A DNA stretch of 41,630 nucleotides from Myxococcota bacterium (GTDB lineage Bacteria > Myxococcota > XYA12-FULL-58-9 > JALHOP01). The stretch covers positions 1 to 41,630 of the forward strand of contig JBGGMJ010000150.1 in the NCBI GenBank assembly GCA_041288095.1. The letters are read 5' to 3'. The translations under genes and the position numbers were made by a program. Position 1 is the first letter of the stretch. Every line of letters begins with the position of its first letter. The notes under the pieces are model-generated. The model worked only from the letters and a program-made list of their open reading frames with translations, ran no database searches and was not told the DNA's origin. Below are positions 1 to 41,630 of this stretch, in pieces.

Positions 1-536
1 GCGACGCCGCCCTCCGGCGCGCGCGCGGTGGCCGCCGTCATGAACCGCGAGACGTCGCCGTCGCTCGGCACGAAATAGTCGCAGCCGTCACCCGCGACCG
101 TTTCGATGTGGCCACTTCGATCCACGGTATGCTCGGGATGGCTGGCCAGGGTGGCGAGCGTGTCGTCGTCGCTATGCAGGGCGCGGGTCCCGGCGCTCCA
201 CAACAAGCAAGCGTTTCGGTTGGCACCCGTGGACACCGCCTGGCGCTCGGGATTGAAGAGCAAAAGCGCCAGTAGGTCGGGTGACACCGCCGTGGCGCGT
301 CGCAGGACGCGAGCCAGGGCCACCTTCTCTCCGAGGCCGATGTAGTGCGCCCCAGACGAGGCCGCGACCTTGGCGACGTCGTCTTGCTCGGCGGCGTTCC
401 GGGCGGAGTGGAAAACCGCGACCGGGATGCGATGCCCATGCGCCGCGAAATCTCGCGTGAATGAGAGCAAAGCGCGACGCAGGGCCTCGGGGCGGTGCCC
501 AGTGGGAATGGCAAGCAGGGTCGGCGTCGTGCTCAT
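1..536 (-). CDS. Glycosyltransferase-like (GT-A fold) hypothetical protein, partial (runs off the left edge)
   Basis: Not in the ORF track. Manual translation from the ATG at 536 gives MSTTPTLLAIPTGHRPEALRRALLSF...STGANRNACLLWSAGTRALHSDDDT, open to the window edge. The IPT..R, GANRN and xDDD pattern resembles GT2-type motifs. Starts 3 bp after the FkbH gene stop. Confidence 0.6.
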   Translation of the reverse strand, partial: MSTTPTLLAIPTGHRPEALRRALLSFTRDFAAHGHRIPVAVFHSARNAAEQDDVAKVAASSGAHYIGLGEKVALARVLRRATAVSPDLLALLLFNPERQAVSTGANRNACLLWSAGTRALHSDDDTLATLASHPEHTVDRSGHIETVAGDGCDYFVPSDGDVSRFMTAATARAPEGGV

Positions 537-539
537 GCG

Positions 540-2498
540 TCAGAGGTCCGCGTGCAGCTCGCGCATGTAGGCGTCGACGAAAGCGTCGTCTATGTCCGCC
601 GTCGCGGCCACCAACGGTGCCGTGGCCTTGCGCGCCCGCGCGGCGAGCTCGAGGAAGTGGCCGACGTCGGCGCGATAAAGGATCTCGCCGACCGGTAGGG
701 CAAGACCCAACCGCCCGCGCAACCGGGCGAGGATGCGCATCATGCGCAGGGAGTCGGCGCCGAGAGCGTAGAGGTTGTCCTCGCGTTTTACCGGGCGCCC
801 CATGACGTCGCCGATCACCGCCAAGACGCCGTCGTCGCCGGCCGCTAGTGGCTCGCTATCACCGATGGTCTCGACCGAGAGGTTCAACGCGCCGGCGAGC
901 TCGAGCTGCGAGAGCGTGAGCGCGGCAACCGCGCCCCAGTCAGGTGCGCGCGCGGTGGTACCGCGAGGAGCCGCCTGCTCGGTCTCATTCGTGATCTCGA
1001 AGAAACGCGGCGCCGGTCCGATATTGCGTACATCGAGCTCACAGGCGAGAGCCTCGGTCTGGTGCGGCTGCGCTCCGTTCGCTCGTGCCACGGCGTCGAG
1101 GAAGCGCTGCGCCGGCAAGTTGCGGGGTAAGCGCTCGCACGAGAGCGCGAGCTGCTCCGCTCCTTGCTCGCGTGCCAAGCGCACCACGGCATCGAACACG
1201 TCGGCTTCGACACCGCGGCCGAGGACGCGGCAGCTCAGCAGCCAGCGCTCGAGCTGGAGCACCGCGCCGCGTCGCTTCAAGAAGAGGGCGCCGCTAGCGC
1301 CGTAGTCGCCGAAGCGGTCGCGAACGTTCAGAGACCACACCTCGCCGGCCGCGACCCGCGCGACCACCTCTTCGGGAGAAGGCCGACTCGCCGCCGTGTT
1401 GAACTGGTTGGTGCGCTGCGCCAGCTCGAAGACCCGCGTGGCCTCGTCGTCGCGGCAGAGTCGGACCTCCGTGCGCACCGCGAGGCTGCGAACGTGCTCG
1501 GAGTACGACGGCGCCGCACGCTGCGCTTGCCGGCGCTGGGCCTCTTCCTGGTAGAGCCGCGTGCGCGCTTCGCCCAGGGCTCCCGTGCGTTCACGGGTAT
1601 CGAGCAGCCAGGCCGCCGCCAGCGCGCGCGCCGGCTCGAACGCGGCCCGCATCAGCACGGCGACCTCGGGCAGGGCGCTCGCGACCTCGGCACACTCCGC
1701 TGGGCTGTCGTCGATGAAGACGAAGGCATCGAGCCCCAGCGACAGCTCGGCGGCGAGCTCACGCAGAGCCTGCGACTTGGGCTGCCAGCTCACCTTGGCG
1801 GCGACGAAGTCGGAGCGCGACAGCCCCAGGTCATCGCGCTGGGCAAAGACCGCCTCGACGTCCTCGGCGACGTTCTTGCTCACCAGCGCGAGCAATCGAC
1901 CCGCGCGTTTCTGCTCGCGCAGGAACGCATGCAGGGCCGTCTCGGCTGGCCCGACGATGACGCCGTGCGGGCCAGCTTCGGCGCAAAGGCCTTGCCAGAG
2001 GGTGCCGTCGCAATCGATGGCGAGCACCTTGGGCTCGGGCGCGAGGCGAGCATAGGCGCGGCGAAAGACGGCGGTGGCGAGAGCGAGATAGGCGCGCTCG
2101 TGAAAGGGCAGGCCCGCGAGGCGCAATCCCTCGGCATCGAGCGGTCGCGCGATGTCCGCCGCAGCGAACACAGCGGCCCCGTCGAGCAGGTCGCACTGAG
2201 CACCGGCGGGCGGCACGAGAGGCGGTGCATCGAGCGACGGCAGCATCACGAGTAGCGGCGGGCTCGCTGACCCCGACAGCGCCACGGGTACGCCCGCGAC
2301 GAATGCCTCCGCCGCTGCCTTCGCGTCGAGCATGATGACCCGCAGCTCATCGGTCGCGACGGGAGACGTTAGGCCCCAGGTCAACGCTTCCGGCCGCTGC
2401 ACCTCGATGGCGGAGAACAGCGGCACCCGCGCGTTCCAGTGTGCAAGCGCTCTCGGCAGCGAAGCGGGCTCGAAGGAGCAAAAGACGGCCATTCGCAT
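540..2498 (-). CDS. FkbH-like HAD-IIIC glyceryl transferase/phosphatase fused to a C-terminal acyl carrier domain
   Basis: HAD motif DCDGTLW, SKN, FIDDSPAEC, RTNQFN, DRFGDYG and LLSCRVLGRGVE (FkbH signatures). C-terminal LYALGADSL is a phosphopantetheine site. Start ATG 2498 or 2492 is uncertain. Confidence 0.88.
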   Translation of the reverse strand: MRMAVFCSFEPASLPRALAHWNARVPLFSAIEVQRPEALTWGLTSPVATDELRVIMLDAKAAAEAFVAGVPVALSGSASPPLLVMLPSLDAPPLVPPAGAQCDLLDGAAVFAAADIARPLDAEGLRLAGLPFHERAYLALATAVFRRAYARLAPEPKVLAIDCDGTLWQGLCAEAGPHGVIVGPAETALHAFLREQKRAGRLLALVSKNVAEDVEAVFAQRDDLGLSRSDFVAAKVSWQPKSQALRELAAELSLGLDAFVFIDDSPAECAEVASALPEVAVLMRAAFEPARALAAAWLLDTRERTGALGEARTRLYQEEAQRRQAQRAAPSYSEHVRSLAVRTEVRLCRDDEATRVFELAQRTNQFNTAASRPSPEEVVARVAAGEVWSLNVRDRFGDYGASGALFLKRRGAVLQLERWLLSCRVLGRGVEADVFDAVVRLAREQGAEQLALSCERLPRNLPAQRFLDAVARANGAQPHQTEALACELDVRNIGPAPRFFEITNETEQAAPRGTTARAPDWGAVAALTLSQLELAGALNLSVETIGDSEPLAAGDDGVLAVIGDVMGRPVKREDNLYALGADSLRMMRILARLRGRLGLALPVGEILYRADVGHFLELAARARKATAPLVAATADIDDAFVDAYMRELHADL

Positions 2499-2573
2499 GT
2501 GCTGAAAACCCCTGGCATTAAAGCACACATCGCGGCGAGCGACGATAGACTCGGGGCCTGGCGCGGCTAGCGC

Positions 2574-2602
2574 TTGCCAGAGCGGGTCGGAAGCGCTACT
2601 CC
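2574..2602 (+). promoter_or_regulatory. Putative sigma70 promoter of the tRNA
   Basis: TTGCCA-N17-TACTCC, ending 11 nt upstream of the tRNA. Confidence 0.5.
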
Positions 2603-2613
2603 AACAGTCGGTT

Positions 2614-2689
2614 GCGGGCGTAGCTCAGTTGGTAGAGCATCAGCTTCCCAAGCTGAGGGTCGAGGGTTCGAGCCCCTTTGCCCGCTCCA
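2614..2689 (+). tRNA. tRNA-Gly (CCC)
   Basis: 76 nt. Acceptor stem GCGGGCG/TGCCCGC, D arm TAGCTCAGTTGGTAGAGC, anticodon arm TCAGC-TTCCCAA-GCTGA, T loop GGTTCGAG, discriminator U and encoded CCA. Confidence 0.98.
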
Positions 2690-2690
2690 T

Positions 2691-2949
2691 TTTTTCCCGC
2701 ACGCGTTGGATCGCGTGTGGCGAGCGTGTGTCCGCTCGGCGGGAGAAAACGGTTTCTTACCGCGCCGCAGGGCGGCGCTAAGGTTGGGTTCCGCAACGGC
2801 AACGCGGAACCCAACGCCGGTGGCGGCGCCGCATCGATGCGGCGGCGTTGCGGCTACGAGGCGGTTCGGGTGGCGGGTCACGCCACCCTCACTTGCGGTT
2901 GGAAACTTCGGTCGATGCCTGACGCGGACTCGCTTTTGCCCGCTTCATT
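2691..2949. repeat. Cluster of inverted repeats ending in a degenerate direct repeat of the tRNA 3' end
   Basis: Stems at 2697-2720, 2721-2738, 2762-2778, 2783-2815 (perfect 12 bp), 2827-2844 (18-bp palindrome) and 2868-2888. TTTGCCCGCTtCATT at 2935-2949 matches 2677-2691 at 14/15. Confidence 0.65.
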
Positions 2950-2973
2950 CCAGCCTGACACTGCTTGGTTTCG

Positions 2974-3000
2974 GCAACATCATCGCCCATCTGCCGATGC
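2974..3000 (+). promoter_or_regulatory. Putative sigma28/FliA-like promoter
   Basis: GCAA-N15-GCCGATGC versus consensus TAAA-N15-GCCGATAA. A hairpin GGGGCGCTC/GAGCGTTCC follows at the expected transcript 5' end. Confidence 0.5.
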
Positions 3001-3039
3001 CGTTAGGGGCGCTCCTTTCCGAGCGTTCCCACCAACCCC

Positions 3040-4083
3040 ATGTCAGTCATCGAAACGAACGTGCTCCCACGGGCGTCCGTGGGTATTTCGCGTCCCGTCG
3101 CGGACCTCCCGGGCACCGGTGCGCTCAGCGTCGCGCGCCTCGTGACCGGCGATGATGACGGCATCGAGCCGCGTCGACCGCGCACGGTGCCGCGGCCTGC
3201 CCAGTGGGTTGGACCGACCGCTCCCGCGCTCTTGCCCATGATGCCCCGGGTGGCGAGCGCCTTCGCGCAGAGCCGCGAGACCCTCGAAGCGCTCAAGCGC
3301 GACCCGGCGAGCGAAGAGCGCTACTGGCGCGCCATCGGTGAGATCGCCGCCGACATTCGCGCCAAGCGCGACGATCGGGTCCCCTACGTGCGGGAAATTC
3401 TCGAGGGCCTGCGCGATCCCGAGTCCCACGACGGTCGTGGTGAGATCGCCGGCGACGTCTACCAGCGCATCGAGCCGGCAACGGCCGCCACTCCCGAGGG
3501 CGATCGTGAAGGCCGCCTCACCGACGAGGAGAAGCGGCTTCTAGGCGCTCGGCCGGCCGAGCTCCCGCCGGCGGCGGTGCCCAGCGTTGGGGGCCCGACC
3601 TGGTCGCGGTCGCTCGCGTCGTTCAACAACGTACGCATCGACGTCGAGCTGCCGCGCGGCGCTTCTGATTACATGGGCTACAAGCCTTTCCGCTACGGCA
3701 CGGCCCGGACCATCGAGACGCTCAAGCGGATTGCCCAACGCCACCGCGAGCAGAGCGGCCTCATGCTGCGCGTGGGCGACATCGCCAAGCAAGGCGGCGG
3801 ACGGATCCCGGATCACTCGTCGCACCGCGACGGGAAGATCTTCGACCTCGACTTGGCCTTCAACGATGGCCGCGTCACCGCCGAGCCCGACCGCGATAGC
3901 GTCAACGCGACGTGGCGCAGCCCCGCCTACGACCGCGCCGCCACGCGTAAGCTCATCAAGATCATCAAGGCGATCCGGCCAGAGGCGCAGATCCTGTTCA
4001 ATGATCCGGTCCTGGTCAGCGAGGGTCTGGTCCGCTCATTTCCGAATCACGACAACCATATGCACGTGCAGCGGCTGAGCTGA
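3040..4083 (+). CDS. MepA-like (penicillin-insensitive murein endopeptidase/LAS) domain protein with a long N-terminal extension and no signal peptide
   Basis: The C-terminal domain has YGT, RVGDIA..GGG, HSSHRDG..FD and HDNHMHV Zn-binding motifs. Confidence 0.75.
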   Translation: MSVIETNVLPRASVGISRPVADLPGTGALSVARLVTGDDDGIEPRRPRTVPRPAQWVGPTAPALLPMMPRVASAFAQSRETLEALKRDPASEERYWRAIGEIAADIRAKRDDRVPYVREILEGLRDPESHDGRGEIAGDVYQRIEPATAATPEGDREGRLTDEEKRLLGARPAELPPAAVPSVGGPTWSRSLASFNNVRIDVELPRGASDYMGYKPFRYGTARTIETLKRIAQRHREQSGLMLRVGDIAKQGGGRIPDHSSHRDGKIFDLDLAFNDGRVTAEPDRDSVNATWRSPAYDRAATRKLIKIIKAIRPEAQILFNDPVLVSEGLVRSFPNHDNHMHVQRLS

Positions 4084-4088
4084 GTCTT

Positions 4089-4156
4089 CGATAAGTTTCG
4101 CTTATCGCAACGATTGACCCTAATCATTTTACTTTATTGCTGGCGGAGCCTAGTTC
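4089..4156 (+). promoter_or_regulatory. LysR-type T-N11-A palindrome plus a putative sigma70 promoter of pvcA
   Basis: CGATAAG-N5-CTTATCG (4089-4107), an AT-rich spacer, then TTTACT-N17-TAGTTC (4128-4156). Confidence 0.6.
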
Positions 4157-4209
4157 AGGCGCTGCCTGAGGATGCCACCACGCCCCAGGCGAATGACCTG
4201 GAGCCGCCG

Positions 4210-5214
4210 ATGTACACCGATTTCTCCGCTGCGACCGTCGAGACCCACAGCACGCTTTTCGCCGCTCCCAAGCGCTCCGCTCGAGCGGTCGCCTTGGAGA
4301 TCCTGGGCCTCGTCCTGCCGCACCGCCGCATCGCCGCGGAGAGCGAGCCTTGCGAGCTGGGCTTGTGCGAGAAGTGCGCTGGTCCGCACTTGAGTCGCGT
4401 CATCGCCTCGGTGGAGCTCGGCGAGCCGGTCGTGTTCGTTCTGCCGGCGTTTCCTGGCAAGTCGCCGAACCCGTCGAAGGTCTTGAGCGCGCGGGCGGAC
4501 ATGGCCGAACGGCAGTCGCTCGCTTTCTTGAACGAGCTCTGCCGCCGTGTGCAAGCGGTGTACGCGCCTGGCGCGCGCATGGTGCTTTGCTCCGATGGTC
4601 GCGTCTTCAGTGACGTCGTTGGCATCGACGAGAGCGACATCACCACCTACCAGCGCGACCTCTCGGCCCTGATCGCCGACCTCGGCGCGACCGCGCTCTC
4701 GACCTTCAACCTCGACGACGTCTTCACTGATTGCTCGTTCGATGCCATGCGCGCCCGCCTCATGGCGAGCCACGGTCAACCGCTCGAGGCCCTGCAAGCC
4801 GCTGTCCGCGAAGGCGGTGAGCCCAAGCGCATGTACTGCGGCATCACGCGCTTCCTCTTCGAGGACGGTTTGCGACCGGACATGACGATGAGCAAGACCG
4901 CGCTGCAGAAGGATTGCCGCCGGCGCGCCTACGAAGTGGTTCAGCGCAGCAAGGCCTGGGACGGGCTCCTCGCGACCTGCTTTCCGGACGCGGTGCGTCT
5001 GTCGATTCACCCCCAGGTGTGCGGCAGCCGCAAGCTGGGCATCCATCTCATGGAGACGATGGACGGCTGGCTCACCCCGTGGCACGGCGTCGCGGTCGAG
5101 GTCGATGGCAGCTTCGTGCTAAGGAAGCGCCGCGAAGTCGAAGAGGCGGGCGCGACGCTCGTCTTCGCCAACGGAAGGCCAAGCCACTACGTCATGCAAG
5201 GTGCCGCGTCATGA
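4210..5214 (+). CDS. pvcA: Isonitrile (isocyanide) synthase, PvcA/Dit1/IsnA family
   Basis: FVLPAFPGKSPN..KV, CSDGRVFSD, RSKAW, VRLSIHPQ..S.KLGI and TPWHG motifs. GGAG precedes ATG 4210. Confidence 0.93.
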   Translation: MYTDFSAATVETHSTLFAAPKRSARAVALEILGLVLPHRRIAAESEPCELGLCEKCAGPHLSRVIASVELGEPVVFVLPAFPGKSPNPSKVLSARADMAERQSLAFLNELCRRVQAVYAPGARMVLCSDGRVFSDVVGIDESDITTYQRDLSALIADLGATALSTFNLDDVFTDCSFDAMRARLMASHGQPLEALQAAVREGGEPKRMYCGITRFLFEDGLRPDMTMSKTALQKDCRRRAYEVVQRSKAWDGLLATCFPDAVRLSIHPQVCGSRKLGIHLMETMDGWLTPWHGVAVEVDGSFVLRKRREVEEAGATLVFANGRPSHYVMQGAAS

Positions 5215-6038
5215 TTCTCAGCGACCTCAATCCGTTTGGTGTGCTGGTCGAGCCGTCCGCGGCCACGAATGTCCTCGATTTGCCCATTGAGAGGCTCCGT
5301 GCCCTGGCTCGCGAGCATCATCTGCTCGTCCTGCGGGGCTTCACCACCTTCGGTACCGCCGACGCTTTCGCGGACTACTGCGGCCGCTGGGGCGAGGTGA
5401 GCCTGTGGCCGTTCGGCAAAGTGCTCGAGCTGGTCGAGCAGGAGACGCCGGAGGATCACATCTTCGACAACAACTACGTGCCGCTCCACTGGGATGGCAT
5501 GTATCGCGAGCAGGTCCCCGAGTTTCAGATGTTCCACTGCGTCAGCGCGCCGGCGGGCAACCAGGGCGGCCGCACCACCTTTTCGAACACCGTCAGCGCG
5601 CTCGAGCGAGCCGCGCCCCGCGCTCGTGCCCTCTGGGACAAGGTGACCGGCGTCTATCGCCGCAAGATGGAGTACTACGACAGCAAGACCATCGCGCCGG
5701 TGGTAACAGAGCATCCCGCGCGCGGCTTCTCCGTCATTCGTTATAACGAGCCACCCGTCGAGGGTGACGAGACCTTCGTCAACCACCCGACGCTCGCCTT
5801 CGAGGGTGTCGCCGAGACCGAAGCGCGCGAGTTTCACCGAGGCCTGCGCGAGGCGCTCTACGCGCCGGAGAGCTTCTACGCCCATTCCTGGCAAACGGGT
5901 GACATCGTCGTCTCGGACAACTATACGCTGTTGCATGGCCGCGAGGCTTTCACGCCGGGCGCGCCACGGCACCTGCGGCGGGTGCACGTCCTCGGCGATC
6001 CGCCGCTCGCCAATCCGCATCTGGTCGCCCAAGGATGA
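5211..6038 (+). CDS. pvcB: Fe(II)/2-oxoglutarate dioxygenase, TauD/PvcB family
   Basis: HWD...H facial triad (PLHWDGMY; DNYTLLHGRE) and GGRTTF. ATGA overlap with pvcA. Confidence 0.9.
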   Translation: MILSDLNPFGVLVEPSAATNVLDLPIERLRALAREHHLLVLRGFTTFGTADAFADYCGRWGEVSLWPFGKVLELVEQETPEDHIFDNNYVPLHWDGMYREQVPEFQMFHCVSAPAGNQGGRTTFSNTVSALERAAPRARALWDKVTGVYRRKMEYYDSKTIAPVVTEHPARGFSVIRYNEPPVEGDETFVNHPTLAFEGVAETEAREFHRGLREALYAPESFYAHSWQTGDIVVSDNYTLLHGREAFTPGAPRHLRRVHVLGDPPLANPHLVAQG

Positions 6039-7471
6039 GGACGCTGGAGACCGACGTCGTCATCGTCGGCGCCGGGCCGGTAGGTCTACTCTGCGCCTAC
6101 CTGGGACGACTCCGGGGCTTACAGACGGTCATCGTCGATAAGTCGTCGGCGCCCCTCCAAGTCGGACGCGCGGACGCACTGAACGCCCGCACCTTGCAGC
6201 TGCTCGAGGTCGTCGACCTGTTCGCGGAGCTCCATCCCTTGGGTAAGCCCTGCAACACCAGCTCCGTTTGGGCGGACGGCAAGTTCGTCTCGCGCCAGTC
6301 GTCGTGGTGGGACGCGCTGCAAGGCTGCTTTCACAAGCACTTTCTCATGCTCGGGCAGTCATTCGTGGAACAGCTCCTCGATACGAAGCTCACGGAGCAG
6401 GGCGCGGCGGTCCGCCGCGAAACCTCGGTCGCCAATATCGAAGTCACAGACGACGGTTGTCTCACGACGCTGTCGACGGGTGAGACGCTGAAGAGCAAGT
6501 TCGTGATCGGCGCCGACGGCTCGCGCTCCTTCGTGCGCGAGCTCTTCGAGGTCGGGTTCGAGGTCACGCGGCCTCAAATCATCTGGGCGGTGGTGGACGG
6601 AGTCATCGCCACCGACTTCGCGAAGGTGCCGGAGATCATCGTCTTCCAGGCCGATACTTCCGACGTCGCCTGGATACCGCGTGAAGGAAACATCGACCGC
6701 TTCTACATCCGGATGGACACCAAGGACTTCACGTTCGAAGAGGTGCTGGCGAAGATCAATCGGGCCATGCAGCCGCACACGCTGCGCTTCGAGGAAGTCA
6801 CCTGGTTCTCGCACTTCTCGGTGAAGGAATCCGTGGCCGAGCGTTACTCGGTGCGGGACCGCGTCTTCTTGGCCGGTGACGCCTGCCACATCCACTCGGT
6901 GAACGGCGGACAGGGCCTGAACACGGGCTTAGCCGACGCGTTCAATCTCATGTGGAAGCTCGACATGGTGCTCGAGCACGGCGCCCCCGTCGAGCTCGCG
7001 CGCAGCTATGAAGAAGAGCGCAAGCCGGTCGCCATGAGCGTCATCGCCACGTCGGGTGAGCTTACGCGCTCGACCAAGTACTCCAAGGAGGGCACCCACG
7101 CCGAAGACTACGTGAAGATCGTCGAGCGGCGCGCCGGCAACATCACGGGCATGGGTATCCGCTATGGCGAGCATCCGCTGCACGGCCAGCGCTTGCTCGA
7201 CTTCGCGGTCGGCGACGAGCGCATCTACTCGCGGCTCGACTACCGCTGCTTCACCTTGCTCGTGTTCGGCGACGCCAAGCCTACCTTCGACCCGCCGGCG
7301 TTCGTGAAGGTGATGACGATCCGCGACGCGAAGAGCTGCCCTTACGCCGACCAAGTGCTGCTCGTGCGCCCCGATTCTTACATCGCGGCGTCGTCTTCGC
7401 TCACCGACATGGCGCCGATCGCGGCTTACCTCGCCGGGGTCGCTTCGTCCCGCGCCCGCACGTCGAAGTAA
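6035..7471 (+). CDS. FAD-dependent aromatic monooxygenase (PheA/TfdB-like)
   Basis: GAGPVG, GADGSRS, LAGDACHIHSVNGGQGLNTG and LVRPD motifs. ATGA overlap with pvcB. Confidence 0.9.
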   Translation: MRTLETDVVIVGAGPVGLLCAYLGRLRGLQTVIVDKSSAPLQVGRADALNARTLQLLEVVDLFAELHPLGKPCNTSSVWADGKFVSRQSSWWDALQGCFHKHFLMLGQSFVEQLLDTKLTEQGAAVRRETSVANIEVTDDGCLTTLSTGETLKSKFVIGADGSRSFVRELFEVGFEVTRPQIIWAVVDGVIATDFAKVPEIIVFQADTSDVAWIPREGNIDRFYIRMDTKDFTFEEVLAKINRAMQPHTLRFEEVTWFSHFSVKESVAERYSVRDRVFLAGDACHIHSVNGGQGLNTGLADAFNLMWKLDMVLEHGAPVELARSYEEERKPVAMSVIATSGELTRSTKYSKEGTHAEDYVKIVERRAGNITGMGIRYGEHPLHGQRLLDFAVGDERIYSRLDYRCFTLLVFGDAKPTFDPPAFVKVMTIRDAKSCPYADQVLLVRPDSYIAASSSLTDMAPIAAYLAGVASSRARTSK

Positions 7472-9183
7472 CCCGTCATGCGGTGGTTCGGGTGGTCCGT
7501 CGAGTGACGGCCGATGTGGCAATGGAACATCCAGCGCCCGGGGTTCGAGTGATCGACGAGGATCTCGACGGTCTGTCCCGGCGCGACCATCGTGGTGTCC
7601 TTCCACTGCAGGTTGGGATTGCGCTCGCCATTCACCGAAAGGACGAGGAAGCGCTGCCCGTGGAAGTGAATCGGGTGCTGCATCGGGCCACCACGTAGCT
7701 GAATGCGCGAGACGTCGCCCTGGTTGAACTGCCAGCGGATGTCTTCGTTGGCCCTGCCGGTGTCGAGATCGACGAGGCGCCAGATGGTGTTGTCGACGTT
7801 CGAGCGCTGATTCATCGGGGGAGCAAGCTCCTCCCACATGATGCCGTCCGTGCGCTGCCATAGCGGACGGCCGGTGGGCATCGGCGTGTTCGGGTCACGC
7901 GGCGCCGGCTCGCGCGGCCCCTGGCGCCGGCCATTCATCTCGAGCTCGACGCCCAGGCGAAGATCGGCGGGCCGGTCGAAGTGTCGGCGGAACTGGTCGA
8001 TGTCGGCGCGCACTTCCGCGTTTTCGCGCAGACGCTCGAAGGCTTCGCGATGACTCTGTTCGACCGGCTCGGCCGCTACGTTGACGCGACCCAGGACGTT
8101 CGTCGCTCCAGCGGGAGTGCGGCTGACGATCTGATGCTCGCCGGGCGTGTCGAAGAGCGCCTCGATGGTGTAGCGCTCGGCGGGCGCGATCATGACGCTG
8201 TCGGAGAACTCCTCGCGCTCGTTCCTGCCGATGTCCGAGCCGACGACCTTGATGCGCGCGCCGGGGATCGAGAGATTGAAGACGCGCGTGTCGGCGGCGT
8301 TGAGGACGTGAAAGCGGACGACCTCGCCACGGCGCACGTTGAGCGCATAGTCGGTACGGCCGTTCACGAGCATGGTATCGCCGTGCATGCCGCCCCAGAC
8401 GTGCGTCGCCGGCGAGCGACCGCCATCGCGGGCCGATGGATCGCGCACCGCGATGTCGTCGAGCGCGAGCACCTCTTCGCGATTCGCGGGATTGTAGTAG
8501 TTCGGGTCGGTCGGCTGGACGACGAAGACGCCGTAGGCGCCCTGGTCACGGACCGCCCAATCGCGGATGTGTGGGTGGTACCAGTAGACGCCGGCGTCGG
8601 GGAACGTGAGGCGGTAGTTGAAATCGCCGCCCGGCGGTACCGGATCCTGGCCGAGGCCGGGGACACCGTCGAAGCGCCAATCGAGACGCAGGCCATGCGG
8701 GTGCAGCGTCGTCTCCGCATCGGTGCGGTTGCGCAGGAGGATGTCGACGCTCGAGCCTTGCGGCACGCGCAGCACCGGCCCTGGGATCGAGCCGCCATAG
8801 GAGATGCCCGAGATCTCTTGTCCGGCGACTTGACGTCGTACGCGGTGCATATCGAGGGTCAAGCTGCCGCCGTTGGCGAGATCGATGGCGCGCATCGGCT
8901 CGACTTCGGGGACCGGGCCCTCCGCGACCGGGCCGGTCGGTGGCTCGCCGTGGTGCGGGCCATGGGCATGATGTCCGTGGCCCACGCCGTGTGGGCCTGC
9001 TGGTGGCAGCTGCACCGGCGTCGGGATGGGCGGTCGCACTGCACGGTGTGGCGTGCCCGGGTCCATACGGTCGACAGCCGCGGGCTCGTGCCCCGCGTGC
9101 TCGTCCGTCGTAGCGGTCACGCCCTGGCGCACGGGCGCGACGCGGACAATTGCGGCATCGACCGGCGCGATTGGATTGGTCAT
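7426..9183 (-). CDS. Three-domain multicopper oxidase with His/Pro-rich N-terminal extension and no Tat/Sec signal
   Basis: Copper motifs HPHG, WYHPH, HPIHFHG and HCHIGRH...M. Confidence 0.92.
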   Translation of the reverse strand: MTNPIAPVDAAIVRVAPVRQGVTATTDEHAGHEPAAVDRMDPGTPHRAVRPPIPTPVQLPPAGPHGVGHGHHAHGPHHGEPPTGPVAEGPVPEVEPMRAIDLANGGSLTLDMHRVRRQVAGQEISGISYGGSIPGPVLRVPQGSSVDILLRNRTDAETTLHPHGLRLDWRFDGVPGLGQDPVPPGGDFNYRLTFPDAGVYWYHPHIRDWAVRDQGAYGVFVVQPTDPNYYNPANREEVLALDDIAVRDPSARDGGRSPATHVWGGMHGDTMLVNGRTDYALNVRRGEVVRFHVLNAADTRVFNLSIPGARIKVVGSDIGRNEREEFSDSVMIAPAERYTIEALFDTPGEHQIVSRTPAGATNVLGRVNVAAEPVEQSHREAFERLRENAEVRADIDQFRRHFDRPADLRLGVELEMNGRRQGPREPAPRDPNTPMPTGRPLWQRTDGIMWEELAPPMNQRSNVDNTIWRLVDLDTGRANEDIRWQFNQGDVSRIQLRGGPMQHPIHFHGQRFLVLSVNGERNPNLQWKDTTMVAPGQTVEILVDHSNPGRWMFHCHIGRHSTDHPNHRMTGYFDVRARDEATPAR

Positions 9184-9193
9184 GGGTGTCTGC

Positions 9194-9976
9194 TCAGTAT
9201 GGCGCTCGTGACAACATACGATAGCCGTCTTCGGTGACGACGAGAATATCTTCCACGCGCACTCCGAAGCCCTCGCGCGATAGATAGACGCCCGGCTCGA
9301 CCGTGATCACGTCACCCACCTTCAATTTCGCGGGGTTACCCTGCGAGATGGTGGGGGCCTCGTGCACCTTGCGGCCGACGCCGTGGCCGACTGCGTGGGG
9401 AATCGAGAAGCCCTTGCCGCGCAGGAAGTCGCGCGATGCCTTGTCGACATCGCCGGCGGTGGCGCCCGGACGGACCTTGGCAAGGCCGAGCTTCTGGGCC
9501 TCGTGGACGAGGTTCCAGATTTCGCGTTGGCGGGCGGTAGGCTCGCCAACGAAGAAGGTGCGGGTCACGTCGCTGCACCACGGGCCGCCTTCGCCTTCGT
9601 AGCGGGCGCCGATGTCGACCATGATGATGTCGTTCTGTTCGAGCCGGCGGTCGGACGGAACGCCGTGGATATCGACTGTCCCCTTGCCGAAGACCGAGAT
9701 GGTGGGGAACGACAGCCCCATGCGGTTGGCCTTGAAGTGATTCTCGATGATGGCCGCCGCTTCCTTCTCGGTCATACCTGGCCGCAGCGCCGCTTTGAGG
9801 GCCGCGAACGCACCGTCGGTCACCTTGGTGGCCTGCTCGATACAAGCCAAACGCTCCGCCGTATGGACTGACGGCGCCGAAATGGGCTCCCGGGAGCCGG
9901 CGAGGGCAGGGCCATTTTGCGCCGCGATCGACGCTGCGGTGACGGCGCGGGCTCCCTCAGGGCGAATAAGCTGCAT
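9194..9976 (-). CDS. M24 family Xaa-Pro peptidase (catalytic domain only)
   Basis: IHG, VDIGA, SDVTRT, HAVGHGVG..VHE, TVEPG and GVRVED motifs. The creatinase-like N domain is absent. Confidence 0.88.
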   Translation of the reverse strand: MQLIRPEGARAVTAASIAAQNGPALAGSREPISAPSVHTAERLACIEQATKVTDGAFAALKAALRPGMTEKEAAAIIENHFKANRMGLSFPTISVFGKGTVDIHGVPSDRRLEQNDIIMVDIGARYEGEGGPWCSDVTRTFFVGEPTARQREIWNLVHEAQKLGLAKVRPGATAGDVDKASRDFLRGKGFSIPHAVGHGVGRKVHEAPTISQGNPAKLKVGDVITVEPGVYLSREGFGVRVEDILVVTEDGYRMLSRAPY

Positions 9977-10027
9977 GGGGCGTGCTTCCAGTTGGTCGAC
10001 CGATCGACCGGTTTTGGGGCCTCCGAA

Positions 10028-10054
10028 GTATCGAAGGGCACGCCCCGTGGTTGC
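10028..10054 (-). promoter_or_regulatory. Putative sigma28/FliA-like promoter
   Basis: Minus strand GCAA-N15-TTCGATAC, with the same -35 and spacing as the element at 2974. Confidence 0.45.
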
Positions 10055-10314
10055 TAACGCCCGCTAATCTTTGCCCGGCGCCAGGATGCGCCATTACGTC
10101 GTTCGTCGACCAGCGCCCGTCCGTGGAGACGGGCGAGGCGTGGGAGATCGTCGTAGGTTGCGCGGCTGACCAGTATCTCGACCGCGCCGAAATCGACCGC
10201 GAAATAGGCATGCGGGGTCGGTTCGAGTGGGACCTCCGGCTCGGGACCACCGTCGCCCTCGTACCGGTGGATGGTCGCTGCCCAACGGGTCACGTCCGGA
10301 AGCTCGTCCCACAT
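10054..10314 (-). CDS. Small hypothetical protein (86 aa)
   Basis: Strong SD (AAGGAG) 7 nt before the ATG; fills the intergenic gap. Confidence 0.6.
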   Translation of the reverse strand: MWDELPDVTRWAATIHRYEGDGGPEPEVPLEPTPHAYFAVDFGAVEILVSRATYDDLPRLARLHGRALVDERRNGASWRRAKISGR

Positions 10315-10429
10315 GCGGTACTCCTTCCTGTGATCCTAGGGAGCAGCGCCGCGGTTCGCCATGCAAATGAGGCGTAACCATGACGTGTCGCGATCAAATG
10401 CGATCTTGCAGCGGTGGTAAGCTCGGGAC

Positions 10430-11668
10430 ATGACTCCAATCACGGCGCTCATCCTCGCCGCCGCCTTCAGCGCTTCCCGCACCGATGTCACCTCCGAGGA
10501 GGGACGCAAGCTGACGCTCCTCGACTACGTGCAGTCGCGCTCCGATCTCCCGGACGCCGACAAGCAAGTCTGGGATACGGCGCTGCGCCAGGTGTTCGGC
10601 GGTAAGGCCATCAAGGACGGCAGTGACGAGGGCGTCACCGTCGCCAAGTCCGTCGTAGCGGCCAGCATCTTCTTCGGCATCGAGCCGGTGAAGGCGGCTC
10701 GCGCGGCGTACGATGCCTATCACGACACCTACCGCTGGGTACCGCCGCCGATCGCCATCAACTATCAGCTCATGAAGCTGCAAGGGCGCGCCCCCAAGGC
10801 GCAGCCGCGCGAGCTCGCCTACAACTTTCCGCGCCACTTCGATCCCGAGATCGCGCCGGAGATCGTCTTCTGGTGGGAGGAGATGCTCGGGCGCGGGGCG
10901 ATCGCCAAAGCGGACATCGCTCGCATCACGGCGTCCCTCGAGAAGACGCGCGAGCTGATGCGGCCGCTGCTGCTCGAGCGCTTGTGGCAGGGGGTCGAGC
11001 TGGAAGCACGCGAGCAGACCAGCGCCGTGCGGGAGGAGCTTACGACTCTCGGACGCGAGCTTGCGCGCGGTTACGCCAACGTTGGTCGCCTGCGCCAAGG
11101 GACCTACTACGAACGCTACCTCGCGCTGGCGACCGAGCTGGGGCAGAAGGCCCGTGCCCGACCCGAGCCGCAGCAGCCCCGGCGCGTCGAAGCTCCGCCA
11201 AAGCAGCCACCTCGCGACGCGCAGCACGCACCGAAACGAGAGAAGGCGCCGCCCCCCATCGCAGGCGACGAGCTGGTCGTGGCCGAGCCCGGCTTCGCGG
11301 GGAGCTTGCGCAAGGCCGCGGGCGGTTGGTTGGGCACTCCGTATCTGTTCGGGGGCACGGATCGTCGCGGCATCGACTGCTCTGCATTCTCACGCGCCAT
11401 CTACGACGAGACGACCGCCATCGACCTGCCGCGCAACAGCCGGGCCCAGTTCTCACTTGGCGCCGGCGTCGACAAGGCCCGCCTCGCGCCGGGTGACCTC
11501 GTGTTTTTCGATACCTTCGACCGCGGTACCGTCACCCACGTTGGCGTTTACGTGGGCAGCGGTGAGTTCGCGCATGCAAGCTCGAGTCGCGGTGTCGTCA
11601 TCGACACTCTCGGATCCGCCTATTACGAGCGGGCATGGTGGGGAGGAAAGCGTCTGCTATCCCAATGA
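10430..11668 (+). CDS. Secreted NlpC/P60 (C40) peptidoglycan hydrolase with an unknown helical N-terminal domain
   Basis: Hydrophobic N-terminal signal. C-terminal GTPYLFGG, GIDCS, LPRNSRAQ, PGDLVFF, HVGVY and HASSS. Confidence 0.9.
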   Translation: MTPITALILAAAFSASRTDVTSEEGRKLTLLDYVQSRSDLPDADKQVWDTALRQVFGGKAIKDGSDEGVTVAKSVVAASIFFGIEPVKAARAAYDAYHDTYRWVPPPIAINYQLMKLQGRAPKAQPRELAYNFPRHFDPEIAPEIVFWWEEMLGRGAIAKADIARITASLEKTRELMRPLLLERLWQGVELEAREQTSAVREELTTLGRELARGYANVGRLRQGTYYERYLALATELGQKARARPEPQQPRRVEAPPKQPPRDAQHAPKREKAPPPIAGDELVVAEPGFAGSLRKAAGGWLGTPYLFGGTDRRGIDCSAFSRAIYDETTAIDLPRNSRAQFSLGAGVDKARLAPGDLVFFDTFDRGTVTHVGVYVGSGEFAHASSSRGVVIDTLGSAYYERAWWGGKRLLSQ

Positions 11669-11721
11669 CTTCGTGGCGCCGTTGTGGCCGGGAGGCGCGT
11701 TCTGTCGAGGCCAAAAGCCGC

Positions 11722-11860
11722 ACCTACATGTAGGTCTGGATGTCTCGATGTCAGTCCCCAACAGGGGCTCAGACCCGCTTTACGACAACGGTTTTTAGAC
11801 TCGCGTGCTAGTCTAAAAGGAGTCGTTATTGGAGCCCTCTGGGGCTCGCCTGCGAAGGAA
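11722..11860 (+). promoter_or_regulatory. Structured leader/promoter region upstream of the 11869 gene
   Basis: Palindrome ACCTACATGTAGGT (11722-11735), TACA-N15-CTCGATGT, and a long imperfect hairpin (about 11756-11845) with core TTTTAGACT/AGTCTAAAA. Confidence 0.5.
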
Positions 11861-11868
11861 TCAGAGAG

Positions 11869-12876
11869 ATGAACTCCACAGTCACGCGTCGAGTCGCCGG
11901 TGTCGTTCTGGGCGAAGCGTTGGAAGTCGGCACGGCTCGCGCCGGCCGTGAAGCCGCCATGCAGGCAGCGCCGCGCGCCGCGGCAACATTCGAGCGCGGT
12001 GGCCTCCGTGGTGCAACCGGCGCACCTGGCGCACCTGGGGTCCCTGGCGCGCTTCCGTCCGCCATCACCAACCCCATGAACGTCATCGGCTATAGCACAC
12101 CAGCCCGAGCCGCCATGAGCGCCGAGCACCGGGTCGCCAGCGAAGCCGTGGAGAACCTGACGACGCGCTTGGGCCGCGCCAGCGCCGCTGATCGACCCTG
12201 GCTCCAGGGGCAGCTCGACACCGCGACGCAGACGCTGCGGGTACACGAGACGCGCGCCGCGGTCGAGCACATGACCCACGTCATCCGCCACACGCCGGCC
12301 GCGCAACCCGAGCGCGTGATTCGCAGTCTCTACCAGAGGCTGGCGCAGGGTCAGGCTCAACACGCCGACGCGCTCACCAGGGCTGGCGCGAGCGAAGCCG
12401 ATATCATCGCCGCGCACCACGCAGCCGGACATTCGTTTGCCCGCGCCGCGCGCACCGACTTGCAAAGTGTTGGCCGCGCGTGGACCGAAGATATGGGCTC
12501 GGCACTGCGTCACTTCGCGGCGGCTGGCGATCATCGATCGGTGAGCGAGATGTTCCGCCGCGCCGATGCGGGGCAGACCGAAGCGGCGCTGGGCTTGCTG
12601 CGACGCACGACCGACAGGAGCATGCCCTATTGGGAGCGCACCAACATGGAGCGCACCGCTCGTGGAATGATCGATGACATGTTTAGCCAGCCGTACAGCG
12701 TTCAAGGCGCTCTACGCGCGGACGGTACGAGAGAACCAACGCGTCTGCTGGCCGCGCGCGTCCCGCTGACCGATGCCGAGCTCGCTAGCGTGGCGCGGCG
12801 GGCGCAAAGCAGCGATCTCGCTGCTGACGCGGCGACGTGGGTCCAGCAAACGCTACGCCTGGCGGCGACCCGTTAA
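11869..12876 (+). CDS. Hypothetical Ala-rich helical protein (335 aa)
   Basis: Long ORF with AAGGA upstream and a low-complexity N-terminus containing a short G-X-Y run. No recognised motif. Confidence 0.75.
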   Translation: MNSTVTRRVAGVVLGEALEVGTARAGREAAMQAAPRAAATFERGGLRGATGAPGAPGVPGALPSAITNPMNVIGYSTPARAAMSAEHRVASEAVENLTTRLGRASAADRPWLQGQLDTATQTLRVHETRAAVEHMTHVIRHTPAAQPERVIRSLYQRLAQGQAQHADALTRAGASEADIIAAHHAAGHSFARAARTDLQSVGRAWTEDMGSALRHFAAAGDHRSVSEMFRRADAGQTEAALGLLRRTTDRSMPYWERTNMERTARGMIDDMFSQPYSVQGALRADGTREPTRLLAARVPLTDAELASVARRAQSSDLAADAATWVQQTLRLAATR

Positions 12877-12879
12877 CCC

Positions 12880-15147
12880 ATGACCCCACTTCCCGGCACC
12901 GTGCTCGCGGGGCATGTGCCTCGCGTGCCCGACAAAACGGCCGGGAGCGCGGTGGTGCGCAACAACGGTGGCCCACAGCCGCAGCCGCGGGTCGTGCTCG
13001 CGCAATACACGCCGGACCTGCCGCCGCAGCAGCGCCTACCTGGTGACCCAAGGGTCACGCCCCCCGAGCCACGCGGTGGACGAAGCGCCGTTGGTCCGCA
13101 ATCTCGGACAGATGAGCGACTACCGCCTGGCTCGACACCGACTGCCCGCGTCGAGGAACTGGCGCGGCTCACCGTCGACCGCTTACGCGCCGGTGATCGC
13201 CGCGGCGCCCTCGATGCCGTCCACGGCCAGCGCGGCCGCGTCGGCGACGACCAGTTCCAGGAGCGCTTCATGACGGCGTTGCGTCGCGAGGCGGCCTCGC
13301 GGTCCGGCGGCGTGGGCGCCGACGCCATGCTCAGCACCATGTCGGTCGCCGAGCGCGCCCTGTTCAACGCATACCTGCGTAACCCCGGCGGCGTGAGCCA
13401 GCCGGAAGACATCGCCTTCATCTCCATGCAGGGCACCGGCACCGGCACGCGCGCGATCAACGACATCTACGCCGACCTGCGTGCGCGCTACCCCGACCAG
13501 GACGGCAACGCCTATCGGCAAGCGGTGCGCGCCGTCGACGAGCGCTTCCTCGCCACGTACGGCCGTGCACGTGGTAACCCCGAGTCGCTCGAAGCCGATC
13601 TCACCCGCGGCTTCTGGAGCGAGCTCGGCGGCGATGATCGGCGCGAATATCGAGCCGCGCGTATTCAGTCGCCGGACGCCATGGAAGTCTATCGGGCGGG
13701 CGATTCGCGCACCTTCTCCTTCGCGAACGGCGAGGTCATCCTCGATCGCATAGCCGCCAATGCGCACCGCCTCGACGAGTTCGCGGCCCAATACGGGTAC
13801 GTGGCCGATGGTCGCGAGGGCCAGGGTCGTGAGCGCCTCGAGCAGCTCGTGCGCGACAACCTCCGTGGCCCGCAGGCCGAGCGGGCTCGCGCGCTCCTCG
13901 GGCAAGGCACGCCACAAGAACGCTCCGCTCGTTATGCGCAGCTGACGCTGCGCGGCTATCTCGACGGCAGCGTGAGTCGCGACGATACCGTGCGCGCCAT
14001 TCGCACCCTCACGGCGCAAGGGGCTCCGTTGGCCGGTGGCGAGTTCGCGAGCCGCGTCGACCAAGACCTCCAGCGGGCCGTCGTCCAGCGCGGCCGCGAT
14101 GGCGAGGTGCGAGCCGCGATTACGGAGCTTTCGTACAACAACTCGCCCACGAGTGGCACGGCGGCCGTTGCGGAGTTCGAGCGTCGGTTCACCGAGCGCG
14201 GCGGTCTGCCCGACCTCCGGAATTTCGCTCGCTACCTGGATGCTCTCTCGCCGGATCAGCGCCGAGCTATCCTCGCCGCCAATCCGAACATCGAGCAGCG
14301 CATCAACGAGCGCTACCATCCGCCGGAGATTCGCGAGCGCATCTTGCGCGCCGTCCGTGGCGAGACCGACGCCGTCGATCTCTTGCGCTATCGCCAGCAG
14401 AGCCTCGCGGAAGACAATGACGTGGTGAATGCGACCTTGGCGCTCGGCTTTGCCGATCGTGCGAGCTTGCGCGAGGTCTTCGAAAGCCGCTATCGCGGTC
14501 AACGGCCGAGCCCGAGCTACGACGACGCCATCGGCTCACTCGGCTCCGAGGCGCGGGCGCAGATGCGACTCGCGACGGCCGTGCCGCGCGGCCCAGAGCG
14601 GGCGCAGCTCGATCGCATGATCAGCGACATGCGCGACGTCTTCGCGCGTGAGCGCGGCGATGCCGGTTGGGCGGCGTTGTCGCGACGCTGGACCGACACC
14701 TTTGCGTTCTCGGGACCCGTGGTCGACGATGCCCTGCGCGAGGTCGTCAACGCAGCTCGCCGCGCCGGAACCGCCAACACCGCCGGGCGCCTGGATGAGT
14801 CGCACATCGACGCTCTCGTGAACGCGCAGACGCGACTGCAGCGGGCTCTCGGCACCTACACCGCCGACCGTTCGGATGTCGCCAACAACACCGCCGACGC
14901 CGCGCTCCTCATCGTCTCGGTCGCGACGCTTGGCGCGGGTCTCACGCCGATGGCCATGACCCGCGCGGTCGCCGGCGCGGCCCTGGCGAACCCTCTCGTT
15001 CATGGCGCCGTCGAAGGCCCGAACTACACGGCCGGCCAGGCGATGTACCACTTCTTCTCGGGTGCGGCGTTGGAGGTTGGCGGCATTGGGGTGGGCGCCG
15101 TTGGCCACCGTGCCCTCCGTGCCGGCGTATCGGTACTTCGTCGCTGA
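12880..15147 (+). CDS. Hypothetical protein with degenerate annexin-like repeats and C-terminal hydrophobic segments (755 aa)
   Basis: 3 bp after the previous stop. SMQGTGTGTRAI...ATYG...LEADL...SELGGDD resembles an annexin repeat. Gly/Ala-rich hydrophobic C-terminus. Confidence 0.7.
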   Translation: MTPLPGTVLAGHVPRVPDKTAGSAVVRNNGGPQPQPRVVLAQYTPDLPPQQRLPGDPRVTPPEPRGGRSAVGPQSRTDERLPPGSTPTARVEELARLTVDRLRAGDRRGALDAVHGQRGRVGDDQFQERFMTALRREAASRSGGVGADAMLSTMSVAERALFNAYLRNPGGVSQPEDIAFISMQGTGTGTRAINDIYADLRARYPDQDGNAYRQAVRAVDERFLATYGRARGNPESLEADLTRGFWSELGGDDRREYRAARIQSPDAMEVYRAGDSRTFSFANGEVILDRIAANAHRLDEFAAQYGYVADGREGQGRERLEQLVRDNLRGPQAERARALLGQGTPQERSARYAQLTLRGYLDGSVSRDDTVRAIRTLTAQGAPLAGGEFASRVDQDLQRAVVQRGRDGEVRAAITELSYNNSPTSGTAAVAEFERRFTERGGLPDLRNFARYLDALSPDQRRAILAANPNIEQRINERYHPPEIRERILRAVRGETDAVDLLRYRQQSLAEDNDVVNATLALGFADRASLREVFESRYRGQRPSPSYDDAIGSLGSEARAQMRLATAVPRGPERAQLDRMISDMRDVFARERGDAGWAALSRRWTDTFAFSGPVVDDALREVVNAARRAGTANTAGRLDESHIDALVNAQTRLQRALGTYTADRSDVANNTADAALLIVSVATLGAGLTPMAMTRAVAGAALANPLVHGAVEGPNYTAGQAMYHFFSGAALEVGGIGVGAVGHRALRAGVSVLRR

Positions 15148-15267
15148 TCGGCACCGCCGGCGAGGGCGGAATCGCTAGAAGTTCACGGGATGTACGTGCC
15201 TGCCTCGCAATCGGGTTGACTCGTGTCGCGGCTGCCACGATCCTAGTTGGAACCCAGGAGAGCCACC

Positions 15268-15696
15268 ATGTTGCGCACGTGCAGAGCATGCGGGGCCCAG
15301 AACCGTGTCCCAGCCCGGTTCCTGGCAACCAAGGGGAAGTGCGGCAGCTGCAAGGTCGACCTTCCGCCGGTCGACTCTCCCATCGATGTCGATGCCGGTG
15401 CCTTCGACGAGCTGGTAGCCGAGGCCAAGGTGCCGGTGCTCGTCGACTTCTGGGCCAACTGGTGCGGCCCCTGCAAGATGGCCGCGCCGGAGGTGCAAAA
15501 GGTTGCTCGTGAGAAAGCTGGCGCCGCCTTGGTGCTGAAGGTGGACACCGACCGCTACCCCGAGCTCGCTGCCCGCTATGGCGTACAGGGTATTCCGAAC
15601 TTCGTGGTCTTCCGCGACGGCACCAAGGTTTTCCAGCAGGCCGGCTTGGTGCGCTCGGCGGATATGAGCAACTGGCTCGCGACGCCGAAGAAGTAG
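15268..15696 (+). CDS. trxC: Thioredoxin 2 (Zn-finger thioredoxin)
   Basis: CRAC and CGSC Zn motifs plus the WCGPC active site. SD AGGAG. Confidence 0.92.
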   Translation: MLRTCRACGAQNRVPARFLATKGKCGSCKVDLPPVDSPIDVDAGAFDELVAEAKVPVLVDFWANWCGPCKMAAPEVQKVAREKAGAALVLKVDTDRYPELAARYGVQGIPNFVVFRDGTKVFQQAGLVRSADMSNWLATPKK

Positions 15697-15702
15697 ACCT
15701 CT

Positions 15703-17727
15703 CTACTTTTTCGTCCAGCGCTTCAGCCAGGCCTCGACGGTCTCGTGCCATTGAGCGCTGTTCTGCGGCTTCAAGACCCAGTGGTTCTCGTTCGGGAAGT
15801 AGAGGAGCTGCGAGGGGATGCCGCGGCTCTGCAAGGCGGTGAAGGCGGCGAGGCCTTGCTCGAGCGGCACGCGGTGGTCGTTGCCGCCGTGGACGACGAG
15901 CATCGGCGTCTTCCACTTGGCGACATGCTGCACCGGATTCCACTGCTCGTAGCCTTCGGGGTGCTCGTGGTACTTGCCGCCGAACTCCCACTCCTCGAAC
16001 CACTGCTCTTCGGTGGTGTAGGCCATGGAGCGGGCGTCGAAGATGCCGTCGTGGTTCACCAGGCACTTCCACGGGTCCTGCCACTTGCCGGCGATCCAGT
16101 TGATCATGAAGCCACCGTAGGAGGCGCCGGCGGCGCAGGCTCTGCCGGCGTCGATGAACTTGTACGTTTTGACGGAGTGCGCCCAGCCCTTCTGGAGATC
16201 CTCGAGAGGCTTGCCCCCCCAGTCGCGGCTGATCGAGTCGGTGAACGCCTGGCCGTAGCCGGTCGAGCCGTGGAAATCGATCGCCACGGCGACGAAGCCG
16301 GCGCCGGCATAGGTCTGCGGGTTCCAGCGATAGTGCCAGTGGTTGCCGAAGCTACCCTGTGGACCTCCGTGGACGAGCAACACCGTTGGGTAGGTCTGCC
16401 CGGCGACGAAGCCCGCGGGCTTGACGATGTGTGCGTAGACCATCTCGCCGTTCCAGCCCTCGAAGCTGAACTGCTCGACGTCACCGAGAGCGAGCTGCTC
16501 CATGCGTTCCGCGTTGTGGCGCGTCAGCTGCTCACGGGCGCCTTGTGGCACGGGAACGCGATAGAGCTGCGCCGGAGCGCGTAGGTCGTCCATCGCCACG
16601 ATGACGGCGTCGCGGCCGACCGCCATGCTCGCGACGTGCCCCTTGTCGGTGAGCGGCTTGACGCCGCCGTTCACTGCTTCCACCGCGAACAGACGGCGTT
16701 GACCGACATCGTCTGCTATCGTGTACAGGGTCTTGCCGTCCGGCGCCCATGCCAGGGCGTCGGCCGAGCGATCCCAGCCACCGGCGAGCTCGCGCGCACT
16801 GCCGCCGCTCGTCGATTGGACCATGATGCGGTAGCGATCGGCCTCGAAGCCGGAGCGCTTCATGGCGCGCCAAGCCACCTGCTTGCCGTCGGGCGAGACC
16901 ACCGGACCGACGTCGGTCGCCAGGTTGCCGCTGCTCAGGTTCACGGGTTTCCGAGTGCCCTCGAGCGCGACGCGGAAGACGTCGAGGTTGGTGCTCCAAG
17001 GCTCGGTGCGGCCGGCGATGCGCGCCGTGAAGTAGAAGGTCTTGCCGTCGGGAGAAAACGACCACTCTTCGTCGTCGCCAAAAGGCTTGCTGGGGACGTC
17101 GCCGTCGATGTCGCGTGACAAGCGCACGGGCTCCCCGGCGGCGCCCGGGGTCACGAGGAAGACCTGACTACGCGTGCCGTCCTTCCAAGCATCCCAGTGG
17201 CGCACGAAGAGCTGATCGTAGAGCTGGCCGCTGGCCTTCTTCGCGGAGCGCGCGTCGAACCGCTGCTTGCTGCAGGCGAGGGTGGGGCAGTCCGCGAAAA
17301 CATCCATGGCCACGACGATGCGGTCGCTGCCGGGGGCGACCGCGAAGGCGGTCACTTCGAGCGGCAGTGACGTGAGGGCTTTCGCTTCGCCGCCGGCGAG
17401 GTCGAGCTTCCAGACTTGCTGCTTACCGTCGAGCGGCGACAGGAAGTAGACGGAGGCGCCGTCCTTCGACAGGCGCGGCGAAGCGCTCTCGACGCCCTGC
17501 GCGGTGAGGCGCCGCGTCGCCTTGGTGTCGACGTCGAGCAGCCAAACCGAGTGCACGCCCTTGTTCGCGTCCCAGTCGGTCTCGCGCAGCTCGTAGACCA
17601 CGCGCTTGCCGTCGGGCGAAAGCGTCGGCTTCGCGACGCGCTCGAGGCGCACCAGATCCTGCGCGGTGAACGGCTTTTTTCCGGGGGCCGCCGTCGCGGC
17701 CAGGACCAGAGCGAGGATAACGTGCAT
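15703..17727 (-). CDS. S9 family peptidase (dipeptidyl/acylaminoacyl peptidase-like), secreted
   Basis: Signal peptide, SPDG propeller repeats, VHGGPQ, nucleophile GASYGG, DHRVP and ENHW. Confidence 0.93.
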   Translation of the reverse strand: MHVILALVLAATAAPGKKPFTAQDLVRLERVAKPTLSPDGKRVVYELRETDWDANKGVHSVWLLDVDTKATRRLTAQGVESASPRLSKDGASVYFLSPLDGKQQVWKLDLAGGEAKALTSLPLEVTAFAVAPGSDRIVVAMDVFADCPTLACSKQRFDARSAKKASGQLYDQLFVRHWDAWKDGTRSQVFLVTPGAAGEPVRLSRDIDGDVPSKPFGDDEEWSFSPDGKTFYFTARIAGRTEPWSTNLDVFRVALEGTRKPVNLSSGNLATDVGPVVSPDGKQVAWRAMKRSGFEADRYRIMVQSTSGGSARELAGGWDRSADALAWAPDGKTLYTIADDVGQRRLFAVEAVNGGVKPLTDKGHVASMAVGRDAVIVAMDDLRAPAQLYRVPVPQGAREQLTRHNAERMEQLALGDVEQFSFEGWNGEMVYAHIVKPAGFVAGQTYPTVLLVHGGPQGSFGNHWHYRWNPQTYAGAGFVAVAIDFHGSTGYGQAFTDSISRDWGGKPLEDLQKGWAHSVKTYKFIDAGRACAAGASYGGFMINWIAGKWQDPWKCLVNHDGIFDARSMAYTTEEQWFEEWEFGGKYHEHPEGYEQWNPVQHVAKWKTPMLVVHGGNDHRVPLEQGLAAFTALQSRGIPSQLLYFPNENHWVLKPQNSAQWHETVEAWLKRWTKK

Positions 17728-17869
17728 GGTGCACGCGATAGCGCGTTCACGGGCGCGGGAACAAGCTCAGACCGCTTCGACCCTATCGCGTCGCTCATGC
17801 GCCCTCTCGCCTGGCGGCCCCAAGAACTATACACGAATGGCCACGCGTTCTGACCACGCGGAGGGTGAC

Positions 17870-18742
17870 ATGCGTATTGGCATCGACCTGGGCGGCACCA
17901 AGACCGAAGGAGTCCTGCTCGCGCCCGACGGCAGTATCGTCCACCGCGAGCGCCGCCCGACACCGGCGTCCGAGGGCTACGAGGCCATCCTGGGCACCAT
18001 CGTCAGCCTCATTATCGACCTCAAGAAGCGCGCGGGCCGCCCATGCAGCATCGGCATCGGCACCCCCGGGTCGATCTCGGTCAAGACCGGCATGCTCAAG
18101 AACTCGAACACCGTAGCGCTCAACGGCATGCCGCTGCAGCAAGACCTGCAGGCGACACTGGTGCAGGACATCCGCATCCAGAACGACGCGAACTGTTTCG
18201 CGCTCGCCGAAGCCGTGAGTGGCGCCGGCCGCGGCCATCGCGTCGTCTTCGGGATCATCCTCGGCACTGGAGTCGGCGGCGGTATCGTCATCGATCGGAA
18301 CGTGCACGACGGTCCCAACCACGTGGCCGGAGAGTGGGGGCACAACATCCTCGAGGCCGATGGACCTGACTGCTATTGCGGAAAGCGCGGCTGCGTCGAG
18401 ACGCTGCTGTCGGGGCCGGGACTTGCCCGCGATTACGGACAAGGCATGGAGGGTCCGATGGTCGTCGAGCGCGCCGAGCGGGGTGAGCCGGCGGCGCTCG
18501 CCGCGATGCAGCGCTACATCAAGCGCTTCGGCAAGGCGCTGTCATACGTCGTGAACATCCTCGATCCTGACGTCATCGTCCTTGGTGGCGGCTTGTCGTC
18601 CATTCCGCGCCTGACCCGCGATACGCCCGAGGCGGTCGCGGGGGCGATCTTCAACGACACCTTCGCGACCCCTATCGTGAAGAACGAGCTCGGGGACTCT
18701 GCTGGGGTTATCGGCGCGGCGTGGCTTTGGCCCAAGCTCTAA
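17870..18742 (+). CDS. ROK family sugar kinase (Mak/fructokinase-like)
   Basis: GIDLGGTK, NDANC, GTGVGGG, GEWGH and CYCGKRGC motifs. SD GGAGGG. Confidence 0.93.
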   Translation: MRIGIDLGGTKTEGVLLAPDGSIVHRERRPTPASEGYEAILGTIVSLIIDLKKRAGRPCSIGIGTPGSISVKTGMLKNSNTVALNGMPLQQDLQATLVQDIRIQNDANCFALAEAVSGAGRGHRVVFGIILGTGVGGGIVIDRNVHDGPNHVAGEWGHNILEADGPDCYCGKRGCVETLLSGPGLARDYGQGMEGPMVVERAERGEPAALAAMQRYIKRFGKALSYVVNILDPDVIVLGGGLSSIPRLTRDTPEAVAGAIFNDTFATPIVKNELGDSAGVIGAAWLWPKL

Positions 18743-19134
18743 CGTCGGGCCATGAACCGCGTCGCGAACAGGTGGTGCGCGCGATAGTTGGGCGTGATCG
18801 CCGTGTCTTCGGTGCTCGCCCCGCGCTCGTTTTCCGCGGCGCGCCGGATGAGCGCCGCGATGGCCATGCGATCCGCCGCGGTAACCTTCATGGCTACCCG
18901 TGCCGCGTCGGCGTTGACGCGCCGTTCCACGAGGAAGCGGCCGTCGTCCATTTCGGTGAGGTCGAGGATCTGGCCCTTGCCGTCCGCTATAGCGCGATAT
19001 TTGTCCGCCATCGCGACGAAGCGCGGATAGGCCGCGTCGAAGCCGTCCAGCGCCCCGTTCAGGACCGCTGGTGCAATACGTCCAGCGCCGCCGTTGCTCA
19101 CGAAAGAATCCCCCGTACCTTCGCCCATTTGCAT
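18739..19134 (-). CDS. Hypothetical protein (131 aa)
   Basis: SD GGAGG before ATG 19134. Converges on the ROK gene with overlapping stops. Confidence 0.6.
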   Translation of the reverse strand: MQMGEGTGDSFVSNGGAGRIAPAVLNGALDGFDAAYPRFVAMADKYRAIADGKGQILDLTEMDDGRFLVERRVNADAARVAMKVTAADRMAIAALIRRAAENERGASTEDTAITPNYRAHHLFATRFMARR

Positions 19135-19152
19135 AGACGCCTCCGCTCCAAT

Positions 19153-19197
19153 CCGACCTGACCTGTGCCACACGTACGCACGGACAGGTCGGGTCGG
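19153..19197. repeat. Stem-loop downstream of glnA
   Basis: CCGACCTGACCTGT / ACAGGTCGGGTCGG, 14-bp arms with one mismatch. No U-tract follows. Confidence 0.6.
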
Positions 19198-19210
19198 CTG
19201 AGGTTCGCGT

Positions 19211-20656
19211 CTAGAACTGATTCCAGAGGTATTGGTTCGTGACCTCGTGGTGGAACTGGATTTCCGGGACCTTGATGAGCGAGCCCAAGGCCTTCGGGCA
19301 GCGATCGGCCTGCGACTGCTTGAGCTCGGCGAACTTGGTCTGCACGACTTCGCCCAGCACCTCGGACACGAACTTGCTCGATTTGAACAAGCGGATGGAG
19401 TCGTAGATGTTGTCGGGCAGGAAGCGGGTGCGGCTGCGCTTCGACTCGTCCGCTGGAGCGTCCGCGCCCTCGAGCGCCGTCCGGATCAAGGTGTAGAACA
19501 CCATGTACGGGTTGGCGTCGGGTGCGACGCTGCGTACCTCGATGCGCGCCGAGCGCTCGTTGCCGGTCGGGATGCGGACCATGGCGCCGCGGTTGTTCGG
19601 CGATGCCTTGATCTGATTCGGCGCCTCGTAGTGCGGGTCGAGACGGCGGTACGCGTTAACGGACGAATTGAGAATCAGGCAGATGTCATCGGCGCTCGCG
19701 AGGATGCGATCGATGGCGGTCCAGCCGGTCTTCGACAAGCCGTCTTGGCCCTTGGCGTCCCAGTAGAGGTTCACCTTGTCGCGCGAGAACGACATGTTGG
19801 TGTGCATGCCGTTGCCGTTCACGCCGGTGACCGGCTTGGGCAAGAACGACGCGGTCATGTCCATCTTCTGCGCCACTTGACGGCAGAGCAGCTTGTAAAG
19901 CTGCACCTGGTCGGCGGTGATGAGCGCTTCGCTGTAAGTGAAGTTCATCTCGAACTGCGAGGGAGCGACCTCCGGGTGATCCTTCTCGTTCCCGAAGCCC
20001 ATGGCGCGCTGCACTTCGGCGGCCGCGTCGATGAAGTTGCGGAGCGCGTCGCCGGGCAGCGAGTGGTAGTAGCCGCCGGTCGAGACGTATTCGAACTTGC
20101 CGGTCTCGTTGTAGCGGCGCTCGGCGTCGCGGCCCCTGAACAAGAAGCCTTCGATCTCCGGCGCGACGTGGCAGACCGTCTTCTCCTTCTGCCAGAGCTG
20201 ATCGCAGTAAGCCTTGAGCATGCTGCGCATGTCGGAAGCGTACGGCGCCCCATCGCGGCCCATGACCTGCGAGAAGACGAGGACCTTGCCGGGCCCGAAG
20301 ACGTCGGCGGGCAGCCAGTAGAGAGAGCCCCAGTCGATCTGCAGGCGCAGGTCGGACTCGTGCTGCGCCGAGAAGCCGCGCACCGAGGAGCCGTCGAAGG
20401 TGAGATTGTCCTCGCTCTTCAGGAGGAACTTCTTGTCGTAGTCGAGCATCTGCAGGCGACCTTCGAGGTCGGTGAAGCAGACGGTGACCGCCTTGATGCC
20501 CTTCTCGTCGGCGAGCGCCTTGACCGCGGTCTCGCGAAGCTTGTCGGCGGACTGGTGGTCCAGGCGCGCCTGCTTGGTGGCGAGATTTCTTTCCTCGAGC
20601 TTATCGTAAGGGATTTCGAGGAAGTCGCGGAGGCCGGAGCTCAAATTCGTGGTCAT
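19211..20656 (-). CDS. glnA: Glutamine synthetase (type I family)
   Basis: FDGSSVRGF..ESD, PEIEGF, HPEVAPSQFE, FLPKP..GVNGNGMH, NAYRRLDPHYEAP, NRGAMVRIP and RIEVRS.APDANPY. Confidence 0.92.
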   Translation of the reverse strand: MTTNLSSGLRDFLEIPYDKLEERNLATKQARLDHQSADKLRETAVKALADEKGIKAVTVCFTDLEGRLQMLDYDKKFLLKSEDNLTFDGSSVRGFSAQHESDLRLQIDWGSLYWLPADVFGPGKVLVFSQVMGRDGAPYASDMRSMLKAYCDQLWQKEKTVCHVAPEIEGFLFRGRDAERRYNETGKFEYVSTGGYYHSLPGDALRNFIDAAAEVQRAMGFGNEKDHPEVAPSQFEMNFTYSEALITADQVQLYKLLCRQVAQKMDMTASFLPKPVTGVNGNGMHTNMSFSRDKVNLYWDAKGQDGLSKTGWTAIDRILASADDICLILNSSVNAYRRLDPHYEAPNQIKASPNNRGAMVRIPTGNERSARIEVRSVAPDANPYMVFYTLIRTALEGADAPADESKRSRTRFLPDNIYDSIRLFKSSKFVSEVLGEVVQTKFAELKQSQADRCPKALGSLIKVPEIQFHHEVTNQYLWNQF

Positions 20657-20741
20657 CAATGGTTCCTTTGGGACGGACAACATTTCTTGGACCTATTTTT
20701 AGGGTAGATCAAGAGGGCGAAGGAACGTATGGCCTCGGCTC

Positions 20742-21878
20742 ATGCAGATCGAGACCAAGGTCGTTCATGCCGGCGAGCGTCGCGTCGAAGGCGCGGTGGT
20801 GACGCCGATCTTCCAGAGCGCGACGTACGTGCACGAGGAGCAGAAGGGGTACCACGACCTTCGTTATCTCCGGCTCAACAACACACCCAGTCAGGTGGTG
20901 TTGCACGACAAGCTCGCGGCGCTGGAGGGGGCGGAGTCCGCCCTGGTGACATCGAGCGGCATGGCGGCGATCACGACGACGCTCTTCGCGTTACTCAAGA
21001 GCGGCGATCACATTCTGGCGCAGAATGTCCTCTATGGCGGAACCTACGACTTCATCACCAAGGATCTGCCGGAGCTCGGCATCACCTACGACTTCATCGA
21101 TAGCAACGACCCAGCGAGCTGGAAGGCGAAGCTCAAGACGAACACCAAGGTCATCTACGTCGAGACCATCGCGAATCCGTTGCTTGCGGTGCCGGACCTT
21201 ACCGCGGTGGTGAAGTTCGCGAAGGAGCATGGGCTCGTGTCCGCGATCGACAACACGTTCGCGAGTCCGGTCTTGTATCAGCCGGTCGTGCAGGGGTTCG
21301 ACCTGTCGCTGCACTCGTGCACCAAGTACATGAACGGCCATAGCGACATCGTGGCCGGCGCCGTGATCGGCGGGCGCGCGCTCGTCGAGAAAGTGAAACA
21401 CAAGCTCGACCACCTCGGGGGCTCGCTCGATCCGCACGCGTGCTTCTTGTTGCAGAGGGGCATGAAGACGTTGGCGCTGAGGGTGCGCGCGCAATCGCTG
21501 AATGCCATGGCCATCGCCAAGTGCTTGAGCGAGCATGACGCCATCGAGCGCGTTTACTATCCGGGGCTCGCGACGCATCCGTCACACGGCATGGCGGCGA
21601 AGGCCCTCAATGGCGGCTTCGGGGGCATGGTCAGCTTCGACGTCAAGGGCGGTGCCGCGGCCGCGAACCGCTTCGTGAAGCGCTTGCAGCTGCCCATCGA
21701 CGCGCCGAGCCTCGGCGGCGTCGACTCGCTGGTGTCCCTCCCGGCCCAATCCTCGCACGCGAACCTGGCTCCCGAAGCACGCGCTCGGACCGGCATCGGT
21801 GACGGGCTAGTGCGTTTCTCGGTCGGCATCGAGGGCACCGAGGACCTGGTCGCGGACGTACGTCAGGCGTTGGGATGA
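20742..21878 (+). CDS. Cys/Met metabolism PLP enzyme (cystathionine gamma-lyase/synthase family)
   Basis: PIFQSATY, SSGMAAI, YGGT, ETIANP, DNTFASP, HSCTKYMNGHSD (PLP Lys) and SLGG. Confidence 0.93.
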   Translation: MQIETKVVHAGERRVEGAVVTPIFQSATYVHEEQKGYHDLRYLRLNNTPSQVVLHDKLAALEGAESALVTSSGMAAITTTLFALLKSGDHILAQNVLYGGTYDFITKDLPELGITYDFIDSNDPASWKAKLKTNTKVIYVETIANPLLAVPDLTAVVKFAKEHGLVSAIDNTFASPVLYQPVVQGFDLSLHSCTKYMNGHSDIVAGAVIGGRALVEKVKHKLDHLGGSLDPHACFLLQRGMKTLALRVRAQSLNAMAIAKCLSEHDAIERVYYPGLATHPSHGMAAKALNGGFGGMVSFDVKGGAAAANRFVKRLQLPIDAPSLGGVDSLVSLPAQSSHANLAPEARARTGIGDGLVRFSVGIEGTEDLVADVRQALG

Positions 21879-22240
21879 GCACCCACCAGTCGGGCCACGG
21901 TATCGAGCAGCTCGCGATGCGTGAACGGCTTGCTCAGCACGCCTTGGTGCGGCGGGAGGCTGGCGGCGATGCCGTCGTATTCGGCCGTCGTCATCACCAC
22001 GACCGGAATGTCGGCGAAAGCGGGCGTGGCGCGCATCTTCGCGAGCATCTCCGGACCGTCCGGTGAGGGCATCATGATGTCGAGGAGCACCAGGTCGGTC
22101 TTGTGCTCGGCGAGCCGCAAGAGACCGATGCGCCCGTCGTGCGCTATGGCAACGGCGTAGCCTTCGTCCGCGAGCGCGTCCGCGACGACCTGGGCGAGGT
22201 CGACTTCATCGTCGACGACGAGGACCAACTTCGTCTCCAT
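21863..22240 (-). CDS. Single-domain response regulator (receiver)
   Basis: VVDDE, LLDIMMP..DG and KPF motifs. Confidence 0.9.
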   Translation of the reverse strand: METKLVLVVDDEVDLAQVVADALADEGYAVAIAHDGRIGLLRLAEHKTDLVLLDIMMPSPDGPEMLAKMRATPAFADIPVVVMTTAEYDGIAASLPPHQGVLSKPFTHRELLDTVARLVGAHPNA

Positions 22241-22248
22241 CGCGACGC

Positions 22249-23676
22249 TCAGGCCTCCAGTGCCGTGACCACGTCACCCAAGAGGATGCCGCGGTCGGTA
22301 ATGAGCAGCTCGCGCAGTGTCGAGTCGTGGCCGCTGTCGCGCATCTTCAGCACCGACAGGACGCGGCAAATGCGTCCACGCATACGCGCGTGTCGCAGCA
22401 CGATCATGTTGTGCGTGATCGCGGACACACCTCGGAATGGCACCCGCATCGTCGGGCCGACGAGGTCAGCGCTCTCGGCGCTGTACAGGATGGTCACGCC
22501 GCGCCGCTCCAGCTCGTTGGCGAGAGCCGTCATGACCTCACGGACCCGATCATCGATGTCGACCGCGGTCGCCAGGCCGTCGAGGCCGTCCATGAACAGG
22601 CGCTTTGGCTCGTGGCGTTCGACCTCGTTCAACAACCGGTCGCAGACCACGTCGACGATGCCTTCGACCGGCCGCTGCCAGAGCTGATGCACGAGACCGC
22701 GCTCCACGCCCTCGACGAGGCCGACGCAGACACGCTTGCTCTTGGCGAGAATCGCCGGTGGTCGTTCGAAGAAGCCGAAATAGATGCCGGTCTCGTCGAG
22801 GCGCGCGCCTTCGGCGAGCCACTGCAGGCCGAGCATGGTCTTGCCGCTGCCTGTCGGTCCCAAGAGCATCGTCGCCGAGGCGTTCGGCACACCACCCTCC
22901 ATCATCTTGTCGAGGTCCGCGATGCCGAACCCGAGCCGCTCCACGGACGGCACGTACTCATCGTCGCTCGCCGGCTTCACTCGGGTCTCGATGCGCGGGT
23001 GCACGGCGATGCCGGCATCGCTGATGTCGAAGCTATGCCGCCCGCTCACCTGCGCGGCGCCTCGCAGCTTGCGCACGTGCAGGTAGCGCCGCGAGTGCAC
23101 GTTCTGGATCTCGTTCGATAGCTCGATGATGCCGTCGACCATCGTGTGGTCGGGCCGGAAGCCATTCGCGCGCTCGGCGTTCGAGAGGAGGAGGGCGGTC
23201 CCGCCCATCAACGCGAGGACGACTTGCAGCTCGTGCAGGAACTTCTTGTAGTCCTTCAGCGACGGCGCCGCGTCTTCGGCGGACACGAGCCCATCCAGCA
23301 CGAGAAGGCCTGCTTTGTGAGAGGTCGCGGATTGCCGGACCACGTCGAGCAGTCCGCTCAAGCCGTCTTCCTCGAGCGGCCGGAAACCGCTCAGGTAGTA
23401 GAGGTTCTTCGGAATGACCGAGCTGTCGTAGAAACGCATGCGCCGCAGGTGCTGCAACATGCGAGCATGCGACTCGGCGAGCAGCGTGACGTAAACGACC
23501 TGCCCACCTGCCTTGGCGAACTCGAAGGCGATCTGATTGGCGAGGACCGTCTTACCGGCGCCAGGCACTCCCTGGACGATGTACACGCCACCGACGAGCA
23601 GCCCGCCTTCGAGCAAGCGGTCGAGGCCTGGTACACGCGTCGCTAAGCGCTCCGGTATGGTCGCTGGTCTCCCCAT
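22249..23676 (-). CDS. KaiC-like double RecA-domain ATPase
   Basis: Two Walker A motifs (GVPGAGKT, GPTGSGKT) and KLRG/KMRDS arginine fingers. Confidence 0.9.
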   Translation of the reverse strand: MGRPATIPERLATRVPGLDRLLEGGLLVGGVYIVQGVPGAGKTVLANQIAFEFAKAGGQVVYVTLLAESHARMLQHLRRMRFYDSSVIPKNLYYLSGFRPLEEDGLSGLLDVVRQSATSHKAGLLVLDGLVSAEDAAPSLKDYKKFLHELQVVLALMGGTALLLSNAERANGFRPDHTMVDGIIELSNEIQNVHSRRYLHVRKLRGAAQVSGRHSFDISDAGIAVHPRIETRVKPASDDEYVPSVERLGFGIADLDKMMEGGVPNASATMLLGPTGSGKTMLGLQWLAEGARLDETGIYFGFFERPPAILAKSKRVCVGLVEGVERGLVHQLWQRPVEGIVDVVCDRLLNEVERHEPKRLFMDGLDGLATAVDIDDRVREVMTALANELERRGVTILYSAESADLVGPTMRVPFRGVSAITHNMIVLRHARMRGRICRVLSVLKMRDSGHDSTLRELLITDRGILLGDVVTALEA

Positions 23677-23730
23677 CCATGAATCAAGATGGGGTCCTGG
23701 AGGCACGAATCAACCCTTGACGGAGGGGCT

Positions 23731-25422
23731 TTAGTGCTTCGCGTGGTACGCTAAAAGACTCACGTTCGCGTCCTCGGCGACGAGCTCGAAGTAGCCGCTG
23801 GCGATGAGCTTGTCGCGGCCCTCGATCGAGAGCCGCAAGCGGCGCTTGCCGTAGAAAAGGTCGCGGTCGTGAACCACGTGCGTGACGCCGTGGCGATCGA
23901 GTGCCTCGAGCACGGTGTCGGTGACCTCGCCACGATTGAGGTCGGCGAGGGCCGCGTGCGCGTCGAAGGCGGCCTGTGGTCCGACCGGTTCGTAGCCGTT
24001 CACGAAAGGCTTGCCGGTGGCCATGATCAGTCGCTGCGCCGCGGAGCCGACGGCATCGTTCGGCGCGCCGTAGGGCAGATAGAGAAAGGGGCCGCCGCCG
24101 GGCGCGGCGATGTGCGCCAGCGGGCCGCGTGACAATAGTGTGGATGGAGAGATGACCACGAAATCGAGCAGCGCCGCCGCGACCGCTATAGCGGCAAGTC
24201 GTGGTCGGGCCGTGGTGCGCAGCTTGTCGATGGCCCATGCGGCGAGCAAGGCCACCGCGAACATGAGGATGAATGACAAGCGACCTTTGACCCGGACGAA
24301 GGCCCAGTACGGCACCGCGACCTTCAAGAGCGCGTACAGCGGTGGCAGCACCGGACTGAACATCAAGAGGAGGGTCACCAACACCGTCCAGCCGAGGACC
24401 CGTGCCTGTCCGTCGAGGGCGGTGGTTTCAACGCGCTTGCGGCGGTGGAGCGCGAGCCCGATGAGCACGAGAAGCGAAAGGCCGACGTAGTGCGAGCGGC
24501 GCTCGAGCTCATGACTGAACACGACGTCGCGCGTGAAACGCACCCAGGGAACGAAGAAGTCGAAGGGGAGGGGCGTCAGCGCCTCGGCTTCGTGGGCGCT
24601 GCGGCCGGCTTTGACCGGCGACATATCGAGGCCGAACTTCTGCACCCAGCGCACCCAGACGAGGCCGCAGAGGGCGAGGAATCCCGCGGGCGCGAGGCTC
24701 GCGACGCGAATGGCCGCCGCTCGCCAGCCCGCGCCGCGATGGCGGACAAGGGCCGTGGCGACGAACACACCGACGAGCAGCGTCGTGTAATAGAAGAGGT
24801 GCCACTCGCCGCACGCGAGGAACAGCAGCAAGGCGCCGAGGCCGACCGCGACGGCGGTGCGTTGCCAGAAGCGCGCCTCTCCGAGCCACGACCACAGGGC
24901 TAGCCACACCAGGGGAAAGGTCCCCAGGAGAAACCCGTTGGCGTGGCCACACGTCGCTTGCACCACGCGGAAGACGCAGAAGGCGTAGGCGAGGCCGGCG
25001 ACGAACGCCGCCACCCTGGAGGCGCCGAGGCGCCGCGCGCAGAAGGCCATGACCACGCCGGTGGCGGGGAAGCTCACGAGGAACAGCGCGTTATAGGCCG
25101 CTTCAGCGGACAGACCGGCCGCGGCACCGAGGCCCCAGAGCGGCTGTAGCGGGAAGCCCCACGCGCCCATGAGGTGCACGCCGCTGGGATTGGCCCCGGC
25201 GAATTCCAGGTCGTTGGCGAAGGGGAAGCGGCCGTCGGTGACGTTCTTCGCGAATAGCCAACAGTAGAAGAGGAGCTGATGCGGATCGCCGGAGAGGAAG
25301 GCGACGTCGGCCCCCGACGGCGTCGTGCCCATCGGGATGGCGCTGGTGAAGTGCGCGATCAGGGGCCGGCTCACCCAGAGAGCGGCCACCGTGTACGCCA
25401 ATGCGGACACGAGGTAGAACAT
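23731..25422 (-). CDS. Polytopic membrane protein, GT-C/YfhO-like glycosyltransferase candidate
   Basis: Many TM segments, GDP..L...W after TM1, and a C-terminal soluble domain with FVNGY. Confidence 0.6.
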   Translation of the reverse strand: MFYLVSALAYTVAALWVSRPLIAHFTSAIPMGTTPSGADVAFLSGDPHQLLFYCWLFAKNVTDGRFPFANDLEFAGANPSGVHLMGAWGFPLQPLWGLGAAAGLSAEAAYNALFLVSFPATGVVMAFCARRLGASRVAAFVAGLAYAFCVFRVVQATCGHANGFLLGTFPLVWLALWSWLGEARFWQRTAVAVGLGALLLFLACGEWHLFYYTTLLVGVFVATALVRHRGAGWRAAAIRVASLAPAGFLALCGLVWVRWVQKFGLDMSPVKAGRSAHEAEALTPLPFDFFVPWVRFTRDVVFSHELERRSHYVGLSLLVLIGLALHRRKRVETTALDGQARVLGWTVLVTLLLMFSPVLPPLYALLKVAVPYWAFVRVKGRLSFILMFAVALLAAWAIDKLRTTARPRLAAIAVAAALLDFVVISPSTLLSRGPLAHIAAPGGGPFLYLPYGAPNDAVGSAAQRLIMATGKPFVNGYEPVGPQAAFDAHAALADLNRGEVTDTVLEALDRHGVTHVVHDRDLFYGKRRLRLSIEGRDKLIASGYFELVAEDANVSLLAYHAKH

Positions 25423-25503
25423 CCGGGGCGCACCTTAGCCGTTGCCGGGCCGGCACGCGATCAGATCTTGCCAACTCAGTGGCGCCGTAAGCATATCCGC
25501 GCC

Positions 25504-25899
25504 ATGCAAAAGGCGATCGTCGTCTCGCTGGCTTTGCTGGCGGCCTGTGGCGAGCTGCAGGTCCCCGGGGGGCCGAGCCAGAATAACACCAACGCCAATA
25601 ACGGCACGCCCACCTGTAGCGGCCTCGAGGGCGAGACCTTCAGTACCGCCGAAGATCAGTTGATCGACCAGCGGTGCCAGTTCGACGCCGACAACAACTA
25701 CCAGTGCACCGACCTCTACGGCGGCTGGGACATCTTCTTCGACGATGGCGACTTCTACTGGACCACCTTCCAGAACACCGTGGTCGGCTCGTACACCTGC
25801 CGTAACGGCACCATCACCGGCGAGGCCGACGGCATCGACTACGACGGCAGCTTCACCGGCAACGCCTTGACCTGGGAAGGCTTGCAGTACCGCCGCTGA
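25504..25899 (+). CDS. Lipoprotein, hypothetical
   Basis: MQKAIVVSLALLAAC lipobox; acidic, beta-rich mature part with 4 further Cys. Confidence 0.8.
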   Translation: MQKAIVVSLALLAACGELQVPGGPSQNNTNANNGTPTCSGLEGETFSTAEDQLIDQRCQFDADNNYQCTDLYGGWDIFFDDGDFYWTTFQNTVVGSYTCRNGTITGEADGIDYDGSFTGNALTWEGLQYRR

Positions 25900-26010
25900 G
25901 CGCGTAGGAGCGCCTCGCCGCCTCGCGAACGAGTCCATGGGTCGAACCGACCTGTGGCTCTGGCCGCTCGGGTTGGCTCCGTGCTAGCCTTTCGGCCGAA
26001 CGGAGCGCCT

Positions 26011-26874
26011 TTGAGCACAACCACCGTCAAGCTCGGCCTACCCAAGGGCCGCATGCAAGAGGGCGTCTTCAAGCTGCTCTCCGACGCCGGCATTCAACTT
26101 CGCACCGGCAGCCGCGGCTATCGTCCGAGCATCAACCTCGGTGGCTTCGAAGTGAAGGTCTTGAAGCCGCAGAACATCGTCGAGATGCTCGAGGCCGGCT
26201 CGCGCGACGTCGGCTTTGCCGGCGCCGACTGGGTCGCCGAGCTCAACGCGCACGTGGTCGAGCTCGTCGACACGACGCTCGATCCGGTGCGGCTGGTGGC
26301 GGCGGCGCCGAGCGCCCTGCTCGAGGACGGAAAGCTCCCGAAGCGCACGCTGGTCGTCGCCTCCGAGTACCAGCGCCTGGCACAGGACTGGATCGCCAAG
26401 GCAGGTATCACGGCGCGCTTCGTGCGTTCGTATGGCGCGACCGAGGTGTTCCCGCCCGAGGACGCCGACTGCATCATCGACAACACGGCGACGGGCGCGA
26501 CGCTGGTGGCGAACGGGCTCGAGATCGTCGGTGACGTCATGCGCTCGTCGACCCGCCTGTACGCCAATCCCCATGCGCTCGAAAACCGCGAGAAGCGCGA
26601 GGCGATCGAGCGCCTGGTGATGCTCCTGCGTTCGGTGCTCGAGGCGCGACGGCGCGTCATGCTCGAAGTGAACGTTTCGCAACAGGACCTCGAGCGGCTC
26701 GTCGCCATCTTGCCGTGCATGCGCGAGCCGACGGTGTCGCCGCTGCACGCATCGCGGGGCTACGCGGTGAAGGCCGCCGTGCCGCGCGAAGATCTGCCCA
26801 AGCTCATTCCGACCATCAAAGCCAACGGGGGCACCGACATCGTCGTGTCGAGCCTCGGGCAGATCGTGCCGTGA
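26011..26874 (+). CDS. hisG: ATP phosphoribosyltransferase (long form)
   Basis: LPKGRM, DVGFAGADW, YGATE.FPP, and a C-terminal regulatory domain (PTVSPL). TTG start after GGAG. Confidence 0.93.
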   Translation: MSTTTVKLGLPKGRMQEGVFKLLSDAGIQLRTGSRGYRPSINLGGFEVKVLKPQNIVEMLEAGSRDVGFAGADWVAELNAHVVELVDTTLDPVRLVAAAPSALLEDGKLPKRTLVVASEYQRLAQDWIAKAGITARFVRSYGATEVFPPEDADCIIDNTATGATLVANGLEIVGDVMRSSTRLYANPHALENREKREAIERLVMLLRSVLEARRRVMLEVNVSQQDLERLVAILPCMREPTVSPLHASRGYAVKAAVPREDLPKLIPTIKANGGTDIVVSSLGQIVP

Positions 26875-27899
26875 TCACCCCGGTGCCGGAGGTCGCGGCA
26901 CTCACGGCCTACGCATCGCCCTCGCTGCCCGCGGGTATCGATTTGCGTCTCGATGGGACCGAGCGCCCGTTGCCGCTGCCGGTGGGCGAAGCCGGTAGCT
27001 ACCCGAAGGCCGCCGAGCTCGAGGCCGCGCTCGCCGAGCGTCTCGATGTACCGAAGGACCGCGTGCTCGTGACCGCTGGAGCGGACGAGGCGCTGGACCG
27101 CATCTGCCGCGCCTATCTGTCGTCGGCCCGCGTCGCGGTCACCACGTCGCCGACCTTCGAGATGATCAAGCACTACGCGCGCCTCGCGGGGAGCGCGCTG
27201 CGCGAGGTGCCCTGGTACGACGAGGAGCTCGAGCTCACGGCGCTGCTCGACGCGACGCAGGGTGTGCGCGGCATCGCCGCTGTGGCTACCCCGAACAATC
27301 CGACCGGCGTCGCGGTCGACCCCGCGCTGCTCGTCGAGCTCGCCAAGCACAGGCAAGAGGTGCTCGTCGTCGCCGATCTCGCGTACATCGAGTTCGCGGC
27401 CGCCGATCCGACCAAAGAGCTCGCGAAGCTCGAGAACGTGGTGATGACGCGGACGTTCTCGAAGGCCTGGGGCATTCCCGGCGCTCGCGTCGGCTACGCG
27501 GTGGGGCCGGCCGGCGTCATCGCCGCCATGCGCGTCGCTGGCGGTCCATATTCGGTCGCGCGCCCGTCGCTCGCCCTCGCGCTCGAGCGCTTGCGCGGCG
27601 GTGAAGCCGAGATGCGCGCTTACGTCGCCAAGGCGCGCGATGAGGTCAAGCGCATGAGCTTGTTCCTCGCCAAGCACGGCATCAGCGTGCCGATGTCGCA
27701 AGCGAACTTCGTACTGCTCACCGGCTCCAAGGTGCCACGTCTGGCCGAGCTGCTCGCCAAGCGCGGCATCGGTCTGCGCGCCTTTCCCAACGACCCGCGA
27801 CTCGCTGACGCCCGGCGCATGGTCATGCCGGTGGACGACACGACTTATCGACGCCTCGAAGGCGCGCTCGGCGAAGCGTTCGCGGAGCTCGACAAATGA
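26871..27899 (+). CDS. hisC: Histidinol-phosphate aminotransferase
   Basis: GADEA, PNNPTG, DLAYIEF and RTFSKAWG..GARVGY. GTGA overlap with hisG. Confidence 0.9.
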   Translation: MITPVPEVAALTAYASPSLPAGIDLRLDGTERPLPLPVGEAGSYPKAAELEAALAERLDVPKDRVLVTAGADEALDRICRAYLSSARVAVTTSPTFEMIKHYARLAGSALREVPWYDEELELTALLDATQGVRGIAAVATPNNPTGVAVDPALLVELAKHRQEVLVVADLAYIEFAAADPTKELAKLENVVMTRTFSKAWGIPGARVGYAVGPAGVIAAMRVAGGPYSVARPSLALALERLRGGEAEMRAYVAKARDEVKRMSLFLAKHGISVPMSQANFVLLTGSKVPRLAELLAKRGIGLRAFPNDPRLADARRMVMPVDDTTYRRLEGALGEAFAELDK

Positions 27900-28477
27900 G
27901 ACGAGGCGAGATCAACCGTAAGACGGGCGAGACCGACATCCGCTGTAGCGTTCAGCTCGACGGCGAGGGTAAGGCGGACATCAAGACCGGTATCGGCTTT
28001 CTCGATCACATGCTCGGCGCGCTCGCCAAGCATTCGCGCATCGATATCACCTTGAGCTGCACCGGCGATCTCGAAGTCGACGACCACCACACGGCCGAGG
28101 ATTGCGCCTTGGCGCTGGGTGGCGCCATCGACGCGGCCCTCGGGGAGCGTCGCGGCATCTATCGCTTCGGTGACGCGCACGCGCCGCTCGATGAGGCTCT
28201 GGCTCGTGCCGTGGTCGATCTCGCCGGCCGACCCTCGCCGCACGTGGCGCTGGGCCTGCGCCGCGACAGCATCGGCGACATCTCGTCCGAGTCGCTCACG
28301 CACGTGCTCATGTCCCTTGGCACCGCGATGCGCGCGGCGCTGCACGTCGACGTGCTCAAGGGCGAAAACGATCACCACAAGGTCGAAGCCGCTTTCAAGG
28401 CGACGGCGCTGGCCCTGCGCCATGCCGTCGCTCACGACGGCTCGACGCAGGTTCCGAGCACCAAAGGCGTCCTGTGA
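27896..28477 (+). CDS. hisB: Imidazoleglycerol-phosphate dehydratase (monofunctional)
   Basis: TGIGFLDHML, DDHHTAED, PLDEAL, NDHHKVEA and PSTKG. Confidence 0.96.
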   Translation: MRRGEINRKTGETDIRCSVQLDGEGKADIKTGIGFLDHMLGALAKHSRIDITLSCTGDLEVDDHHTAEDCALALGGAIDAALGERRGIYRFGDAHAPLDEALARAVVDLAGRPSPHVALGLRRDSIGDISSESLTHVLMSLGTAMRAALHVDVLKGENDHHKVEAAFKATALALRHAVAHDGSTQVPSTKGVL

Positions 28478-29079
28478 GCCGCACCATCGTCATCGTGCGC
28501 ACCGGCACGGCGAACCTGGCCTCGGTGCGCGCTGCTTTCGAGCGGCAAGGGCACACCGTCGAGCTGACGGAGGAGCCCGCACGTGTCGCTGAAGCGGACC
28601 GTGTCGTCTTGCCGGGTGTCGGCGCGTTCGGCGCCTCGATGGCGGAGCTCGTGAAGAAGAACCTGGCGGAGCCTCTCGTCGAGCGCGCCCGCGGCAACCG
28701 TTCGCTCCTCGCCATCTGCGTCGGCATGCAGCTGTTGTGTCGCGGGAGCACGGAGTCACCCGGCGCGCGTGGCCTCGAGGTGGTGAACGCAGAGGTCAGC
28801 CGCTTCGACGCACCTGGCTTGCGCGTGCCGCAGCTCGGCTGGAACGACGTCACGGCGCCGCCGGAGGCCCGCTTCGTGCGCAGCGGCGTCGCTTATTTCG
28901 CCAACTCCTACCGGGCGCGGCAGGTCGCGGATGGTTGGGTCGCATCGACCGCCGATCACGGCGGCACCTTCGTCGCCGCCATGGAGCGCGGCAACGTCCT
29001 GGCCTGTCAGTTCCACCCCGAGCTGTCCGGCGCGTGGGGCGCGCAGCTCTTGGCGCGGTGGATCGAGGGGAGCGGCTGA
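28474..29079 (+). CDS. hisH: Imidazole glycerol phosphate synthase glutaminase subunit
   Basis: LPGVGAF, ICVGMQ and QFHPE. Confidence 0.95.
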   Translation: MSRTIVIVRTGTANLASVRAAFERQGHTVELTEEPARVAEADRVVLPGVGAFGASMAELVKKNLAEPLVERARGNRSLLAICVGMQLLCRGSTESPGARGLEVVNAEVSRFDAPGLRVPQLGWNDVTAPPEARFVRSGVAYFANSYRARQVADGWVASTADHGGTFVAAMERGNVLACQFHPELSGAWGAQLLARWIEGSG

Positions 29080-29831
29080 TGCTCAAGACCCGCATCATTC
29101 CCTGCCTCGATTGCAAGGACGGGCGCGTCGTCAAAGGCGTCCGCTTCGAGGGCCTGCGCGACGCCGGTTCCCCGTCGGAGCTCGCCGCCGCCTACGAGAA
29201 GCAGGGCGCCGACGAGATCGTCGTGCTCGACATCTCGGCGACCACCGAAGGACGCAACGCCGCGCTCGCCACGGTGCGCGCGGTACGTCGCGAGCTGTCG
29301 ATCCCGCTCACCGTGGGTGGTGGCGTCGGTTCCGCCGAGCACGCCGGAGTCTTGCTGGACGCGGGGGCTGACAAGGTCAGCGTCAACAGCGCAGCGGTGA
29401 AGGACCCCGCCATCGTCACTGCCATCGCCGACCGCTATGGAAGACAGTGCGCCGTCATCGCCATCGACGCCGCGCGCAAGGACGCCTCGTGGGAGGTGGT
29501 CACTCATAGCGGTAAGAACCGCACCGGCATCGATGTCATCGCCTGGGCCCGCGAAGCAGTGCAGCGTGGCGCCGGCGAAGTGTTGCTCACGAGCTTCGAC
29601 CGCGACGGTACGCGCTCGGGCTACGATCTCGACCTGCTGAAGGCCGTCAGCGAAGCCGTGCCCGTCCCGATCATCGCCTCCGGTGGGGCGGCGCATGCGG
29701 CCCATCTCCTCGAAGCGCTGCGCGCGGGCGCGACCGACGTGCTCGCCGCCAGCATCTTCCACGACGGCGATCTCACCGTCGGCGACGTGAAGAAGTATCT
29801 CGCAAGCCAAGGCGCGCGGGTGCGCTTGTGA
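29079..29831 (+). CDS. hisF: Imidazole glycerol phosphate synthase cyclase subunit
   Basis: RIIPCLD, VVKG, PLTVGGG, GADKVS, DRDGT and IASGG. Confidence 0.96.
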   Translation: MLKTRIIPCLDCKDGRVVKGVRFEGLRDAGSPSELAAAYEKQGADEIVVLDISATTEGRNAALATVRAVRRELSIPLTVGGGVGSAEHAGVLLDAGADKVSVNSAAVKDPAIVTAIADRYGRQCAVIAIDAARKDASWEVVTHSGKNRTGIDVIAWAREAVQRGAGEVLLTSFDRDGTRSGYDLDLLKAVSEAVPVPIIASGGAAHAAHLLEALRAGATDVLAASIFHDGDLTVGDVKKYLASQGARVRL

Positions 29832-31081
29832 TCATCCCGTCTATCGATTTGCAGGGCGGCTCGACGGTGCAGCTCGTCGGCGGCGAGAAGAAAGCGCTCG
29901 ATGCCGGTGATCCGCGCCCCATCGCCACCAAGTTCGGCCGCGTCGGTGAGATCGCCGTGGTCGACCTCGACGCCGCGCTCGGCACCGGCTCGAACGCCGC
30001 GCTGATTCGCGATCTCTTGCCGCTCGCGCGCTGCCGCGTCGGCGGTGGCATCCGCGACGTGAAGACCGCCGTCGACTGGCTCGACGCCGGCGCCGTGCAA
30101 GTCGTCCTAGGCACCGCGGCGAAGCCCGAGATCCTGCGCGAGCTGCCGAAGGACCGCGTCATCGCGGCGCTCGATGCGAAGCACGGCGAAGTCGTCACCC
30201 ATGGCTGGGTGCAAGGCACCGGTCGCGGCATCGCCGAGCGCATGCTCGAGCTGCGTGACTACGTCGCCGGCTTTCTCGTCACCTTCGTCGAGCGCGAAGG
30301 CCGCATGCAGGGCACGAACATGGGAGAGGTCGCCGAGCTCGTGAAAGCGGCGGGCAACGCGCGCCTCACCATCGCCGGCGGGGTCACGACCCCCGAGGAC
30401 GTCGCCGAGCTGCATCGTATCGGCGCCGATGCCCAGGTCGGCATGGCGCTCTACACCGGTCGGTTCGATTTAGCGGACGCAACCGCGGCGCTCCTGCAGT
30501 CCGATCGGCCCGATGGCCTGTGGCCGACCGTGGTCGTCGACGAGCACGGGACCGCCTTGGGCCTTGCCTACTCCGACAAGGAGAGCTTGAAGGCGGCCCT
30601 CGATCGGGGCGTGGGCGCTTATCATTCCCGCAAGCGAGGTCTCTGGGTGAAAGGCGAGAGCTCCGGCGCCACGCAAGCGCTGCTCGCGGTCGACGTCGAC
30701 TGCGACGCCGACGCCCTGCGCTTCACCGTAAAGCAGGCGCCGCCGGGCTACTGCCACCTCGCCACCGCTACGTGCTGGGGCGACACGCACGGCATCGACG
30801 CGACCGCGAAGCTCGTCGCGCAACGCGCGAAGGACGCGCCGGCCGGCTCGTACACCAAGCGCTTATTCGACGAGCCCGAGCTGCTCGCCGCCAAGCTCAC
30901 CGAGGAAGCAGGGGAGCTTTCCGCCGCGCGCACCGCCGACGAGGTGGCCCACGAGGCCGCCGATGTCCTGTATTTCACGCTCGTCGCCATGGCGCGCCAA
31001 GGTGTGTCGCTCGCGGATGTGGCCCGTGTGCTCGACAAGCGCGCCTTGAAGGTCACGCGCCGTCCGGGAAACAAGAAATGA
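29828..31081 (+). CDS. hisIE: HisA-HisI-HisE fusion (ProFAR isomerase / PR-AMP cyclohydrolase / PR-ATP pyrophosphatase)
   Basis: N-terminal IIPSIDL..G..VQL, VGGGIRD and IAGG (HisA barrel); middle LWVKGESSG, DCDAD and CH..C (HisI); C-terminal SYT, KLTEEAGE and EAADVLY (HisE). Confidence 0.9.
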   Translation: MIIPSIDLQGGSTVQLVGGEKKALDAGDPRPIATKFGRVGEIAVVDLDAALGTGSNAALIRDLLPLARCRVGGGIRDVKTAVDWLDAGAVQVVLGTAAKPEILRELPKDRVIAALDAKHGEVVTHGWVQGTGRGIAERMLELRDYVAGFLVTFVEREGRMQGTNMGEVAELVKAAGNARLTIAGGVTTPEDVAELHRIGADAQVGMALYTGRFDLADATAALLQSDRPDGLWPTVVVDEHGTALGLAYSDKESLKAALDRGVGAYHSRKRGLWVKGESSGATQALLAVDVDCDADALRFTVKQAPPGYCHLATATCWGDTHGIDATAKLVAQRAKDAPAGSYTKRLFDEPELLAAKLTEEAGELSAARTADEVAHEAADVLYFTLVAMARQGVSLADVARVLDKRALKVTRRPGNKK

Positions 31082-32325
31082 CTCTGCGCCGCATCGCTTT
31101 CGCGGACATCGCCCGCACCCGTTTCGACCCCATCGACGAAACGACGCGCAACGGCGCCGCCGCGATCTTGGCCGAGGTCCGCGCGAGCGGAGAGGCCGCC
31201 GTACGCAAGCACGCCGAGCGCCTGGGTGACGTGAAGCCCGGTGAGCCCTTGCTGCTGGATGCGAAGGTGCTCGCCCAGGCGCTGGCGAGCCTGCCCAAAG
31301 AGGACCGTGCAACGCTGGAGCGGACGGCGGCGCGCATTCAACGCTTCGCCGAAGCCCAGAAGCAGAGCCTCACCGCGGTCGAGCTAACGGTCGAAGGCGG
31401 CAAGGCGGGTCACGAAGTGCGGCCGATGCGCGCCGCGGGTTGTTACGCGCCCGGCGGGCGCTTCCCGTTGCCGTCGTCGGTGCTCATGACCGCGGTCACC
31501 GCGCGCGTCGCCGGCGTCAGTGACGTCATCGTCGCTTCACCGAAGCCGACGCAGGTCACCTTGGCCGCCGCTGCTGTCGCCAAGGCGGACGCCTTGCTCG
31601 CCGTCGGCGGCGCTCAGGCCATCGCCACGTTCACCTACGGCGCCGGCCTCATGACCCCACGCGACGTCATCGCCGGCCCGGGTAACCGCTGGGTCACCGC
31701 CGCGAAGCAATTGGTCGCGGGCGTCGTCGCCATCGACATGCTCGCGGGCCCATCCGAGCTCGTGATCATCGCGGACGATAGCGCCAAGCCGGACGTCGTC
31801 GCGGCCGATTTGCTCGCCCAGGCGGAGCACGACGACGACGCCCTGCCGGTGCTCATCACCACCAGCACGAAGCTCGCCGATGCCGTCGACGCGGCGCTCG
31901 CGGAGCAGCTCGCGACCTTGCCGACCAAGGCGACGGCTGGGGCCGCCCTGAAGAACGGCTTCTGCGTGGTGGCGCGCGACTTCGACGAGGCGGCCGCGGC
32001 TTCGGACCTCCTTGCGCCCGAGCACTTGGAGCTGCAGGTGCGCGACATCAATGGCTTGCGGGCGAAGCTCAACGCCTACGGCGCGCTCTTCGTGGGCAGC
32101 GCCGCCGCCGAGGTCTTCGGCGACTACGGCGTCGGCCCCAATCACGTGTTGCCGACCGGCGGCAGCGCGCGGTTTACGGGTGGCTTGTCGGTGCTGACGT
32201 TTCTGCGGGTGCGCACGTGGCTCGCCATGGATGCCGCTCCTGCTCACCTCATCGACGACGTCGCGAGGCTAGCTCGCTTGGAAGGCCTGGAAGCGCACGC
32301 CCGAGCGGCCGAAAAGCGGCGCTAG
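31078..32325 (+). CDS. hisD: Histidinol dehydrogenase
   Basis: YAPGG, GGAQAI, GPGN, IDMLAGPSE, QAEH, APEHL and GDY..GPNHVLPT. ATGA overlap with the upstream fusion. Confidence 0.96.
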   Translation: MTLRRIAFADIARTRFDPIDETTRNGAAAILAEVRASGEAAVRKHAERLGDVKPGEPLLLDAKVLAQALASLPKEDRATLERTAARIQRFAEAQKQSLTAVELTVEGGKAGHEVRPMRAAGCYAPGGRFPLPSSVLMTAVTARVAGVSDVIVASPKPTQVTLAAAAVAKADALLAVGGAQAIATFTYGAGLMTPRDVIAGPGNRWVTAAKQLVAGVVAIDMLAGPSELVIIADDSAKPDVVAADLLAQAEHDDDALPVLITTSTKLADAVDAALAEQLATLPTKATAGAALKNGFCVVARDFDEAAAASDLLAPEHLELQVRDINGLRAKLNAYGALFVGSAAAEVFGDYGVGPNHVLPTGGSARFTGGLSVLTFLRVRTWLAMDAAPAHLIDDVARLARLEGLEAHARAAEKRR

Positions 32326-32492
32326 AGCCTCCTGCGTCGCCTGGTGGTGGCTCCACGCCCCACTCAACTGCGCGGAACAAAAAGCGAAAAACCGCGAAAA
32401 CAATACCCTTGCCTCGCGACGTTCTTTTCGTCATGTCGCACCCACCGCAACAGACCCGATTGGTTTACGGATTGCTTCGGCACGCTTTCGTC

Positions 32493-34016
32493 ATGTCCCT
32501 ACGTCTCATTCCCTTGGTTTTGGCCTCGTGCTTCGCCGCCGCGGCTCCGGTTCAAGCCGGCTCGCGCGCCATCGGCGGCAACGGCAAACAGTTCAGCTTC
32601 GATTGGCTCAAGAACCAAGCCAAGCAGCTCGCCAAGAAGGACTACGAGAGCCCCGGCGTCGAGCTGCCGGACTCGCTGCAGAACCTCACCTACGATCAGT
32701 TCCGCGACATTCGTTTCCGCCATGAACAGGCGGTCTGGAAGAAGGAAGGGCTGCCGTTCCAGGTGCAGTTCTTCCACATGGGCTTCTTCTACAAGGAGCC
32801 GGTGTTCGTGCACGTGGTCACTGGTGGGCGCACCCAGAACATCGACTTCTCGACCTCGATGTTCGACTACGGTCACAATTCGCTAGGCGATTTGCCGCGC
32901 GATCTCGGCTTTGCCGGCTTCCGCATCCACTACCGTCTCAACAAACCTGAATACATGGACGAGCTCGTCGTCTTCCTTGGGGCGAGCTACTTCCGCGCCC
33001 TCGGGAAAGGCCAGCTCTATGGTCTGTCGGCACGCGGTCTCGCGCTCGATACGGCCCTCCCGTCCGGCGAAGAGTTTCCGTCCTTCCGCGAGTTCTGGAT
33101 CGAAAAGCCCGGCCCACAAACCAAGGAGCTCATCATCCACGCGCTCTTGGACAGCCGCAGCTACGTGGGTGCGTATAGGTTCATCATCCGACCGGGCAAC
33201 GCGACGGCCATGGAAGTGACTGCTACACTCTACGCTCGTCGCAACGTCGAGAAGATCGGCGTGGCGCCGCTCACCAGTATGTACCTTTTTGGTGAAAACG
33301 ATCACGCGGGCTTCGACGACTTCCGGCCGGAGGTGCACGACTCCGACGGCCTCTTCGTGTGGACGGGCCAGGGCGAGCAGATCTGGCGGCCGCTCGTGAA
33401 CCCGCAGCGCCTGCGCGTGTCCGCTTTCTCGGTCGAAGACCCGCGCGGCTTCGGTCTCTTGCAGCGCGACCGCATGTTCACGAGCTACGAAGACCTCGAG
33501 TCACGCTACGAGAAGCGGCCGAGCGTATGGGTCGAGCCGTTGCAGAAGTGGGGCCGCGGCCAGGTGCAGCTCGTCGAGATCCCGGCGACCGAAGAGTACC
33601 ACGACAACATCGTCGCCTTCTGGACGCCCGACAAAGTCCCGGCGCCGGGCGAGCCCATGGCGCTCTCTTATCGCTTGTGGTGGGGCGACGGCCCGCCGGA
33701 CTGGCAGTCGGGACAGCACACCGTGGCCACCCGCATCGCCGCGGGCAGCGAGCCCGGCAATCGCCGCTTCGTGCTCGACTTCTTGCCCAGTGCCGCTAAA
33801 GCGGACGAGGCCGTGGTTGCCAACGCTGAACCGGTAATCAGCGTTTCCAGCGGGCAGGTGATTCGCCCGATCGCCCAGCGCAACGAAGTCACCGGCGGCT
33901 GGCGTGCGTTCTTCGAGTTCAAGCCGGCGAGCGACGAGCCCGTCGAGATGCGAGCGTATTTGCGTAGCGGTGAGAAGAGCCTCACCGAGACCTGGAGTTA
34001 TTTGTGGAGCCCATGA
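32493..34016 (+). CDS. opgG: Periplasmic glucan biosynthesis protein OpgG/OpgD
   Basis: Signal peptide, YDQFRDIRF, FLGASYFRA, YGLSARGLA, EEFP.F, RPEVHDSDGL and ETWSYLW. Confidence 0.93.
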   Translation: MSLRLIPLVLASCFAAAAPVQAGSRAIGGNGKQFSFDWLKNQAKQLAKKDYESPGVELPDSLQNLTYDQFRDIRFRHEQAVWKKEGLPFQVQFFHMGFFYKEPVFVHVVTGGRTQNIDFSTSMFDYGHNSLGDLPRDLGFAGFRIHYRLNKPEYMDELVVFLGASYFRALGKGQLYGLSARGLALDTALPSGEEFPSFREFWIEKPGPQTKELIIHALLDSRSYVGAYRFIIRPGNATAMEVTATLYARRNVEKIGVAPLTSMYLFGENDHAGFDDFRPEVHDSDGLFVWTGQGEQIWRPLVNPQRLRVSAFSVEDPRGFGLLQRDRMFTSYEDLESRYEKRPSVWVEPLQKWGRGQVQLVEIPATEEYHDNIVAFWTPDKVPAPGEPMALSYRLWWGDGPPDWQSGQHTVATRIAAGSEPGNRRFVLDFLPSAAKADEAVVANAEPVISVSSGQVIRPIAQRNEVTGGWRAFFEFKPASDEPVEMRAYLRSGEKSLTETWSYLWSP

Positions 34017-34414
34017 GTCGGTTGGCGGCATTTTTCCGGTCCTTTGGGTTCGACGTCGAAGCCTGCATGGCCTTGGCCTCGCGTTTCGAGAGCGCCGATG
34101 ATCCGGTGCGTCGCGCGCAAGACGCCGCGACCGCTTGGCTCGTGAAGGCGACCGGGCCATGGGCGGGCGACTCGCCGGCGGGCTTTGCCGCGGCGCGCCT
34201 CGCGTTCGTGCGCGCCGATATCGCCAAGCGTTTCCCCGAGGCCTTCCTCGCCGACGAAGCTCCGGCCGCGGTGCGCGAGGCCTTCGCGGGTCATCGCCCG
34301 TTGGCGCTGCCGGCGCTGGTTCCGAGCCAGATGGTGCCGCAGGACGTGCGCATGTTGCCAGTCATCGACGACGTCTTGCGCTCGGTGTTGCCGCTGGCAC
34401 CGCGCCGCTCCTAG
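34013..34414 (+). CDS. Hypothetical protein coupled to opgG
   Basis: ATGA overlap with opgG. Contains P.L.PSQMVPQ near its C-terminus. Confidence 0.7.
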   Translation: MSRLAAFFRSFGFDVEACMALASRFESADDPVRRAQDAATAWLVKATGPWAGDSPAGFAAARLAFVRADIAKRFPEAFLADEAPAAVREAFAGHRPLALPALVPSQMVPQDVRMLPVIDDVLRSVLPLAPRRS

Positions 34415-34417
34415 CCG

Positions 34418-35248
34418 GTGCTGATTCCGGTCCAGTCGCCGTACGATTGGCCGTCCATCCTGGCATTCTTCACGCTGCGGGCGATTCCCGGCGTCGAGTG
34501 CGCTTCAGCGGACAGATACGAACGTAGCATCGTGATGAACGGCGAGGTCGGGAGGCTGGCCGTGGGACCCGCCACCGGCGGTCTCGAGGTGACCTCGAGC
34601 CTCCCCGGTGTGATCGACCGGGTGAGCCGCATGTTCGATACGGAGCACGACCCGGCGCGTCTCGCCAAGCACTTCGCGAACGACGAGGTCATGCTCCCGT
34701 TGGTGACAGAGCGGCCGGGCCTGCGCATCCCCAACGCCTGGGACGGCTTCGAGCTCGCGGTTCGCGCCGTACTCGGCCAGCAGATCACGGTCATTCAGGC
34801 GGCGAAGCTCGCGGGCAAGCTGGTCACCCGCTATGGCAGACGCATCGCCGACACCGGGCTCGTCACGCACCTGTTTCCGGAGCCCGCGGCCCTCATCGAC
34901 CAGGACATCGCCGCGTTGGGCATGCCGGGGAGCCGCGGTGAGACCATTCGTAATGTGGCCCGGGCGGCGCTCGCGGACCCCACCATCTTTGCTCCCGGTG
35001 GTACCGCCGAGCGTTTACGCGGCATGCGTGGCATTGGCGACTGGACGGCTCAGTACATCGCCATGCGCGCCCTGGGTGATCGTGACGCCTTTCCCGCTTC
35101 CGACGTCGGGCTGCTCCGCGCCATGGCCGGCAAGGATAGGGTGCGGCCAACCCCGAAGGCGCTCCTCGCTCGCGCCGAGCTCTGGCGTCCATACCGGGCC
35201 TACGCGGCGCAGCACCTGTGGGCGGCCGATGCGGTCACCATGGGATGA
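34418..35248 (+). CDS. alkA: DNA-3-methyladenine glycosylase II (no Ada domain)
   Basis: PYDW...RAIPGVE, FELAVRAVLGQQI, HhH RGIGDWTA, FPASD and WRPYRAYA. Confidence 0.92.
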   Translation: MLIPVQSPYDWPSILAFFTLRAIPGVECASADRYERSIVMNGEVGRLAVGPATGGLEVTSSLPGVIDRVSRMFDTEHDPARLAKHFANDEVMLPLVTERPGLRIPNAWDGFELAVRAVLGQQITVIQAAKLAGKLVTRYGRRIADTGLVTHLFPEPAALIDQDIAALGMPGSRGETIRNVARAALADPTIFAPGGTAERLRGMRGIGDWTAQYIAMRALGDRDAFPASDVGLLRAMAGKDRVRPTPKALLARAELWRPYRAYAAQHLWAADAVTMG

Positions 35249-35340
35249 CATCCTTTCACTGCGTTGGTTGGCCAAGCCTGCCGATACACCCGCCACAACA
35301 AACTGGGCGTGGTGTGGCCGCGTCTTTGATGGAGAGCAAA

Positions 35341-35682
35341 ATGTCGGGAGAACGAGTCGGTTCGAAGGGTGCAAAGACGGTCGGCTGGGAGAACGAAGGG
35401 GTCGTCGAGCGCGGCAACGACAAGCGTGTACGTGACAGCTTCGCCCAGGCGAAGGCGAGCGGGGCCGTGAAGCTCACGCCGCTGCAGCCGCACCAGGTGA
35501 CGGCGCTCAAGGCCGAGATGAACAGCGGCAGCAGGACGCACGGTGATCGCAGCGTCGACTTGGGTAACGGCGAACAGCTCATCCAGCGCAACGGCAAGGT
35601 CTATCTGCGCGCCGGCGAGCAATACAGCAGCGTCAGCGGCTATTCGTTTCCGCCGCTGCCCATGGCACAGGTCCGCTTCTAG
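35341..35682 (+). CDS. Small hypothetical protein (113 aa)
   Basis: SD GGAGAG before ATG 35341. Upstream GCCGATAC at 35280-35287. Confidence 0.65.
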   Translation: MSGERVGSKGAKTVGWENEGVVERGNDKRVRDSFAQAKASGAVKLTPLQPHQVTALKAEMNSGSRTHGDRSVDLGNGEQLIQRNGKVYLRAGEQYSSVSGYSFPPLPMAQVRF

Positions 35683-37745
35683 GGGCGGGTAGCGCTCGTC
35701 GGACCACCGAAGAGATCGCTCAAGGCGGTCGGGTCCCACAAGAGCGCCATTTTCTCGCGAGGCGTCAGAGTAGCGACGCCTTGCTCGAGCGCCTTGCGGC
35801 GCGCATCAGCGGCGAGCGGCGGCGGCGCGGTGCCGTCGAGCTCGTGCTGCGCGACCACCGCGAGATGCAGGGCGTGCGCCAGCGGATCGGTGATGACCCG
35901 CTCGAGACCCGCGGTCGGAAAGGCCGGCGGTGTGAGCTCGCGCGTTAGCGCCGCGACGCGCGCCACGACCGGCGGTGGCTCGGTCTCTTCGGGGATCAAG
36001 AAGAGCTTCAAGCGCTTGGCGGCAAGCCCCCACGAGGTGCGCGACGTGAACACCGACAGCGGCACCGAGAGCGCGAGTCCGGCGAGCACCGGCACCACCC
36101 AACCGATGAGCACCGGCGCCACCTTGTAGGTGATGTAGCCGAGACCGGCGCCGAAGAGCGTGTGCCAGCCGTGGGTGCGAACGGCCGTCCACCAGCTCGT
36201 GCTGTCTTCACCTCGGTTTTGCGTGCCCCAGCTCACGCTCACGCCGAGGAGCGTCGAGACCACGAAGAAAGTCTGGAAGAGCATCATCGTCGGCGCGAGC
36301 AACACCGAATAAACGCTCTCGACGAGGAAGCTCGCGAACGCCGCGAAGACACCGCCGACCTGGCGGCGCGTCGTGCGGTCCTTCAAGATGACCAGCAGAC
36401 CAAAGAGCTTCGGCAAGAAGAGCATCGCGAGCGACACGAAGAACAACGCTATAGCGGTCGAAGCGTCGAAGATCGGCCAGTCGGGGAAAAGGGTGCGCTG
36501 GTGATGCGGGAAGTAAACTGGCTCGATGCTCTTGTCCTGCTGCGCCACCAGCACGCCGGCCGCGAGAAACGACAGCCAAACAGGCGACGCGACGTATGAC
36601 ATGATGCCCATGATGAAGTGCATCCGGCTCATCGCGCGCATGCGGCTCGCGAACACCAAGCGAAGGTGCTGCAAGTTGCCCTGGCACCAGCGCTGGTCCC
36701 GCTTCGCGTAGTCGATGATGTTCGGCGGCATCTCCTCGTAGGAGCCGCCCATCTCCGGGATGAGCCAGACGGTGAAGCCGGCGCGGCGCATGAGCGCGGC
36801 CTCGACGAAGTCATGGCTCATGATGTGGCCGCCGAACGGGGGCTCGCCCGAGAGCACCGGCAGACCGCAGTGCTCCATGAAAGGCTGCGCGCGGATGATG
36901 GCGTTGTGTCCCCAGTAGTTCGAGTCGGAGCACAGCCACCACGACAGGCCGGCGGAATTCACGGGCCCGTAGATGCGGCTCGCGAACTGTTGCACGCGCG
37001 CGAACCAGGTGTTGCGGTTCACCACCGCGGGCGACGCCTGGATGATGCCGGCCTGTGGATTCGCGTCCATCAAGCGCACGAGATCGGAGAGCGCGTCACC
37101 CGACATGATGCTGTCGGCGTCGAGCACCAGCATGTAGGCGTAGCTCTTGCCGAACTGCTTCAAGAAGGACTCGATGTTGCCGCTCTTCTTGCCGACGTTG
37201 TCGCGACGTTTGCGATAGAAGATGCGTCCGTGGCCCTGGACGCGATCGCAGAGCGCCGCCCAAGCGAGCTCCTCGGCGACCCACGCGTCGGGCTGCGTCG
37301 AGTCGCTGAGCATGAAGAAATCGAAGGACTCGAGTGTTCCGCTATCGCGGACGCTTTCGTAGATCGCCTGCAGCTTGATGGTCACCGACAGGGGATCTTC
37401 GTTGTAGACCGGCATGACCACGGCGGTGCGCCCGACCAGGGCTGCCCTCGGAACCGCCCGGTCGGCCCGGACCAGGCCGGGGAGGCGGGGGCGGGTCATG
37501 AGCTGGAAGAAGCCGAACACCGAGCTCCAGAAGGAGAGGACCACCCAGGCGAAGCTCAGGGTGAACAGGGTGAGCATGGCCAGCTCTAAGTTCGTGATTC
37601 CTTTGACTTTAAAGAGGGCGTGCAGCTGCAGGGCCGCAGCCAAGGTCGAGACCGCTGCCAGGGAAAACACGACGAGACGGCGAACCAGCACCGGCAGCGC
37701 ACGTTCGGTTTGGGCTGGATGGGGAGTCGGCGTCACCCAGTGCAT
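35679..37745 (-). CDS. opgH: Glucan biosynthesis glucosyltransferase OpgH (short form)
   Basis: MPVYNED, LSDS, KKSGNI, VLDADS, YWGHNAIIR, SHDFVEAA, SYEE and RDQRWCQGN. The start could be GTG 37736. Confidence 0.95.
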   Translation of the reverse strand: MHWVTPTPHPAQTERALPVLVRRLVVFSLAAVSTLAAALQLHALFKVKGITNLELAMLTLFTLSFAWVVLSFWSSVFGFFQLMTRPRLPGLVRADRAVPRAALVGRTAVVMPVYNEDPLSVTIKLQAIYESVRDSGTLESFDFFMLSDSTQPDAWVAEELAWAALCDRVQGHGRIFYRKRRDNVGKKSGNIESFLKQFGKSYAYMLVLDADSIMSGDALSDLVRLMDANPQAGIIQASPAVVNRNTWFARVQQFASRIYGPVNSAGLSWWLCSDSNYWGHNAIIRAQPFMEHCGLPVLSGEPPFGGHIMSHDFVEAALMRRAGFTVWLIPEMGGSYEEMPPNIIDYAKRDQRWCQGNLQHLRLVFASRMRAMSRMHFIMGIMSYVASPVWLSFLAAGVLVAQQDKSIEPVYFPHHQRTLFPDWPIFDASTAIALFFVSLAMLFLPKLFGLLVILKDRTTRRQVGGVFAAFASFLVESVYSVLLAPTMMLFQTFFVVSTLLGVSVSWGTQNRGEDSTSWWTAVRTHGWHTLFGAGLGYITYKVAPVLIGWVVPVLAGLALSVPLSVFTSRTSWGLAAKRLKLFLIPEETEPPPVVARVAALTRELTPPAFPTAGLERVITDPLAHALHLAVVAQHELDGTAPPPLAADARRKALEQGVATLTPREKMALLWDPTALSDLFGGPTSATRP

Positions 37746-37865
37746 TTAACAAGGGGCCGGGCGCCTGTCAGTAGGCCGCGAAAACCTGACTCTCGTAAGC
37801 TCGTTTTGCCCCGGAAACCTTTGCACCTGACCCCGTGTGCAGGGAGAATTCGCGCTGCGAAAGCG

Positions 37866-40800
37866 ATGATCCCGACAGTCATTTCTCGGTTCGAATCTCA
37901 GGCCGACCGTACCCCAGACGCTCCTGCCGCCACGTTCCAAGGCGCGACGCTGAGCTATGCCCAGCTCGACGCCCGCGCCAACGGGCTCGCGGCCACGCTC
38001 CGCGAACGCGGAGTGGGACCTGACGTCGTGGTCGCCGTGTGCGTCCCGCGCTCGCTCGAGATGGCGGTCGCGGTGCTCGGCGTCTTGAAAGCCGGCGGTG
38101 CTTACGTGCCGCTCGACCCGGCGTATCCGCGCGAGCGCCTCAACGCGATGCTCGATGACGCCCGCGTCGAACACGTCGTGGGCCACAGCGCCACGGCGGA
38201 GCTCTTCGCCGGGCGTAACGCGATTCTGATGGACAACGACGCGCCGTATCCGCGGCGCGAGCGCTTGCCCATCGTCGCCGGGCTTTCGCACCTCGCCTAC
38301 GTGATCTTCACCTCGGGATCGACCGGGCGCCCCAAGGGCGTCGCCATGATCCATCACCCGCTCGCCAATCTCATCCAGTGGCAGCTCGAAGACTCGAAGG
38401 TCGGCGTTGGTGAGCGCACCTTGCAGTTCTCGCCGCTCGCCTTCGACGTCTCTTTCCAGGAGCTCTTCGGCACCTGGTGCGCGGGTGGCGAGCTCATGCT
38501 CGTCGACGAGGCCCTGCGGGTCGACACCGTGCGTCTGCTGCGCTTCATGAAAGAAGAGAGCATTGCCCGCGTATTCATGCCGTTCATCGCCATGCAGGCG
38601 CTCGCGGAGATCGTGCCGTCCCTCGAGCTGACGCCGTCTTCGCTACGCGAGATGATCACCGCTGGTGAGCAGCTGCAGGTGACGCCGCAGCTCGTCCGCT
38701 TCTTCGAGTCCGTGCCCGGCGTCACGCTCGCGAATCATTACGGCCCCTCCGAGACGCACGTGGTGACGGCGATGACGCTCGCCGGCGCGCCGTCGTCGTG
38801 GCCGAAGCTCCCGTCGATTGGCAAGGCGTTGCCGAACGTGACGACGCCCATTCTCGACGACAAGCAAAAGCCGGTGCCGGCGGGCGAAGTCGGCGAGCTC
38901 TACCTCGGCGGCGTGCATCTGGCGCGTGGCTATCTGCATCGGCCGGAGCTCACCTCCGAGCGCTTCGTCACCGTGAACGGCGAGCGGCTCTACAAGACCG
39001 GTGACCTCGCGCGCCTGCGGCCCGACGGTGAGATCGACTTCTTGGGTCGCGCCGACGGCCAGGTGAAGATTCGCGGCCATCGCGTCGAGCTCGGCGAGGT
39101 CGAGATCGCGGTCACCGAGCATCCCAAGGTCCGCCAAGCGGCTGCCGCTGTCCGCGATGGAAGACTGATCGCATACATGGTCGGCGACGACGACGGCACG
39201 CTGGCCGCGCAGGTCCGCGAACAGCTCGCGGGCAAGCTGCCTGCCTACATGGTGCCGACGAGCTTCGTCGTGCTCGCCGAGCTGCCGAAGACACCGAGCG
39301 GCAAGATCGACCGCAAGTCCTTGCCAGAACCGCCGCGGGTGCGGCCCGACCTCGCGACGCCGTGGGTGGCGCCCGAAGGTCCGGTAGAGGCCGCGATCGC
39401 CCAGCGCTGGGCGGACATCCTCAAGATCGACACCGTCGGCCGCGACGACAACTTCTTCGATCTCGGTGGCAACTCCCTGCTCGCGGTCCGCGCTATCGCG
39501 GAGCTGCGCGAGTCGCAGGGCGTCGACGTCCCCGTGGTCAAGCTCTACGAACAGCCTACGGTACGCGGTCTCGCCACCGCGGTCGCGGGGGGAAGCGGGT
39601 CCGAGCGGCAACCCGCCAAGGCAAAGAAGCGCCAGGTGACCGCCGAGCCGATTGCGATCGTGGGCATGGCGGCGCGTTATCCCGGTGCGCGCGACCTCGA
39701 TGCTTTCTGGAAGAACCTCGAGCAGGGGGTCGAGTCCATCGGACGCTTCGCGGAGCACGAGCTACCGCCCGCGCATCGCGGCCTGCCCGATTACGTGCCG
39801 GCGCGCGGCCTGCTCGAGGGCGTCGACCAGTTCGACGCCGCCTTCTTCGGGGTAACTCCGGGTGAAGCGTCCGTCCTCGATCCGCAGCAGCGCTTGTTGC
39901 TCGAGCTGGCATGGGAGGCGCTCGAGCATGCCGGCCACGCCCCGGAGCGCATCGCCGGCAGCGTCGGCGTGTTCGCGGGCACCCACGTCAACACGTATTT
40001 TCAGAATAATCTTTTCAAGAGACCCGAAATCGAAGCGCGCATCGGTGCGTTCAACGTCATGGTCGCGAGCGAGAAAGACTACGTCGCGACGCGCATCGCC
40101 CACCGCCTGTCGCTGACCGGCCCCGCCATCAGCGTCCACACCGCGTGCTCGACATCTCTCGTCGCCATCGCGCAAGCCGTCGACAGCCTGCACCTCGGCC
40201 ATTGCGACGTGGCGCTCGCTGGCGGCGCCGCGGTCACGGTGCCCCAGAAGGTGGGCCATGTCTTCGCCGACGGCGGCATCATGTCCAAGGATGGCAGCAC
40301 GCGCTCCTTCGACGCGCAGGGCTCCGGTACCGTATTCAGTGACGGTGGCGGCATGGTCGTCTTGAAGCGCCTCTCCGACGCCGAGCGCGACGGTGACACC
40401 ATCTATGCCTTGCTCGTCGGCACGGCGCTGAACAACGACGGTGGCGAGAAGGCGAGCTTCATGGCGCCGTCGTCGAGCGGCCAATCGGCGGTCGTCTCGT
40501 TGGCTCTCGATAACGCGGGCGTCAGCGCGCGCGACATCGATTATGTCGAGACCCACGGTACCGCGACTCCCATCGGCGACCCCATCGAGGTCGACGGACT
40601 CACCAAGGCCTACCGCAAGCACACCGATGACGTCGGCTATTGCGGGCTCGGCTCGGTGAAAACCAATATCGGGCACACGGTCGCCGCTGCCGGTGTCGCA
40701 GGTGTCATCAAGACGGCGCTGGCCTTGCATCACCAGCTGATCCCCGCGTCGCTGCACTTCGAGAAGCCCAATCCGGCGATCGACTTCCAGAGCAGCCCGT

Positions 40801-41630
40801 TCACCGTGGTGGCCAAGGCCAAGCGCTGGCCCCGCGGCGAGCGCACGCGCCTGGCCGGAGTCAGCTCCTTCGGCGTCGGCGGCACCAACGCGCACGTCAT
40901 CATGCGGGAAGCGCCGGTGGCGCCGGCCCGTGCGACGTCGTCTCGCAGCTACGTGCTGCCGCTCTCCGCGCGCAATGCCGAAGTGCTCGGTACCATGACG
41001 AACAGGCTGGCCGCTGCTTTAGCGGACGATTCGACGCCCATCGCGGACGTAGCGGCGACCCTTGCGCTCGGCCGCCGTGCCTTCGCCGAACGCCGCGCCC
41101 TAGTGGCGAGCACCCGCGACGAAGCCCTGACAGCCATCAAAGCGGGCGAAGCTCGTCGCATCATCACCCGCACTTTGCCTCCCAAGGCGGCGCACGTCGT
41201 CTTCATGTTCCCGGGACAGGGCTCGCAGACCGTGGGCATGGGCAAGAGGCTCTATGAGCGCTTCGGGGTCTTCCGCGCCGTGGTCGACGATTGCGCCGAG
41301 CGTCTGAAGTCGCACCTGGGCCGCGATCTTCGCGAGCTCATGTGGCCCGCGGCGTCCGTCGCGGCGGACACCGCGGCCGCGACCCTTCGCGACACCGCTG
41401 TCGCGCAATCGGCGCTCTTCACCATCGAGCTCGCCACCGCCAAGCTCTGGATGGACTTCGGTGTGGTTCCGACCGCGATGGTCGGGCACAGCGTCGGCGA
41501 GTTCGTCGCCGCATGTCTGTCGGGCGTCTTCTCCCTAGACGACGGGCTGCGCTTGGTCGCGACCCGCGGCCGTCTCATGGCCGGCATGCCGCCAGGCAGC
41601 ATGATGTCCGTGCGCATGGCCGAGGCCGAC
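37866..41630 (+). CDS. Hybrid NRPS/type I PKS, partial: A-PCP-KS-AT...
   Basis: Not in the ORF track (no stop in the window). A domain YVIFTSGSTGRPKG, HYGPSE and YKTGD; PCP FFDLGGNSL; KS VHTACSTS, HGT and NIGH; AT FPGQGSQ and GHSVGE. Confidence 0.95.
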   Translation, partial: MIPTVISRFESQADRTPDAPAATFQGATLSYAQLDARANGLAATLRERGVGPDVVVAVCVPRSLEMAVAVLGVLKAGGAYVPLDPAYPRERLNAMLDDARVEHVVGHSATAELFAGRNAILMDNDAPYPRRERLPIVAGLSHLAYVIFTSGSTGRPKGVAMIHHPLANLIQWQLEDSKVGVGERTLQFSPLAFDVSFQELFGTWCAGGELMLVDEALRVDTVRLLRFMKEESIARVFMPFIAMQALAEIVPSLELTPSSLREMITAGEQLQVTPQLVRFFESVPGVTLANHYGPSETHVVTAMTLAGAPSSWPKLPSIGKALPNVTTPILDDKQKPVPAGEVGELYLGGVHLARGYLHRPELTSERFVTVNGERLYKTGDLARLRPDGEIDFLGRADGQVKIRGHRVELGEVEIAVTEHPKVRQAAAAVRDGRLIAYMVGDDDGTLAAQVREQLAGKLPAYMVPTSFVVLAELPKTPSGKIDRKSLPEPPRVRPDLATPWVAPEGPVEAAIAQRWADILKIDTVGRDDNFFDLGGNSLLAVRAIAELRESQGVDVPVVKLYEQPTVRGLATAVAGGSGSERQPAKAKKRQVTAEPIAIVGMAARYPGARDLDAFWKNLEQGVESIGRFAEHELPPAHRGLPDYVPARGLLEGVDQFDAAFFGVTPGEASVLDPQQRLLLELAWEALEHAGHAPERIAGSVGVFAGTHVNTYFQNNLFKRPEIEARIGAFNVMVASEKDYVATRIAHRLSLTGPAISVHTACSTSLVAIAQAVDSLHLGHCDVALAGGAAVTVPQKVGHVFADGGIMSKDGSTRSFDAQGSGTVFSDGGGMVVLKRLSDAERDGDTIYALLVGTALNNDGGEKASFMAPSSSGQSAVVSLALDNAGVSARDIDYVETHGTATPIGDPIEVDGLTKAYRKHTDDVGYCGLGSVKTNIGHTVAAAGVAGVIKTALALHHQLIPASLHFEKPNPAIDFQSSPFTVVAKAKRWPRGERTRLAGVSSFGVGGTNAHVIMREAPVAPARATSSRSYVLPLSARNAEVLGTMTNRLAAALADDSTPIADVAATLALGRRAFAERRALVASTRDEALTAIKAGEARRIITRTLPPKAAHVVFMFPGQGSQTVGMGKRLYERFGVFRAVVDDCAERLKSHLGRDLRELMWPAASVAADTAAATLRDTAVAQSALFTIELATAKLWMDFGVVPTAMVGHSVGEFVAACLSGVFSLDDGLRLVATRGRLMAGMPPGSMMSVRMAEAD

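Follow-up and report, generated by a model that had tools for sequence, protein, structure and literature searches.

HrpL, an alternative sigma factor of the ECF type dedicated to a T3SS, uses a single box that fronts both the T3SS operons and dispersed effector genes, so that the hrp box serves as a genome-wide handle for effector finding; this box differs from the one described below. In the flagellar FliA-FlgM checkpoint, late type-III substrates depend on a FliA-family sigma factor, which a small protein with a disordered N-terminus holds through its C-terminal helices. The HrpL/hrp-promoter regulon is that of Pseudomonas syringae (available text of PMC4149516). In Bdellovibrio bacteriovorus, FliA accounts for 92 of 140 mapped attack-phase promoters, with the consensus TTAAG-N16-CCGATA (available text of PMC3627812). 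Prey lysis by Myxococcus xanthus depends on its needleless T3SS*, whose effectors the authors describe as unknown; the available portions of the two reports name no sigma factor, and the word "sigma" occurs 0 times in them (PMC10433427, PMC12075869).

Here, a 41,630-nt stretch of DNA from an uncultured Myxococcota MAG (the window) was analysed, in which an earlier note had flagged four sites as a co-regulated, sigma-28-like set. All four strings were located, but only those at 2974 (plus strand) and 10054 (minus strand) belong to the promoter class defined below; those at 11725 and 35280 scored below 8 with a PWM trained on sites from outside the window, and were rejected as class members. The features of the window are:

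2974-2999, plus strand: promoter P1, with the -35 element GCAAC (2974-2978), a 14-nt spacer and the -10 element GCCGATG (2993-2999); PWM score 18.4
3040-4083, plus strand: first gene of operon 1, 347 aa, with a partial, weak match to Peptidase_M74 (LAS-type murein endopeptidase)
4114-5214, plus strand: PvcA-type isonitrile synthase (PF05141, 252.6 bits)
5211-6038, plus strand: TauD/PvcB-like dioxygenase (PF02668, 164 bits)
6035-7471, plus strand: FAD monooxygenase (PF01494, 223.3 bits)
7426-9183, minus strand: multicopper oxidase of operon 2 (PF07731, PF07732, PF00394)
9194-9976, minus strand: M24 peptidase of operon 2 (PF00557, 214.4 bits)
10054-10029, minus strand: promoter P2, with the -35 element GCAAC (10054-10050) and the -10 element TTCGATA (10035-10029); PWM score 16.7
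11869-15147, plus strand: gene pair (335 aa and 755 aa) without a Pfam family, not motif-driven
34195-34227, plus strand: motif-like site inside the ORF 34004-34414; PWM score 16.1, coding-sense class

P1 lies 41 nt 5' of the ATG at 3040, while the -35 element of P2 overlaps the stop codon of an 86-aa ORF (10054-10314, minus strand). At the orthologous positions in the congeners G001, G002 and G003, both boxes of P1 and P2 are kept and the spacer has diverged. Operon 1 is tightly packed (gene spacing 31, -4 and -4 nt) and convergent with operon 2 (7426-9976, minus strand), whose two genes are 10 nt apart. The first product of operon 1 resembles MepA/Peptidase_M74 in that its residues 218-278 match the start of the M74 profile (PF03411, 30.9 bits, profile positions 33-92 of 240), and its translation contains His/Asp-rich stretches, which we take to be of the kind seen in LAS metallopeptidases. 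Unlike MepA, it has no Sec-like N-terminus by our signal-peptide heuristic, carries a 217-aa Ser/Thr/Pro/Ala-rich N-terminal extension and returned no PDB relative, and its gene heads a pvcAB operon. By the same heuristic, neither the M24 peptidase nor the multicopper oxidase has a Sec/Tat-like N-terminus. By this simple test of hydrophobicity and twin arginines, all six products attributed to the flagged units lack Sec/Tat signals (6/6 fail it), as the earlier note stated, with MdoG and a lipoprotein-like ORF of the same window passing it. Because the three class-driven products (LAS/M74-like peptidase, M24 peptidase and multicopper oxidase) lie within a pvcA/pvcB-type isonitrile cluster, they may be cytoplasmic biosynthetic enzymes. 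A Pfam search found no sigma factor or T3SS gene in the window, as had been stated before.

The third flagged site (11723-11751, plus strand), with TACA at 11725 and CTCGATGT at 11744-11751, overlaps a perfect 12-bp palindrome, CCTACATGTAGG (11723-11734), and the alignment to G002 has both CCTACATGTAGG and CTCGATGTCAG kept; the region could act as an operator or as a different kind of promoter. The "annexin-like" label given within the gene pair at 11869-15147 was not borne out, since Pfam gave no family and Atlas nothing informative (weak helical-repeat look-alikes only, TM <0.4); a C-terminal TM-like segment, beginning at residue 674, was noted in the 755-aa protein. The fourth flagged site, GCCGATAC at 35280-35287 (plus strand), is without a GCAAC-like -35 element and precedes a 113-aa ORF (35341-35682) for which no Pfam family was found. 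The motif-like site at 34195-34227 is located about 220 nt 5' of an AlkA-like gene and could be a promoter within the ORF or have arisen by chance. A leader hairpin, described earlier for each flagged site, was not recovered at these sites (leader z-scores -0.6, -1.0, -0.6 and -1.6) or as a class feature (mean z -0.05 for regulon leaders vs -0.27 for controls).

The loose pattern of the earlier note marks a real, genome-wide, dispersed promoter class. In 2788 upstream regions (375 kb, delimited with a simple in-house gene caller, window contig excluded), it gave 105 oriented vs 52 antisense matches at N15 and 68 vs 38 at N16, and 18-33 oriented matches at each of ten further spacers within 10-21. 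The refined consensus is cGCAAC-N14/15-gCCGATA(A/C). The -10 element and the spacing are of sigma-28 type and agree with the Bdellovibrio FliA consensus, as given in the available text of PMC3627812, while the -35 element differs and is GCAAC instead of the TAAA-like element first assumed. At a PWM score of at least 18, 272 sites were upstream-oriented, 22 were in other intergenic positions and 33 were in coding sequence, in a genome that is 93% coding; at a score of at least 16, 355 upstream sites compared with 134 coding sites. The motif heads 272 to 423 transcription units spread over 120 of 212 contigs, with a median of 40 nt between the -10 end and the start codon. None of 49 tRNA genes had an upstream site scoring at least 16, which sets the motif apart from the housekeeping promoter. 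The exact form GCAAC-N14-15-GCCGATA occurs 70 times in this genome (3 times for the reversed-pattern control) and 59-91 times in congeners. The sites at 2974 (plus strand) and 10054 (minus strand) are promoters of this lineage-wide alternative-sigma class.

The products of the class are poor in export signals, consistent with the enrichment for signal-less N-termini anticipated in the earlier note. Sec-like N-termini, called by simple in-house scripts as were the genes, were found for 11/254 (4%) first genes compared to 468/2265 (21%) in the comparison set (p = 1.4e-12), and for 18/254 vs 633/2265 with any alternative start codon allowed; their share falls from ~21% to 2.5-6% once the motif score reaches at least 14, where the score becomes specific. 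Ser+Thr+Pro was elevated in the first 25 residues (23.7% vs 18.3%, p = 2e-12) and equal in the protein bodies (16.6% vs 16.0%), and the N-terminal enrichment of Ser/Thr/Pro/Gln/Asn fades across ~50 residues. No Pfam family was found for 41/60 regulon proteins vs 16/60 comparison proteins (p = 8.7e-6).

Outside the window, the genome encodes a non-flagellar T3SS with SctV, SctN, SctU and SctR, S, T, Q, L, J and O, and two FliA/WhiG-like sigma factors, sigma-C92 and sigma-C127, the former at the following position:

G000:C92:35188-36072, minus strand: sigma-C92, FliA-family sigma factor

FliA was the best NCBIfam match of both sigma factors (166.1 and 163.7 bits), which counts against the assignment in so far as both fall below the curated FliA_WhiG cut-off of 189.6 bits; compared to PDB chains, FliA reached ~98 bits and other sigma families at most 54 bits. 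In region 4.2, sigma-C92 has the helix LSKSWTSRLHAR, which is identical in 25/25 family members and unlike that of FliA chains; sigma-C127 retains a FliA-like helix. Sigma-C92 lies 17 kb from sctN, on a contig shared with sctN, L, J, Q, R, S, T and O, and ends a conserved cassette in which it follows a needle-like 185-aa protein, an LcrH/CdsG-like TPR protein and a 159-aa protein (p159). A class promoter (score at least 18) on the sigma strand precedes the cassette in 19 of 39 loci of distant relatives, where ~0.35 would be expected from the PWM rate in coding regions. In the distant genome G029, the cassette is preceded by a class promoter scoring 22.5 and lies ~19 kb from sctV, with 3/5 exact motifs on that contig. 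The sigma-C92 cassette is thus linked to the T3SS, and because the cassette that it ends carries a class promoter, sigma-C92 probably drives its own operon.

Motif sites were also found at T3SS operons. One (16.3) heads the sctJ...sctL-sctN gene string, one (18.9) heads a small ORF followed by sctV, and one (22.0) comes after sctU and an LcrH-like TPR gene; no site scoring at least 13 was found directly 5' of sctU or of the DUF4781...sctO-sctP...sctQ-sctRST string. Four proteins have needle/rod-like C-termini, two of which match PF09392 weakly, and all three with a known upstream region carry the motif (18.2, 20.1 and 24.0). An outer-membrane route is not evident, because no SctC-type secretin (142 bits vs 238) and no needle protein (25.5 bits vs 29.4) reached the respective cut-off. 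Across 41 genomes, the 23 with a sigma-C92 orthologue (at least 56% identity) had a median of 15 exact motifs and the 18 without it a median of 1. These data point to sigma-C92, FliA-family and T3SS-linked, as the most likely reader of cGCAAC-N14/15-gCCGATA(A/C), an assignment that we regard as probable. The best overall explanation, which we favour on balance, is that P1 and P2 belong to a sigma-C92 regulon linked to the non-flagellar T3SS.

Complex prediction with in-house alignments paired sigma-C92 (residues 60-294) with p159, encoded just 5' of it, at a median ipSAE of 0.85 (best control 0.01), the ipSAE mark being reached by 116/157 solved complexes and 2/215 mismatched pairs. At least 38% of contacts agreed between runs, and the partner pLDDT was at least 59. 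The predicted contacts have p159 clamping regions 3 and 4 of sigma-C92, in anti-sigma fashion; the model may draw partly on a known fold, because the sigma-28/FlgM complex has already been solved (PDB entries 1RP3 and 1SC5). No Pfam or NCBIfam match was found for p159, FlgM included, and its first ~60 residues are polar and poorly conserved. The predicted binding and the polar N-terminus recall the FliA-FlgM checkpoint, from which this pair differs in that p159 is family-less and the machine would be a non-flagellar T3SS. On the strength of the model, p159 could equally be an anti-sigma factor or something else; that it might itself be exported is pure conjecture.

Several other readings were weighed. 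It is scarcely credible that a highly degenerate pattern produced each of the four window sites by chance. The pattern has 8 matches in the window, and because 5/8 of them are within genes, the window alone is little proof; the low scores at 11725 and 35280 also fit chance, which stands for these two sites regarding this class. For the sites at 2974 and 10054 it is refuted by their PWM scores, by the genome-wide spacer specificity and by the box-specific conservation in three congeners. A different proposal is that another FliA paralogue, sigma-C127 or the flagellar FliA of congeners, reads the motif and that sigma-C92 is a mere target gene. In G005 (97% complete), 31 exact motifs accompany a sigma-C127 orthologue (59% identity), yet no sigma-C92 orthologue was found (best match 31% identical); sigma-C127 is present where motif counts peak (genus g1 and G005), a FlgM-family anti-sigma gene (PF04316, 31.3 bits, cut-off 25) lies directly 3' of sigma-C127, and congeners have a third FliA within a flagellar cluster. 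However, with 21-24 exact motifs each, G004, G015 and G025 encode an orthologue of sigma-C92 but none of sigma-C127, the one flagellin promoter inspected (in G001) has a -35 element TAAAG, not GCAAC, and this genome retains the regulon although no flagellar genes were found in its assembly. Together with the FliA-like region 4.2 helix of sigma-C127 and the lack of a site scoring at least 13 upstream of its gene, compared to the 19/39 cassette loci, this makes a paralogous reader improbable. ECF promoters have an AAC-containing -35 element ~16 nt from a CG-containing -10 element, a general layout that the motif fits; GCAAC contains the typical AAC, and sigma-70-family genes are numerous in the genome (14 matches). 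An ECF-type reader is nevertheless very unlikely, since the -10 element is the extended CCGATA(A/C) of sigma-28 promoters rather than of CGT type, and no ECF gene was seen to co-occur with the motif or to be autoregulated by it, unlike the sigma-C92 cassette.

A further reading accepts the promoter class and its sigma factor and takes the products to be intracellular, with signal peptides absent simply because the proteins are cytoplasmic and the T3SS being one co-regulated module of a stage-specific or stress programme (attack, starvation or secondary metabolism). The two window operons, a pvcA/pvcB-type cluster with FAD monooxygenase, multicopper oxidase and M24 peptidase, suit it, as do ordinary cytoplasmic types in the sampled regulon (UvrC, glutamate-synthase-like, FNR-like, amine oxidase, two SCP2 and an AAA_2 ATPase). 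Small acidic chaperone-like genes are not enriched beside regulon genes (8/254 vs 73/2265), secretin and needle proteins are all below cut-off, and Bdellovibrio FliA runs a broad attack-phase programme (available text of PMC3627812). We nonetheless consider this reading rather unlikely: S8, C11, M64, SLT, serpin and LAS-type peptidase families, normally extracellular, occur in the regulon signal-less and with long polar N-terminal extensions, the N-terminal compositional bias is confined to the first ~50 residues, the motif precedes proteins with needle-like C-termini, and a family-less majority would be unexpected in a purely cytoplasmic regulon. In the sigma-C92 reading that we prefer, the regulon would have expanded in the genus to roughly 270-420 transcription units, among them the heads of two or more T3SS operons; it would encode hydrolases and several proteins that end in needle-like segments, and most of its products are family-less. 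Many of its products may, tentatively, be T3SS cargo used in predation. Of the checks set out in the earlier note, the genome-wide motif scan, the enrichment test for signal-less N-termini and the search for a FliA-like sigma factor and a T3SS all favoured it. The observation of the earlier note is partly confirmed, the dispersed co-regulated set holding for two of its four window units, and its interpretation partly supported, export by the T3SS and a role in predation being what we infer.

As with HrpL, a dedicated alternative sigma factor and one promoter box would serve T3SS operons and dispersed genes; here, the candidate sigma factor is FliA-like, the regulon exceeds that of HrpL several-fold in size and secretion of its products is a prediction from sequence. 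The Bdellovibrio FliA regulon is similar in its sigma-28-type promoter, with a CCGATA -10 element and a spacer of ~16 nt, and in being a predator's global programme beyond flagella, with proteases and many uncharacterised proteins; there, the -35 element reads TTAAG and the flagellar FliA acts as sigma factor for a regulon that takes in the flagellum (available text of PMC3627812), whereas here the -35 element is GCAAC, a diverged paralogue lies beside a non-flagellar T3SS and the products are specifically Sec-depleted. Similar to the M. xanthus T3SS*, as described in the available text of PMC10433427 and PMC12075869, there are a sorting platform, an export apparatus, an ATPase and LcrH-like chaperones, and no recognisable secretin or needle; in contrast, the present lineage is a different, uncultured one, with proteins that have needle-like C-termini, and congeners of this genome also have a flagellar cluster.

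The class appears to switch on several hundred mostly unknown, export-signal-less proteins along with the T3SS. Because it appears to co-activate both, it would provide a list of candidate T3SS cargo in predatory myxobacteria.

The four promoter-like strings that the earlier note had grouped as one sigma-28-like class, at 2974(+), 10054(-), 11725(+) and 35280(+), were all found where it had placed them. The pattern given there, [GT][CA][AC]A-N15-N[CT]CGAT, matched the window eight times, with five matches inside genes; because it was derived from sites in the window, the window could not be used as its test. Genes were called genome-wide with our own codon-usage script (5000 genes, 93% coverage), and the pattern was run against 2788 oriented upstream regions (375 kb) with the window contig left out. 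Spacers of 15 and 16 nt gave 105 oriented vs 52 antisense and 68 oriented vs 38 antisense matches, respectively, and the remaining ten spacers in the 10-21 range gave 18-33 oriented matches apiece. The aligned matches yielded the consensus cGCAAC-N14-gCCGATA(A/C), and a PWM refined on 447 sites outside the window was then run genome-wide. GCAAC was separated from gCCGATA by 14 nt in 294 of the refined sites and by 15 nt in 149. Within the CCGAT core, C, G and A were near-invariant (437, 443 and 446 of 447 aligned sites), followed by T in 343, A in 373 and A or C in 376 sites, and preceded by C in 280 and, one position further upstream, by G in 259. The class has the fixed spacer of about 15 nt and the extended -10 element GCCGATAA of sigma-28 promoters, and it departs from them at the -35 element, which is GCAAC in place of TAAA (first position G in 92 and T in 2 of 94 sites); no second class with a TAAA-type -35 was seen among the CCGATA sites of this genome that lack GCAAC.

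At a PWM score of at least 18, the whole genome contained 272 oriented upstream intergenic, 22 other intergenic and 33 coding sites, and at a score of at least 16 these numbers were 355, 31 and 134. Distinct transcription units numbered 272, 354 and 423 at thresholds of 18, 16 and 14, respectively, those scoring at least 18 being spread over 120 of the 212 contigs, and the end of the -10 element lay a median of 40 nt from the start codon (interquartile range 26-81). Flanks and spacers were unrelated between sites and only the two boxes were conserved, which rejects a repeat or mobile element. None of the 49 tRNA genes had a site scoring at least 16 within 250 nt upstream, which rejects a housekeeping promoter and indicates an alternative-sigma class. 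The genome-wide scan suggested in the earlier note thus established a class that is real and well beyond chance, and it almost certainly represents an alternative-sigma regulon. The leader hairpins described at all four window sites did not fare as well: none was significant (z -0.6 to -1.6), and a hairpin was also rejected as a class feature, with a mean z of -0.05 relative to shuffled sequence for regulon leaders and of -0.27, i.e. more structured, for control leaders.

The window is the entire contig C150 of a 5.85-Mb assembly from an uncultured organism (212 contigs, 66% G+C, 90% complete). The sequencing runs found to contain its DNA were soil metagenomes only, and no RNA-seq run was listed among them. 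Its genes were mapped by Pfam families.

Features of the window
2614-2689, tRNA-Gly
3040-4083, plus strand, weak and partial Peptidase_M74 match
4114-5214, plus strand, PvcA-type isonitrile synthase
5211-6038, plus strand, TauD/PvcB-like protein
6035-7471, plus strand, FAD monooxygenase
7426-9183, minus strand, multicopper oxidase
9194-9976, minus strand, M24 peptidase
10430-11668, plus strand, NlpC/P60 protein
11869-12876 and 12880-15147, plus strand, gene pair without a family
After 15147: thioredoxin, S9 peptidase, ROK, GlnA, Cys/Met PLP enzyme
Next: response regulator with KaiC-like ATPase, his operon, MdoG, AlkA
End of the window: small ORF 35341-35682, GT2 glycosyltransferase, PKS

As previously noted, neither a sigma factor nor a T3SS (type III secretion system) gene was found in this map. 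The KaiC-like protein is a double-domain ATPase (485 aa), and a stand-alone response-regulator receiver gene lies directly downstream on the minus strand (21863-23706 for the two). A PP-binding carrier-protein gene occupies one contig end (540-2528) and an AMP-binding - PP - KS - AT PKS the other (37620-41630), and both ends were probably set by repetitive biosynthetic genes.

Only two of the four window sites proved to belong to the class. Those at 2974(+) and 10054(-), hereafter P1 and P2, scored 18.4 and 16.7, and those at 11725 and 35280 scored below 8. P1 and P2 are conserved at orthologous positions in three congeners, in regions that are about 77-81% identical; GCAAC and (G/T)(C/T)CGAT(G/A) are invariant there and the 14-nt spacers have diverged. 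P1 was assigned to the LAS/M74-like gene followed by pvcA, the pvcB-like gene and the FAD monooxygenase gene, and P2 to the M24 peptidase gene followed by that of the multicopper oxidase. These operons are convergent, and the entire arrangement is syntenic in two of the congeners (G001 and G002). The region 3040-9976, in which a LAS-like peptidase, a minimal M24 peptidase and a signal-less multicopper oxidase accompany the pvcA/pvcB-type isonitrile synthase pair and the FAD monooxygenase, is probably one isonitrile-type biosynthetic cluster under the same sigma factor. The claim that six products of the four units lack Sec/Tat signals was reproduced by our own signal-peptide and twin-arginine heuristic (6/6 negative, with two other window proteins positive); in a biosynthetic cluster, the missing signals of the oxidase and of the M24 peptidase are accounted for no less well by a cytoplasmic role than by export. 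The short acidic-hydrophobic patches of the earlier note (DGIE and others), being four-residue strings, have too little specificity for a test. The 3040-4083 product matched only profile positions 33-92 of 240 of Peptidase_M74 (MepA; 30.9 bits), short of full length, lacked the periplasmic signal of MepA by the same heuristic and had no match at E ≤ 0.1 in the PDB search.

Neither the 11869/12880 pair nor the small ORF at 35341 is driven by the motif. The site at 11725 overlaps a perfect 12-bp palindrome, CCTACATGTAGG (11723-11734), which is conserved together with CTCGATGTCAG in G002, so that something functional may lie at this position, outside the GCAAC/CCGATA class. An inverted repeat, TTTTAGAC...GTCTAAAA, at 11793-11818 upstream of the 11869 gene is, like the palindrome, largely conserved in G002. 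Pfam and the Atlas search gave no recognisable family for the pair, and for the 12880 product the Atlas search gave nothing above lead level; a relationship of this protein to the DUF4781 protein of the T3SS cluster was rejected (E = 0.023 over 111 aa).

A search for FliA-like sigma factors, as proposed in the earlier note, returned two proteins in the genome with FliA_WhiG as their best NCBIfam model (166.1 and 163.7 bits), neither of which reaches the curated TIGR02479 cut-off of 189.6 bits. The best PDB relatives of both were FliA chains (about 98 bits vs at most 54 bits for other sigma families). They are named here by contig.

Candidate sigma factors
C127:21744-22571, sigma-C127 (166.1 bits), region 4.2 helix close to FliA chains
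C92:35188-36072, minus strand, sigma-C92 (163.7 bits), region 4.2 helix LSKSWTSRLHAR, unlike FliA

The motif is probably read by sigma-C92, the main grounds being self-targeting of its cassette, which is typical of alternative sigma factors, and a diverged, family-invariant helix that would read the -35 element. On the same strand, a site at C92:38086 (18.2) is followed by genes for a 185-aa protein, a 138-aa TPR protein (TPR138), a 159-aa protein (p159) and sigma-C92. The helix LSKSWTSRLHAR is invariant in 25 of 25 aligned members of the family, at 50% to 86% identity. Of 39 loci around relatives of this sigma factor, 19 had a site scoring at least 18 upstream of the sigma gene and on its strand, by the PWM trained on the present genome only; six of the 39 had little upstream DNA. 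About 0.35 sites in total were expected from the coding-region rate, and nearly all those found lay directly before a homologue of the 185-aa or TPR gene. Even in a 9-Mb genome of another family (G029), a sigma homologue of 46% identity belongs to a cassette with a site of 22.5 directly upstream. Among 41 genomes, the 23 with a sigma-C92 orthologue (at least 56% identity) had a median of 15 exact GCAAC-N14-15-GCCGATA motifs (range 0-91) and the 18 without one had a median of 1, with reversed-pattern controls giving 0-4; as the genomes are related, these counts are given without a statistical test.

An alternative explanation is that sigma-C127 or another FliA paralogue reads the motif. It is kept alive by the one clear exception to this co-occurrence, a 97% complete genome of the same order (G005) with 31 exact motifs and a sigma-C127 orthologue at 59% identity, in which no sigma-C92 orthologue was found (best match 31% identical). 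The region 4.2 helix of sigma-C127 is close to that of FliA chains, and self-regulation of sigma-C127 by the motif was rejected, as no site scoring at least 13 lies upstream of its gene. We consider this alternative improbable. Directly after sigma-C127 lies an 80-aa FlgM-family gene (PF04316, 31.3 bits, cut-off 25), and the two (C127:21744-22853) are remote from any flagellar or T3SS gene.

No gene of the FlgM family neighbours sigma-C92, and p159, encoded just upstream of it, had no family match in Pfam or NCBIfam. The protein p159 is conserved in its C-terminal half and, over the first ~60 residues, polar with little conservation. A complex predicted for p159 and residues 60-294 of sigma-C92 had a median ipSAE of 0.85, compared with 0.01 for the best control. 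Of the solved complexes 116 of 157, and of the mismatched pairs 2 of 215, attain this mark, counts that apply only roughly here given our own alignments. Runs shared at least 38% of contacts, with a partner pLDDT of at least 59, and the confident contacts joined residues 69-155 of p159 to residues 154-202, 226-233 and 285-293 of sigma-C92, i.e. regions 3 and 4. The prediction supports binding of p159 to these regions, although a sigma-28/FlgM complex has already been solved and the model confidence may partly reflect the known fold. We give about even chances to p159 being the anti-sigma factor of sigma-C92.

Genes of a T3SS, which the earlier note had proposed to look for, are present in the genome outside the window and are of the non-flagellar kind. 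SctV scored 850.8 bits against the hrcV equivalog cut-off of 692.25 and stayed under the FlhA cut-off; contig C92 carries sctT, S, R, a FliO-like gene, sctQ, a FliK-like gene, sctO, sctN, sctL, a FliG_M-like gene and sctJ, and sctU is on contig C41. The sigma-C92 gene lies 17 kb from sctN, and its homologue in G029 about 19 kb from sctV. Sites of the class lie at three places near the T3SS genes of the present genome: C92:24319 (16.3) heads the minus-strand string 163-aa ORF - sctJ - ... - sctL - sctN, C31:5803 (18.9) lies upstream of a small ORF and then sctV, and C41:4230 (22.0) follows sctU, an ORF of 170 aa and a TPR gene of the LcrH/SycD-like type (76.5 bits on TIGR02552, short of the cut-off). 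No site scoring at least 13 was found directly upstream of sctU or of the DUF4781...sctO...sctQRST string. G029 has five exact GCAAC-N15-16-CCGATA matches (control 1), three of them on its T3SS contig, including one at the sigma cassette and another at about 2 kb from sctV; the genome studied here has 117 (control 4). The simplest reading of this distribution would be a sigma factor that was ancestrally dedicated to the T3SS cluster and whose regulon greatly expanded in the genus. Among sctQ, sctP and sctO, on the same strand, we also observed genes for a Kup potassium transporter, a GNAT acetyltransferase and an HD_4-domain protein (C92:6713-11340).

Neither an SctC-type secretin nor a needle protein reached a family cut-off in the genus, and the T3SS* of M. 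xanthus is likewise described without a recognisable secretin or needle in the available text of PMC10433427. Four proteins of 185-402 aa with unrelated N-terminal parts share a needle/rod-type C-terminal motif.

Proteins with needle-like C-termini
C92:37386-37943, the 185-aa protein of the sigma-C92 cassette
C46:1720-2649
C10:81060-82268
C196:1-885, ORF at a contig edge

We take this motif to be the conserved C-terminus of needle/rod proteins; two of the four match PF09392 weakly (21.6 and 25.5 bits), and the three genes with known upstream DNA are preceded by sites of 18.2, 20.1 and 24.0. Such C-termini are notable for a T3SS described as needleless. For TPR138, the best NCBIfam models were LcrH_SycD (37.4 bits), SctY (26.4) and CdsG (23.2), all below cut-off, and the PDB search returned generic or designed TPR proteins only.

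The content of the regulon was assessed on 60 genes drawn at random from the 271 first genes that have a site of at least 18, window excluded, and on 60 random motif-less first genes from 14 random 20-kb stretches as controls. No Pfam family at E ≤ 1e-5 was found for 41 of 60 regulon genes vs 16 of 60 controls (Fisher p = 8.7e-6). The remaining 19 encode C11, S8 and M64 peptidases, a serpin fusion, an SLT transglycosylase, a Kelch/PD40 protein, a metallophosphatase, an alpha/beta hydrolase, an amine oxidase, an FNR-like reductase, two SCP2 proteins, DUF218, an AAA_2 ATPase, a glutamate-synthase-like protein and UvrC, and the secreted-type enzymes in the sample have polar extensions instead of signal peptides. 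The predicted enrichment for signal-less N-termini was confirmed with our own heuristic: Sec-like N-termini were present in 11/254 regulon vs 468/2265 other proteins (p = 1.4e-12), or in 18/254 vs 633/2265 when any alternative start in the first 60 codons was allowed (p = 1.6e-15). By score bin, they made up 20.8%, 20.6% and 20.4% of first genes below 8, at 8-12 and at 12-14, and 6.0%, 2.5%, 3.4% and 4.8% at 14-16, 16-18, 18-20 and at least 20. Third-position G+C in codons 26-60 was 0.83 and 0.84 in the two sets, so that the N-terminal extensions are coding sequence.

Type III N-terminal signals are polar, rich in Ser, Thr and Pro and poor in Leu, and the regulon N-termini have this composition. 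Among proteins without a signal peptide or TM segment, Ser+Thr+Pro amounted to 23.7% vs 18.3% in residues 2-26 (p = 2e-12) and was equal in residues 61-160 (16.6% vs 16.0%); the excess of Ser/Thr/Pro/Gln/Asn (33% vs 24%) returned to baseline by about residue 50-60, and Leu was depleted at several N-terminal positions. The bias is compositional only, with no positional motif in the N-termini. Three rules for P. syringae effectors (position 3 or 4 aliphatic or Pro, the first 12 residues free of acidic ones, and at least 10% Ser) discriminated only weakly, all three applying to 6.0% of regulon proteins vs 3.3% of controls. Small acidic, class I chaperone-like neighbour genes were not enriched (8/254 vs 73/2265) and 65% of the regulon units are apparently monocistronic, which speaks against classical effector loci. 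That many regulon products are T3SS cargo is possible, if somewhat doubtful.

The assembly contains no flagellin, rod protein or FlhA, and no flagellar gene was among the 60 sampled regulon genes, so the sample does not resemble a FliA-type flagellar/chemotaxis regulon. The three congeners and G005 apparently have one flagellar cluster each (G002:C2, G003:C59/C10, G005:C48; in G001, C2:514918-547475, about 33 kb with two flagellins, FlgM, rod proteins, a third FliA and FlhA), so that the lack of one here may be no more than a gap in the 90% complete assembly. From these gene contents, the genus appears to be flagellated, with three FliA paralogues. One G001 flagellin promoter reads CTAAAG-N15-GGCGATGA, with a TAAA-type -35, which would fit a flagellar FliA acting on the canonical box and a paralogue acting on GCAAC.

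Taken together, the overall reading of the earlier note stood in part, as regards a genome-wide regulon, a sigma-28-like sigma factor, a link to a T3SS and a lack of Sec signals; T3SS export of regulon products and a role in predation are inferred. A tentative and on balance rather unlikely model is that sigma-C92 and p159 are an injectisome-side FliA and FlgM, with export of p159 freeing the sigma factor for several hundred cargo-gene promoters. In such a model, the needleless T3SS would export p159, for example upon prey contact; the self-amplifying FliA-family sigma-C92 would be freed and would fire several hundred GCAAC-N15-CCGATA promoters, and the genes behind them would be T3SS cargo, i.e. 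lytic enzymes and unknown effectors. The regulon would work like the flagellar FliA-FlgM checkpoint and, as far as the available text on each extends, like the Bdellovibrio FliA attack-phase regulon and the HrpL/hrp-box regulon. It fully matches none of the three, having its own -35 element, a sigma factor that is under the curated FliA cut-off and non-ECF, and a non-flagellar regulon. The Bdellovibrio FliA consensus is given in the available part of PMC3627812 as TTAAG-N16-CCGATA, which 92 of 140 attack-phase promoters contain; it shares the -10 element CCGATA and the spacing with the present class and differs in its -35 (TTAAG there, GCAAC here). The effectors of the needleless T3SS* of Myxococcus are stated to be unknown, and no sigma factor is mentioned, in the available portions of PMC10433427 and PMC12075869. 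Within a literature search that most subscription journals lay outside, we found no such sigma factor or motif in work on T3SS, FliA or sigma factors of myxobacteria and Myxococcota.

A box shared by T3SS operons, by the conserved cassette of sigma/anti-sigma-like type and by 270-420 dispersed genes whose products are signal-less and for the most part uncharacterised yields a concrete, testable regulatory model. The promoter box provides a sequence-based list of candidate cargo, much as the hrp box gave such a list for Pseudomonas syringae effectors, and as the cassette with its own promoter also occurs in distant Myxococcota, the same handle could be tried in cultured species. The findings suggest that on the non-flagellar branch of type III secretion the flagellar sigma-28/anti-sigma logic persisted and was adapted to a new -35 specificity, which bears on the evolution of injectisomes from flagella.
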